A DNA stretch of 64,000 bases from contig OZ296649.1 in NCBI GenBank assembly GCA_965655095.1, forward strand, positions 49,600,001 to 49,664,000, given 5' to 3'. Positions 1 through 64,000 of this stretch are shown here, in pieces. Made by a program: the position numbers and the translations under genes. This stretch comes from Haplodiscus bocki. Taxonomy: Eukaryota. Numbering within the stretch: position 1 is the stretch's first letter; each line of letters starts with the position of its first letter. A model generated the notes under the pieces. That model did no database searches, was not told the origin of the DNA, and saw only the letters and a program-made list of their open reading frames with translations.

Positions 1-93
1 TCCTCGGAAATACATGAGACCCAAATAGAGCTGACCCTCAACGTATCCTTGATCGGCAGATAAGCGGAAATATTTGTTGGCTTCTTGGAAGTT
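1..93 (-). CDS. SEL1L: SEL1L coding exon, runs off the window start
   Basis: Manual translation NFQEANKYFRLSADQGYVEGQLYLGLMYFRG (a SEL1 repeat) after a TTTTCAG acceptor whose CAG is at 94-96. Not in the ORF track. Confidence 0.88.
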
Positions 94-513
94 CTGAAAA
101 GCAAAAAGAGTTTAAAATTTGAGCTTCCGCCAGCCGACTAGGTTGTCACGTTCACTTTTTGAGAATAAAAAGCCAAAAACGCCAAAGCTGGTGCCACCCA
201 TACTTTGGAAGTACTGGTCAAAAAACTTCAGAGTGAAAACTTCTGCTTTCAAATATTCAAAAATTTTGGCGAAAGCTTCACATATTGCCAAAAAATGTGC
301 AGGGCGTTTGATGAATTCATTTCGAAAGGATTGGAACAGAAACAAGGTCAACGGTTCAGCCGGTCAGTTACACGCACCGACTAAATGACTTCAATAGAAG
401 CTACACAGTACGAGGATCCATTGTGAAATATTTTGCTTCCCGATTCTTACGACTGGATCCTTTTATTACTGACTAAGAAATTCAAATCAGTTCACTCAAA
501 TCTCGATACGTAC

Positions 514-755
514 CTTTGTCAGACCAAATCCATTAAGATAAAGCTGCCCTAGACCTGCTTGACCCATAGCATTATTCTGGTCTGCGGCGTCTTTGAAGTA
601 CTTATACGCCAGATCATAGTTCTTTTTACTGTGACTATTGTCTTCCATGTACATGCGACCTAAATATGCCTGTGCGTTTGGGTTATTGCTCTTCTCAGCC
701 GCATGTTTGAAGTAGGCAACCGCTGTTGTATGATCTACGTTGACACCTCTGCCAC
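514..755 (-). CDS. SEL1L: SEL1L coding exon (SEL1 repeats)
   Basis: GGRGVNVDHTTAVAYFKHAAEK.NPNAQAYLGRMY...LAYKYFKDAADQNNAMGQAGLGQLYLNGFGLTK. TTATTAG acceptor and GTACGT donor, frame-compatible with both neighbours. Confidence 0.93.
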
Positions 756-1477
756 CTAATAAAAACATTTGAAGTCCTCTTAAAATTGTGGAAAACGTTT
801 TAGCCAAATGGTTAAAGGCAATGTGCTTTATTGATATGAACAAGTTCAGATTGTCGACGAGGCGAAGATTTTTTTATCTTAAAGAAATAAATTTCGTGCT
901 GAAAAATTGTAGCGCTACCTTTATAACGGTTTTGATAATTCGTAGTGTCATACCCGTTATGATCCAATTCGTAGTTCTAGAAAGTGATGCTGGCCACAGG
1001 CAAAATTTGATTTGACAGATTCGGCCGGATCTTGGAAAATAATAAGCAGAGCACAGCTCACAGTTCTTGCCTAAAATTTTCATGGAAAATGGGAAAGGGA
1101 AATCTCGAAAAAATTGCAGTCTTGAGTTCCTCTTGTTTGTTCCTGTGCCCCTCTTCCAAAAAAATGTAGAGAATAAACTTTTCGATTTCAGTTTACACCG
1201 ATTTTTAAGTCACAGTGACTAATTTTTTGGCGCTGTGAGACCAACTTTGAAAAATTGACTATACCATATTCTTGTCAGAAATGTCATAAATTTTCAAAAA
1301 ACAACGGACCCTCCCCCTATTGATATTTCATACCACATGAGCGACGCCGACTTGGCCCGTTCCCGGCTTGTTCCTCTAAGAAGCACCCACTAAAAATAGT
1401 GTCTAACAATGGGGCTTTTCTACAATGAAGTCCTATACTGAAAACTTCGATAAATTTGCATTATCAGTACAGTTTAC

Positions 1478-1720
1478 CTTGATAGTGCAGTTGACCCAAG
1501 CCAATCTGAGCCTTTGTGTCTCCTTTGTCAGCAATGAATTGGAAATATTGGATCAAATCTTGATCGAAAAGCGACGTGAAAAAATTGGGGTTCTCGAACT
1601 GATCTTGAAGTCGCACTCGCGTCACTATCGGGCTTCCTAGAGAAACATCCTCTGCAACTCGATCAGCTACCTTTCGATACCACACCAAAGCTCCTTCGCA
1701 ACTTTGCGGCACGCCGATTC
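1478..1720 (-). CDS. SEL1L: SEL1L coding exon
   Basis: GIGVPQSCEGALVWYRKVADRVA...RVRL...DLIQYFQFIADKGDTKAQIGLGQLHYQG matches the conserved SEL1L segment. TTTCAG acceptor and GTAAAC donor, both phase 1. Confidence 0.93.
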
Positions 1721-1956
1721 CTGAAATGAAAAGGCCCAGATATGATAACCATTTTCGTAATGAACCCGTGAATAATTGTGATCAGATATTTCCAGAAACT
1801 GTCAACTTCTGAAAGCAAATCAAAAGGTTTTTTAAAAAGTGAAACTCAATCTCCGTTACCTGATACTTTGAGCCTCTTGTAAACCTTAAATCAATTATGT
1901 GTTTCTCAAGAGCTTCGAATTTTGCACAAAAGAATGGAAATTTCAACTGCAAATAC

Positions 1957-2610
1957 CTTGCCAGTTTTTATACGCCAAGGCCATCATTGAAAGCGGATTC
2001 TCTCCAAGAGCTCCAAAAGTGTAATACACCAGAGATTTTGACAGAGATCTGTTGAAACCAACCAAACCCAAAGAATACAACAGCCCCATTCCACCTTGGG
2101 CACGCGGTTCTCCCACTGAAGATAAATTAACAAGCATTTCTTTGGCATACTCCAAATTTTGTTTGAAGTGAATCCCAAACAAATGTGCCATTGCTACAAT
2201 GCCTCCCGCTTCAGTGTGATTCCATTTCCACGCTTCTTGAAACAAGGCATATGCTCTTCGAATTGACTTTTTATCTTCGTGTCTATTAACTAAGAAGACA
2301 CCTTCATTGAAAAGATTTTGGCCCTTGATTTTTTCATCGTTGACCCGATCGGTTTCGGCGTCTCCTGTAAGTCTAACAACATCTCTCTCAGGGGTAATTT
2401 CATACGTGCCGCCGGGGGTCCAAGTGTGTGGAAGGTCGTCGTGGGGATCTACGTTTTTAGGTATGCCCAACTCCTCTTTCAGCTTTTCTTCCGTTTCCCT
2501 TCGAACCGCTTGGAAGTTCACATCAACGAACGAACGCTCAAAATATTTCATTGCTTTGGGTTCCGACTCGTCTTCCGCCTCTTCCATCAACTCTTCAGCA
2601 ACTGTTTTGG
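1957..2610 (-). CDS. SEL1L: SEL1L/Hrd3-like ERAD adaptor, coding exon (acidic N-terminal region plus first SEL1 repeats)
   Basis: Translates ...AYALFQEAWKWNHTEA...GEPRAQGGMGLLYSLG...SKSLVYYTFGALGENPLSMMALAYKNWQG, typical of SEL1L. Acceptor TTTTTCAG just above 2610; GT donor at 1955-1956, phase 1, matching the next exon. Confidence 0.9.
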
Positions 2611-3036
2611 CTGAAAAACATCCAATGTTGCATTAATTGAATTTAATAAACTAACAGAACAATTTAATTTCTTCCAAGTTCGACAATAAACAGTACTTTG
2701 CAATTCATTTTCTCACCCAAACTATGAAAACATTAGTCAAGGCTTTAATAGCTATGAATATTGATACAACTCATTTTCCGAATAGTTTCTTTGAGGTTTC
2801 GGCTCAAGAGGGTACAGCTGCAGCATAGCAATGATCGGATTCTCCCTTATTGATTAAATGACGAACCAGAATGTTATTTCGCTCTTCATTCACATTCATT
2901 CGCTATTACTGAACAAAGGAAAGAAAAGGAAAGAATTCAGCTAAATATCAAATAAATTTACATACAAAAGTAACTAGTACAAAACACTATAGCAATTTTT
3001 TCACTTCACATGAAAGTTGAAACTGAAAACTTTCGA

Positions 3037-3202
3037 GCGGAAATTGCTCAGTTGGTACAGCATGCGGGAAACCCCAAAGGTCAGAGGTCCGAACCCCGAA
3101 CAGGGCACGTTTTGTCAGATCTCGGAAATATATTAGACGCCAGTGGATTGGGGAAATGTCTGAAGAAGCCTTTGATATACCACTTGCTTGCGCAACTGTA
3201 AC
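3037..3202 (+). mobile_element. tRNA-derived SINE, copy 1
   Basis: tRNA-like head GCGGAAATTGCTCAGTTGGTACAGC (A-box) ... GGTCCGAACCCC (degenerate B-box). The body GAAGCCTTTGATATACCACTTGCTTGC...TGTAA matches the copy at ~47870 (GAAGCCTATGATATTATAACACTTGCTTGC...TGTAA). Confidence 0.75.
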
Positions 3203-4699
3203 AGAGGCAAAATTAAGCTCCGCAAAACTAGCAACCCAAAGGTATCAAAATCTTTGACATTTCGCACAATGGAACTGAAAATCAGTTTTTGGAAATGATG
3301 TCATACGTCCCAAAGGTATCCTAAAGAGTTTTCGATGTATCTGCCGAAAAAATTCACAATGATGCATTGCATTCAAAAAGGCTGTTGAGAGAGACTCTAA
3401 CAAAAATTTGACAACCACTTAATGCTCACATTTGAGTACAAAGACTTTGACAAGTATAGTTTTCCATAAGGACGTTGTTGTATAATTTTCACCAGTTGTG
3501 AAGAGCATGCTTCAGGAATTCCCCGTAGTAGTATAGGCAAAGAGCTCTGATGCTCAACAGAAAATTCTAATTGCACTTTATCAGTGGCCTAATCCATTGT
3601 GTGTCAGATAATGGCTACACGATTAGGACACTTTCAAGAAAAATTGAACACCCAAGCAAAAACAAAAAAAAAGTACGAGAAACCGTGTAAAAACATTAAC
3701 CTGGTGGCTCAAAAGAAAATTCACCTTGTGAGGCTCAAAATACGCATTAGGTGGTCCTAATATGAGCGATAGTCTTTCCTTAGGGATAGAAGAAAAGCAA
3801 CAAACGAAAATACATTCGAGGAAAGAAGCAACCGAAAAATTGTCGAATTTCGGATAATGAGTACAGATATATCTTGTAATAAGCACCCCCATTTCATCCG
3901 AGAAAAATTGAATTTGTTGGGAAAAACTATTCATGAAACTAATAATTGTGACGGAGGTGCGAGCAGTGTTCATATGAAGTCGAAAACGTGAAGTTTTTTT
4001 TACCAAACATATGTCTTTATTGAGTGTTTTGGCCACAAAAAAACCAGCTAAAAGACCGATTTTTGAAATTTTGCTCTCCATATGGATTTCTACAGGCTGT
4101 AAAAGGAAGAATTGGATTGGACGCCAGAATATTGGCATAAAAATTCGCAGCCATAAACGAATTCATTTGAGAAGGGAAGCGAAGGGCGAAGGCAATCCCA
4201 CTACTAATCTTCTGGACAAGACATAAAAATCGGCGTCGATTGTAATAAACTGGCAGTTTGCCAGCTTGATGAGACAATCGCAATGAAAATTTCAAAAATT
4301 GTATGACTGAGAATAACCGTAAATTCCAAGTCATAGAAAGATGAAACCAATTTCCAAATTTATTGTCATAATAACTCAAAATCAGTATTGGATAGAGAAC
4401 CATATTGTCAAAAAAATGGCAGCTATGATATGTCCAAGCATCTACTCAGTGTAAACCAATAATACGAGACGGATTCACTCATGTCTTCTACATAAGCTAA
4501 CGAAAGACGTATCTACTTTTCAAAAGCTTCATTATGAGCAGAAGTTTGGAGTACTCTCTCCTTTTACTGTTCTCCGCAAATCTGAAAGGCCAAATGAACT
4601 AACGAAAATTCTTGAACATACTACTCAGCTGGCAAGAATCTTGGGAAAATTAATTGAAAAATTGGCTTAGTTCTGCAAATTTACAAACCGGCAATGCAA

Positions 4700-6031
4700 T
4701 GACACAATATCAATGGAAACAACAAGCAAATCCATTACGGCTTTCGTAACGCCTAAAACCGTTTCCTCGGCTAAAAATATGAAGACACCATGAAAAAACA
4801 CAAAAAATCGACAAAAATGGAGAGTTCATTGCATTCTGGCCGAAACATTCAACTGTCCATCAAGATGCTGACAGAAGACAAAATAGAAGGAGGCTTTGGT
4901 TTCCTTGTGTCGACTCAATGATATGCGCCGAAAAAATCGAACTTTTCTGAAAATGAAGACATCGCTATAAAAAACAAAATCCTAATACTGATCGAAACTT
5001 GAAAGAGTAACGCGCAACAATAGCTGAGTTGTCTCCAGAGAAAAACAAACTCGGAAAAAATACATCTGGTGAAGGAGTCAATCCATTTAGCAGCGAGTGC
5101 ACAAACAACTCTCATGCAAATGTAAATCACATGTAAATTGTAAATGCAATTTCTGAAGGCAAATAACAAACTGGCTTCGCTCGAAAACACGTTAATTGAA
5201 GAAAACCCAGAGCTACAAACCAAACAAAGCAACCACAAAAAACAGCAGCACATGAATGGAGGAGCTAAGAATTTTTTTTCAAAACTGAAAATACACCACA
5301 ATACTGTGAAGGAGGAACAAAAACAAAAGGCGAGTGGAGTGATATGAACTTTTCTTGAAAAAAGTTCGAAAGTCCAATGCACCTTTCTGGGATAGGTTAT
5401 GTTCACGTCAACCCAAGACAGCAGAAAACTGCACAAAAGCAACTCTGGACCATTGTTAATCCAGCCAACCGAATAGAGAATGAGAAAATAGGAAATCTCA
5501 AAAAGGTATAGTTGGTGTTAAACATCAATCTGAGGCCTCAACCTTGAGAAAGTCATGTCGAGATACGAAATGCCGCACAAAAGACAAAGCACAGCCTACC
5601 AAGTGAACCAACCAAATCTAAGATGCAAACCTGTAGTATCTAGGAAGCGTACAGTCAAGAAATTGCGCACCTGCAGTATAATCAAGACAGGTAAGTAGCG
5701 TAAAACTTCACCTCGAGGCCTCATTTTAATAGGCCAAATTGAAATCTCGCAAGGCGAATCTATAGTGGAGAAACTCGTTAAAAACCCAAACGGAAAAAAA
5801 AAGAATTGAAGATCGAAACAGCGTGGAAAAGTAGTTTAGGAAATAGTAGGGTAAATTTCCGGAACCAAAATTTTAAATTGGCATATAAACTGATATCATT
5901 TATCTAAGGCAAATGGCGATGCAAACTGTACAAATCATGAATGCTGGGAAAAGAATTAAAATGAACTAATCAATTGAAAAGAGGGTGTGGAAGACCGGAC
6001 ACTCTGGAGTCGGCAGCCCTTCGAGTACGTA
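4700..6031 (+). pseudogene. Decayed gag-like ORF with a degenerate CCHC zinc knuckle (retroelement remnant)
   Basis: Broken frames give AFVTPK..., ...IHLAASA...QFLKA (resembles a gag capsid C-terminus) and, at ~5985-6020, tgt-gg-aag-acc-gga-cac-tct-gga-gtc-ggc-agc-cct, i.e. C-G-K-T-G-H-S-G-V-G-(S for C)-P with one frameshift. Many stops. Confidence 0.4.
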
Positions 6032-6640
6032 CGGGATTTTAGTGGTCAGGACTGGGGACTGAAGGTATTCGATTTGAGCAAGTTCACTGAACAAAGTACT
6101 ACCAGACTGGAAGATCCGGAGACAGAATTTCATCGAGGACAGTGTGAGAAATCACTGTACAGCAATTAGAGGCATCAGTTTTGACCCTTACTACAGGAAG
6201 AAGCTCAAGAACTTGGTCTCGCTTCTTCAAGGTTGCCTCAGAAATGTCGAAAGCATCATCATCTGGCACGCCGTGGTAAGTCACACCCTATCGGACTTAC
6301 CGCGTCTCCAACAACAAACAATTCATTGTGTATGAATCGCGGAACATAATTATTACAATCCAGAACAAAATTCAAGACATAGTCAACGTATAAAGGATAC
6401 CCCTACCCGACATCAAACTACGGCTTCGAAAAATATGCATTCTAATTTTGAACCTTACAACAGGTCTGCTCCCAACAAAAGTACAAAAAAATGTTCAAAA
6501 GGATACAAATTTGTCACATTCACCGTCAGTTCACCCGGAAGGCAGCAGGCTTTTTCAAGTGGTGATCTAGAACAAGAGCCATTTGTTGGAGCCTGGTTAA
6601 GAAGAGCAGATCAAAAAAAAAGCAAACCCGCTCTAAAGAT
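6032..6640 (+). pseudogene. SGNH/GDSL hydrolase-like domain fragment (present in every unit; unit 1 coordinates)
   Basis: Consensus RYSI*ASSLDK (TGA probably from GGA, giving block-I-like GASSL), AIRGISF (block II Gly), IIIWHAVVSHSLS (block III position), and a later His-containing segment. Stops and frameshifts are shared across copies. Confidence 0.55.
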
Positions 6641-6899
6641 AGAGAAAGCGGCCAAAATTAAAAAGGTTAATCTTACTTCTGCTTTTCTATCACGTCTCTC
6701 CAAATGGTTACCTCAGCAACTGACAAAAATTTAGTAAGTTGGCTGAAGCTTATGTTTCGTGCTCCAAAAATTCAATTTTGTGTTCAAAACTTCCTCCGGA
6801 TAATGATAATAAAATAATTATATAGTATCTAAAATAAAAAAAATGATAATAACAATAATGTTGTCTCAAAAACATCAGACCAAGCATCTAAATTAATTA

Positions 6900-7990
6900 T
6901 ACTTAACAAACCTAGTCAATTATTAGAACAATAAACTCAGCAAAAACGCAAAAGCCGATTCGGAAAAATGTTGTGCTCGTGAATTTCTGAGGGAGGCACT
7001 CCTTCACACAATCTGGATGTAGAATAAATATTCATAGCAGGAATATATTCGTCGAAAGTCTGATCGCCGCAACAAATATTGTCTAAAAGTGTTTCATCTG
7101 CTTGTCGCACTCAGTTTCATACTTGCAGAGTTGCTCGTAAGACCAGGACGTGTTCCTAGTTACTGAACAATGTCAATTTTACGTACGAAGTGTCGGTGAC
7201 CCATACCAAAAAGTGATTGCAAATGTTATCACGGAAAGAACAAAAGCCCTGTAGGTGATTGGTAATTCTACAGGCATATAATCAATACGTTCAAGTCTGT
7301 TGATTTGCCTCACCAATTTTTTAGCCGTTACGCACATGTCTTTAATATTTGCGTTGAATCTCTATTTTTCATCAATGATAATTTCCAGTAGTATAATTTC
7401 AACGAATTCACTCAAAATGTTTCACGAAGAAATTAGAAACTTTTACGTTTGAAGTAAATCAGGAGCTCTTCTTAAGTATTAGAATTCAGCATCATGCCAT
7501 TTTGATGATCACACCATTCCAAGATATCATCAATCAAAAGTTGGTTATACCGTTTATACCAGCTTTTCCAGCAAGTAGCGATCGTGAGAGCAGACAAGAA
7601 AAACGAGATTTTATACAGTGTCTGGAGAGTGGCAGCATCATGATGTCGACGAAAGAATGCAAACGCGAAAACCCCCAGACATAGGGTTTTCTACGACGCC
7701 ATTTCAACAGAACGGAAACGCCAAGGCTGATGAACCTTTGTTCAAGTTCACTGAGAGCATGGTCGACTATCTGTGTCGGACGGATTATGTGGGTAAGAAG
7801 TTGGAGCAGGCCAATACAGTGTATCACCTAGTTTGTCTTTCAACTTATTACAAAATTTGAAAACTGTACGGTTGCACCACTCACCTTCAGATATCACTGG
7901 ATTGCAAAAACTATAATTCACTATAACTGGCGTGTATTCATGATGGCAGTCGTAAAATGGAGCATAAGTGACTGGGTCAATTTATCAACA
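6900..7990 (-). pseudogene. LINE (CR1/L2-like) ORF2 reverse transcriptase, 3' fragment (present in every unit; unit 1 coordinates)
   Basis: Minus-strand pieces VDHALSELEQRFISLGVSVLLKW, LTIA...IDDILEWCDHQNGMMLNSNT*EELLIYFKRK, and LLEIIIDEK*RFNANIKDMCVTAKKLVRQINRL...TYRAFVLSVITFAITFWYG follow the canonical order of non-LTR RT domains 3-7 and thumb. Confidence 0.8.
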
Positions 7991-10900
7991 CCGATGAGAA
8001 GCTGTGTTTCGCAACACTCGCGGAAACGCAATACAAGTAAGAAAAGTCATAATCTTTTATTCGCTGGATTCTTTATATAAATTTACTAATTCTCCACCGG
8101 CAATGGCACAGACAGTAGAGCATACAGGATTTTAGTGGTCGGGACTGGGGACTGAAGGCATTCGATTTGAGCAAGTTCACTGGACAAAGTACTACCAGAC
8201 TGGAAGATCCGGAGACAGAATTTCATCGAGGACAGTGTGAGAAATCACTGTACAGCAATTAGAGGCATCAGTTTTGACCCTTACTACAGGAAGAAGCTCA
8301 AGAACTTGGTCTCGCTTCTTCAAGGTTGCCTCAGAAAGGTCGAAAGCATCATCATCTGGCACGCCTTGGTAAGTCACCCGTTATCGGCCCACGTCTCCAA
8401 CAAACAATTCATTGTGTATGAATCGCGGAACATAATTATTCCATTCCAGAACAAAATTCAAGCCATAGTCAACGTATAAAGGATACCCCTACCCGACATC
8501 AAACTACGGCTTCGAAAAATATGCATTCTAATTTTGAACCTTACAAAAGATCTGCTCCCAACAAAAGTACGAAAAAATGTTCGAAAGGATACAAATTTGT
8601 CACATTCACCGTCCGTTCACCTGGAAGGCAGCAGGCTTTTTCAAGTGGTGATCTAGAACAAGAGCCATTTGTTGGAGCCTGGTTAAGAAGAGCACATCAA
8701 AAAAAAGCAAACCCGCTCTAAAGAAAATTAGAGAAAGCGGCCAAAATTAAAAAGGTTAATCTTACTTCTGCTTTTCTATCACGTCTCTCCAAATGGTTAC
8801 CTCGGCAACTGACAAAAATTTAGTAAGTTGGCTGAAGCTTATGTTTCGTGCTCCAACAATTCAATTTTATGTTCAAAATTTCCTCCGGATAATGATAATA
8901 AAATAATTAAATAGTATTTAAAGTAATAAATATGATAATAACAATAATGTTGTCTCAAAAACATCAGACCAAGCATTTAATTTAATTATACTTAACAAAC
9001 CTAGTCAATTATTAGAACAATAAACTCAGTAAAAACGCAAAAGCCGATTCGGAAAAATGTTGTGCTTGTGAATTTCTGAGGGAGGCACTCCTTCACGCAA
9101 TCTGGATGTAGAATAAAGATTCATAGCAGGAAAATATTCGTCGAAAGTCTGATTGCCGCAACAAATATTGGCCAAAAGTGTTTCATCTGCTTGTCGCACT
9201 CAGTTTCATACTTGCAGAGTAGCTCGTAAGACCAAGACGTGTTCCTAGTTACTGAACAATGTCAATTTTACGTACGAAGTGTCGGTGACCCATACCAAAC
9301 AGTGATTGCAAATGTTATCACGGAAAGAACAAGAGCCCTGTAGGTGATTGGTAATTCTACAGGCATATAATCATTACGTTCAAGTCTGTTGATTTGCCTC
9401 ACCAATTTTTCAGCCGTTACGCACATGTCTTTAATGTTTGCGTTGAATCTCTATTTTTCATCAATGATAATTTCCAGTAGTATAATTTCAACGAATTCAC
9501 TCAAAATGCTTCTCGAAGGTATTAGAAACTTTTACGTTTGAAGTAAATCAGGAGCTCTTCTTAAGTATTAGAATTCAGCATCATGCCATTTTGATGATCA
9601 CACCATTCCAAGATATCATCAATCAAAAGTTGGTTATACCGTTTATACCAGCTTTTCCAGCAAGTAGCGATCGTGAGAGCAGACAAGAAAAACGAGATTT
9701 TATACAGTGTCTGGAGAGTGGCAGCATCATGATGTCGACGAAAGAATGCAAACGCGAAAACCCCCAGACATAGGGTTTTCTACGACGCCATTTCAACAGA
9801 ACGGAAACGCCAAGGCTGATGAACCTTTGTTCAAGTTCACTGAGAGCATGGTCGACTATCTGTGTCGGACGGATTATGTGGGTAAGAAGTTGGAGCAGGC
9901 CAATACAGTGTATCACCTAGTTTGTCTTTCAACTTATTACAAAATTTGAAAACTGTACGGTTGCACCACTCACCTTCAGATATCACTGGATTGCAAAAAC
10001 TATAATTCACTATAACTGGCGTGTATTCATGATGGCAGTCGTAAAATGGAGCATAAGTGACTGGGTCAATTTATCAACACCGATGAGAAGCTGTGTTTCG
10101 CAACACTCGCGGAAACGCAATACAAGTAAGAAAAGTCATAATCTTTTATTCGCTGGATTCTTTATATAAATTTACTAATTCTCCACCGGCAATGGCACAG
10201 ACAGTAGAGCATACAGGATTTTAGTGGTCGGGACTGGGGACTGAAGGCATTCGATTTGAGCAAGTTCACTGGACAAAGTACTACCAGACTGGAAGATCCG
10301 GAGACAGAATTTCATCGAGGACAGTGCGAGAAATCACTGTACAGCAATTAGAGGCATCAGTTTTGACCCTTACTACAGGAAGAAGCTCAAGAACTTGGTC
10401 TCGCTTCTTCAAGGTTGCCTCAGAAATGTCGAAAGCATCATCATCTGGCACGCCGTGGTAAGTCACACCCTATCGGACTTACCACGTCTCCAACAACAAA
10501 CAATTCATTGTGTATGAATCGCGGAACATAATTATTACAATCCAGAACAAAATTCAAGGCATAGTCAACGTATAAAGGATACCCCTACCCGACATCAAAC
10601 TACGGCTTCGAAAAATATGCATTCTAATTTTGAACCTTACAACAGGTCTGCTCCCAACAAAAGTACAAGAAAATGTTCAAAAGGATACAAATTTGTCACA
10701 TTCACCGTCAGTTCACCCGGAAGGCAGCAGGCTTTTTCAAGTGGTGATCTAGAACAAGAGCCATTTGTTGGAGCCTGGTTAAGAAGAGCACATCAAAAAA
10801 AAGCAAACCCGCTCTAAGGAAAATTAGAGAAAGCGGCCAAAATTAAAAAGGTTAATCTTACTTCTGCCTTTCTATCACGTCTCTCCAAATGGTTACCTCG

Positions 10901-13900
10901 GCAACTGACAAAAATTTAGTAAGTTGGCTGAAGCTTATGTTTCGTGCTCCAACAATTCAATTTTATGTTCAAAATTTCCTCCGGATAAAGATAATAAAAT
11001 AATTAAATAGTATTTAAAATAATAAATATGATAATAACAAAAATGTTGTCTCAAAAACATCAGACCAAGCATTTAATTTAATTATACTTAACAAACCTAG
11101 TCAATTATTAGAACAATAAACTCAGCAAAAACGCAAAAGCCGATTCGGAAAAATGTTGTGCTTGTGAATTTCTGAGGGAGGCACTCCTTCACGCAATCTG
11201 GATGTAGAATAAATATTCATAGCAGGAAAATATTCGTCGAAAGTCTGATTGCCGCAACAAATATTGGTTGAAAGTGTTTCATCTGCTTGTCGCACTCAGT
11301 TTCATACTTGCAGAGTAGCTCGTAAGACCAAGACGTGTTCCTAGTTACTGAACAATGTCAATTTTACGTACGAAGTGTCGGTGACCCATACCAAACAGTG
11401 ATTGCAAATGTTATCACGGAAAGAACAAGAGCCCTGTAGGTGATTGGTAATTCTACAGGCATATAATCATTACGTTCAAGTCTGTTGATTTGCCTCACCA
11501 ATTTTTCAGCCGTTACGCACATGTCTTTAATGTTTGCGTTGAATCTCTATTTTTCATCAATGATAATTTCCAGTAGTATAATTTCAACGAATTCACTCAA
11601 AATGTTTCACGAAGAAATTAGAAACTTTTACGTTTGAAGTAAATCAGGAGCTCTTCTTAAGTATTAGAATTCAGCATCATGCCATTTTGATGATCACACC
11701 ATTCCAAGATATCATCAATCAAAAGTTGGTTATACCGTTTATACCAGCTTTTCCAGCAAGTAGCGATCGTGAGAGCAGACAAGAAAAACGAGATTTTATA
11801 CAGTGTCTGGAGAGTGGCAGCATCATGATGTCGACGAAAGAATGCAAACGCGAAAACCCCCAGACATAGGGTTTTCTACGACGCCATTTCAACAGAACGG
11901 AAACGCCAAGGCTGATGAACCTTTGTTCAAGTTCACTGAGAGCATGGTCGACTATCTGTGTCGGACGGATTATGTGGGTAAGAAGTTGGAGCAGGCCAAT
12001 ACAGTGTATCACCTAGTTTGTCTTTCAACTTAATACAATATTTGAAAACTGTACGGTTGCACCATTCACCTTCAGATATCACTTGATTTCAAACTATATT
12101 TCACTATAACTGGCGTGTATTCATGATGGCAGTCGTAAAATGTAGCATAAGTGACTGGGTCAATTTATCAACACCGATGAGAAGCTGTGTTTCGCAACAC
12201 TCGCGGAAACGCAATACAAGTAAGAAAAGTCATAATCTTTTATTCGCTGGATTCTTTATATAAATTTACTAATTCTCCACCGGCAATGACACAGACAGTA
12301 GAGCATACAGGATTTTAGTGGTCGGGACTGGGGACTGAAGGCATTCGATTTGAGCAAGTTCACTGGACAAAGTACTACCAGACTGGAAGATCCGGAGACA
12401 GAATTTCATCGAGGACAGTGTGAGAAATCACTGTACAGCAATTAGAGGCATCAGTTTTGACCCTTACTACAGGAAGAAGCTCAAGAACTTGGTCTCGCTT
12501 CTTCAAGGTTGCCTCAGAAATGTCGAAAGCATCATCATCTGGCACGCCGTAAAAAGTCACACCCTATCGGACTTACCACGTCTCCAACAACAAACAATTC
12601 ATTGTGTATGAATCGCGGAACATAATTATTACAATCCAGAACAAAATTCAAGGCATAGTCAACGTATAAAGGATACCCCTACCCGACATCAAACTACGGC
12701 TTCGAAAAATATGCATTCTAATTTTGAACCTTACAACAGGTCTGCTCCCAACAAAAGTACAAAAAAATGTTCAAAAGGATACAAATTTGTCACATTCACC
12801 GTCAGTTCACCCGGAAGGCAGCAGGCTTTTTCAAGTGGTGATCTAGAACAAGAGCCATTTGTTGGAGCCTGGTTAAGAAGAGCACATCAAAAAAAAGCAA
12901 ACCCGCACTAAAGAAAATTAGAGAAAGCGGCCAAAATTAAAAAGGTTAATCTTACTTCTGCTTTTCTATCACGTCTCTCCAAATGGTTACCTCGGCAACT
13001 GACAAAAATTTAGTAAGTTGGCTGAAGCTTATGTTTCGTGCTCCAACAATTCAATTTTATGTTCAAAATTTCCTCCGGATAAAGATAATAAAATAATTAA
13101 ATAGTATTTAAAATAATAATTATGATAATAACAAAAATGTTGTCTCAAAAACATCAGACCAAGCATTTAATTTAATTATACTTAACAAACCTAGTCAATT
13201 ATTAGAACAATAAACTCAGCAAAAACGCAAAAGCCGATTCGGTAAAATGTTGTGCTTGTGAATTTCTGAGGGAGGCACTCCTTCACGCAATCTGGATGTA
13301 GAATAAATATTCATAGCAGGAAAATATTCGTCGGAAGGCTGATTGCCGCAACAAATATTGGTTAAAAGTGTTTCATCTGCTTGTCGCACTCAGTTTCATA
13401 CTTGCAGAGTAGCTCGTAAGACCAAGACGTGTTCCTAGTTACTGAACAATGTCAATTTTACGTACGAAGTGTCGGTGACCCATACCAAACAGTGATTGCA
13501 AATGTTATCACGGAAAGAACAAGAGCCCTGTAGGTGATTGGTAATTCTACAGGCATATAATCATTACGTTCAAGTCTGTTGATTTGCCTCACCAATTTTT
13601 CAGCCGTTACGCACATGTCTTTAATGTTTGCGTTGAATCTCTATTTTTCATCAATGATAATTTCCAGTAGTATAATTTCAACGAATTCACTCAAAATGCT
13701 TCTCGAAGGTATTAGAAACTTTTACGTTTGAAGTAAATCAGGAGCTCTTCTTAAGTATTAGAATTCAGCATCATGCCACTTTGATGATCACACCATTCCA
13801 AGATATCATCAATCAAAAGTTGGTTATACCGTTTATACCAGCTTTTCCAGCAAGTAGCGATCGTGAGAGCAGACAAGAAAAACGAGATTTTATACAGTGT

Positions 13901-16546
13901 CTGGAGAGTGGCAGCATCATGATGTCGACGAAAGAATGCAAACGCGAAAACCCCCAGACATAGGGTTTTCTACGACGCCATTTCAACAGAACGGAAACGC
14001 CAAGGCTGATGAACCTTTGTTCAAGTTCACTGAGATCATGGTCGACTATTCGTGTCGGACGGAATATGAGTAAGAAGTTGGAGCAGGCCAATACAGTGTA
14101 TCACGTAGTTTGTCTTTCAACTTATTACAAAATTTGAAAACTGTACAGTTGCACCACTCACCTTCAGATATCACTGGATTGCAAAAACTATAATTCACTA
14201 TAACTGGCGTGTATTCATGATGGCAGTCGTAAAACGTAGCATAAGTGACTGGGTCAATTTATCAACACCGATGAGAAGCTGTGTTTCGCAACACCCGCGG
14301 AAACGCAATACAAGTAAGAAACGCCATAATCTTTTATTCGCTGGATACTTCACATAAAATTACTGTTTCTCCACCGGCAATGGCACAGACAGTAGAGCAT
14401 ACAAGATTTTAGTGGTCGGGACTGGGGACTGAAGGTATTCGATTTGAGCAAGTTCACTGGACAAAGTACTACCAGACTGGAAGATCCGGAGACAATTTCA
14501 TCGAGGACAGTCTGAGCAATCACTGTACAGCAATTAGAGGCATCAGTTTTGACCCTTACTACAGGAAGAAGCTCAAGAACTTGGTCTCGCTTCTTCAAGG
14601 TTGCCTCAGAAAGGTCGAAAGCATCATCATCTGGCACGCCTTGGTAAGTCACTCCTTATCGGCCCACGTCTCCAACAACAAACAATTCATTGTTTATGAA
14701 TCGCGGAACATAATTATTCCATTCCAGAACAAAATTCAAGCCATAGTCAACGTATAAAGGATACCCCTACCCGACATCAAACTACGGCTTCGAAAAATAT
14801 GCATTCTAATTTTGAACCTTACAACAGATCTGCTCCCAACAAAAGTACGAAAAAATGTTGGAAAGGATACAAATTTGTCACATTCACCGTCCGTTCACCT
14901 GGAAGGCAGCAGGATTTTTCAAGTGGTGATCTAGAACAAGAGCCATTCGTTCTTTGGAGCCTGGTTAAGAAGAGCAGATCAAAAAAAGCAAACCCGCTCT
15001 AAAGATAGAGAAAGCGGCCAAAATTAAAAAGGTTAATCTTACTTCTGCTTTTCTATCACGTCTCTCCAAATGGTTACCTCAGCAACTGACAAAAATTTAG
15101 TAAGTTGGCTGAAGCTTATGTTTCGTGCTCCAAAAATTCAATTTTGTGTTCAAAACTTCCTCCGGATAATGATAATAAAATAATTATATAGTATCTAAAA
15201 TAAAAAAAAATGATAATAACAATAATGTTGTCTCAAAAACATCAGACCAAGCATCTAAATTAATTATACTTAACAAACCTAGTCAATTATTAGAACAATA
15301 AACTCAGCAAAAACGCAAAAGCCGATTCGGAAAAATGTTGTGCTCGTGAATTTCTGAGGGAGGCACTCCTTCACACAATCTGGATGTAGAATAAATATTC
15401 ATAGCAGGAATATATTCGTCGAAAGTCTGATCGCCGCAACAAATATTGTCTAAAAGTGTTTCATCTGCTTGTCGCACTCAGTTTCATACTTGCAGAGTTG
15501 ATCGTAAGACCAAGACGTGTTCCTAGTTACTGAACAATGTCAATTTTACGTACGAAGTGTCGGTGACCCATACCAAAAAGTGATTGCAAATGTTATCACG
15601 GAAAGATCAAAAGCCCTGTAGGTGATTGGTAATTCTACAGGCATATAATCAATACGTTCAAGTCTGTTGATTTGCCTCACCAATTTTTTAGCCGTTACGC
15701 AGATGTCTTCAATATTTGCGTTGAATCTCTATTTTTCATCAATGATAATTTCCAGTAGTATAATTTCAACGAATTCACTCAAAATGTTTCACGAAGAAAT
15801 TAGAAACTTTTACGTTTGAAGTAAATCACGAGCTCTTCTTAAGTATTAGAATTCAGCATCATGCCATTTTGATGATCACACCATTCCAAAATATCATCAA
15901 TCATAAGTTGGTTATACCGTTTATACCATCTTTTCCAGCAAGTAGCGATCATGAGAGCAGACAAGAAAAACGAGATTTTATACAGTGTCTGGAGAGTGGC
16001 AGCATCATGATGTCGACGAAAGAATGCAAACGCGAAAACCCCCAGACATAGGGTTTTCTACGACGCCATTTCAACAGAACGGAAACGCCAAGGCTGATGA
16101 ACCTTTGTTCAAGTTCACTGAGAGCATGGTCGACTATCTGTGTCGGACGGATTATGTGGGTAAGAAGTTGGAGCAGGCCAATACAGTGTATCACCTAGTT
16201 TGTCTTTCAACTTATTACAAAATTTGAAAACTGTACGGTTGCACCACTCACCTTCAGATATCACTGGATTGCAAAAACTATAATTCACTATAACTGGCGT
16301 GTATTCATGATGGCAGTCGTAAAATGGAGCATAAGTGACTGGGTCAATTTATCAACACCGATGAGAAGCTGTGTTTCGCAACACTCGCGGAAACGCAATA
16401 CAAGTAAGAAAAGTCATAATCTTTTATTCGCTGGATTCTTTATATAAGTTCACTAATTCTCCACCGGCAATGGCACAGACAGTAGAGCATACAAGATTTT
16501 AGTGGTCGGGACTGGGGACTGAAGGTATTCGATTTGAGCAAGTTCA

Positions 16547-17026
16547 ATGGACAAAGTACTACCAGACTGGAAGATCCGGAGACAGAATTTCATCGAGGAC
16601 AGTCTGAGCAATCACTGTACAGCAATTAGAGGCATCAGTTTTGACCTTTACTACAGGAAGAAGCTCAAGAACTTAGTCTCGCTTCTTCAAGGTTGCCTCA
16701 GAAATGTCGAAACCATCATCATCTGGCACGCCGTGGTAAGTCACTCCTTATCGGCCCACGTCTCCAACAACAAACAATTCATTGTGTATGAATCGCGGAA
16801 CATAATTATTCCATTCCAGAACAAAATTCAAGCCATAGTCAACGTAAAAAGGATACCCCTACCCGACATCAAACTACGGCTTCGAAAAATATGCATTCTA
16901 ATTTTGAACCTTACAACAGATCTGCTCCCAACAAAAGTACAAAAAAATGTTCGAAAGGATACAAATTTGTCACATTCACCGTCCGTTCATCTGGAAGGCA
17001 GCAGGATTTTTCAAGTGGTGATCTAG
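16547..17026 (+). other. 159-aa open SGNH-like ORF unique to unit 6
   Basis: Unit 6 has TCAATG (others TCACTG or TCGCTG) and GTAAAA (others GTATAA), giving the longest ORF in the array. Confidence 0.3.
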
Positions 17027-20000
17027 AACAAGAGCCATTCGTTGTTTGGAGTCTGGTTAAGAAGAGCAGATCAAAAAAAAAAGCAAACCCGCTCTAAAGA
17101 AAATTAGAGAAAGCGGCCAAAATTAAAAAGGTTAATCTCACTTCTGCTTTTCTATCACGTCTCTCTAAATGGTTACCTCGGCAGCTGACGAAAATTTAGT
17201 AAGTTGGCTGAAGCTTATGTTTCGTGCTCCAAAAATTCAATTTTATAATCAAAAATTGCTCCGGATAATGATAAAAAAATAATTAAATAGTATTTAAAAT
17301 AATAAATATGATAATAACAATAATGTTGTCTCAAAAACATCAGACCACGCATCTGATTTAATTATACTTAACAAACCTAGTCAATTATTAGAACAATAAA
17401 CTCAGCAAAAACGCAAAAATCGATTCGGAAAAATGTTGTGCTTGTGAATTTCTGAGGGAGGCACTCATTCACGCAATCTGGATGTAGAATAAAATTAATA
17501 GCAGGAATATATTCGTCGAAAGTCTGATTGCGGCAACAAATATTGTTTAAAAGTGTTTCATCTGCTTGTCGCACTCAGTTTCATACTTGCAGAGTTGCTC
17601 GTAAGACCAAGACGTGTTCCTAGTTACTGAACAATGTCAATTTTACGTACGAAGTGTCGGTGACCCATACCAAACAGTGATTGCAAATGTTATCACGGAA
17701 AGAACAAAAGCCCTGTAGGTGATTGGTAATTCTACAGGCATATAATCATTACGTTCAAGTCTGTTGATTTGCCTCACCAATTTTTCAGCCGTTACGCACA
17801 TGTCTTAAATATTTGCGTTGAATCTCTATTTTTCATCAATGATAAGTTCCAGTAGTATAATTTCAACGAATTCACTCAAAATGTTTCACGAAGGTATTAG
17901 AAAATTTTACGTTTGAAGTAAAACACGAGCTTTTCTTAAGTATTAGAATTCAGCATCAAGCCATTTTGATTATCACACCATTCCAAAATATCATCAATCA
18001 TAAATTGGTTATACCGTTTATACCATCTTTTCCAGCAAGTAGCGATCGTGAGAGCAGACAAGAAAAACGAGATTTTATACAGTGTCTGGAGAGTGGCAGC
18101 ATCATGATGTCGACGAAAGAATGCAAACGCGAAAACCCCCAGACATAGGGTTTTCTACGACGCCATTTCAACAGAACGGAAACGCCAAGGCTGATGAACC
18201 TTTGTTCAAGTTCACTGAGAGCATGGTCGACTATCTGTGTCGGACGGATTATGTGGGTAAGAAGTTGGAGCAGGCCAATACAGTGTATCACCTAGTTTGT
18301 CTTTCAACTTATTACAAAATTTGAAAACTGTACGGTTGCACCACTCACCTTCAGATATCACTGGATTGCAAAAACTATAATTCACTATAACTGGCGTGTA
18401 TTCATGATGGCAGTCGTAAAATGTAGCATAATTGACTGGGTCAATTTATTAACACAGATAAGAAGCTGTGCTTCGCAACACTCGCGGAAACGCAATACAA
18501 GTAAGAAACGCCATAATCTTTTATTCGCTGGATACTTTTTATAAAATTACTGTTTCTCCACCGGCAATGGCACAGACAGTAGAGCATACAAGATTTTAGT
18601 GGTCGGGACTGGGGACTGAAGGCATTCGATTTGAGCAAGTTCACTGGACAAAGTACTACCAGACTGGAAGATCCGGAGACAGAATTTCATCGAGGACAGT
18701 CTGAGCAATCACTGTACAGCAATTAGAGGCATCAGTTTTGACCCTTACTACAGGAAGAAGCTCAAGAACTTGGTCTTGCTTCTTCAAGGTTGCCTCAGAA
18801 AGGTCGAAAGCATCATCATCTGGCACGCCTTGGTAAGTCACCCGTTATCGGCCCACGTCTCCAACAAACAATTCATTGTGTATGAATCGCGGAACATAAT
18901 TATTCCATTCCAGAACAAAATTCAAGCCATAGTCAACGTATAAAGGATACCCCTACCCGACATCAAACTACGGCTTCGAAAAATATGCATTCTAATTTTG
19001 AACCTTACAACAGATCTGCTCCCAACAAAAGTACGAAAAAATGTTCGAAAGGATACAAATTTGTCACATTCACCGTCCGTTCACCTGGAAGGCAGCAGGA
19101 TTTTTCAAGTGGTGATCTAGAACAAGAGCCATTCGTTGTTTGGAGCCTGGTTAAGAAGAGCAGATCAAAAAAAAGCAAACCCGCTCTAAAGATAGAAAGC
19201 GGCCAAAATTAAAAAGGTTAATCTTACTTCTGCTTTTCTATCACGTCTCTCCAAATGGTTACCTCGGCAACTGACAAAAATTTAGTAAGTTGGCTGAAGC
19301 TTATGTTTCGTGCTCCAAAAATTCAAGTTTATGTTCAAAGTTTTCCCCGGATAATGATAAAAAAATAATTGAATAGTATTTAAAATAATAAATATGATAA
19401 CAAAAATGTCTCAAAAACATCAGACCACACATCTGATTTAATTATACTTAACAAACCTAGTCAATTATTAGAACAATAAACTCAGCAAAAACGCAAAAAT
19501 CGATTCAAAAAATGTTGTGCTTGTGAAATTCTGAGGGAGGCACTCCTTCACGCAATCTGGATGTAGAATAAATATTCATAGCAGGAATATATTCGTCGAA
19601 AGTCTGATTGCCGCAACAAATATTGTTTAAAAGTGTTTCATCTGCTTGTCGCACTCAGTTTCATACTTGCAGAGTTGCTCGTAAGACCAGGACGTGTTCC
19701 TAGTTACTGAACAATGTCAATTTTACGTACGAAGTGTCGGTGACCCATACCAAAAAGTGATTGCAAATGTTATCACGGAAAGAACAAAAGCCCTGTAGGT
19801 GATTGGTAATTCTACAGGCATATAATCAATACGTTCAAGTCTGTTGATTTGCCTCACCAATTTTTTAGCCGTTACGCACATGTCTTTATTATTTGCGTTG
19901 AATCTCTATTTTTCATCAATCATAATTTCCAGTAGTATAATTTCACCGAATTCACTCAAAATGTTTCATGAAGAAATCAGAAACTTTTACGTTTGAAGTA

Positions 20001-23000
20001 AATCACGAGCACTTCTTAAGTATTAGAATTCAGCATCAAGCCATTTTGATTATCACACCATTCCAAAATATCATCAATCATAAGTTGGTTATACCGTTTA
20101 TACCATCTTTTCCAGCAAGTAGCGATCGTGAGAGCAGACAAGAAAAACGAGATTTTATACAGTGTCTGGAGAGTGGCAGCATCATGATGTCGACGAAAGA
20201 ATGCAAACGCGAAAACCCCCAGACATAGGGTTTTCTACGACGCCATTTCAACAGAACGGAAACGCCAAGGCTGATGAACCTTTGTTCAAGTTCACTGAGA
20301 GCATGGTCGACTATCTGTGTCGGACGGATTATGTGGGTAAGAAGTTGGAGCAGGCCAATACAGTGTATCACCTAGTTTGTCTTTCAACTTCTTACAAAAT
20401 TTGAAAACTGTACGGTTGCACCACTCACCTTCAGATATCACTGGATTGCAAAAACTATAATTCACTATAACTGGCGTGTATTCATGATGGCAGTCGTAAA
20501 ATGTAGCATAAGTGACTGGGTCAAATTATCAACACCGATACAAGTAAGAAAAGTCATAATCTTTTATTCGCTGGATTCTTTATATAAATTTACTAATTCT
20601 CCACCGGCAATGGCACAGACAGTAGAGCATACAGGATTTTAGTGGTCGGGACTGGGGACTGAAGGTATTCGATTTGAGCAAGTTCACTGGACAAAGTACT
20701 ACCAGACTGGAAGATCCGGAGACAGAATTTCATCGAGGACAGCGTGAGCAATCACTGTAGAGCAAATAGAGGCATCAGTTTTGACCTTTAATACAGGAAG
20801 AAGCTCAAGAACTTAGTCTCGCTTCTTCAAGGTTGCCTCAGAAATGTCGAAACCATCATCATCTGGCACGCCGTGGTAAGTCACTTCTTATCGGCCCACG
20901 TCTCCAACAACAAACAATTCATTGTGTATGAATCGCGGAACATAATTATTCCATTCCAGAACAAAATTCAAGCCATAGTCAACGTATAAAGGATACCCCT
21001 ACCCGACATCAAACTACGGCTTCGAAAAATATGCATTCTAATTTTGAACCTTACAACAGATCTGCTCCCAACAAAAGTACAAAAAAATGTTCGAAAGGAT
21101 ACAAATATGTCACATTCACCGTCAGTTCACCTGGAAGACAGCAGGATTTTTCAAGTGGTGATCTAGAACAAGAGCCATTTGTTGTTTGGAGCCTGGTTAA
21201 GAAGAGCAGATCAAAAAAAGCAAACCCGCTCTAAAGAAAATTAGAGAAAGCGGCCAAAATTAAAAAGGTTAATCTTACTTCTGCTTTTCTATCACGTCTC
21301 TCCAAATGGTTACCTCGGCAACTGACAAAAATTTAGCAAGTTGGCTGAAGCTTATGTTTCGTGCTCCAAAAATTCAATTTTATAATCAAAATTTCCACCG
21401 GATAATGATAAAAAAATAATTAAATAGTATTTAAAACAATAAATATGATAATAACAATAATGTTGTCTCAAAAACATCAGACCACGCATCTGATTTAATA
21501 ATACTTAACAAACCTAGTCAATCATTAGAACAATAAACTCAGCAAAAACGCAAAAATCGATTCGGAAAAATGTTGTGCTTGTGAATTTCTGAGGGAGGCA
21601 CTCCTTCACGCAATCTGGATGTAGAATAAATATTCATAGCAGGAATATATTCGTCGAAAGTCTGATTGCGGCAACAAATATTGTTTAAAAGCCTTTCATC
21701 TGCTTTTCCCACTCAGTTTCATACCTGCAGAGTTGCTCGTAAGACCAAGACGTGTTCCTAGTTACTGAACAATGTCAATTTTACGTACGAAGTGTCGGTG
21801 ACCCATACCAAACAGTGATTGCAAATGTTATCACGGAAAGAACAAAAGCCCTGTAGGTGATTGGTAATTCTACAGGCATATAATCATTACGTTCAAGTCT
21901 GTTGATTTGCCTCACCAATTTTTAGCCGTTACGCACATGTCTTAAATATTTGCGTTGAATCTCTATTTTTCATCAATGATAATTTCCAGTAGTATAATTT
22001 CAACGAATTCACTCAAAATGTTTCACGAAGGTATTAGAAACTTTTACGTTTGAAGTAAATCACGAGCTCTTCTTAAGTATTAGAATTCAGCATCAAGCCA
22101 TTTTGATTATCACACCATTACAAAAAATCATCAATCATAAGTTGGTTATACCGTTTATACCATCTTTTCCAGCAAGTAGCGATCGTGAGAGCAGACAAGA
22201 AAAACGAGATTTTATACACTGTCTGGAGAGTGGCAGCATCATGATGTCGACGAAAGAATGCAAACGCGAAAACCCCCAGACATAGGGTTTTCTACGACGC
22301 CATTTCAACAGAACGGAAACGCCAAGGCTGATGAACCTTTGTTCAAGTTCACTGAGAGCATGGTCGACTATCTGTGTCGGACGGATTATGTGGGTAAGAA
22401 GTTGGAGCAGGCCAATACAGTGTATCACCTAGTTTGTCTTTCAACTTATTACAAAATTTGAAAACTGTACGGTTGCACCACTCACCTTCAGATATCACTG
22501 GATTGCAAAAACAATAATTCACTATAACTGGCGTGTATCCATGATAGCAGTCGTAAAATGTAGCATAATTGACTGGGTCAATTTAGTAACACAGATGAGA
22601 AGCTGTGCTTCGCAACACTCGCGGAAACGCAATACAAGTAAGAAACGCCATAATCTTTTATTCGCTGGATACTTTTTATAAAATTACTGTTTCTCCACCG
22701 GCAATGGCACAGACAGTAGAGCATACAAGATTTTAGTGGTCGGGACAGGGGACTGAAGGCATTCGATTTGAGCAAGTTCGCTGGACAAAGTACTACCAGA
22801 CTGGAAGATCCGGAGACAGAATTTCATCGAGGACAGTCTGAGCAATCACTGTACAGCAATTAGAGGCATCAGTTTTGACCCTTACTACAGGAAGAAGCTC
22901 AAGAACTTGGTCTTGCTTCTTCAAGGTTGCCTCAGAAAGGTCGAAAGCATCATCATCTGGCACGCCTTGGTAAGTCACCCGTTATCGGCCCACGTCTCCA

Positions 23001-26000
23001 ACAAACAATTCATTGTGTATGAATCGCGGAACATAATTATTCCATTCCAGAACAAAATTCAAGCCATAGTCAACGTATAAAGGATACCCCTACCCGACAT
23101 CAAACTACGGCTTCGAAAAATATGCATTCTAATTTTGAACCTTACAACAGATCTGCTCCCAACAAAAGTACGAAAAAATGTTCGAAAGGATACAAATTTG
23201 TCACATTCACCGTCCGTTCACCTGGAAGGCAGCAGGATTTTTCAAGTGGTGATCTAGAACAAGAGCCATTCGTTGTTTGGAGCCTGGTTAAGAAGAGCAG
23301 ATCAAAAAAAAGCAAACCCGCTCTAAAGATAGAGAAAGCGGCCAAAATTAAAAAGGTTAATCTTACTTCTGCTTTTCTATCACGTCTCTCCAAATGGTTA
23401 CCTCAGCAACTGACAAAAATTTAGTAAGTTGGCTGAAGCTTATGTTTCGTGCTCCAAAAATTCAATTTTATGTTCAAAATTTCCTCCGGATAATAAAAAA
23501 ATAATTAAATAGTATTTAAAATAATAAATATGATAATAACAAAAATGTTGTCTCAAAAACATCAGACAACGCATCTGATTTAATTATACTTAACAAACCT
23601 AGTCAATTATTAGAACAATAAACTCAGCAAAAACGCAAAAATCGATTCGGAAAAATGTTGTGCTTGTGAATTTCTGAGGGAGGCACTCCTTCACGCAATC
23701 TGGATGTAGAATAAATATTCATAGCAGGAATATATTCGTCGAAAGTCTGATTGCCGCAACAAATATTGTTTAAAAGAGTTTCATCTGCTTGTCGCACTCA
23801 GTTTCATACTTGCAGAGTTGCTCGTAAGACCAAGACGTGTTCCTAGTTACTGAACAATGTCAATTTTACGTACGAAGTGTCGGTGACCCATACCAAACAG
23901 TGATTGCAAATGTTACCACGGAAAGAACAAAAGCCCTGTAGGTGATTGGTAATTCTACAGGCATATAATCATTACGTTCAAGTCTGTTGATTTGCCTCAT
24001 CAATTTTTTAGCCGTTACGCACATGTATTAAATATTTGCGTTGAATCTCTATTTTTCATCAATGATAATTTCCAGTAGTATAATTTCAACGAATTCACTC
24101 AAAATTTTTCACGAAGAAATTAGAAACTTTTACGTTTGAAGTAAATCACGAGCTCTTCTTAAGTATTAGAATTCAGCATCATGCCATTTTGATGATCACA
24201 CCATTCCAAAATATCATCAATCATCAGTTGGTTATACCGTTTATACCATCTTTTCCAGCAAGTAGCGATCGTGAGAGCAGACAAGAAAAACGAGATTTTA
24301 TACAGTGTCTGGAGAGTGGCAGCATCATGATGTCGACGAAAGAATGCAAACGCGAAAACCCCCAGACATAGGGTTTTCTACGACGCCATTTCAACAGAAC
24401 GGAAACGCCAAGGCTGATGAACCTTTGTTCAAGTTCACTGAGAGCATGGTCGACTATCTGTGTCGGACGGATTATGTGGGTAAGAAGTTGGAGCAGGCCA
24501 ATACAGTGTATCACCTAGTTTGTCTTTCAACTTATTACAAAATTTGAAAACTGTACGGTTGCACCACTCACCTTCAGATATCACTGGATTGCAAAAACTA
24601 TAATTCACTATAACTGGCGTGTATTCATGATGGCAGTCGTAAAATGTAGCATAAGTGACTGGGTCAATTTATCAACACCGATGAGAAGCTGTGTTTCGCA
24701 ACACTCGCGGAAACGCTATACAAGTAAGAAAAGTCATAATCTTTTATTCGCTGGATTCTTTATATAAATTTACTAATTCTCCACCGGCAATGGCACAGAC
24801 AGTAGAGCATACAGGATTTTAGTGGTCGGGACTGGGGACTGAAGGTATTCGATTTGAGCAAGTTCACTGGACAAAGTACTACCAGACTGGAAGATCCGGA
24901 GACAGAATTTCATCGAGGACAGCGTGAGCAATCACTGTACAGCAATTAGAGGCATCAGTTTTGACCTTTACTACAGGAAGAAGCTCAAGAACTTAGTCTC
25001 GCTTCTTCAAGGTTGCCTCAGAAATGTCGAAAGCATCATCATCTGGCACGCCGTGGTAAGTCACTCCTTATCGGCCCACGTCTCCAACAAACAATTCATG
25101 GTGTATGAATCGCGGAACATAATTATTACATTCCAGAACAAAATTCAAGCCATAGTCAACGTATAAAGGATACCCCTACCCGACATCAAACTACGGCTTC
25201 GAAAAATACGCATTCTAATTTTGAACCTTACAACAGATCTGCTCCCAACAAAAGTACAAAAAAATGTTCGAAAGCATACAAATTTGTCACATTCACCGTC
25301 AGTTCACCTGGAAGACAGCAGGATTTTTCAAGTGGTGATCTAGAACAAGAGCCATTTGTTGGAGCCTGGTTAAGAAGAGCAGATCAAAAAAAAGCAAACC
25401 CGCTCTAAAGATAGAGAAAGCGGCCAAAATTAAAAAGGTTAATCTTACTTCTGCTTTTCTATCACGTCTCTCCAAATGGTTACCTCAGCAACTGACAAAA
25501 ATTTAGTAAGTTGGCTGAAGCTTATGTTTCGTGCTCCAAAAATTCAATTTTATGTTCAAAATTTCCTCCGGATAATGATAAAAAAATAATTAAATAGTAT
25601 TTAAAATAATAAATATGATAATAACAAAAATGTTGTCTCAAAAACATCAGACAACGCATCTGATTTAATTATACTTAACAAACCTAGTCAATTATTAGAA
25701 CAATAAACTCAGCAAAAACGCAAAAATCGATTCGGAAAAATGTTGTGCTTGTGAATTTCTGAGGGAGGCACTCCTTCACGCAATCTGGATGTAGAATAAA
25801 TATTCATAGCAGGAATATATTCGTCGAAAGTCTGATTGCCGCAACAAATATTGTTTAAAAGAGTTTCATCTGCTTGTCGCACTCAGTTTCATACTTGCAG
25901 AGTTGCTCGTAAGACCAAGACGTGTTCCTAGTTACTGAACAATGTCAATTTTACGTACGAAGTGTCGGTGACCCATACCAAACAGTGATTGCAAATGTTA

Positions 26001-29000
26001 CCACGGAAAGAACAAAAGCCCTGTAGGTGATTGGTAATTCTACAGGCATATAATCATTACGTTCAAGTCTGTTGATTTGCCTCATCAATTTTTTAGCCGT
26101 TACGCACATGTATTAAATATTTGCGTTGAATCTCTATTTTTCATCAATGATAATTTCCAGTAGTATAATTTCAACGAATTCACTCAAAATTTTTCACGAA
26201 GAAATTAGAAACTTTTACGTTTGAAGTAAATCACGAGCTCTTCTTAAGTATTAGAATTCAGCATCATGCCATTTTGATGATCACACCATTCCAAAATATC
26301 ATCAATCATAAGTTGGTTATACCGTTTATACCATCTTTTCCAGCAAGTAGCGATCGTGAGAGCAGACAAGAAAAACGAGATTTTATACAGTGTCTGGAGA
26401 GTGGCAGCATCATGATGTCGACGAAAGAATGCAAACGCGAAAACCCCCAGACATAGGGTTTTCTACGACGCCATTTCAACAGAACGGAAACGCCAAGGCT
26501 GATGAACCTTTGTTCAAGTTCACTGAGAGCATGGTCGACTATCTGTGTCGGACGGATTATGTGGGTAAGAAGTTGGAGCAGGCCAATACAGTGTATCACC
26601 TAGTTTGTCTTTCAACTTATTACAAAATTTGAAAACTGTACGGTTGCACCACTCACCTTCAGATATCACTGGATTGCAAAAACTATAATTCACTATAACT
26701 GGCGTGTATTCATGATGGCAGTCGTAAAATGTAGCATAAGTGACTGGGTCAATTTATCAACACCGATGAGAAGCTGTGTTTCGCAACACTCGCGGAAACG
26801 CTATACAAGTAAGAAAAGTCATAATCTTTTATTCGCTGGATTCTTTATATAAATTTACTAATTCTCCACCGGCAATGGCACAGACAGCAGAGCATACAGG
26901 ATTTTAGTGGTCGGGACTGGGGACTGAAGGTATTCGATTTGAGCAAGTTCACTGGACAAAGTACTACCAGACTGGAAGATCCGGAGACAGAATTTCATCG
27001 AGGACAGCGTGAGCAATCACTGTACAGCAATTAGAGGCATCAGTTTTGACCTTTACTACAGGAAGAAGCTCAAGAACTTAGTCTCGCTTCTTCAAGGTTG
27101 CCTCAGAAATGTCGAAAGCATCATCATCTGGCACGCCGTGGTAAGTCACTCCTTATCGGCCCACGTCTCCAACAAACAATTCATGGTGTATGAATCGCGG
27201 AACATAATTATTACATTCCAGAACAAAATTCAAGCCATAGTCAACGTATAAAGGATACCCCTACCCGACATCAAACTACGGCTTCGAAAAATACGCATTC
27301 TAATTTTGAACCTTACAACAGATCTGCTCCCAACAAAAGTACAAAAAAATGTTCGAAAGCATACAAATTTGTCACATTCACCGTCCGTTCACCTGGAAGG
27401 CAGCAGGATTTTTCAAGTGGTGATCTAGAACAAGAGCCATTTGTTGTTTGGAGCCTGGTTAAGAAGAGCAGATCAAAAAAAGCAAACCCGCTCTAAAGAA
27501 AATTAGAGAAAGCGGCCAAAATTAAAAAGGTTAATCTTACTTCTGCTTTTCTATCACGTCTCTCCAAATGGTTACCTCAGCAACTGACAAAAATTTAGTA
27601 AGTTGGCTGAAGCTTATGTTTCGTGCTCCAAAAATTCAATTTTATGTTCAAAATTTCCTCCGGATAATGATAAAAAAATAATTAAATAGTATTTAAAATA
27701 AAAAATATGATAATAACAATAATGTTGTCTCAAAAACATCAGACCACGCATCTGATTTAATTATACTTAACAAACCTAGTCAATTATTAGAACAATAAAC
27801 TCAGCAAAAACGCAAAAATCGATTCGGAAAAATGTTGTGCTTGTGAATTTCTGAGGGAGGCACTCCTTCACGCAATCTGGATGTAGAATAAAAATTCATA
27901 GCAGGAATAAATTCGTCGAAAGTCTGATTGCGGCAACAAATATTGTTTAAAAGTGTTTCATCTGCTTGTCGCACTCAGTTTCATACTTGCAGAGTTGCTC
28001 GTAAGACCAGGACGTGTTCCTAGTTACTGAACAATGTCAATTTTACGTACGAAGTGTCGGTGACCCATACCAAACAGTGATTGCAAATGTTACCACGGAA
28101 AGAACAAAAGCCCTGTAGGTGATTGGTAATTCTACAGGCATATAATCATTACGTTCAAGTCTGTTGATTTGCCTCACCAATTTTTTAGCCGTTACGCACA
28201 TGTCTTAAATATTTGCGTTGAATCTCTATTTTTCATCAATGATAATTTCCAGTAGTATAATTTCAACGAATTCACTCAAAATTTTTCACGAAGAAATTAG
28301 AAACTTTTACGTTTGAAGTAAATCACGAGCTCTTCTTAAGTATTAGAATTCAGCATCATGCCATTTTGATGATCACACCATTCCAAAATATCATCAATCA
28401 TAAGTTGGTTATACCGTTTATACCATCTTTTCCAGCAAGTAGCGATCGTGAGAGCAGACAAGAAAAACGAGATTTTATACAGTGTCTGGAGAGTGGCAGC
28501 ATCATGATGTCGACGAAAGAATGCAAACGCGAAAACCCCAGACATAGGGACTTCTACGACGCCATTTCAACAGAACGGAAACGCCAAGGCTGATGAACCT
28601 TTGTTCAAGTTCACTGAGAGCATGGTCGAATATCTGTGTCGGGCGGAATATGGGAGTAAGAAGTTGGAGCAGGCCAATACAGTGTATCACCTAGTTTGTC
28701 TTTCAACTTAATACAATATTTGAAAACTGTACGGTTGCACCATTCACCTTCAGATATCACTTGATTTCAAACTATATTTCACTATAACTGGCGTGTATTC
28801 ATGATGGCAGTCGTAAAATGTAGCATAAGTGACTGGGTCAATTTATTAACACCGATGAGAAGCTGTGCTTCGCAACACTCGCGGAAACGCAATACAAGTA
28901 AGAAAAGTCATAATCTTTTATTCGCTGGATACTTTTTATAAAATTACTGTTTCTCCACCGGCAATGGCACAGACAGTAGAGCATACAGGATTTTAGTGGT

Positions 29001-32000
29001 CGGGACAGGGGACTGAAGGCATTCGATTTGAGCAAGTTCGCTGGACAAAGTACTACCAGACTGGAAGATCCGGAGACAGAATTTCATCGAGGACAGTCTG
29101 AGCAATCACTGTACAGCAATTAGAGGCATCAGTTTTGACCCTTACTACAGGAAGAAGCTCAAGAACTTGGTCTTGCTTCTTCAAGGTTGCCTCAGAAAGG
29201 TCGAAAGCATCATCATCTGGCACGCCTTGGTAAGTCACCCGTTATCGGCCCACGTCTCCAACAAACAATTCATTGTGTATGAATCGCGGAACATAATTAT
29301 TCCATTCCAGAACAAAATTCAAGCCATAGTCAACGTATAAAGGATACCCCTACCCGACATCAAACTACGGCTTCGAAAAATATGCATTCTAATTTTGAAC
29401 CTTACAACAGATCTGCTCCCAACAAAAGTACGAAAAAATGTTCGAAAGGATACAAATTTGTCACATTCACCGTCCGTGCACCTGGAGGGCAGCAGGATTT
29501 TTCAAGTGGTGATCTAGAACAAGAGCCATTCGTTGTTTGGAGCCTGGTTAAGAAGAGCAGATCAAAAAAAAGCAAACCCGCTCTAAAGATAGAGAAAGCG
29601 GCCAAAATTAAAAAGGTTAATCTTACTTCTGCTTTTCTATCACGTCTCTCCAAATGGTTACCTCAGCAACTGACAAAAATTTAGTAAGTTGGCTGAAGCT
29701 TATGTTTCGTGCTCCAAAAATTCAATTTTATGTTCAAAATTTCCTCCGGATAATGATAAAAAAATAATTAAATAGTATTTAAAATAATAAATATGATAAT
29801 AACAAAAATGTTGTCTCAAAAACATCAGACAACGCATCTGATTTAATTATACTTAACAAACCTAGTCAATTATTAGAACAATAAACTCAGCAAAAACGCA
29901 AAAATCGATTCGGAAAAATGTTGTGCTTGTGAATTTCTGAGGGAGGCACTCCTTCACGCAATCTGGATGTAGAATAAATATTCATAGCAGGAATATATTC
30001 GTCGAAAGTCTGATTGCCGCAACAAATATTGTTTAAAAGAGTTTAATCTGCTTGTCGCACTCAGTTTCATACTTGCAGAGTTGCTCGTAAGACCAAGACG
30101 TGTTCCTAGTTACTGAACAATGTCAATTTTACGTACGAAGTGTCGGTGACCCATACCAAACAGTGATTGCAAATGTTACCACGGAAAGAACAAAAGCCCT
30201 GTAGGTGATTGGTAATTCTACAGGCATATAATCATTACGTTCAAGTCTGTTGATTTGCCTCATCAATTTTTTAGCCGTTACGCACATGTATTAAATATTT
30301 GCGTTGAATCTCTATTTTTCATCAATGATAATTTCCAGTAGTATAATTTCAACGAATTCACTCAAAATTTTTCACGAAGAAATTAGAAACTTTTACGTTT
30401 GAAGTAAATCACGAGCTCTTCTTAAGTATTAGAATTCAGCATCATGCCATTTTGATGATCACACCATTCCAAAATATCATCAATCATAAGTTGGTTATAC
30501 CGTTTATACCATCTTTTCCAGCAAGTAGCGATCGTGAGAACAGACAAGAAAAACGAGATTTTATACAGTGTCTGGAGAGTGGCAGCATCATGATGTCGAC
30601 GAAAGAATGCAAACGCGAAAACCCCCAGACATAGGGTTTTCTACGACGCCATTTCAACAGAACGGAAACGCCAAGGCTGATGAACCTTTGTTCAAGTTCA
30701 CTGAGAGCATGGTCGACTATCTGTGTCGGACGGATTATGTGGGTAAGAAGTTGGAGCAGGCCAATACAGTGTATCACCTAGTTTGTCTTTCAACTTATTA
30801 CAAAATTTGAAAACTGTACGGTTGCACCACTCACCTTCAGATATCACTGGATTGCAAAAACTATAATTCACTATAACTGGCGTGTATTCATGATGGCAGT
30901 CGTAAAATGTAGCATAAGTGACTGGGTCAATTTATCAACACCGATGAGAAGCTGTGTTTCGCAACACTCGCGGAAACGCTATACAAGTAAGAAAAGTCAT
31001 AATCTTTTATTCGCTGGATTCTTTATATAAATTTACTAATTCTCCACCGGCAATGGCACAGACAGTAGAGCATACAGGATTTTAGTGGTCGGGACTGGGG
31101 ACTGAAGGTATTCGATTTGAGCAAGTTCACTGGACAAAGTACTACCAGACTGGAAGATCCGGAGACAGAATTTCATCGAGGACAGCGTGAGCAATCACTG
31201 TACAGCAATTAGAGGCATCAGTTTTGACCTTTACTACAGGAAGAAGCTCAAGAACTTAGTCTCGCTTCTTCAAGGTTGCCTCAGAAATGTCGAAAGCATC
31301 ATCATCTGGCACGCCGTGGTAAGTCACTCCTTATCGGCCCACGTCTCCAACAAACAATTCATGGTGTATGAATCGCGGAACATAATTATTACATTCCAGA
31401 ACAAAATTCAAGCCATAGTCAACGTATAAAGGATACCCCTACCCGACATCAAACTACGGCTTCGAAAAATATGCATTCTAATTTTGAACCTTACAACAGA
31501 TCTGCTCCCAACAAAAGTACGAAAAAATGTTCGAAAGGATACAAATTTGTCACATTCACCGTCCGTTCACCTGGAAGGCAGCAGGATTTTTCAAGTGGTG
31601 ATCTAGAACAAGAGCCATTCGTTGTTTGGAGCCTGGTTAAGAAGAGCAGATCAAAAAAAAGCAAACCCGCTCTAAAGATAGAGAAAGCGGCCAAAATTAA
31701 AAAGGTTAATCTTACTTCTGCTTTTCTATCACGTCTCTCCAAATGGTTACCTCAGCAACTGACAAAAATTTAGTAAGTTGGCTGAAGCTTATGTTTCGTG
31801 CTCCAAAAATTCAATTTTATGTTCAAAATTTCCTCCGGATAATGATAAAAAAATAATTAAATAGTATTTAAAATAATAAATATGATAATAACAAAAATGT
31901 TGTCTCAAAAACATCAGACAACGCATCTGATTTAATTATACTTAACAAACCTAGTCAATTATTAGAACAATAAACTCAGCAAAAACGCAAAAATCGATTC

Positions 32001-35000
32001 GGAAAAATGTTGTGCTTGTGAATTTCTGAGGGAGGCACTCCTTCACGCAATCTGGATGTAGAATAAATATTCATAGCAGGAATATATTCGTCGAAAGTCT
32101 GATTGCCGCAACAAATATTGTTTAAAAGAGTTTCATCTGCTTGTCGCACTCAGTTTCATACTTGCAGAGTTGCTCGTAAGACCAAGACGTGTTCCTAGTT
32201 ACTGAACAATGTCAATTTTACGTACGAAGTGTCGGTGACCCATACCAAACAGTGATTGCAAATGTTACCACGGAAAGAACAAAAGCCCTGTAGGTGATTG
32301 GTAATTCTACAGGCATATAATCATTACGTTCAAGTCTGTTGATTTGCCTCATCAATTTTTTAGCCGTTACGCACATGTATTAAATATTTGCGTTGAATCT
32401 CTATTTTTCATCAATGATAATTTCCAGTAGTATAATTTCAACGAATTCACTCAAAATTTTTCACGAAGAAATTAGAAACTTTTACGTTTGAAGTAAATCA
32501 CGAGCTCTTCTTAAGTATTAGAATTCAGCATCATGCCATTTTGATGATCACACCATTCCAAAATATCATCAATCATCAGTTGGTTATACCGTTTATACCA
32601 TCTTTTCCAGCAAGTAGCGATCGTGAGAGCAGACAAGAAAAACGAGATTTTATACAGTGTCTGGAGAGTGGCAGCATCATGATGTCGACGAAAGAATGCA
32701 AACGCGAAAACCCCCAGACATAGGGTTTTCTACGACGCCATTTCAACAGAACGGAAACGCCAAGGCTGATGAACCTTTGTTCAAGTTCACTGAGAGCATG
32801 GTCGACTATCTGTGTCGGACGGATTATGTGGGTAAGAAGTTGGAGCAGGCCAATACAGTGTATCACCTAGTTTGTCTTTCAACTTATTACAAAATTTGAA
32901 AACTGTACGGTTGCACCACTCACCTTCAGATATCACTGGATTGCAAAAACTATAATTCACTATAACTGGCGTGTATTCATGATGGCAGTCGTAAAATGTA
33001 GCATAAGTGACTGGGTCAATTTATCAACACCGATGAGAAGCTGTGTTTCGCAACACTCGCGGAAACGCTATACAAGTAAGAAAAGTCATAATCTTTTATT
33101 CGCTGGATTCTTTATATAAATTTACTAATTCTCCACCGGCAATGGCACAGACAGTAGAGCATACAGGATTTTAGTGGTCGGGACTGGGGACTGAAGGTAT
33201 TCGATTTGAGCAAGTTCACTGGACAAAGTACTACCAGACTGGAAGATCCGGAGACAGAATTTCATCGAGGACAGCGTGAGCAATCACTGTACAGCAATTA
33301 GAGGCATCAGTTTTGACCCTTACTACAGGAAGAAGCTCAAGAACTTGGTCTCGCTTCTTCAAGGTTGCCTCAGAAAGGTCGAAAGCATCATCATCTGGCA
33401 CGCCTTGGTAAGTCACTCCTTATCGGCCCACGTCTCCAACAACAAACAATTCATTGTTTATGAATCGCGGAACATAATTATTCCATTCCAGAACAAAATT
33501 CAAGCCATAGTCAACGTATAAAGGATACCCCTACCCGACATCAAACTACGGCTTCGAAAAATATGCATTCTAATTTTGAACCTTACAACAGATCTGCTCC
33601 CAACAAAAGTACGAAAAAATGTTCGAAAGGATACAAATTTGTCACATTCACCGTCCGTGCACCTGGAGGGCAGCAGGATTTTTCAAGTGGTGATCTAGAA
33701 CAAGAGCCATTCGTTGTTTGGAGCCTGGTTAAGAAGAGCAGATCAAAAAAAAGCAAACCCGCTCTAAAGATAGAGAAAGCGGCCAAAATTAAAAAGGTTA
33801 ATCTTACTTCTGCTTTTCTATCACGTCTCTCCAAATGGTTACCTCAGCAACTGACAAAAATTTAGTAAGTTGGCTGAAGCTTATGTTTCGTGCTCCAAAA
33901 ATTCAATTTTATGTTCAAAATTTCCTCCGGATAATGATAAAAAAATAATTAAATAGTATTTAAAATAATAAATATGATAATAACAAAAATGTTGTCTCAA
34001 AAACATCAGACAACGCATCTGATTTAATTATACTTAACAAACCTAGTCAATTATTAGAACAATAAACTCAGCAAAAACGCAAAAATCGATTCGGAAAAAT
34101 GTTGTGCTTGTGAATTTCTGAGGGAGGCACTCCTTCACGCAATCTGGATGTAGAATAAATATTCATAGCAGGAATATATTCGTCGAAAGTCTGATTGCCG
34201 CAACAAATATTGTTTAAAAGAGTTTAATCTGCTTGTCGCACTCAGTTTCATACTTGCAGAGTTGCTCGTAAGACCAAGACGTGTTCCTAGTTACTGAACA
34301 ATGTCAATTTTACGTACGAAGTGTCGGTGACCCATACCAAACAGTGATTGCAAATGTTACCACGGAAAGAACAAAAGCCCTGTAGGTGATTGGTAATTCT
34401 ACAGGCATATAATCATTACGTTCAAGTCTGTTGATTTGCCTCATCAATTTTTTAGCCGTTACGCACATGTATTAAATATTTGCGTTGAATCTCTATTTTT
34501 CATCAATGATAATTTCCAGTAGTATAATTTCAACGAATTCACTCAAAATTTTTCACGAAGAAATTAGAAACTTTTACGTTTGAAGTAAATCACGAGCTCT
34601 TCTTAAGTATTAGAATTCAGCATCATGCCATTTTGATGATCACACCATTCCAAAATATCATCAATCATAAGTTGGTTATACCGTTTATACCATCTTTTCC
34701 AGCAAGTAGCGATCGTGAGAACAGACAAGAAAAACGAGATTTTATACAGTGTCTGGAGAGTGGCAGCATCATGATGTCGACGAAAGAATGCAAACGCGAA
34801 AACCCCCAGACATAGGGTTTTCTACGACGCCATTTCAACAGAACGGAAACGCCAAGGCTGATGAACCTTTGTTCAAGTTCACTGAGAGCATGGTCGACTA
34901 TCTGTGTCGGACGGATTATGTGGGTAAGAAGTTGGAGCAGGCCAATACAGTGTATCACCTAGTTTGTCTTTCAACTTATTACAAAATTTGAAAACTGTAC

Positions 35001-38000
35001 GGTTGCACCACTCACCTTCAGATATCACTGGATTGCAAAAACTATAATTCACTATAACTGGCGTGTATTCATGATGGCAGTCGTAAAATGTAGCATAAGT
35101 GACTGGGTCAATTTATCAACACCGATGAGAAGCTGTGTTTCGCAACACTCGCGGAAACGCTATACAAGTAAGAAAAGTCATAATCTTTTATTCGCTGGAT
35201 TCTTTATATAAATTTACTAATTCTCCACCGGCAATGGCACAGACAGTAGAGCATACAGGATTTTAGTGGTCGGGACTGGGGACTGAAGGTATTCGATTTG
35301 AGCAAGTTCACTGGACAAAGTACTACCAGACTGGAAGATCCGGAGACAGAATTTCATCGAGGACAGCGTGAGCAATCACTGTACAGCAATTAGAGGCATC
35401 AGTTTTGACCTTTACTACAGGAAGAAGCTCAAGAACTTAGTCTCGCTTCTTCAAGGTTGCCTCAGAAATGTCGAAAGCATCATCATCTGGCACGCCGTGG
35501 TAAGTCACTCCTTATCGGCCCACGTCTCCAACAAACAATTCATGGTGTATGAATCGCGGAACATAATTATTACATTCCAGAACAAAATTCAAGCCATAGT
35601 CAACGTATAAAGGATACCCCTACCCGACATCAAACTACGGCTTCGAAAAATATGCATTCTAATTTTGAACCTTACAACAGATCTGCTCCCAACAAAAGTA
35701 CGAAAAAATGTTCGAAAGGATACAAATTTGTCACATTCACCGTCCGTTCACCTGGAAGGCAGCAGGATTTTTCAAGTGGTGATCTAGAACAAGAGCCATT
35801 CGTTGTTTGGAGCCTGGTTAAGAAGAGCAGATCAAAAAAAAGCAAACCCGCTCTAAAGATAGAGAAAGCGGCCAAAATTAAAAAGGTTAATCTTACTTCT
35901 GCTTTTCTATCACGTCTCTCCAAATGGTTACCTCAGCAACTGACAAAAATTTAGTAAGTTGGCTGAAGCTTATGTTTCGTGCTCCAAAAATTCAATTTTA
36001 TGTTCAAAATTTCCTCCGGATAATGATAAAAAAATAATTAAATAGTATTTAAAATAATAAATATGATAATAACAAAAATGTTGTCTCAAAAACATCAGAC
36101 AACGCATCTGATTTAATTATACTTAACAAACCTAGTCAATTATTAGAACAATAAACTCAGCAAAAACGCAAAAATCGATTCGGAAAAATGTTGTGCTTGT
36201 GAATTTCTGAGGGAGGCACTCCTTCACGCAATCTGGATGTAGAATAAATATTCATAGCAGGAATATATTCGTCGAAAGTCTGATTGCCGCAACAAATATT
36301 GTTTAAAAGAGTTTCATCTGCTTGTCGCACTCAGTTTCATACTTGCAGAGTTGCTCGTAAGACCAAGACGTGTTCCTAGTTACTGAACAATGTCAATTTT
36401 ACGTACGAAGTGTCGGTGACCCATACCAAACAGTGATTGCAAATGTTACCACGGAAAGAACAAAAGCCCTGTAGGTGATTGGTAATTCTACAGGCATATA
36501 ATCATTACGTTCAAGTCTGTTGATTTGCCTCATCAATTTTTTAGCCGTTACGCACATGTATTAAATATTTGCGTTGAATCTCTATTTTTCATCAATGATA
36601 ATTTCCAGTAGTATAATTTCAACGAATTCACTCAAAATTTTTCACGAAGAAATTAGAAACTTTTACGTTTGAAGTAAATCACGAGCTCTTCTTAAGTATT
36701 AGAATTCAGCATCATGCCATTTTGATGATCACACCATTCCAAAATATCATCAATCATAAGTTGGTTATACCGTTTATACCATCTTTTCCAGCAAGTGGCG
36801 ATCGTGAGAGCAGACAAGAAAAACGAGATTTTATACAGTGTCTGGAGAGTGGCAGCATCATGATGTCGACGAAAGAATGCAAACGCGAAAACCCCCAGAC
36901 ATAGGGTTTTCTACGACGCCATTTCAACAGAACGGAAACGCCAAGGCTGATGAACCTTTGTTCAAGTTCACTGAGAGCATGGTCGACTATCTGTGTCGGA
37001 CGGATTATGTGGGTAAGAAGTTGGAGCAGGCCAATACAGTGTATCACCTAGTTTGTCTTTCAACTTATTACAAAATTTGAAAACTGTACGGTTGCACCAC
37101 TCACCTTCAGATATCACTGGATTGCAAAAACTATAATTCACTATAACTGGCGTGTATTCATGATGGCAGTCGTAAAATGTAGCATAAGTGACTGGGTCAA
37201 TTTATCAACACCGATGAGAAGCTGTGTTTCGCAACACTCGCGGAAACGCTATACAAGTAAGAAAAGTCATAATCTTTTATTCGCTGGATTCTTTATATAA
37301 ATTTACTAATTCTCCACCGGCAATGGCACAGACAGTAGAGCATACAGGATTTTAGTGGTCGGGACTGGGGACTGAAGGTATTCGATTTGAGCAAGTTCAC
37401 TGGACAAAGTACTACCAGACTGGAAGATCCGGAGACAGAATTTCATCGAGGACAGCGTGAGCAATCACTGTACAGCAATTAGAGGCATCAGTTTTGACCT
37501 TTACTACAGGAAGAAGCTCAAGAACTTAGTCTCGCTTCTTCAAGGTTGCCTCAGAAATGTCGAAAGCATCATCATCTGGCACGCCGTGGTAAGTCACTCC
37601 TTATCGGCCCACGTCTCCAACAAACAATTCATGGTGTATGAATCGCGGAACATAATTATTACATTCCAGAACAAAATTCAAGCCATAGTCAACGTATAAA
37701 GGATACCCCTACCCGACATCAAACTACGGCTTCGAAAAATACGCATTCTAATTTTGAACCTTACAACAGATCTGCTCCCAACAAAAGTACAAAAAAATGT
37801 TCGAAAGCATACAAATTTGTCACATTCACCGTCAGTTCACCTGGAAGACAGCAGGATTTTTCAAGTGGTGATCTAGAACAAGAGCCATTTGTTGGAGCCT
37901 GGTTAAGAAGAGCAGACCAAAAAAAAGCAAACCCGCTCTAAAGAAAGAGAAAGCGGCCAAAATTAAAAAGGTTAATCTTACTTCTGCTTTTCTATCACGT

Positions 38001-41000
38001 CTCTCCAAATGGTTACCTCGGCAACTGACAAAAATTTAGTAAGTTGGCTGAAGCTTATGTTTCGTGCTCCAAAAATTCAATTTTATAATCAAAAATTCCT
38101 CCGGATAATGATAAAAAAATAATTGAATAGTATTTAAAATAAAAAATATGATAATAACAATAATGTTGTCTCAAAAACATCAGACCACGCATCTGATTTA
38201 ATTATACTTAACAAACCTAGTCAATTATTAGAACAATAAACTCAGCAAAAACGCAAAAATCGATTCGGAAAAATGTTGTGCTTGTGAATTTCTGAGGGAG
38301 GCACTCCTTCACGCAATCTGGATGTAGAATAAAAATTCATAGCAGGAATAAATTCGTCGAAAGTCTGATTGCGGCAACAAATATTGTTTAAAAGTGTTTC
38401 ATCTGCTTGTCGCACTCAGTTTCATACTTGCAGAGTTGCTCGTAAGACCAGGACGTGTTCCTAGTTACTGAACAATGTCAATTTTACGTACGAAGTGTCG
38501 GTGACCCATACCAAACAGTGATTGCAAATGTTACCACGGAAAGAACAAAAGCCCTGTAGGTGATTGGTAATTCTACAGGCATATAATCATTACGTTCAAG
38601 TCTGTTGATTTGCCTCACCAATTTTTTAGCCGTTACGCACATGCCTTAAATATTTGCGTTGAATCTCTATTTTTCATCAATGATAATTTCCAGTAGTATA
38701 ATTTCAACGAATTCACTCAAAATTTTTCACGAAGAAATTAGAAACTTTTACGTTTGAAGTAAATCACGAGCTCTTCTTAAGTATTAGAATTCAGCATCAT
38801 GCCATTTTGATGATCACACCATTCCAAAATATCATCAATCATAAGTTGGTTATACCGTTTATACCATCTTCTCCAGCAAGTAGCGATCGTGAGAGCAGAC
38901 AAGAAAAACGAGATTTTATGCAGTGTCTGGAGAGTGGCAACATCATGATGTCGACGAAAGAATGCAAACGCGAAAACCCCCAGACATAGGGACTTCTACG
39001 ACGCCATTTCAACAGAACGGAAACGCCAAGGCTGATGAACCTTTGTTCAAGTTCACTGAGAGCATGGTCGAATATCTGTGTCGGGCGGAATATGGGAGTA
39101 AGAAGTTGGAGCAGGCCAATACAGTGTATCACCTAGTTTGTCTTTCAACTTAATACAATATTTGAAAACTGTACGGTTGCACCATTCACCTTCAGATATC
39201 ACTTGATTTCAAACTATATTTCACTATAACTGGCGTGTATTCATGATGGCAGTCGTAAATTGTAGCATAAGTGACTGGGTCAATTTATTAACACCGATGA
39301 GAAGCTGTGCTTCGCAACACTCGCGGAAACGCAATACAAGTAAGAAAAGTCATAATCTTTTATTCGCTGGATACTTTTTTATAAAATTACTGTTTCTCCA
39401 CCGGCAATGGCACAGACAGTAGAGCATACAGGATTTTAGTGCTCGGGACTGGGGACTGAAGGTATTCGATTTGAGCAAGTTCACTGGACAAAGTACTACC
39501 AGACTGGAAGATCCGGAGACAGAATTTCATCGAGGACAGTGTGAGCAATCACTGTACAGCAATTAGAGGCATCAGTTTTGACCTTTACTACAGGAAGAAG
39601 CTCAGGAACTTGGTCTCGCTTCTTCAAGGTTGCCTCAGAAATGTCGAAAGCATCATCATCTGGCACGCCGTGGTAAGTCACTCCTTATTGGCCCACGTCT
39701 CCAACAAACAATTCATTGTGTATGAATCGCGGAACATAATTATTCTATTCCAGAACAGAAATCAAGCCATAGTCAACGTATAAAGGATACCCCTACCCGA
39801 CATCAAACTACGGCTTCGAAAAATATGCATTCTAATTTTGAACCTTACAACAGATCTGCTCCCAACAAAAGTACGAAAAAACGTTCAAAAGGATACAAAT
39901 TTGTCACATTCACCGTCAGTTCACCTGGAAGGCAGCAGGCTTTTTCAAGTGGTGATCTAGAGCAAGAGCCATTTGTTGTTTGGAGCCTGGTTAAGAAGGG
40001 CAGATCAAAAAAAAGCAAACCCGCTCTAAAGATAGAGAAAGCGGCCAAAATTAAAAAGGTTAATCTTACTTCTGCTTTTCTATCACGTCTCTCCAAATGG
40101 TTACCTCGGCAACTGACAAAAATTTAGCAAGTTGGCTGAAGCTTATGTTTCGTGCTCCAAAAATTCAATTTTATAATCAAAATTTCCTCCGGATAATGAT
40201 AAAAAAATAATTAAATAGTATTTAAAATAATAAATATGATAATAACAATAATGTTGTCTCAAAAACATCAGACTACGCATCTGATTTAATTATACTTAAC
40301 AAACCTAGTCAATTATTAGAACAATAAACTCAGCAAAAACGCAAAAGCCGATTCGGAAAAATGTTGTGCTTGTGAATTTCTGAGGGAGGCACTCCTTCAC
40401 GCAATCTGGATGTAGAATAAATATTCATAGCAGGAAAATATTCGTCGAAAGTCTGATTGCGGCAACAAAAATTGTTTAAAAGTGTTTCATCTGCTTGTCG
40501 CACTCAGTTTCATACTTGCAGAGTTGCTCGTAAGACCAGGACGTGTTCCTAGTTACTGAAGAATGTCAATTTTACGTACGAAGTGCCGGTGACCCATACC
40601 AAACAGTGATTGCAAATGTTATCACGGAAAGAACAAAAGCCCTGTGGGTGATTGGTAATTCTACAGGCATATAATCATTACGTTCAAGTCTGTTGATTTG
40701 CCTCACCAATTTTTTAGCCGTTACGCACATGTTTTTAATATTTGCGTTGAATCTCTATTTTTCATCAAAGATAAGTTCCAGTAGTATAATTTCAACGAAT
40801 TGACTCAAACTGTTTCACGAAGGTATTAGAAACTTTTACGTTTGAAGTAAATCACGAGCTCTTCTTAAGTATTAGAATTCAGCATCAAGCCATTTTTATA
40901 ATCACACCATTCCAGAATATCATCAATCATAAGTTGGTTATACCGTTTATACCATCTTTTCCAGCAAGTAGCGATCGTGAGAGCAGACAAGAAAAACGAG

Positions 41001-44000
41001 ATTTTATGCAGTGTCTGGAGAGTGGCAATATCATGATGTCGACGAAAGAATGCAAACGCGAAAACCCCCAGACATAGGGACTTCTACGACGCCATTTCAA
41101 CAGAACGGAAACGCCAAGGCTGATGAACCTTTGTTCAAGTTCACTGAGAGCATGGTCGACTATGTGTCGCGCGAAATATGTGAGTAAGAAGTTGGAGCAG
41201 GCCAATACAGTGTATCACCTAGTTTGTCTTTCAACTTATTACAATATTTAAAAACTGTACGGTTGCACCATTCACTTTCAGATATCACTTGATTTCAAAC
41301 TATAATTCAGTATAACTGGCGTGTATTCATGATGGCAGTCGTAAAATGTAGCATAATTGACTGGGTCAATTTATTAACACAGATGAGAAGCTGTGCTTCG
41401 CAACACTCGCGGAAACGCAAGACAAGTAAGAAACGCCATAATCTTTTATTCGCTGGTTACCTTTTATAAAATTACTGATTCTCCACCGGAATGGCACAGA
41501 CAGTAGAGCATACAGGATTTTAGTGGTCGGGACTGGGGACTGAAGGTATTCGATTTGAGCAAGTTCACTGGACAAAGTACTACCAGACTGGAAGATCCGG
41601 AGACAGAATTTCATCGAGGACAGTGTGAGCAATCACTGTACAGCAATTAGAGGCATCAGTTTTGACCCTTACTACAGGAAGAAGCTCAAGAACTTGGTCT
41701 CGCTTCTTTAAGGTTGCCTCAGAAATGTCGAAAGCATCATCATCTGGCACGCCGTGGTAAGTCACTCCTTATTGGCCCACGTCTCCAACAAACAATTCAT
41801 TGTGTTTGAATCGCGGAACATAATTATTCCATTCCAGAACAGAAATCAAGCCATAGTCAACGTATAAAGGATACCCCTACCCGACATCAAACTACGGCTT
41901 CGAAAAAAATGCATTCCAATTTTGAACCTTACAACAGATCTGCTCCCAACAAAAGTACAAAAAAATGTTCGAAAGGATACAAATTTGTCACATTCACCGT
42001 CCGTTCACCTGGAAGGCAGCAGGATTTTTCAAGTGGTGATCTAGAACAAGAGCCATTCGTTGTTTGGAGCCTGGTTAAGAAGAGCAGATCAAAAAAAAGC
42101 AAACCCGCTCTAAAGAAGATTAGAGAAAGCGGCCAAAATTAAAAAGGTTAATCTTACTTCTGCTTTTCTATCACGTCTCTCCAAATGGTTACCTCGGCAA
42201 CTGACAAAAATTTAGTAAGTTGGCTGAAGCTTATGTTTCGTGCTCCAAAAATTCAAGTTTATGTTCAAAGTTTTCCCCGGATAATGATAAAAAAATAATT
42301 AAATAGTATTTAAAGTAATAAATATGATAACAATAATGTTGTCTCAAAAACATCAGACCAAGCATCTAATTTAATTATACTTAACAAACCTAGTCAATTA
42401 TTAGAACAATAAACTCAGCAAAAACGCAAAAGCCGATTCGGAAAAATGTTGTGCTTGTGAATTTCTGAGGGAGGCACTCCTTCACGCAATCTGGATGTAG
42501 AATAAATATTCATAGCAGGAATATATTCGTCGAAAGTCTGATTGCCGCAACAAATATTGTTTAAAAGTGTTTCATCTGCTTGTCGCACTCAGTTTCATAC
42601 TTGCAGAGTTGCTCGTAAGACCAAGACGTGTTCCTAGTTACTGAACAATGTCAATTTTACGTACGAAGTGTCGGTGACCCATACCAAACAGTGATTGCAA
42701 ATGTTATCACGGAAAGAACAAAAGCCCTGTAGGTGATTGGTAATTCTACAGGCATATAATCATTACGTTCAAGTCTGTTGATTTGCCTCACCAATTTTTT
42801 AGCCGTTACGCACATGTCGTTAATATTTGCGTTGAATCTCTATTTTTCATCAATGATAATTTCCAGTAGTATAAATTCAACGAATTCACTCAAAATGTTT
42901 CACGAAGGTATCAGAAACTTTTACGTTTGAAGTAAATCACGAGCTCTTCTTAAGTATTAGAATTCAGCATCATGCCATTTTGATGATCACACCATTCCAA
43001 AATATCATCAATCAAAAGTTGGTTATACCGTTTATACCAGCTTTTCCAGCAAGTAGCGATCGTGAGAGCAGACAAAAAAACGTGATTTTATGCAGTGTCC
43101 GGAGAGTGGCAGCATCATCATGTCGACGAAAGAATGCAAACGCGAAAACCCCCAGACATAGGGACTTCTACGACGCCATTTCAACAGAACGGAAACGCCA
43201 AGGCTGATGAACCTTTGTTCAAGTTCACTGAGAGCATGGTAGACTGTCTGTGTCGGGCGGAATATGGGAGTAAGAAGTTGGAGCAGGCCAATACAGTGTA
43301 TCACCTAGTTTGTCTTTCAACTTAATACAATATTTGAAAACTGTACGGTTTCACCATTCACCTTCAGATATCACTTGATTTCAAACTATATTTCATTATA
43401 ACTGGCGTGTATTCATGATGGCAGTCGTAAAATGTAGCATAAGTGACTGGGTCAATTTATTAACACCGATGAGAAGCTGTGATTCGCAACACTCGCGGAA
43501 ACGCAATACAAGTAAGAAAAGTCATAAACTTTTATTCGCTGGACACTTTATATAAAACTACTGTTTCTCCACCGGCAATGGCACAGACAGTAGAGCATAC
43601 AGGATTTTAGTGGTCGGGACTGGGGACTGAAGGTATTCGATTTGAGCAAGTTCACTGGACAAAGTACTACCAGACTGGAAGATCCGGAGACAGAATTTCA
43701 TCGAGGACAGTCTGAGCAATCACTGTACAGCAATTAGAGGCATCAGTTTTGACCCTTACTACAGGAAGAAGCTCAAGAACTTAGTCTCGCTTCTTCAAGG
43801 TTGCCTCAGAAATGTCGAAAGCATCATCATCTGGCACGCCGTGGTAAGTCACTCCTTATCGGCCCACGTCTCCAACAAACAATTCATGGTGTATGAATCG
43901 CGGAACATAATTATTACATTCCAGAACAAAATTCAAGCCATAGTCAACGTATAAAGGATACCCCTACCCGACATCAAACTACGGCTTCGAAAAACATGCA

Positions 44001-47000
44001 TTCTAATTTTGAACCTTACAACAGATCTGCTCCCAACAAAAGTACAAAAAACGTTCAAAAGGATACAAATTTGTCACATTCACCGTCAGTTCACCTGGAA
44101 GGCAGCAGGCTTTTTCAAGTGGTGATCTAGAGCAAGAGCCATTTGTTGTTTGGAGCCTGGTTAAGAAGAGCAGATCAAAAAAAAGCAAACCCGCTCTAAA
44201 GATAGAGAAAGCGGCCAAAATTAAAAAGGTTAATCTTACTTCTGCTTTTCTATCACGTCTCTCCAAATGGTTACCTCGGCAACTGACAAAAATTTAGTAA
44301 GTTGGCTGAAGCATATGTTTCGCGCTCCAAAAATTCAATTTTATGTTCAAAATTTCCTCCGGATAATGATAAAAAAATAATTAAATAGTATTTAAAATAA
44401 TAAATATGATAACAATAATGTTGTCTCAAAAACATCAGACCACGCATCTAATTTAATTATACTTAACAAACCTAGTCAATTATTAGAACAATAAACTCAG
44501 CAAAAACGCAAAAGCCGATTCGGAAAAATGTTGTGCTTGTGAATTTCCGAGGGAGGCACTCCTTCACGCAATCTGAATGTAGAATAAAAATTCATAGCAG
44601 GAATATATTCGTCGAAAGTCTGATTGCCGCAACAAATATTGTTTAAAAGTGTTTCATCTGCTTGTCGCACTCAGTTTCATACCTGCAGAGTTGCTCGTAA
44701 GACCAAGACGTGTTAGTTACTGAACAATGTCAATTTTACGTTCGAAGTGTCGGTGCCCATCCCAAACAGTGATTGCAAATGTTATCACGGAAAGAACAAA
44801 AGCCCCGTAGGTGATTGGTAACTCTACAGGCATATAATCATTACGTTCAAGTCTGTTGATTTGCCTCACCAATTTTTTAGCCGTTACGCACATGTCTTTA
44901 ATATTTGCGTTGAATCTCTATTTTTCATCAATGATAATTTCCAGTAGTATAAATTCAACGAATTCACTCAAAATGTTTCACGAAGGTATTAGAAACTTTT
45001 ACGTTTGAAGTAAATCAGGAGCTCTTCTTAAGTAATAAAATTCAGCATCATGCAAATTTGATGATCACACCATTCCAAAATATCATCAATCATAAGTTGG
45101 TTATACTGTTTATACCATCTTTTCCAGCAAGTAGCGATCGTGAGAGCAGACAAAAAAAACGTGATTTTATGCAGTGTCCGGAGAGTGGCAGCATCATCAT
45201 GTCGACGAAAGAATGCAAACGCGAAGACCCCCAGACATAGGGACTTCTACGACGCCATTTCAACAGAACGGAAACGCCAAGACTGATGAACCTTTGTTCA
45301 AGTTCACTGAGAGCATGGTAGACTGTCTGTGTCGGGCGGAATATGGGAGTAAGAAGTTGGAGCAGGCCAATACAGTGTATCACCTAGTTTGTCTTTCAAC
45401 TTAATACAATATTTGAAAACTGTACGGTTGCACCATTCACCTTCAGATATCACTTGATTTCAAACTATATTTCATTATAACTGGCGTGTATTCATGATGG
45501 CAGTCGTAAAATGTAGCATAAGTGACTGGGTCAATTTATTAACACCGATGAGAAGCTGTGCTTCGCAACACTCGCGGAAACGCAATACAAGTAAGAAAAG
45601 TCATAAACTTTTATTCGCTGGACACTTTATATAAAACTACTGTTTCTCCACCGGCAATGGCACAGACAGTAGAGCATACAGGATTTTAGTGGTCGGGACT
45701 AGGGACTGAAGGTATTCGATTTGAGCAAGTTCACTGGACAAAGTACTACCAGACTGGAAGATCCGGAGACAGAATTTCATCGAGGACAGTCTGAGCAATC
45801 ACTGTACAGCAATTAGAGGCATCAGTTTTGACCCTTACTACAGGAAGAAGCTCAAGAACTTGGGTCTCGCTTCTTCAAGGTTGCCTCAGAAATGTCGAAA
45901 GCATCATCATCTGGCACGCCGTGGTAAGTCACTCCTTATTGGCCCACGTCTCCAACAAACAATTCATTGTGTATGAATCGCGGAACATAATTATTCCATT
46001 CCAGAACAGAAATCAAGCCATAGTCAACGTATAAAGGATACCCCTACCCGACATCAAACTACGGCTTCGAAAAATATGCATTCTAATTTTGAACCTTACA
46101 ACAGATCTGCTCCCAACAAAAGTACGAAAAAACGTTCAAAAGGATACAAATTTGTCACATTCACCGTCAGTTCACCTGGAAGGCAGCAGGCTTTTTCAAG
46201 TGGTGATCTAGAGCAAGAGCCATTTGTTGTTTGGAGCCTGGTTAAGAAGAGCAGATCAAAAAAAAGCAAACCCGCTCTAAAGATAGAGAAAGCGGCCAAA
46301 ATTAAAAAGGTTAATCTTACTTCTGCTTTTCTATCACGTCTCTCCAAATGGTTACCTCGGCAACTGACAAAAATTTAGTAAGTTGGCTGAAGCATATGTT
46401 TCGCGCTCCAAAAATTCAATTTTATGTTCAAAATTTCCTCCGGATAATGATAAAAAAATAATTAAATAGTATTTAAAATAATAAATATGATAACAATAAT
46501 GTTGTCTCAAAAACATCAGACCACGCATCTAATTTAATTATACTTAACAAACCTAGTCAATTATTAGAACAATAAACTCAGCAAAAACGCAAAAGCCGAT
46601 TCGGAAAAATGTTGTGCTTGTGAATTTCCGAGGGAGGCACTCCTTCACGCAATCTGAATGTAGAATAAAAAGTCATAGCAGGAATATATTCGTCGGAAGT
46701 CTGATTGCCGCAACAAATATTGTTTAAAAGTGTTTCATCTGCTTGTCGCACTCAGTTTCATACCTGCAGAGTTGCTCGTAAGACCAAGACGTGTTAGTTA
46801 CTGAACAATGTCAATTTTACGTTCGAAGTGTCGGTGCCCATCCCAAACAGTGATTGCAAATGTTATCACGGAAAGAACAAAAGCCCCGTAGGTGATTGGT
46901 AACTCTACAGGCATATAATCATTACGTTCAAGTCTGTTGATTTGCCTCACCAATTTTTTAGCCGTTACGCACATGTCTTTAATATTTGCGTTGAATCTCT

Positions 47001-47731
47001 ATTTTTCATCAATGATAATTTCCAGTAGTATAAATTCAACGAATTCACTCAAAATGTTTCACGAAGGTATTAGAAACTTTTACGTTTGAAGTAAATCAGG
47101 AGCTCTTCTTAAGTAATAAAATTCAGCATCATGCAAATTTGATGATCACACCATTCCAAAATATCATCAATCATAAGTTGGTTATACTGTTTATACCATC
47201 TTTTCCAGCAAGTAGCGATCGTGAGAGCAGACAAAAAAAACGTGATTTTATGCAGTGTCCGGAGAGTGGCAGCATCATCATGTCGACGAAAGAATGCAAA
47301 CGCGAAAACCCCCAGACATAGGGACTTCTACGACGCCATTTCAACAGAACGGAAACGCCAAGACTGATGAACCTTTGTTCAAGTTCACTGAGAGCATGGT
47401 AGACTGTCTGTGTCGGGCGGAATATGGGAGTAAGAAGTTGGAGCAGGCCAATACAGTGTATCACCTAGTTTGTCTTTCAACTTATTACAATATTTGAAAA
47501 CTGTACGGTTGCACCATTCACCTTCAGATATCACTTGATTTCAAACTATAATTCACTATAACTAGCGTGTATTCATGATGGCAGTCGTAAAATGTAGCAT
47601 AATTGACTGGGTCAATTTATTACAACAGATGAGAAGCTGTGCTTCGCAACACTCGCGGAAACGCAATACAAGTAAGAAACGTCATAATCTTTTATTCGCT
47701 GGATACTTTATATAAAATTACTGTTTCTCCA

Positions 47732-47910
47732 CCGGCAATGGCACAGACAGTAGAGCATAAGACTGCGGTGCGAAAAGTCCCAGATTCGAGCCTACGACAC
47801 TCACTCCTCTCCTTGGTCAAAATTTAAGAAATTGAGCGATTTGTAAACGGATCGAAAAAAGTTGGCAGAAGCCTATGATATTATAACACTTGCTTGCATA
47901 AGTGTAATAA
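47732..47910 (+). mobile_element. tRNA-derived SINE, copy 2 (its A-box half also closes every array unit)
   Basis: TGGCACAGACAGTAGAGC (A-box-like) ... CAGATTCGAGCC (B-box-like); the body is homologous to the copy at 3037-3202. Confidence 0.72.
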
Positions 47911-48354
47911 TCAATTCCTTATCAGCGAATTTCACTATATTCGAGGTGGCTGCGAGAGGGCTTGTTTAATTAATTGATTGCAGATTTTTAATAATTGCAA
48001 TTAATGAAGATACAATGGCTTTTGACTTTCTGAGCCAAGCAGTAACGGTAGCGACGGATATCATCAGCCAAGATCAAATTCAATTCGTAGAAAAACAGCT
48101 TTTTTGAAATACAATAAAACACAATCTTTGTCAGCCAAATTGTCACAGTGGTATATAAAATTTATATATATTCCTAGTTTGACTAAATAATTCCAATTCC
48201 TAAACCTTGACTAAATTCTATATAAAATGGTGATAGTGAACCGTCGTGTCTCGGCTTTTCAAAACTATTAAAATTTTTCCAACGTCCTTGCCGAAAGACC
48301 AAATCCAGCAATTGAAAACAGCGAGCTAACAAAAGGCGAGTAAGTAAAACTCAG

Positions 48355-48785
48355 TGATAGCGTATCAGTTATAATGATTCGGTGATGATCATGCCGAATG
48401 AAGAAAGCGAGTGAGTTCATCAAGTCATCTGCTACATTCACTCGCCTGCTTTATTCGTTCAGGATGATAGTGAAGTCGAAGCCTAAAAAAACGTGAACGG
48501 ATCTTCAAAATGTCTTGGGCAGATTAAAAATTTGATTTTCCGATCTGGCAGAAGGGTTTGCTAGTACTTGCAATAAAGTTTCATAAACTAGCAAACCTTT
48601 CATACAGATCGGCGGATTAAATTTCAATGGAGGAGATTTTAAAGATCTGTCAAGTTTTTTCGACTTCAGATTCAGTTATCATGCTCAATTAATAAAGCCG
48701 GCGGGAGAATTTAGAGGACTTGAGACGCTCACGCGCTTTCTTCATTCAGCATGATCATCATGACGCCATAACCAAAACACTATCA
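48355..48785. mobile_element. ~430-bp imperfect palindrome (foldback/MITE-like)
   Basis: Arms pair along their length: GATGATCATGCCGAATGAAGAAAGCGAGTGAG with CTCACGCGCTTTCTTCATTCAGCATGATCATC, and CGATCTGGCAGAAGGGTTTGCTAGT with ACTAGCAAACCTTTCATACAGATCG. Loop of ~20 nt near 48575. Confidence 0.85.
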
Positions 48786-49499
48786 GAATTTAATTTCTTT
48801 TTTTTTAAAATATCTTCATCATATATAAGATTGCAATTCCAAGATTTTTAACCAAGGCACTTGATTTTCTTTTCGTAATTGATTATTCCGCTAGTATTAA
48901 ACTTCCTGCACCCTTGATCATATTGACCATCAAATGATAAAAGCAAATATTTTCCCAAATTAATTAGAAAGATTATTACGGTCATTCTCCAAATTCAAAG
49001 GTTCATGTAGGAACGAATTTAATGCAACTTATTTTAATTTAAAAAAGTTTAACTAACCTTGCTTTCCATCCAAATAATCTGCTTCCCCGTCAGAAGTCTC
49101 TTCAGAAGGGTCATCACAGCTCGTTCTTGTAGCCCAGAATAACAACCAGATAAAACCTACGCAAGAAAGTCGAGCCATAAAACAAACATTCAGACCTGAA
49201 GTTCAAAATTTCATTCCCCATGGTTGTCCGAATGACGCCGACGATTATATTATTGATTTACTACGGCGGCCAAAAGTACAAACTCAGTCAATAGGGTCCA
49301 ACTTTTACCCTTGCCATTGTACATTGAATGACATGACATTTTGTATGTCCTAGGTCTCAAGACAAAGAAGTTAACTTCTATGACGCCTGCAAAAAGAAGA
49401 CAGTATAGGGGGGCCTCGAACAGGTTTAACACCATGAAGGACCCAAGAAAAAAACTAGCCTTGATTCGGATATGGGAGAGGAAAGATACTCCCTAGGAA

Positions 49500-52400
49500 T
49501 GACAAAACATCTAAACTTACTACGGAATGTTTTGTACTCTCTCACTACAACACGCGAGATTTTCAGGGAGCAATCCACTCCGCATTAGCTGATTCAACAA
49601 ATGAGCGCCACGTCTTCTCAGAGATGTATTAGGCGTTGAATTACCTTTTATAGGAGTATTAAAATCCCCTTAATCCATGCTCCGTATTTGAAGTGACGAA
49701 GATTCTCAGCCCGTGTTGAAAGCGTTGAGGTTCTCGAAACAATGTGATCTGAGAGACTTGGTGACCCTGATAGTCTCTTAGTGTATCATGATCGAAAACT
49801 AAAGATATTATCTTCTGCGAGCAATGCTTTCGATGGGAAAAACTTATCGAAACAAATTTGTAAAACAGGCATGTGGAATTACAACGGAAGTTTCATTTTT
49901 TTGCAGACGTCCATTCATAGATAAGTTCACCGTTTTGTAGATTCGGTTTGATGCATATATTGTAATACCGTAGAAGACTTCCTTGCACCAACGAACGGAC
50001 GCGCAGAACAACAAATAAATCGCTGCTTTTTTCTGAAGACGACATCATTATGAGCCTCAAATTTCAAAATACAGTTTACCAAAATGCCCAAATGTTCGAC
50101 AACCTCAGAATCTGATAGTATTGAATAACCAAACTTGAGATGAAGGTTTTGGTTTTCAGAATGAACCAACTGCGTTCTCCAGAAATTAAGGAAGAACCAA
50201 CTATTAGGAAACCAGGCTTGATTATCCTTCACCTTTTCATTTAGTTCCGTTTTAGTTTTCTCTTGAAGAACAATATTCGTGTCAACAGCGAGAAAAACTG
50301 GTAATTCATTCACGTGAAGAAAGAAGGGAAGAGGAGCAAGTATCGTGCCCTTTGGAAAAACAATCTTGCAGCAAGTCAGAGATGTGATATCCTTACCTAT
50401 TAACATTTCTTCTCTGGTCCATATACATGTTTTTGTCAAATAATTTCCTACATCCAAGACACCATAAAAATCTGACTGTCCCAGATTCTTTTTTCAATTA
50501 TGGAACACAAGCTTCTTTCAAATGCGAAAACAGGCGAAACATAATAAAGTTAGAACAACTAGAGACACTTTTCGCAGCTTCAGCTAAGGAATCAATCGCG
50601 TCATCATGCGCCCGAAAACAAAAATGATTGTCAGAAAAAATATTTGACGGCTCCAAAGACATGCTAATCGACTGCAGGAGGCGCAATCCCAGATTCTACT
50701 CAAACTGGAAGGATCAAAATCGTTCGAAAGAATTTTTTGTCGCATCGGGTAACATCTTTGAAAAACTGCACCATTCTCGCATCCTTAGAACAATGAAGAG
50801 AAGAAATGGCTCATAAAGTAAACCAGAGTTTTTGTTATCAACGGTGAGCTAACATTGAATATTGCAGCAGAGATGTTATCAAGTTTTCTCAATCGGTATT
50901 TTCAAAATCATAATAAACAGCTTCAATTCATGAACTGCAAAGAGGAACGTTGCTGACTATACGCTGTTGTCGACACGATTCCTAATGTTTTCCAGTTCAG
51001 TTTCAAAGATGTGTTTCAAAAATTTCATCCTGTGTAAGCAAATTCGTCAAAGAAAGTTTTTGAAAAATCAGTAAAAGTTTTAATCGATCGGCCAAATTTA
51101 TTATCAGCAGATAGCTTCGATTTTCGCTAATTTTTTCTAAATCGAAGTCAATTCTTTCCAAAACAAAAAGTTTTTACGCATAAATTGGCCAGAGCTTCCG
51201 CTACAGAAAATGCTTTTGCTCTGAGCTAAAACTTCATGAAGCTTTTTTTCCTCGCCGACCGATAAGTTGATAGTTTCGCCACTGACGTTGAAAATCGAAG
51301 ATGCCGATACAGTTGGTTTTTTGGTTTGAAGTTTTTTGTGAGTGTTGAGATACCAAAGGGCTTGCTTGATTTGCAAGTCCTGTTCCTTCTGCAAGTTATG
51401 AACATGTCTACCGTGTTTTTTTTTGGCTCACAAAGCTGCTGCAGGAAGAGTGGACAGTCAGTGTAGAATATCAGTAGCACAGAGCAGACTGTAAGAACTG
51501 AAAGTTTTTTTCGAAGACTTTCCCCTCTCAAAAAATATAGTCAGTAATATACTGCTCAGTGTTGCGTTCTTGCCGTTTCCGTAATAAAATCGGACAAAAG
51601 CTCCTTAGTGATCAGGTATTGATGAATCCGTAATCCAGTGCGTAAAAAATGACAGAAATTGTGCAAAAGATGATCTTGGTTTGTTTCGCTTTACCTTGTT
51701 CTCCTTGGCGTTTTGTTTAGTCAGTGCCAAAAAACCGTTCATAGGCAGTTTTTTACAATGCATTGAAACTACTCAAATAATAACAATATTAAATCTCCCA
51801 GATCAGAGCAAGGGATTCTGTTACTTCCAAATGCAAGCAGAAGATGCTCCAAAAAAAGCAAAATCATATCATGGCGTGGAGGTAAGGAATACACATATGC
51901 TAACAAGTTATCACATCAATCAGCTATGAGTTTGATCAAGCAAATCATATCATGTCAAAAGCCACAGGTTGATAAGTTACATCAATTGTAACAAAAATTG
52001 GAACCCCTCCGCTTCTGCTCAATCATTCTACTGTTGCCGGAACATAGTACTTCTTATATATAAACAGACTAGGCATCCGACCAAAACCTCATGGTTCTGA
52101 CAATTATAAAATGAAGGGTTTACCCGGGAGTTTGGGTATTTCGTAGGCAGTTTTGTCAAACTACGAAAGGACACATCGTCTGCTCAATTGCAAAATCCAC
52201 TCCACGCCATCTGTGTGACTCTTGAACAATAGAATTTGTTTTAGTGTAGCCTTCTTGCGCTCTAGTGGAAACTTACAAGAACCCCTTACAAAAGTGAAAA
52301 CTGCTTTTACAAACAAAAGTAAATTTAAGCTCAATTTGACTAAATTCGAAAAAATTTTCTGGAACCAGTTGTGGGTTATCAGTTTGAAAAACGAGCACTT

Positions 52401-52660
52401 CTCCGTTTATCATAATGACTGCAGCTACATCACTGCGTTGACGCAAGGTCTTTGCTGAATTGGCAATCACAATAGTCAAGTCGTCATCATTGAGGATTTT
52501 TTCCCCACATCCTTAAGCTTGTATTTACTCAATGAGCCCTACTTTTGTTTCCCTGGCAACAAACTTGACAGTAATGGGAAGCCCTTTCCCATTTTATCTG
52601 TATTACTGGGCACCCGGTGAGTAGTATAGGGGATGGGGCTGAGCAATCGAGGAAGTTGGT
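49500..52660 (-). mobile_element. Decayed near full-length LINE (CR1/L2-like): ORF1 remnant plus ORF2 RT remnant; boundaries approximate
   Basis: ORF1-type motifs PITVKFVARETK...KLK...NDDDLT...LRQRSDVAAVIMINGEVLV at ~52390-52590. RT motifs NIFSDNHFCFRAHDDAIDSL, FPKGTILAPLPFFLHVNELP, LAVDTNI and VEHLGILVNCILKFEAH at 49927-50686. Confidence 0.75.
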
Positions 52661-52664
52661 TGGG

Positions 52665-52871
52665 AAGCCAAGATATTAAATAGGCAATAGGGTTCGAATT
52701 GCAAACGAAGACTTACCCTTCAAGAAAGGTTACAGGCAAAATTTCACTGACGACGTTTGTCTAGTTACCAATATTGTAACATTCAATCCTCCTACGGATT
52801 CATTGGCTGACAAAAACGGTGAGAACATTCAAGGAAAGTTTTATGAACCAGAACTGATAAAAACTCGCTGA
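52665..52871 (+). pseudogene. Polinton retroviral-like integrase, C-terminal fragment
   Basis: KPRY*IGNRVRIANEDLPFKKGYRQNFTDDV...NPPTDSLADKNGENIQGKFYEPELIK fits the Polinton INT C-terminal pattern GDxVRI...FxKGY...PxTYxLxD..GE.IxGxFYExEL. Confidence 0.88.
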
Positions 52872-52873
52872 AA

Positions 52874-53730
52874 ATGGACGAATTTGATATCTATTTAGAG
52901 TCAACGGGTTCAATGCAAACATACCAAAACAACAAAATGGCATGCTTTCGCAACGCACTTTCTGAACCCCTACATTTGGATGGAGACTGGCGAGTTGCAT
53001 TGGCAGAAATTACTTTTTCTTCTAGTATCAAAAATGTAACAACCGAGGAATACTTCATTTACACACCTCGCACGGCGACAGAACTTTTGTCTAATCTCAA
53101 CCGCTCAGCTTCTGCAGGCGTGATAGTTCAACGGCCGGATTTTTCCAGCAACGCAACATTCCCAGACTGAGAAATTGAAAGCACAGAAATTACCTTGGAA
53201 ATAATAAAAAAGGGTACAATTTTCACCAAACAAATCCTGAAAGCAAGTTGTGAGCAGAAAACGTTTGAGCTGGAGTTTGCATAAGGCTATAGCATCAGTG
53301 TTCGAGACCGCAGCTTATTGGACGTTTTAGGATTTAGTGGTTTAACTGACACCCATCGAGGTGGATACTTCATCGGGAAGCACAACAGGATACGGAATCA
53401 AACACAGCCAATGAAAGGAGACTTTCCAGCCGATATACTTTGAGGAACAGAATTCTTTTTTTTAATTGCAATATCATCGAACAACAGCACGTTGCTGGCG
53501 CCAAAGCACCAATATTACGCGTCATTGATACAGGAAGAAAACTAACAGACGGTGAGCTCAATATCACATCTTCTACATTTCATAAAATTTTCACAGAGTT
53601 GCAAGTCAAAAAACTATTGTTGAATTCAGTCAGAGACGTTCACGTTGAGCTGGTTACACCTACTGGAAATTGCGTTCGTTTTGTTGGCACACGAAGAGTA
53701 ATTCTCACTCTAAAGTTTAGAAAGGTTTGA
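52874..53730 (+). pseudogene. Polinton minor capsid protein (penton), disrupted
   Basis: N-terminus MDEFDIYLESTGSMQTYQNNKMACFRNALSEPLHLDGDWRVALAEI; C-terminus CNIIEQQHVAGAKAPILRVI...VILTLKFRK. Internal stops near 53168 and 53282 and a frameshift near 53435. Confidence 0.87.
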
Positions 53731-53734
53731 AACG

Positions 53735-54101
53735 ATGGATAGTTATTACTCACGTCAAGCTATCATGCCTCATTTCACCGGCCATGCTCGTCAACGAGGT
53801 AGCAGGTTTGGACATTTAGCACTTGGTGTCGGACGCGTTGCAATGCCATTTGCGAAAAACGTCCTTCTACCTGCTGTTCAATGGATTGGTAAAGAGTTAT
53901 TTGGCCAAAGTTTACCAAAAATAATGGAACTTGCTACAAAGTAGAAATCTTTAAAACGAGCAGCAAAAGCTGCACTGAAGAAGATGGTCCAGAAGCAAAG
54001 AGGAGGGGGTGGGCGTAGAAAAAACAGAAAGTTTCGACAAAAACGCAAGCTACAGAGAAATCGGTCAGATTTCTTCTCTAAAATTAAAAAATGTTACCTA
54101 A
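53735..54101 (+). pseudogene. Small basic Polinton virion core protein (adenovirus pVII/pX-like)
   Basis: MDSYYSRQ...RQRGSRFG...; after one TAG it continues KQRGGGGRRKNRKFRQKRK...RSDFF. Has a YYxxQ motif, QxG motifs and an Arg/Lys-rich tail, and lies between penton and capsid. Confidence 0.7.
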
Positions 54102-55400
54102 CGTTCTACCGCTTGAAGAGTCGCATGTATCATTGGATCCATTCGAAAGACCCCTCGTTCTGATCACATTTGATACTTCATTTGAGCAGAAGGTTGGACC
54201 CCTTTATTCTCCAAACTGACTAACTTTAGAGTTGGACATAGTAGGAGGTAGAACCAACTTCATCGATTTACAGAACATCTACCTCGAGAAGAAGTGCAAA
54301 ATTCTTCATTGGACAGCAATAGGCTTCGTTTCACCACTGGAGATTTAGCGCAAGTGATTTACCCTTTTACGTCAACAACACATTACACTCGTTATTTTCT
54401 GATTGCAGTGTCTCTGCAAATGGCATCAAAAAATCTTCAACCAATGGAAACTATGCGTAGAAAGCTTTCATCGAGACAGAGTTTTCTCATAATAGAGAAG
54501 AAGCTAAGGACACATGGTTGAAATGTCAAGGATATTCCCACGAAAAATCACCCGACACTTCTACCGATTTTGTGTTTACAGAGTGTCAAAATGAGACAAA
54601 ACGGTTTGCAAAAGTTGCATATATTGGCAAAGTTGCAGCTGATAATTTTCTTGTGAGAAACATCTCATCAGCAGCGTAACCATCCGGGCATCTTTTCTCA
54701 GACATCGTCCCGAATTCTTTTTGATTTATGATGATTAATCTAAAGATTACAAGATTGAAATATCACAAGCAAGTTTGTATATACGTAAAACGACAGTTTT
54801 CGAAAATGTTTATTCTGCAATTGAAAGTACACTAACAAACACACCTGCAACCTACAGATAGACAGAAATCATACCAAAAACTTCTCTAGTTTCGACAGAT
54901 TCGGAAAGCTGGAGCCATGAGGACATTTTTAACCGCAAACCTATCCGACGTTTTGCTGTGGCGATGGCAACAAACAAAGCCTTCCTTGGCTCGGAAGCCC
55001 ACAACCCTTTTTACTACCAGAAGTTCAACCTAGAGAACATTACGGTGTACCGGAATGGTTATCCCATTGCTACAACAAAGCTACAGAGAAACAACGATAA
55101 AAACTTTACCTAAACCCTCTCGAGGCTCTTGCATTCGGATTTCACGGCCATGGTGTTCCATTTTCCGACTTTCCAAACCACTACGTTTTAGTATTCGACA
55201 TTACAAGTACCCAACAGGCTTCACACGACTATTTATATCCTGAGTTAACAAGCGGCTCCAAGTCAATTGATTTGCGCTTCTTAGCTGAAGCAACAGACTG
55301 CCTAGAGCTGTTCTTTCTGGGAGAAAAGACTTCAACAATTTACATCGATTCCATCCGTAAAGTATCGGAAAACATTTTTCTCGATACGAAGATTGATAGC
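54091..55400 (+). pseudogene. Polinton major capsid protein (double jelly-roll, hexon-like), disrupted
   Basis: MLPNVLPLEESHVSLDPFERP...GPLYSPN*LTLELDIVGGRTNFIDLQNIYLE; NNTLHSLFS; AFIET; ASLYIRK; AFLGSEAHNPFYYQKFNL; YVLVFDITST; LFFLGEKTSTIYID. Several stops and frameshifts. Confidence 0.88.
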
Positions 55401-55405
55401 AAGAA

Positions 55406-55831
55406 ATGTTCGATGAACTTGGGTTATGGAGAATTGTTAACAAATGTGCGCTCCTGAAAATTCAATTTGAGGGAGTTTATTCAGCAGATAAATTCTCTGT
55501 TACGCTCAGAGAAACTACTTTCGTTATAGTCAATTCAGACAATTCAGAAAAACATGGAACCCCTTGGCTGCTCCATTGCATTAGACAAAGCGAAAACTGC
55601 TTTGGCGACCCACTTGGTCTATCTTTTTAATCTTAACAGAACATTTGCGCTCGTTTGGATTCGAATGATTTAGGAATAAAGGAACTCAATTATCAGCTTC
55701 AGAAACCTACATCTAAGTTTTGCGGACTCTACTGCATATACATTGATCATTATGTGTTTCGTCCTTACTATGCTTTAAAACGTATGATATCAGAAGACGA
55801 GCTGCCCCAGTTTGTGAAGCATATTTTATGA
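55406..55831 (+). pseudogene. Adenain-like (C5) cysteine maturation protease, disrupted
   Basis: FEGVYSAD...IVNSDNSEKHGTPW (GxHW with His changed to Pro)...FGDPLG, two in-frame TAA, then QLQKPTSKFCGLYC (Q...CGxYC). Confidence 0.88.
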
Positions 55832-56144
55832 TTCTGTTGGCGCTACTTCTGAGGGCATTAGAAAAAATATGAAACAATAAAAAAGTTTGAAAACTGATAT
55901 CAAATCACGTAGTATCAACAGAATGTCATGTTTCAATCAACATATCAACACTGATAATTGTAACCTAGAACTTGTAAATTTAGATTTTCAAAAACTTCCT
56001 TTCCTATCCATAAAAACAAGGTTCAAAGCAGAGGACAGAGTGGAAAAGTCTTGAATTAGTTAGAAATTCTTAAAGGTTCAGGAAAAGACGCAGGATCAAT
56101 TCAAAAGTTTCAGAACCGTCGCTTAGTTTCCACTTTTTTGTTTG

Positions 56145-56557
56145 AACTGCAAAAACCACTCATGCTTTCAAATCGACTTTTTAAAGCTGTTTCAGAAGTT
56201 GCGGCGCAATTGTTGACAGCCTACCTGTAGTGAAAATCGGGAGATAGTGAAACACTTCAATTGAAGCATTTGAGAAAAGCACAACTTAAATTGAATTAGT
56301 TGAGACTTTGGTTGATTTTGCGGGTGCTTTATTCCGGAACCACTTTTCGGAAAACTGCAAAAACCACTTATGCTTTCAAATCGACTTTTTAAAGCTGTTT
56401 CAAAAGTTGCGGCGCAATTGTTGACAGCCTACCTGTAGTGAAAATCGGGAGATAGTGAAACACTTCAATTGATGCATTTGAGAAAAGCACAACTTAAATT
56501 GAATTAGTTGAGACTTTGGTTGATTTTGCGGATGCTTTACTCCGGAACCACTTTTGG
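56145..56557 (+). repeat. Two-copy direct tandem duplication, ~208-bp period
   Basis: AACTGCAAAAACCACT...TCCGGAACCACTTTT starts at 56145 and at 56353, with only a few substitutions. Confidence 0.92.
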
Positions 56558-56850
56558 GGTCGTTTCAGCGCTCCAGCAGTAGTTTCTCTTCTCTTTCCAG
56601 GTTGCGGTCCCATGTTAATGTTTTCCACGTTATTGATTAGCTCCTGAAACTCGGCAACTGTTAGTGTAACACGCTGATTAATGTAAAAAAGACCATCTGT
56701 TCTGTTTTTAAAGAGTTTCAGGAAAAGATAGGTTGTAGTACTTTCGTAGTTTTTTGTAGTGACTCTCAATATTCTTCTTTCAGTTTTCGAGATGTCGATG
56801 AAACTATCTCCGAACTCCTTTTCGATGGAAGAGGTGAAAGGTCGACTCAT
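56494..56850 (-). CDS. PC4-like ssDNA-binding protein of the Polinton (118 aa from the ATG at 56850)
   Basis: FIDISKTERRILRVTTKNY...YLFLKLFK...QRVTLTVAEFQELINNV has a PC4-type beta-strand/helix pattern and a basic tail. The frame is open. Confidence 0.55.
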   Translation of the reverse strand: MSRPFTSSIEKEFGDSFIDISKTERRILRVTTKNYESTTTYLFLKLFKNRTDGLFYINQRVTLTVAEFQELINNVENINMGPQPGKRRETTAGALKRPQKWFRSKASAKSTKVSTNSI

Positions 56851-57442
56851 TTTGGTTGAGCTAAAATTTGAAGTTGAAAAGTAGTGGAAAGGAGAGTCAG
56901 ACAAGGAAGTTAACTGAACGGAGAAACTAATTTAGAAAAACGTGAAAATTGGGTTCATGTGTTTACTTTCTGACCTAGCTCATAAACATCAATCAAAAAA
57001 TTAAACAAATCTAGGTTAATTACTATAATTACTAGCAAAGCGCACATCGTTGAAACCACAGCAACCAAATATGGAGCGAAGACATCTGATAAGAGCGTTT
57101 ATTTACAATCACATCGCAAAAAAATGATAGAGGCCGAAACATCAAACTTTTATTTTCGTACACATCGTCAACTTAAAAGAGATGTCTGGACCATGTTTGT
57201 AACCCAGCGTGATGAAAAATTAGATTTCTAGACTTTGTTTGAATTTACGTACGAAAACGTAGGTTTGTTGACATGCAAAAAAGTTTTTGTGGAACATATG
57301 ATAATCCAACAAAATAAAACAAATATTTTCATCAACAGTGAACTACTATCAAGTTCTTGTTTCTTTAACTATTCTATCAGACTTTATTTTTCGACAGAAC
57401 CAACTACTTGCTTTTTAAAGTCCTTGAAACAATTGTTCTGGA

Positions 57443-57901
57443 ATGAAAATTGATATTCAAACTTTTACTGACTTTAGCGATTATAATAGATACATATTTT
57501 ACGAAACTTGGTTCAATGATAAAATTGTTATTGTTATGGGGAAAAAAGATGGACGAAGATTGGCAAGTTATGACTTCAGTATCGTTACCAAGACCATTAA
57601 TGGAAGTCCTAAAACATCGGGTCCAAGAATTTCTACCAATTTTGGGAACGCTCTAACGTCAACCAACAATAGTCCAAATCGAAGAAATTCTACCAATCTC
57701 GAAAACGTCGAAACGTCAACCAATAGTTATCGAGCAAAAACAGTAGTCGATCGCTTGGAGTTACCGACGCAGGTCAAAAAGGTATTATTCAAGTGCGATT
57801 ATGAAAAAATACCATTGTCGGAGAATCAAATGGGGTCGTTCAGTGACCTAGAGACTCTTGAATGTTTCTGGGACAAAGTTAAGAAGAAGAATTTTAAATG
57901 A
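57443..57901 (+). CDS. Polinton orphan ORF, 152 aa
   Basis: Open ATG-initiated frame; its stop overlaps the next ATG (ATGA). No recognisable motif. Confidence 0.4.
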   Translation: MKIDIQTFTDFSDYNRYIFYETWFNDKIVIVMGKKDGRRLASYDFSIVTKTINGSPKTSGPRISTNFGNALTSTNNSPNRRNSTNLENVETSTNSYRAKTVVDRLELPTQVKKVLFKCDYEKIPLSENQMGSFSDLETLECFWDKVKKKNFK

Positions 57902-58116
57902 CGAAAGAAGTAACACTTCCATCACCTTTCGAGACACTGGTCAATGAAAACAGTACCAAAGAAAGTGAGTTGCTGGTTTATCAAGAGCCGAAAACAGAGG
58001 GAAACATTTCAAATGCTGATGTTTTTACGTGCCAACGACCGAAGACTCCTGAAACAATGGGTTCAAACGAAAAAGAGTGTCGTCCAGCTCCGAAGAAACC
58101 CAAAAAATCACAGTAG
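57898..58116 (+). CDS. Polinton orphan ORF, 72 aa, basic NLS-like tail (PAPKKPKK)
   Basis: ATGA overlap with the upstream ORF; low-complexity sequence. Confidence 0.3.
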   Translation: MTKEVTLPSPFETLVNENSTKESELLVYQEPKTEGNISNADVFTCQRPKTPETMGSNEKECRPAPKKPKKSQ

Positions 58117-58578
58117 TTTTAATGGAGTTTGGCGAACGACTCGAGTTCTCAGAGCTGCGAGAATGAGAAGCTGATTTTGGTATGAGCAATCAAAACTTGT
58201 AGTTTGTTTTTTTTTTTGGTATGTCGGAACTTTCGACTTAAACTTCCCCTTTTTTATACTTGAGCCGCAGCTTTTTGTATCACTGTTCAAGACAAGGGTC
58301 ATCTTCCGGAGGTCTTTTTCTCTTGAAGTAGAAAAGTCAATCTATGCAATTTAAAAGACGGAAATGACAGTGAACTCTAAATAAAAGACACCAGCGGGAA
58401 AGATTGTGGCAACACAGCACAAGCAAGCAGCCAGCTCAAGAGGAATTTCAAAATTTCAACCAAACAGAGAGAAGTGGCTAGGAAGATCTGAAAGAAGGAT
58501 TTCAAAAAGATTGAATATTTCAACCAATGAGAAAACAAAAGCATTTGTAACAGAAATTCACTTTCAATTCAATTCGTT

Positions 58579-61500
58579 CTGAAAACGCAACATCGTGATA
58601 TTTGTTCCAAAAGTTTTGCAAACCGACAAAACCTAAACCGACATCGCAAGAAAATTCATAGCTTGAACAAGAATAAATATGAAATATTCTGCAGTTCTTG
58701 TAATTTCAACTGTAAAACACTATTAGAAATGCAAGTGCACTTATCATCCCAACCCAATGGGAAGCCGTCACGGTTCTGCGTTTACTGTAAGAAAACTTTT
58801 CTGACGGAATCAGATTTCAGAAAACATCAACGGGAACAGCACTCACTTTCCATGCGTAATCAGACAGTTAAAAAAGACGACCGAAATATCAGTTCAGCTT
58901 TCAACAACACATTCAAATTTTTCAGAATTGGGGCGGAAGATAAACACGACCTGCTAGAATTTTTGCTTGAGAAGGAAACTCTGATTCGAGAAACTTTGAT
59001 GGAAAAATCACAACGAAAGCCAGTGAAAGTACAACTCTCAGTGAAACTTATTTTAAAAAAACCAATTGAAGAAGACACCGACAAGATAGAAGTTCATTTG
59101 AACACGGCTATGATTCCTGTTTTTGCTCAAGTTCTGGCAAAAGAAACACTTTTCGACAAAGTGTTTTCAACGTTATTATCCTTCACAGCGCATGGGAGTG
59201 GGTGGCTAGTGGACAAAATCAAAACTGTGGAATTGAAAATGGCTAATTCTGCACCGGTGAGAGGATCGTCTTACTTAGCTTTACCATCGGAATTGCAGGG
59301 AATACGGAGCCTGTTGAACATTCGCAACCATCTTGACAACAAATGCTTCCTCTACTGTTTTACAGCGGCTTACCACTTATTCTACAGTCCACCGTTACAA
59401 ACTGATACCTGACGAATAGCTACAAGTTCACCACTCTACAGCAGTAACAACCCTTCAGCTCAACAAGCAATAGGGGACTTTGACATGCGCATGGGATTCA
59501 AAAACATTGCAAACTTTGAGATTCTCGATAACGTACAAGTAAATGTTTTCAGATAGGAGAACAAACAGCTGTTCCCGTTGCGTTCATCAAAAAATTCGAC
59601 TTTGAGTTGACGCTGGACCTTCTTCTTTTACAAGACGACCAAACTTATCAATATGTTTTCATTACAAACATATTGAGCCTAGTCAATCACATTAAACAGA
59701 GAGGACCACGAAGTGATGACAAGTTCTGTCGTAACTGTTTTCACATTTGCTCACAGGAAAGTTGTATCAATCATCATAACAATCTTATGAAATTCGAGGC
59801 AGCAGCAATCGAACTGCCCGCATCAAATGCTGAAAAAGTTGATTTCAAAAACTTTAGTGCCCGAGCATACGCTCCAGTTGTTACATTTTTCGATTTGGAA
59901 TCCCTCATGATTCCCATACAAAGTTGTGATGATAATCCTTCAAGTAGCTGGGCTCGCAATTTGGAAAAGCACAGACCTTGCGGTTTTTGTCAAGTGATAA
60001 ATGAAAGCGGCTCATTGCAGCCGGTACATCTTTCTATAGATCGATCATCAACGTGCATGCAGAAATTGGCAATACATCTTAAAGCAATTGCAAGGGAAAT
60101 TTACCAGAGAAAGCAAACTCACCGCATCCACAAAGGTAGACCGGACTTTTCAAGTGATCAAATTACCGACTGTTGGATTTGTGAGAAGCCATTTCTCGAT
60201 GAGCTGAAGGTTCTATATCGCTGCGTTTTCACCGGAAAATTTCTAGGTTACGCACACGATCAATGCAACTTTAAACGATGAAGCATTAATTACATCCCGG
60301 TCATAGCACGTAACTCTTCCAACTACGACATACATAATTTATGTAAGGAGGTACATGAATTCGCGTCAGAATGCAAAATTGAACTTGTACCTGTTACCAA
60401 CGAAAAATATATCGGGGTAAAAATTGCTGTGAGTCAATTCTTATACAGATAAGAGAGGTTTCGTTAAAAACGTTTACGAGTATTTGAGGTTTATCGACTC
60501 TTACAGATTTTTACCCTCATCGTTGGAGAAGCTGGTCAGTTACCTGCTTACAGAATGTTTTCAAAAACTAGACAACTACTTTCAATTTTATCAGCCGATA
60601 GAAAGAGAGGTTTTTCGTCAGAAAAGATTTTATCCCTACAGTTTTTTCGATTCTTTCGCAAAGTTCCAGGAAAATCAACTTCCCCCTATAAACTATTGGA
60701 CCAACAGTTTTAGTGGCAGTGAAATTTGCTTGAATGTAGTGGAAGAATTCAGAAAGCTGTGTTATGACACATATGGTTTTGATAGCGCACATTATTTCAC
60801 TTGTTCTCACCTGTCAGGTATTGCTTTCAACAAAATTTGTCGAGCCGACCTACACTTTTTGACAGACCGTGAACACGTTACACGTTGAAATGGCCGAAAA
60901 TAAGATTGGAGGCGGTGTAGCTTCAATCTTCTCGAAACGATTTTTTAGAGCGAACAACAAGTACATGGACAACTTCAACTTTGATAATGAATCTGAGTTT
61001 TGGACTACTTCTCGACGCTAACAATTGATATGGTGGGGTTATGGAAAAACTACTTCTCCCTGTAAAAGACTTCCAGAAAGTTGAGATCCCCTCCAAGAAA
61101 TTCTCAATACGGATATCGATTCAGATGTTGGATATATTCTTGAGGTTGATCTGGAGTACCCCGACTACCTTCATGATCAACATAAAGATTTTCCTCTCGC
61201 CCGACAAAAGAAAACATTGAAGAAATGTTCCTGAGCGATTTTCAATTGAACCTACTTGAAAAAATGGGAGTAAAAAATGAATCACCAAAAACTGATGCAG
61301 GTACTGAGCAACAAAAGCAACTACACTGTGCATTATCTCGATTTGAAGCTGTATGTGGAAGTGGGCTTACTAGTAAAGAAAGTTTACAGAGTTCTGCAGT
61401 TTCGTCAATCACTCTCGTTACGCCCCACTATTTTGCTCAACACAGAAAATAGACAGCGGTTGGTTAACGAGTTCCAGGAAGGGTCCTTCAAGCTGACGAA

Positions 61501-62599
61501 CAACAACTACTATGGAAAGACTGTCGAGAGTAAGACAAACACAGTCCATGTGCAATTAAAACGATCAATCGACGAAGTGCAACGCGTCATTGATAAGTCT
61601 TTGATGCAATCATTCAAAATTTTTGACAAAAATTTAGCTGGCGTAACACTCAAACAAACGAAAAATTACTGGAAGAAACCAACCATTGTCGGAGCATGTG
61701 TGGTCGAACTTGCGAAATTTAGCATGTTCTCATTCCACTACAAATTTATGAACAATGCATTTGATTGTGAACTAATTTACTCAGACACGGACCCAATTTT
61801 CTACGAAATAAATCATGTTGACCCTTACAAAGAATTAGCGGAAAATGTAAACCGGCGAAAAAACTTCGATTTCTTAAACTACCCACAAAATTACCCTTTG
61901 TATCATAATGGAAACAAAATGGTTACACTTCTATTCAAAGACGAGATGGCGGGTAAAATTCTTGAAGAATTTGTCGGACTCAAGCCAAAAATGTACTCCA
62001 TAAAGTATGGAGGTAATCAAAGACTCTCCGGCAGGGGCGTATCTCGATTCGCACAGACAAATCTTAAACACGATATTTACAAAACAGTTTTATCAACCAC
62101 CAACAGCATTAGAACCAATAACATACGCATCGGACCTTCCCTTCATCAATTGGAAACTATTTCGAGCAGCAAAATATATTTGTCCGCTTTCGGTGATAAA
62201 CGTTACCTTTTAAAGAACGGCATCGAAACTTTACCATTTGGCCATTATTTGGTGGGAGACATAGTCGCTTTCCGTGAAATCTTAGCAGATCATGACTGGG
62301 GTGAGGAAATTGTTGCAAGTCCAGACTGGGAAACTTTAGTGAGAGAGTATGGCCCGAGTCAGTTCGATAACAGATCTAACAGAAGCCTTCCACGCCCAAA
62401 TACTCCACCTCGAGCTCGAAACGGTCATAACGACACCCTTAGTGAAATCTTGAATGATAGTTGGACACCACCAGATCATGGTTTCCATCAAGAAGGGCGT
62501 AATGAATTTGATTTAGATGACGATTGGTCGGTTCACTACCGACTTCTATGCAACCTATGGACAAAAAAATTCTACGTCTTTCAGAAATCCCAACATTGA
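58579..62599 (+). pseudogene. Protein-primed family B DNA polymerase polyprotein (3x C2H2, TP/vOTU-like region, exonuclease with EndoVII insert, polymerase), disrupted
   Basis: Motifs in order: GSGW...GSSYLALP...NIRNHLDNKCFLYC; ExoI FFDLES; CWICEKPF...TGKFLGYAHDQCN; NSSNYD; RFIDSYRFLPSSLEKL; FYPYSFFD; LDANN*YG; GYILEVDLEYP; KLTNNNYYGKT; YSDTDP; FKDEM; GLKPKMYS; DKRY. Multiple stops and frameshifts. Confidence 0.93.
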
Positions 62600-63199
62600 T
62601 GATGGAGCAGTTGAGGACGTTACAGGTGAGCTTGAAGAATTACCGCAACGAGAAAGACGTCATGATGTAATCCTGAGTTCTGGTGTAGGGTTTTAGTATT
62701 TTCATAATGAAGTCTCCTGAAACTTTAAGTATTTAACAAGTATTTTATGTTTTGATATGCTTCGTTTATTTCCTTGCCTCGCAATATTAATTAAAGCCAA
62801 AACAATTTTTCAAAAGTTCAACCAGACGGGAGTTAGTTGGGTAGACGCTTTTTCAAACTAGAGCTGCAATTCAAACAGCTTCTTATACCGTGATTTTAGG
62901 TTACGATTACCAAACAAAAAAACCGCGATACTAGATTTTTAGTGTCATAGGAAAGAAGAGAAAGAAAGACCACACACGCTTCAGCAGACACGCTACAAAC
63001 AGTTCGCAAGGGACGTTGCTTGATCAAGAGATTTGTTGATAACTTACGGAGTAAACTTTCTCAACTTTTGTTTACACAAAACACTTCAAGCACTCGAGAA
63101 ACTAGAAACAGAGGTAAAAGTGTTGGATTCACAACAGCAGTAGCTACAATTGGTCGGACTGTAGCGAATAACAACGAGAAGAGGACAGGAATTGAAAGT

Positions 63200-64000
63200 T
63201 GAAACATTTTTCATGCAAAAAAACAGGGTGAAAAATCAAGGTAACCCACTTGTGTCACTCCAAAAAGTTGCCCCGTAAAACTCCTTCAATGTTGAAATTG
63301 GTGGTACCAATCCCCACCCTGGGGGGATCTTGGTTGAGGATATATTTCGAAAAAAGTACAAAAAAAAGAGGGAGAAAAAACTTTTTTGCAAAAATTCAGT
63401 GAAAAAATTGCGCAAAACAACCTAAAACACTCAAGATTACTACCCTCAGAAAATCCACTTCATTGTGCTTCAAATGGTACCAAAAACCACCTTGAGGGGA
63501 TCTTGGTTGAGGAGAAATTCAAAAAAAACATTTGAAAAAATTTCAGAAACGGTCTTTATTTCGAAAAATTTGATGCAAAATCCATAAAAAGACAGGAAAA
63601 AAGCCCGTACGTGCCTAAAAACACCTCCACACACGTTTTCCTTCATCCAACAAGTCACTAGAGCCTGTAAAAGATGAGTTCGCGGTAAGGCTCGAACCCG
63701 TGAATTGCGACCTCCCAACCCCCTAAAAGGTCCTTTCTGATACAATTTAACCCCGGAACGTCGTTGTAGGGCTGACTTTCGAACGAACCCGGAAAAAAAT
63801 TTTTTCAAAACCCCTTAGTATTTATCCCAGGGGGCGCCGAACCAACGGCTGTCTATGAGAGGTGCTCCCGTCCGCCTTCAAACTCAATTACTCACCGTTC
63901 GCTTTAGCCTTAACCACTACACTACCGGGCCATTGATTTGCGTAAGTTTAATTGCTATATACACATATACTGCGCCCCACTTTTTATATACACATATACT
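63200..64000. repeat. Probable right terminal inverted repeat region of the Polinton (inner boundary approximate)
   Basis: Non-coding and homopolymer-rich. The motif GGTACCAA...CCACC(C/T)TG...GGGGATCTTGGTTGAGGA occurs at ~63304 and ~63476. Ends with TATATACACATATACT twice (reverse complement starts AG, the Polinton terminal dinucleotide). No partner TIR was seen in the window. Confidence 0.6.
63807..63931 (-). ncRNA. Candidate Pol III tRNA-like small RNA in the terminal region
   Basis: Minus strand GGCCCGGTAGTGTAGTGGTTAAGGC (A-box as in tRNA-Val) ... GGTTCGGCGCC (B-box-like) ... CTGGGA, then TTTT. Confidence 0.35.

What the first reader, a model, noticed from the sequence alone, without database searches (positions are those of the whole stretch)
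6032..47759. Newborn 20-copy macrosatellite with one exact junction and a reconstructable ancestral locus
Seen: exactly 20 whole units with no partial end copy. The left flank (CGAGTACGTA|CGGGATTTT) continues the SGNH-like frame. The right flank (GTAGAGCATA|AGACTGCGG) completes the SINE. All 19 internal junctions fuse these two at a shared TA. Inference: one microhomology-mediated event (tandem duplication, or rolling-circle amplification of a 2.09-kb circle at its own locus) copied already dead, nested TE debris that then expanded. This is an unusually clean view of satellite birth, 3.4 kb from a housekeeping exon.
Basis: partly seen in the sequence, partly recalled or inferred. Interest (0 to 1): 0.8.

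Follow-up and report, generated by a model that had tools for sequence, protein, structure and literature searches.

The report
Old 20-copy tandem repeat, not newborn
A 42-kb stretch of this probable coral's DNA is one 2.09-kb non-coding piece repeated exactly 20 times head to tail; it is a real but ordinary tandem array that began with one local duplication millions of years ago and grew stepwise, so it is not a newborn satellite.

Summary
Window 6032-47759 contains exactly 20 whole head-to-tail units of 2043-2097 bp. All 19 internal junctions sit at the same breakpoint. Both array ends are sharp, and the flanks share only the dinucleotide TA with the unit. A second public assembly (ENA ERZ26859043, a 143-kb contig) has the same array length.

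- **Origin:** one founding junction is well supported.
- **Age:** units differ by 3.2% on average and up to 5%. With published stony-coral substitution rates that puts the origin roughly 13-35 Myr ago. Only the central units (U9-U16, 99.3-99.9% identical) are young.
- **Growth:** the unit tree has two well-supported clades. Neighbouring units are more alike than distant ones (Mantel r=0.50), and blocks of 2-3 units were copied together. This fits stepwise unequal exchange, not a single rolling-circle burst.
- **Microhomology:** a 2-bp overlap is expected by chance about 17% of the time.
- **Named content:** neither "SGNH-like frame" nor "SINE" was confirmed. Pfam, ARAGORN and Rfam gave no hits.
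- **Coding:** the unit shows no constraint and no transposon termini.

This is a locus-specific macrosatellite of a known kind. Other follow-ups in this scan report transposon-derived and gene-derived arrays in the same genome. Whether the unit occurs elsewhere in the genome could only be tested weakly.

The parts
6032..47759 (.). Tandem array of 20 whole units of about 2.09 kb (41,728 bp), 38.5% G+C
   Evidence: same length in ENA contig
6030..6031 (.). TA at the end of the left flank. It is identical to the last two bases of every unit, so the breakpoint is ambiguous by 2 bp.
   Evidence: chance P(>=2 bp) about 0.17
47758..47759 (.). TA at the end of unit 20, followed by unique right flank (AGACTGCGG...)
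6032..16491 (.). Units 1-5, left-edge members of clade II. All 5 private variants of unit 1 lie in its first 350 alignment columns (edge isolated from exchange).
22726..39428 (.). Units 9-16, the young core with pattern A B C A B A B C. Pairs are 99.3-99.9% identical at lags of 2, 3 and 5 units, meaning recent multi-unit block duplications.
   Evidence: identity matrix; tree
39429..47759 (.). Units 17-20, right-edge members of clade I (95-97% to the left-edge units). Three of 6 private variants of unit 20 lie in its last 200 columns.
18589..20631 (.). Unit 7, the shortest unit (2043 bp), with a private 52-bp deletion near its 3' end
7182..7361 (-). Possible remnant of a LINE ORF2 C-terminal region, repeated in every unit. 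This is a lead only.
   Evidence: ESM Atlas feature hit 0.91 to a cluster in which 16% of members carry PF09004; no Pfam hit
8000..8044 (.). Roughly 45-bp piece of the unit that also occurs in other sequence contexts in the read contigs (a dispersed repeat fragment)
   Evidence: loose ends at 7998-8000 (before) and 8033-8044 (behind) in all four runs
47737..47795 (+). tRNA-like box A / box B motifs straddling the right boundary, seen by eye only.
   Evidence: negative; searches found no other copy
1943..2590 (-). SEL1L-like exon (Sel1-repeat ERAD protein), the nearest conserved exon. Further exons lie at 1464-1712 and 496-843.
   Evidence: Pfam Sel1 on downstream ORFs of the same gene in the ENA gene table

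Best explanation
This is a locus-specific macrosatellite formed on the spot. One non-homologous tandem duplication of a 2.09-kb stretch of non-coding, decayed intergenic or intronic DNA created a single novel junction (unit end joined to unit start at TA). The resulting dimer then served as substrate for out-of-register homologous exchange (unequal sister-chromatid or allelic exchange and conversion). Over millions of years this raised the copy number to 20, most recently by copying blocks of 2-3 units in the centre. Shown: the anatomy, the single junction, the divergence structure, and the absence of coding constraint and of transposon ends. Inferred: the repair pathway of the first event, the exchange mechanism, the dates, and the lack of function.
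For: The same junction occurs 19 times, and the flanks are unrelated to the unit. Divergence is hierarchical: two clades at 99/98 support, with left-edge units in one and right-edge units in the other, interleaved in the middle. 190 of 361 variable columns are shared by two or more units. Array distance correlates with divergence, Mantel r=0.50, 0 of 5000 permutations as high. Units 9-11 are close to 14-16 and units 12-13 to 14-15, at 99.3-99.9%. Private variants of unit 1 cluster at its outer edge, as expected where exchange cannot reach. No TIR, hairpin, poly-A or target-site duplication beyond TA was found. ORFs are broken in 7-12 of 20 units and variable sites show no significant third-codon-position excess (7/10/17, 10/10/14 and 11/7/8 in the three frames tested). 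Diversity is even along the unit. The only protein relative of the longest frame among 5.8 billion sequences is the array itself. Unit contig depth is about 10-14 times flank depth, not hundreds. The two-stage model of satellite origin is standard (PMC5932611, PMC12628747).
Against: I could not search the rest of this genome for the unit or its junction. The depth figures from contigs are rough. The read and assembly evidence may all come from one individual or read set. No empty or single-copy allele and no close sister species was available: the related locus L005 shares only exons. The pre-duplication locus is therefore deduced, not observed.
Confidence: 0.75

Rival explanations
1. The first amplification was by a circle. 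The 2.09-kb segment was excised as extrachromosomal circular DNA closed at TA, copied by rolling-circle replication, and the concatemer recombined back into its home locus. Later exchange reshaped the array.
For: It predicts the same whole-unit array with one junction and intact flanks. This route is discussed for TE-derived arrays (PMC5932611, Fig. 1B legend).
Against: A single burst predicts a star-like tree. Instead there are two deep clades that sort by array edge, strong isolation by distance and many shared variants. Nothing in the sequence calls for a circle.
Confidence: 0.1
2. The unit is a non-autonomous mobile element that stacks head to tail. Candidates are a partner of the rolling-circle elements that earlier notes report in this genome, or a TA-targeting DNA transposon. 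Under this reading the flanks were once adjacent.
For: Earlier notes of this scan describe Helitron-like elements abutting at one exact nucleotide in this genome (unchecked by me). Each unit can be read as flanked by TA.
Against: There are no terminal inverted repeats, no 3' hairpin, no 5'-TC / 3'-CTRR ends and no Rep, helicase or transposase remnant. No relatives of the unit ORF occur on any other contig. Depth is compatible with about 20 copies in total. No further copy lies in the 10 kb beyond the window.
Confidence: 0.07
3. The array is a functional tandem gene or RNA array kept by selection.
For: Short ORFs of 80-100 aa recur in many units.
Against: The ORFs are broken in 7-12 of 20 units. 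Two of them overlap on opposite strands. There is no significant codon-position bias, no Pfam or Rfam family, and no conserved sub-region. No RNA run was on offer, so expression is untested.
Confidence: 0.05
4. The copy number is an assembly artefact.
For: Long arrays can be mis-sized, and both assemblies may rest on the same reads.
Against: All 20 units are distinct (95-99.9%). A second assembly gives the identical length. Short-read contigs from two samples show unit words at many times flank depth.
Confidence: 0.03

Closest known systems
Two-stage model of satellite origin (small tandem created first, then expansion by unequal exchange; Stephan & Cho 1994 as cited in PMC5932611 and PMC12628747)
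   Same: One founding junction, whole units, neighbour similarity, block duplications, and edge units that are isolated and more diverged.
   Different: Here the starting dimer seems to be a plain segmental duplication of mixed non-coding DNA. It is neither a double TE insertion with a target-site duplication between copies nor an LTR-LTR exchange.
Locus-specific macrosatellites (kb-sized units, tens of copies at one site, such as those studied on mammalian chromosomes)
   Same: Unit size in kilobases, tens of copies, and apparently a single locus next to ordinary genes.
   Different: No ORF or conserved element was found in the unit. Copy-number polymorphism and chromatin role are untested. 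The host is a cnidarian.
TE-derived satellites in this same genome (earlier follow-up s1-369336: a 1.88-kb inner piece of a DNA transposon copied about 80 times)
   Same: A kb-sized unit amplified in place from dead repeat-derived DNA.
   Different: There the parent transposon was identified. Here no parent element could be named.
Head-to-tail Helitron-like arrays reported in this genome (earlier follow-ups s1-359270, s1-376414)
   Same: Head-to-tail copies meeting at one exact nucleotide.
   Different: No rolling-circle genes or termini are present, and the unit is 2 kb rather than 15-17 kb.

Membership tests
Tandem-duplication-born macrosatellite | Head-to-tail units of 1 kb or more, many copies | tested here: met
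   20 units of 2043-2097 bp
Tandem-duplication-born macrosatellite | One identical novel junction in all copies, and flanks unrelated to the unit | tested here: met
   19 of 19 junctions at the same breakpoint; no flank homology
Tandem-duplication-born macrosatellite | Signs of unequal exchange: neighbours more alike, block duplications, isolated edges | tested here: met
   Mantel r=0.50, 0 of 5000 permutations; A B C A B A B C core; edge-clustered private variants
Tandem-duplication-born macrosatellite | Confined to one locus | tested here: inconclusive
   Depth about 10-14 times flank for majority contigs. ORF relatives occur only on this contig. The whole genome was not searchable.
Tandem-duplication-born macrosatellite | Copy number varies among individuals | not testable with these tools
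   Only contigs of two samples were on offer, with no raw reads
TE-derived satellite | Unit recognisably derived from a named transposable element | tested here: inconclusive
   No Pfam hit. One weak Atlas lead to a LINE-associated domain. A 45-bp piece is dispersed elsewhere.
tRNA-derived SINE (at the right boundary) | tRNA-related head recognised by tRNA models | tested here: not met
   ARAGORN found 0. Rfam found no tRNA at gathering score or at E<=10.
tRNA-derived SINE (at the right boundary) | Multiple dispersed copies | tested here: inconclusive
   None in the window. Metagenome scans gave no hits or chance hits only. The genome itself was not searchable.
SGNH/GDSL hydrolase remnant (at the left boundary) | Match to an SGNH/GDSL family profile | tested here: not met
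   No family at E<=1 for frames 5978-6166(+) and 5969-6151(-), nor for the other unit frames
Helitron/Helentron-type rolling-circle element | Characteristic termini (5' TC, 3' hairpin plus CTRR) or Rep/helicase remnant | tested here: not met
   Unit ends are CAGGATTTT... and ...GTAGAGCATA. No hairpin or inverted repeat near the ends. No protein family hit.
Tc1/mariner-type DNA transposon (TA target) | Terminal inverted repeats | tested here: not met
   No inverted repeat between the unit ends

The most novel reading that the evidence does not exclude
The array preserves the footprint of a circle-mediated birth. A 2.09-kb extrachromosomal circle closed at TA was amplified by rolling-circle replication and re-entered its own locus. 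The still-active core (units 9-16) keeps shedding and re-capturing such circles. This would make the locus a tractable natural model of satellite birth in a cnidarian.
Probability: 0.07. Interest if true: 0.55.

Novelty: new member of a known kind. Interest (0 to 1): 0.25.

Why it matters
This is a clean textbook example. Both original breakpoints are intact, there is one junction, and the units are diverged enough to read the order of events: two old subfamilies that sort by array edge, and a young core built by multi-unit duplications. That makes it a useful teaching or modelling case for unequal-exchange dynamics, and a candidate copy-number marker in this coral. It does not reveal a new mechanism, and nothing suggests a function or an effect on the neighbouring SEL1L-like gene.

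Tried and rejected
- **TRF:** it cannot see periods above 500 bp, so I used scripts instead.
- **Pfam on 20 stop-free pieces of unit and flanks:** nothing usable, including my own by-eye reading of 49927-50457(-) as a reverse-transcriptase fragment.
- **tblastn of RT-carrying ORFs from related coral loci against the locus:** no hits.
- **Rfam and ARAGORN for the supposed SINE:** nothing.
- **Metagenome scan with a 20-mer from the unit end:** 0 hits.
- **Second metagenome scan with a 17-mer from the right flank:** 42 unrelated chance hits, mostly bacterial-looking.
- **Orthologous-locus test:** the closest available relative (88% aa, 77% nt in the SEL1L-like exon) shares no non-coding sequence with the window, so it says nothing about the ancestral copy number.
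- **Exact-protein look-ups:** three of them found no record.
- **Transposon array:** rejected, because there are no termini and no sign of dispersal.
- **Gene array:** rejected, because the ORFs are broken and unconstrained.
- **Assembly artefact:** rejected, because the units are distinct and a second assembly agrees.
Full report
**Observation.** TRF with its 500-bp period limit misses the array. A motif search finds the unit-end decamer every 2079-2097 bp (2043 bp for the short unit 7), with one 4174-bp gap where unit 10 carries a substitution. The context of each hit shows the same junction...GAGCATA|CA[G/A]GATTTT. Splitting at the junctions gives 20 units of 2043-2097 bp from 6032 to 47759. 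The last 60 bases of the left flank match the unit end at only 15-16 of 60 positions. The first 60 bases of the right flank match the unit start at only 10-12 of 60. BLASTN of a unit against both flanks gives nothing below E=0.47. So there are exactly 20 whole units with sharp ends, and the only shared letters at the breakpoint are TA.

**Is the array real?** Every unit is distinct, at 95.1-99.9% pairwise identity.
- The longest stop-free frame of the unit led to an ENA assembly contig (ERZ26859043, ctg84407, 143,131 bp) that carries the same locus.
- Genes in the left flank, inside the array and in the right flank all map to that contig with the same offset of +32183.
- The parts I could read (window 1-14138, 19382-43865, 47443-64000) differ at one base, 38353. 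The array length therefore agrees. The two assemblies may rest on the same reads.
- Logan contigs of four runs (one study, two samples) carry flank contigs at word depth about 8-39 and unit contigs at about 85-530 within the same runs. That is roughly 10-14 times for the majority-variant contigs.
- The tool warns this is not a copy number. I use it only to say "tens, not hundreds or thousands".

**Age and mode of growth.**
- Mean Jukes-Cantor distance among units is 0.032. Between the two main clades it is 0.037. The maximum is 0.050 and the minimum 0.001.
- Published scleractinian rates are 0.71-1.42e-9 per site per year (PMC13440232). They give about 13-26 Myr for the clade split, up to about 35 Myr for the deepest pair, and 0.3-0.7 Myr for the youngest pair.
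- That the host is a stony coral comes from earlier notes of this scan and is unchecked. Conversion between units would make the dates underestimates. The conclusion "not newborn" is robust all the same.
- The ML tree has two clades with 99/98 support. Units 1-5 at the left edge fall in one clade and units 17-20 at the right edge in the other. The two clades interleave in the middle.
- 190 of 361 variable columns are shared by two or more units.
- Divergence rises with distance along the array (Mantel r=0.50; 0 of 5000 permutations as high).
- Units 9-16 read A B C A B A B C, with 99.3-99.9% identity at lags of 2, 3 and 5 units. This means recent duplications of 2-3-unit blocks.
- All five private variants of unit 1 lie in its first 350 columns, and three of six for unit 20 in its last 200. 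This is expected if the outer edges cannot be overwritten by out-of-register exchange.
- Together these results fit one old dimer that grew stepwise by unequal exchange. They do not fit one amplification burst.

**The founding event.** One junction shared by all copies means one founding rearrangement. The overlap is 2 bp. With this window's base composition, an overlap of 2 bp or more is expected in 17% of random joins. A microhomology-mediated mechanism is therefore possible but not shown.

**What the unit is made of.**
- The unit is 38.5% G+C, with CpG observed/expected of 0.95 and transitions about equal to transversions.
- Ten stop-free pieces of unit 1 and ten more from unit 20 and the flanks gave no Pfam family at E<=1 that means anything. 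This includes both frames that cross the left boundary. The SGNH reading is not supported.
- One minus-strand piece (7182-7361) resembles, by language-model features, a cluster in which some members carry PF09004. From memory, that domain also occurs in LINE ORF2 tails. This is a lead only.
- A roughly 45-bp piece (8000-8044) occurs in other contexts in the read contigs, so some repeat-derived material is present.
- The recurrent ORFs are broken in 7-12 of the 20 units, and their variable sites show no significant third-position excess: 7/10/17, 10/10/14 and 11/7/8 in the three frames tested.
- Diversity is spread evenly along the unit.
- No terminal inverted repeats, hairpins or other transposon ends were found.

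**The "SINE" at the right boundary.** By eye, box-A-like and box-B-like motifs straddle 47759|47760. ARAGORN finds no tRNA. Rfam finds none at gathering score or at E<=10 in a 501-base scan. The window holds no other copy. Two metagenome scans found nothing relevant. The claim that the right flank completes a pre-existing element stays untested.

**Surroundings.**
- To the left, on the minus strand, lie exons of a SEL1L-like gene. The alignment with relatives is, and Pfam Sel1 hits are in the ENA gene table. An SRP68 gene lies beyond that.
- The conserved part of the nearest exon starts about 3.4-3.5 kb from the array.
- That exon lacks a plausible start and signal peptide, so at least one 5' exon is missing. 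The array may therefore be upstream of the gene or inside its first intron. I could not decide which.
- A related coral locus (L005: 88% aa and 77% nt in that exon) shares no non-coding sequence with the window in its 10 kb upstream. The sister-species test was uninformative.

**Comparison and verdict.** The anatomy matches the standard two-stage model of satellite origin: a small tandem forms first, then expands by unequal exchange (PMC5932611 and PMC12628747). It also matches locus-specific macrosatellites. Earlier follow-ups in this scan already report several tandem arrays in this genome, including a 1.88-kb transposon-derived satellite and head-to-tail Helitron-like stacks. I took the latter as a rival explanation, and its defining features are not met here. 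The finding is real, tidy and of a known kind. It is old at its root and young only at its core.

Noticed in passing
window 52665-64000: Earlier first-stage notes flag a Polinton/adintovirus-like endogenous element here. It shares nothing with the array unit. ORFs of 152-440 aa occur on the plus strand. I did not analyse it.
   Followed up: no
window 56145-56558: Two tandem copies of a 208-bp unit, 97% identical, inside the Polinton-like region.
   Followed up: no
window 48383-48760: Inverted repeat with 48-nt arms, 85% complementary, 282 nt apart. It is a MITE-like structure in the right flank.
   Followed up: no
window 49927-50457 (minus strand): A 176-aa ORF that looks by eye like a reverse-transcriptase palm fragment, but Pfam gives no RVT hit.
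   Followed up: partly
window 4233-5374: Several loose ends of read contigs in the left flank (4233, 4283, 5291, 5374). They suggest a dispersed repeat or a structural allele between the SEL1L-like exon and the array.
   Followed up: no
window 6022: A C/T difference at about half depth in sample S1, nine bases before the array. It is probably a heterozygous site, and it shows that short-read contigs reach the left boundary.
   Followed up: no
window 7998-8021 (unit positions about 1967-1990): Read contigs of both samples carry a unit variant with 24 extra letters at a small back-step (8021 to 7998), at 0.5-2 times flank depth. It is absent from the assembled units, so it may be the other haplotype or another copy (table 5c).
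   Followed up: no
L005:1366-1897 and 9923-10532: In the related coral, the SEL1L-like exon is present twice within 9 kb (75.7% and 77.3% nt identity to the window exon), with an RVT_1 ORF between the copies.
   Followed up: no
L003:18347-19833 (left of the window): SRP68 exons lie just beyond the SEL1L-like gene on the same strand.
   Followed up: no

Follow-up and report, generated by a model that had tools for sequence, protein, structure and literature searches.

The locus raises the question of whether this stretch of Haplodiscus bocki DNA holds an endogenous Polinton with a nearly complete virion module, and whether it belongs to an undescribed lineage whose intact relatives could form virions, as had been proposed in a preliminary description. 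The window, i.e. the whole stretch that was analysed, comprises 64,000 nt (positions 49600001-49664000) of a 1.5-Gb genome. The element is very probably a dead copy, devoid of its left arm, of an old Polinton (Maverick) family. The host is likely an acoel. Full-length members of this family carry a gene for a predicted secreted or membrane-anchored EGFR ligand.

The copy starts with AGTAGT at position 52620 and ends with ACTACT 112 bp beyond the end of the window; the start at 52665 that was originally given was not borne out. Its length is 11.5 kb, compared with 16.5 and 17.2 kb for full siblings (n = 2 with both ends placed). The features are collected in Table 1. The family of the window copy is called family A here; family B is related to it, and family C is distant (MCP about 30% identical).

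Table 1. Features of the Polinton copy and its flanks, in window positions; percentages are identities, and locations starting with L are in other retrieved regions
Feature	Position	Strand	Remarks
Interrupted host repeat	50727..52619	-	continuous paralogue L031: 79% to left flank, 85-90% to right flank
Host-DNA duplication, left copy	52555..52619	.	65 bp; right copy L011:113-178
Left terminus	52620..52638	+	about 19 nt of left TIR (AGTAGT start), fused to 3' end of integrase gene
Integrase remnant	52638..52871	+	C-terminal 74/307 codons; 77% to sibling ORF
Minor capsid (penton) pseudogene	52874..53730	+	83% to sibling ORF; 3 stops, 2 frame pieces
Basic core-like protein pseudogene	53735..54101	+	overlaps MCP start; 81% to sibling; 1 stop
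Double jelly-roll MCP pseudogene	54091..55409	+	80-84% to sibling ORF; 4 stops, 4 frame pieces
Cysteine protease (adenain/vUlp1-like) pseudogene	55406..55831	+	2 stops, catalytic His lost
Tandem duplication, 208 bp	56145..56555	.	single in compared siblings
Accessory ORF, 118 aa	56494..56850	-	82% to sibling, 54-56% to family B
Broken accessory ORF	57443..58173	+	common to family B
Protein-primed PolB pseudogene	58585..62696	+	N-terminal C2H2 zinc fingers, endonuclease VII insert
Subterminal repeats, about 173 bp	63302..63528	.	2 copies here, more in several siblings
Right non-coding arm	63529..64000	+	continues 112 bp past window; right TIR L011:26-112 ends ACTACT

The gene order that had been described was recovered, i.e. 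INT-penton-core-MCP-protease-accessory block-PolB, co-oriented on the + strand and matching the sibling ORFs. The codon positions reported for the tight gene junctions are all present (INT stop 52869-52871, penton ATG 52874, penton stop 53728-53730, core ATG 53735), further ATGs lie at 54091 (MCP) and 55406 (protease), and the LDPFERP stretch is found about 15 residues into the MCP. The designation as a nearly complete virion module holds for the gene content, but not for its integrity: compared with the single open frames of siblings, every hallmark gene of the window copy has stops or frameshifts, and 74 of the 307 INT codons are left. The PolB gene has at least five stops, is split into several frame pieces, and lacks about 106 bp at position 60735 relative to the siblings. 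The 118-aa accessory ORF on the minus strand is the only open one; it had no assignment in Pfam, PHROG or PDB, and may be PC4-like. Pfam searches with 34 window pieces yielded only zinc fingers above the cut-off, and Rfam was blank for the window.

The identification as a Polinton is supported by the double jelly-roll MCP, the rve integrase, the AGTAGT termini and, in siblings, the A32-type ATPase and 6-bp TSDs. A model of a sibling MCP (pLDDT 85) matched the Sputnik MCP in Foldseek (5.9e-16, TM 0.66), and the fold matches virophage, PBCV-1 and iridovirus capsids. A sibling integrase ORF matches Pfam rve PF00665 at 3.5e-08, and the sibling ATPase matches Pox_A32 at 1.9e-04, just under the cut-off. 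For PolB, the family B orthologue, which is 41-46% identical to the window pieces, matches PF03175 at 1.2e-12; no PF03175 match was obtained with the family A PolB, and an endonuclease VII domain was seen in sibling PolB. PDB sequence searches were blank for the MCP, the protease, PolB and the minus-strand ORF. The protease was tentatively assigned from its position and its His-Asp-Cys/Gln pattern, which siblings and both other families have retained; profile searches in Pfam and PDB gave no match for it. The penton was named from its position and from what we take to be a penton motif, Pfam being blank and PHROGs giving matches of unknown function only. The core-like protein, presumably PZ/pX-like, had no profile match, and a related ORF is present in families B and C. 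The TIRs have (AGT)2//(ACT)2 ends, a terminal motif also described for the Mavericks of PMC8097293; the left TIR of the window copy is only a stub. An active ancestor would have been copied by the protein-primed PolB, integrated by the rve integrase with a 6-bp TSD, and its DNA would have been packaged with the ATPase, the MCP, the penton, the core protein and the protease.

The packaging ATPase, already reported as missing, is indeed absent from the window copy, because the left arm of 4.7 kb has been deleted there. Seven of nine fetched sibling regions align from exactly position 52638 and extend further leftwards within the element, by about 4.7 kb in those that include the left end. This arm contains an EGF-like ORF, an ORF that is presumably DEDD-like, small ORFs, the A32-type ATPase, and the remainder of the integrase. 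In the window copy, the left-TIR stub is joined to the integrase tail through a 1-nt microhomology.

The insertion lies in a host repeat that is likely a decayed LINE, as judged from what we take to be a LINE motif; Pfam was blank for the repeat at 50727..52619. The two copies of the 65-bp host-DNA duplication differ by three substitutions and one indel in 66 columns, and the stretch is single in the empty-site paralogue L031. A check of relatives for TIRs and 6-bp TSDs had been suggested at the outset, and AGTAGT/ACTACT termini were indeed found. Scoring was possible for 17 of the 22 family A end-pairs (five are without an end), two of which are possibly duplicates of other insertions: 12 have a perfect 6-bp TSD, four have one mismatch, and one has none. 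The window copy has the 65-bp duplication in place of the 6-bp TSD that is present, with at most one mismatch, in 16 of these 17 sibling end-pairs.

How could this scar have been formed? A defective genome whose left end was a stub may have integrated with uncoupled ends, which would leave a long duplication; aberrant integration has a retroviral precedent. We prefer this origin, albeit at slightly less than an even chance, and regard it as about equally likely that a normal insertion came first, and that repair or an exchange between two nearby insertions later produced both the duplication and the left-arm deletion. The exact left terminus (AGTAGT), the microhomology at the joint, which is typical of end joining, and the many subsequent rearrangements among siblings are compatible with such later events. 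However, a long flank duplication was found at 0 of the 17 sibling end-pairs, two rare anomalies would have to coincide at one end, and the exchange requires two insertions 59 bp apart. It is very improbable that the window copy is a member of a propagating, non-autonomous deletion derivative: both termini are retained, but none of 39 other matches crosses the deletion joint (40 of 71 candidates were scored). If the ends were uncoupled at integration, as we prefer to assume, the 65-bp duplication would be a rare natural example of this process. After its insertion, the copy probably decayed in a near-neutral manner. Apart from its unusual insertion scar, the window copy is a fossil Polinton of the ordinary kind.

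A DNA search with the MCP gene gave 43 matches at 40 loci, a lower bound for family A, the other loci being 68-91% identical. None of the nine copies examined, including the window copy, is intact; all have stops or frameshifts. In addition, no relative was found in IMG/VR, which was scanned with alignments of the EGF protein and of the MCP. The idea that intact relatives could form virions has thus found no support here. For comparison of the window copy with its siblings, dN and dS were estimated over 2339 codons and amounted to 0.090 and 0.139, respectively. The resulting dN/dS of 0.65 is below 1, and therefore some of the differences are older than the insertion. Between families A and B, synonymous sites were saturated in 9 of 10 comparisons. 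The broken copies, the dN/dS value and this saturation show that family A was once functional, then underwent a burst, and then decayed. In a coral metagenome of 2017, contigs cover the element but not its flank, and they are mostly 90-95% alike. Rearranged copies of family A were also observed: L024, L136, L137, L140 and L144 have a second right terminus inside the outer one, and sibling L013 (5247-9946) has four or more tandem copies of a unit of about 1 kb that consists of the 5' part of the integrase gene and the upstream ORF.

Among the 9220 proteins retrieved with the MCP profile, a small group stands at the top and is set off from the rest by a drop. A quick MCP tree with 66 rows groups the three families and proteins of Convolutriloba macropyga in one long-branched clade of 29 rows (SH-aLRT 100), and 12 named insect and echinoderm proteins with 26-31% identity fall outside. 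The tree was a quick search without vertebrate Mavericks and RepBase references, and part of the separation is built in, because the rows were chosen by profile score. The sole named members of the clade are those of the acoel Convolutriloba, with 56-59% identity; they are found in RefSeq as "F54H12.2-like" (XP_075253281.1 and relatives), annotated only as uncharacterised host proteins. The likely acoel nature of the host was deduced from these named MCP relatives. Family A is likely part of a separate capsid lineage, which is likely acoel. The proposal of a divergent, undescribed lineage is therefore supported with respect to divergence, for the MCP clade stands apart from insect and echinoderm proteins in a tree that contains no vertebrate references. 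It does not hold in that the lineage is not wholly uncatalogued: the Convolutriloba proteins are in RefSeq, and xenacoelomorph Polintons have already been counted, Jeong et al. (PMC10748475) giving 28 pPolB1 Polintons in two xenacoelomorph genomes. We found no Polinton study dedicated to acoels in the literature.

The PolB of family A shows no or a weak PF03175 match, is 22-24% identical to the PolB of family C, and contains an EndoVII insert. Such inserts are linked to group 1 Polintons. On its features (C2H2 fingers, endonuclease VII insert, no PF03175), this PolB may fit the Beta class of Starrett et al. (PMC8502044). Among the Polintons/Mavericks (class Polintoviricetes), family A most resembles the Beta adintoviruses or group 1 type of that paper: in its gene set (INT, ATPase, putative penton, core protein, MCP, putative protease, PolB), its AGTAGT...ACTACT ends, its 6-bp TSD, its length of 16.5-17.2 kb, the predominance of decayed copies, and a PolB with a weak match or none to PF03175. 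In contrast, family A has a separate long-branched MCP clade, all hallmark genes on one strand, and an EGF-like accessory gene, and the window copy differs further by the missing 4.7 kb and the 65-bp duplication.

Several observations were made on families B and C. An HUH-like protein was seen in both, and was not detected in family A. Family C contains an ORF without a Pfam match that we take to be PLA2-like (L084:4906-5328) and another (L084:3759-4448) that is weakly related to the minus-strand accessory ORF and exceeds it in length. The PolB gene of family B is interrupted between two codons by 198 nt that resemble a GT-AG intron (L091:5347-5544), and several family B matches are split there; intact vertebrate Mavericks have been reported to be intronless (PMC8097293). 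Family C elements (L095-L130, L148-L151) have nested ends, i.e. an outer AGTAGT end, an array of repeats of about 30 bp, and an inner family A terminal sequence, and these inner ends match the family A terminus despite a PolB of another class. A count of the terminal 15-mer gave 735 occurrences, versus 2 for the control, and most terminal-motif pairs are inner ends of family C.

The EGF-like gene cannot be seen in the window, because it is located in the deleted left arm, of which it is the first ORF in siblings. It has one exon and encodes 103 aa with a hydrophobic leader, a linker, and a single EGF domain (Pfam EGF 6e-05). At 35 of 39 other family A loci it lies upstream of the MCP gene. A protein search gave at least 150 matches, and all 150 scored candidates matched. 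The gene is not confined to family A: family B also carries it, 18 of 18 hand-picked divergent matches lie in Polintons of family C, and in 6 of 6 family C elements checked it lies beside a PolB that is 22-24% identical to that of family A.

The six cysteines of the EGF domain have a spacing of 7-5-10-1-8, identical in 18 of 18 open copies compared. All three families retain a G-x-R-C motif, and the protein ends only 5-7 residues after its sixth cysteine; the N-terminus has one hydrophobic segment (KD 2.1-3.0). Within family C, the domain has a dN of 0.061 and a dS of 0.239 (dN/dS 0.25), and between families pN is 0.33 and pS 0.93-0.96. These sequence comparisons indicate that the gene is under purifying selection. 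An EGF homologue search returned 1668 proteins, and the profile gave 29 matches against PDB, comprising 27 ErbB ligands, one EGF-like venom peptide and one Notch. We found no report of an EGF gene in Polintons in the literature, although subscription papers, RepBase and bioRxiv supplements could hold one; "EGF" is absent from the supplements of PMC8502044 and PMC10748475, as far as these were accessible, and from the texts of PMC8097293, PMC11131425 and PMC11296320.

Which role could this protein have had? It probably worked as a viral growth factor on the host EGFR. Receptor L-domain exons are present in the host genome at two loci (G000:C4:6757116, C5:26348804-26389417), and the two that were tested match EGFR best. 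Less likely, with a chance of about one in four, it was not an agonist but blocked the receptor or served as a decoy, or was a general-purpose EGF module for attachment or entry; the mere 5-7 residues beyond the last cysteine, the weak structure model (pLDDT 62) and the little phylogenetic signal ascribed to EGF domains in PMC4914847 lend this alternative some weight. Yet a single six-cysteine EGF motif behind one hydrophobic segment corresponds to the layout that the same paper gives for EGFR ligands (one such motif plus a signal or membrane segment), the profile places ErbB ligands far above Notch-type modules, and the G-x-R-C motif has persisted in three families. It is still less probable that family A was a parasite of a poxvirus-like helper from which the growth-factor gene was taken. 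The top 2 of 85 fold matches of the EGF model are poxvirus proteins, one of them a named growth factor, but their E values are above 1 and the model is poor. Moreover, TAAATG is not conserved at 12 gene starts of family A or 7 of family C, and poxvirus late-promoter wiring was not found in either; the check concerned the late-promoter motif only, with starts placed by N-terminal motifs, and the motif occurred once, in one copy of one gene.

A viral growth factor acting on EGFR has counterparts in poxviruses. Vaccinia VGF and the 80-aa protein of rabbit fibroma virus are likewise short, with a hydrophobic leader and one EGF domain of the EGFR-ligand type. The differences are that the EGF gene described here resides on an integrating element of 17 kb in an invertebrate, that neither its sequence nor its fold gave a significant link to them (E above 1 for the fold), and that the role is predicted. 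VGF activates EGFR and promotes poxvirus spread (PMC13705586), and neoblasts of the acoel Hofstenia reach wounds through neuregulin-EGFR signalling (PMC13046036). By analogy, the Polinton protein might have drawn dividing stem cells, a route to the germ line, towards the producing cells, a proposal that we make tentatively and consider somewhat less than evenly likely. It is possible, again at rather less than an even chance, that acoel Polintons combine a capsid lineage of their own with a growth-factor virokine, which would be the first described from any Polinton. This EGFR ligand would have been kept across families with different polymerases and would have recruited pluripotent neoblasts, thereby opening the way to the germ line.

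Host-type genes have been found in other Polintons: the nematode Maverick cargo of Widen et al. 2023, as cited in PMC11131425, consists of proteases and kinases, whereas the gene described here encodes a predicted signalling ligand under purifying selection across families with different polymerases. Such selection on a secreted or surface ligand is understandable only for an element that influences cells other than its own. The debate on whether animal Polintons are transposons or viruses that also live outside the cell is still argued mostly from capsid genes. If the proposed role is true, the EGF-like gene would be functional evidence that Polintons act between cells, like viruses, and would have its parallel in the growth factors of poxviruses, an unrelated class of viruses. 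It also offers a testable handle in an animal group in which EGFR signalling controls stem-cell recruitment.

Outside the Polinton, positions 6030-47759 of the window are taken up by about 20 tandem units, each about 2.09 kb long and 95-97% alike; the unit had no Rfam or Pfam match. An imperfect inverted repeat of about 380 bp at 48383-48760, which is also matched in L016, is likely a MITE.

Follow-up and report, generated by a model that had tools for sequence, protein, structure and literature searches.

The window analysed here, a 64,000-nt part of a 1.5-Gb genome, ends within a decayed, left-truncated Polinton that is 87–90% identical to other copies of its family from position 52638 onwards. 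About 19 nt of its left terminal inverted repeat (TIR) remain at 52620; the right TIR, 87 nt long, lies at L001:4026-4112 and ends outside the window at 64112, with a terminus of the AGTAGT type. The protein-primed DNA polymerase B (pPolB) expected of a Polinton is represented by a frame with 24 homologues, three of which carry PF03175, and the family has 87-nt TIRs that start with AGT and, at paired ends, a 6-bp target duplication. Among 16 paired ends this duplication is perfect (6/6) in nine and 5/6 in four, with two misses and one untestable pair (13/15). The window copy is bracketed by a direct duplication of ∼65 nt instead (52555-52619 and L001:4113-4177). Pfam searches of the window fragments gave no match for integrase, packaging ATPase, capsid or protease genes, and the decayed frames of the Polinton were left unnamed by Pfam, PHROGs and PDB; the frames of L120-L122 contain, judged by eye, what we take to be integrase-like, Walker A and protease-like motifs. 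Elsewhere in the window, ∼5900-48000 is occupied by 20 tandem copies of a ∼2.09-kb repeat, mostly 90–99% alike, in which we found no Rfam match at the gathering score and no tRNA.

Inside the right end of the Polinton, 180–450 nt inward of its terminus, lies a set of Pol III-like signals on the minus strand, here called the unit and numbered from +1 at 63931 (Table 1). All motifs named in the first-pass annotation are present in the sequence of that strand where it had placed them. Taken singly, the boxes occur in the window at the chance rate, with four A boxes observed and 4.17 expected, and one B box observed and 1.91 expected. An A box followed by a B box 25–300 nt away was found in none of 63 control stretches (121,760 nt) downstream of other pPolB genes, these stretches coming from 63 of 86 pPolB loci. 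Motif counts refer to 48 aligned copies, with L022, a near-duplicate of L021, omitted. The CAATG at the start of the unit is kept in 38 of these, the B core of box (b) is exact in 24 and within one mismatch in 39, and some T4 is found within the 26-nt stretch at the 3′ end of the unit in 46. The A and B boxes are separated by 197–227 nt (median 216, n = 49), and a second T-run follows the unit at 63799-63793 on the minus strand. No TATA-like element was seen at any of 122 host tRNA gene calls. The first T-run behind these calls is T4 in 66 of the 122, from few isotypes; to judge from sequence, T4 is a terminator used by host Pol III.

Table 1. Features of the Polinton copy and of the unit near its right end.
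Feature	Position	Strand	Evidence
Decayed, left-truncated Polinton copy	52620..64000, continuing to 64112 past the window	+	Identity to family copies
pPolB, C-terminal frame	61274..62599	+	Homologues, Pfam PF03175
∼172-bp tandem repeats, inward of the unit	63302..63580		Copy number differs among Polinton copies
TATA-like element, −30	63955..63961	-	Sequence; kept in 33/48 copies
tRNA-Thr-like head (acceptor 5′ strand and D arm), predicted +1 at 63931 after CAAT	63907..63931	-	Host tRNA match
A box TAGTGTAGTGG, +8..+18	63914..63924	-	Exact in 33/48 copies; at most one mismatch in 42/48
Conserved body, +33..+125: three short possible hairpins, variable loop +68..+80	63807..63899	-	Lineage differences
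Box (a) GGTTCGGCGCC, resembling a B box but lacking its invariant A; complement of +56..+61	63833..63843	-	2/48 copies with the A
T4 after box (a), predicted terminator	63807..63810	-	35/48 copies
Variable spacer	63721..63792	-	42/78 columns differ, young vs old
Box (b) block: box (b) sequence GGTTCGAGCC at 63698-63689 in a canonical B box at 63698-63688 (+234..+244), tRNA-like acceptor 3′ strand, short trailer, T4 at 63672-63669	63669..63699	-	

The first-pass annotation had seen two genes in this region, one with box (a) as its B box and another at box (b). The consensus GTTCRA..C is found at box (a) in only 2 of 48 copies, the invariant A being missing in the other 46, and no A-box match lies 25–60 nt before box (b) in the window. 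By its motifs the region reads as one unit, not two genes, with box (b) as the only true B box.

Both ends of this arrangement resemble host tRNA genes. The 26 nt from 63931 agree in register with a host tRNA-Thr(UGU) gene (L115) at 20 positions, which makes this the best site in the window (the runner-up scores 16). A score of 20 was reached in 1 of 100 shuffled windows, where tRNA-Thr was taken as the best of three isotype arrays. In L256, a copy from a distant lineage, the match to host gene L257 is 24/25, a likeness that is partly due to selection, both having been found with one 19-nt pattern. Aligned without gaps to the 3′-terminal 22 nt of host tRNA-Thr, the tail of copy L226 agrees at 16 of them, and the tails of young copies fit tRNA-Arg(UCU) better (19/23); the isotype of the tail is ambiguous. 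The A box had been described as tRNA-Val-like, but Thr fits best among the host Thr, Arg and Lys tRNAs compared, a set that contains no Val. Searches for a complete tRNA gene, with an anticodon arm in its cloverleaf, were negative: ARAGORN calls none in the window, and Rfam gives neither a tRNA match to the unit up to E=10 nor any other known family. The simplest origin for the unit would be a single tRNA gene interrupted at the anticodon arm. Host tRNA genes for Arg, Lys and Thr (L092-L119, L257) form long tandem arrays with many decayed members.

The unit is present at one end of the Polinton only. It had been placed in the TIR, but in all 16 paired left ends the match to the right end stops after 87 nt, and none of these left ends contains the unit, whether by alignment or by a profile search. 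Successive searches of the genome found it at no fewer than 55 places (38 + 11 + 2 + 4), a lower bound. Of these, 53 adjoin a Polinton terminus, pPolB or the 172-bp repeats, and the other two are identical truncated fragments that retain upstream DNA. Searches with exact 20-mers from the head and from box (b) gave 19 and 10 matches respectively, all at Polinton ends. A dispersed SINE, put forward earlier as the main alternative, is rejected within the limits of these searches, since 53 of the 55 places are in a Polinton context. The two truncated fragments, at L123:2030-2260 and 7400-7630, lie 5.4 kb apart without a TIR, box (b) or a nearby pPolB DNA match.

Among pPolB loci with at least 74% protein identity, 22 of 23 have the unit, and the remaining locus has lost its whole right end. 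It is absent from all 22 ends of a large family with a like TIR start and from 40 loci downstream of pPolB in other families, 14 of which were read up to the terminus. A profile search of 86 loci with pPolB relatives at 28–65% identity, most of which stop short of the terminus, gave no match, and exact 20–22-mers of the unit are absent from the viral and metagenome contigs. The unit is thus clade-specific, being absent from sister Polinton families, and is not a general Polinton feature. In a pPolB tree the copies that bear it form two clades, one of which is joined by the nearest family without it at 87/88 support, and it is possible that the unit was gained once, with or without one subsequent loss. 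L037 groups with the unit-less family in this tree because a sister-family element without the unit (L037:5569-7782) is inserted behind its unit-bearing end, and its row was discounted.

Polinton ends in this genome are often rearranged. A much larger family (L057-L078), whose pPolB is very distant (23–29% protein identity to P0001), has the first 77 nt of its TIR in common with the unit-bearing family at ∼95% identity, which shows that ends are exchanged between lineages. Right ends rebuilt with several hundred nt of captured DNA are seen in L005 and L010, in L007, L009, L012-L015 and L017, and in L019; in most of them ∼200 nt have been copied from the left end and the unit is intact inside. 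In L002:3934-4982, L004:5000-6063 and L006:3592-4982 a second copy of the terminal ∼206 nt, with the A box and D arm, lies outside the unit and is joined to a captured piece that starts with a decayed T-arm-like sequence.

Because inserted copies decay on their own, conservation was assessed between lineages, and it rests on one informative contrast, that of young with old copies. Compared with six old copies, L002 is 56–66% identical in pPolB DNA and 71–79% identical in the unit, which is far better conserved than the Polinton's own polymerase gene. Between young and old lineages, 11 of 126 columns differ in the unit as against 42 of 78 in the spacer (Fisher p = 1.4e-12). The differences are unevenly spread, with 5/32 in +1..+32, 1/35 in +33..+67, 5/13 in +68..+80 and 0/46 in +81..+125. 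The two most conserved parts, +33..+67 and +81..+125, contain no promoter box, which implies that something besides the A and B boxes has been kept. Conservation drops directly after the T-runs, and is 0.73 in the middle of the TIR compared with 0.98–0.99 in the body of the unit. A second island is the box (b) block, named in advance by the first-pass annotation, in which 2 of 27 columns differ, compared with 65 of 162 in its flanks (p = 8e-4). Old lineages O1 and O2 resemble each other across the spacer as well (corrected 0.94), which is why young against old is the only informative contrast. Taken together, the sequence comparisons indicate that the unit is a real, conserved, clade-specific and tRNA-derived entity.

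Four short hairpins can be drawn in the unit, with 86% of cells pairing; the helix between box (a) and +56..+61 is paired in 89.9% of cells. No helix is longer than about 10 bp. RNAalifold found no common fold for the unit copies, mean folding z-scores are weak, at −0.86, −0.36 and −0.46 in the three groups, and one lineage change disrupts a D-stem pair in 20 of 20 young copies. The covariation analysis that had been proposed earlier gave no signal across the aligned copies, the observed score being reached by 304 of 500 shuffles. The pairing between the 5′ and 3′ ends noted in the first-pass annotation is not a feature of the young copies, in which the 5′ end pairs locally (mean probability 0.62, median 0.92) and only rarely with the last 30 nt (0.04). 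We attribute it to the window copy being among the more decayed of the young copies; private changes at +27..+30 have abolished its local hairpin, and its z-score is +0.62.

We propose, tentatively, that the unit is a Pol III gene of tRNA origin whose promoter is split and whose predicted hairpin RNA of ∼125 nt serves the Polinton; we regard this as plausible, though a little short of probable. It takes in the observed position of the unit, its single-endedness, the tRNA likeness of both pieces, their conservation across lineages and their absence from sister families. A host tRNA gene, probably for Thr, would have been captured by a Polinton and then interrupted at the anticodon arm. TFIIIC would bind both boxes (A at +8, B at +234), and TFIIIB would occupy the TATA element (−30). 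Pol III would start near 63931 and stop at the T4 (+122) or the following T-run (+133), leaving the B box outside the transcript, as in yeast SNR6. In the least certain step, the RNA may help replication at the terminus 180 nt away, as BocaSR does for its virus. We prefer such a role to that of a dsRNA decoy because of the shortness of the helices. Counting against the proposal are the missing covariation and common fold, the weak folding scores, the D-stem change in young copies, the exchange of ends between lineages, the ambiguous isotype of the tail, and the fact that sister families have multiplied without the unit. In its fullest form, which we hold with somewhat more reserve, the proposal is that an animal-type Polinton clade split a captured tRNA-Thr gene and so made it into a small-RNA gene of its own: the 125-nt RNA would begin with the former head, and the former T arm would serve as an enhancer-like B box downstream.

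Several of these observations could be accommodated in other ways. The unit could act as DNA, either as a landing pad for TFIIIC and TFIIIB or as a single-ended packaging or origin-accessory region beside the TIR, any RNA being incidental. Adenoviruses have a packaging domain at a comparable distance from the terminus, and the single-ended position of the unit 180–450 nt from the end, the almost continuous conservation from the end of the TIR to +125 and the lack of both covariation and unusual folding would all suit such an element. We nevertheless think it rather unlikely, since conservation stops at the T-runs, tRNA position 1 is precisely where the head starts, and the one variable patch within the unit coincides with a predicted loop. 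A functionless fossil, in which a tRNA or SINE piece was captured once at an end and spread by end exchange, seems less likely still. Right ends have often been remade from captured host DNA, TIR starts are common to unrelated families, O1 and O2 are alike in both unit and spacer, and close sister families have no unit, all as this would predict; a single exchange, however, predicts even divergence, whereas what is seen is two conserved islands amid diverged but alignable stretches, and the only one of the 23 closest pPolB loci without a unit is the one that lost its right end.

Behind the B box, the acceptor-like 3′ strand, the trailer and the T-run are also conserved (2/27), and the tail keeps the register of a tRNA 3′ end. 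This raises the question of read-through to that T-run, which would give a tRNA-like RNA of ∼260 nt with both boxes inside and an insert in place of the anticodon arm. Most copies have up to three runs of T4–T7 between the A box and box (b), and pairing of the 5′ with the 3′ end is rare in the long form (mean probability 0.11–0.15), making this distinctly improbable. Least probable is the original suggestion, in which a tandem pair of VA-RNA-like genes in the TIR would act against antiviral or RNAi responses. In its favour are the presence of an A box and T4 terminators, a size near 125 nt and the context of a DNA virus. Against it, the region lies outside the TIR, 46 of 48 copies have no invariant A in box (a), no A box precedes box (b), terminal and apical stems are both missing, as is any long duplex, the unit contains no ACCC, and covariation was not seen. 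A tandem VA-like anatomy is largely refuted. What stands of the earlier reading of these sequences as Pol III signals is that they are tRNA-derived, bound to one family and conserved across lineages; the TIR site, the two genes, the internal B box and the VA-like fold do not.

In the literature available to us, subscription journals, Repbase reports and supplements aside, we found no report of a Pol III small RNA in a Polinton, Maverick or adintovirus. If the unit is transcribed, Polintons would join the DNA viruses that have Pol III small RNAs, and a mobile element in a large eukaryotic genome would be found to have the promoter layout documented in yeast U6. The proposal, if true, would describe a non-tRNA Pol III RNA in Polintons that arose independently of VA RNA and BocaSR, and would offer a snapshot of the birth of a viral Pol III RNA from tRNA genes. 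VA RNAs have been hypothesised to derive from tRNA genes (PMC7589676). In this relative of the adenoviruses both tRNA pieces are recognisable against host tRNA-Thr, in copies of several ages, and the sister families without the unit serve as controls.

Comparison with known systems shows partial likeness to each. tRNA sequence inside Polinton-type elements is known from the Polinton-like viruses, with 558 tRNAs from a scan of 8300 genomes (PMC12220804) and a figure legend in PMC8502044 that names predicted tRNA genes. Those tRNAs are whole and found by ARAGORN or Rfam, whereas the unit, its anticodon arm missing, escapes both. A tRNA-derived SINE has a similar tRNA-like head with an A box, but the unit is not dispersed, its copies include upstream DNA, and neither a tail of its own nor a target duplication was seen. 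With the adenovirus VA RNAs the unit has in common tRNA-related Pol III signals, a T4 terminator and the setting of a DNA virus with a pPolB-type polymerase. According to PMC7589676, VA RNAs are ∼160 nt long, have their A and B boxes inside the gene and form a terminal stem, an apical stem and a GGGU-ACCC stem. Of these features the unit has the intragenic A box. It has no intragenic B box, box (a) being canonical in 2 of 48 copies and box (b) lying beyond the T-runs; short local hairpins, with end pairing of 0.04 in young copies, take the place of a terminal stem and long apical stem; and there is no ACCC for a GGGU-ACCC stem in the window unit or in L002.

Human bocavirus 1, a small DNA virus, makes from its 3′ noncoding region a Pol III RNA of 140 nt, BocaSR, which is needed for replication (PMC11194592). 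Its gene, like the unit, sits in noncoding DNA at one end; BocaSR is a proven RNA with both boxes intragenic, whereas the RNA of the unit is predicted and its only canonical B box lies past the terminator. The layout of the unit is that of Saccharomyces cerevisiae SNR6 (U6), budding yeast being the only organism for which we found a downstream B box documented. According to PMC9136082, this gene has a TATA at −30 and 202 bp from box A to an extragenic box B downstream of the terminator. The same order is found in the sequence of the unit, with a TATA-like element at −30, an internal A box and a B box past the terminator, ∼200 nt away, and the distance of 202 bp falls within the 197–227 nt seen among copies. 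The difference is one of origin and setting: SNR6 is a cellular snRNA gene, whereas the unit is tRNA-derived, has its A box at the tRNA position (+8) and resides in a mobile element.
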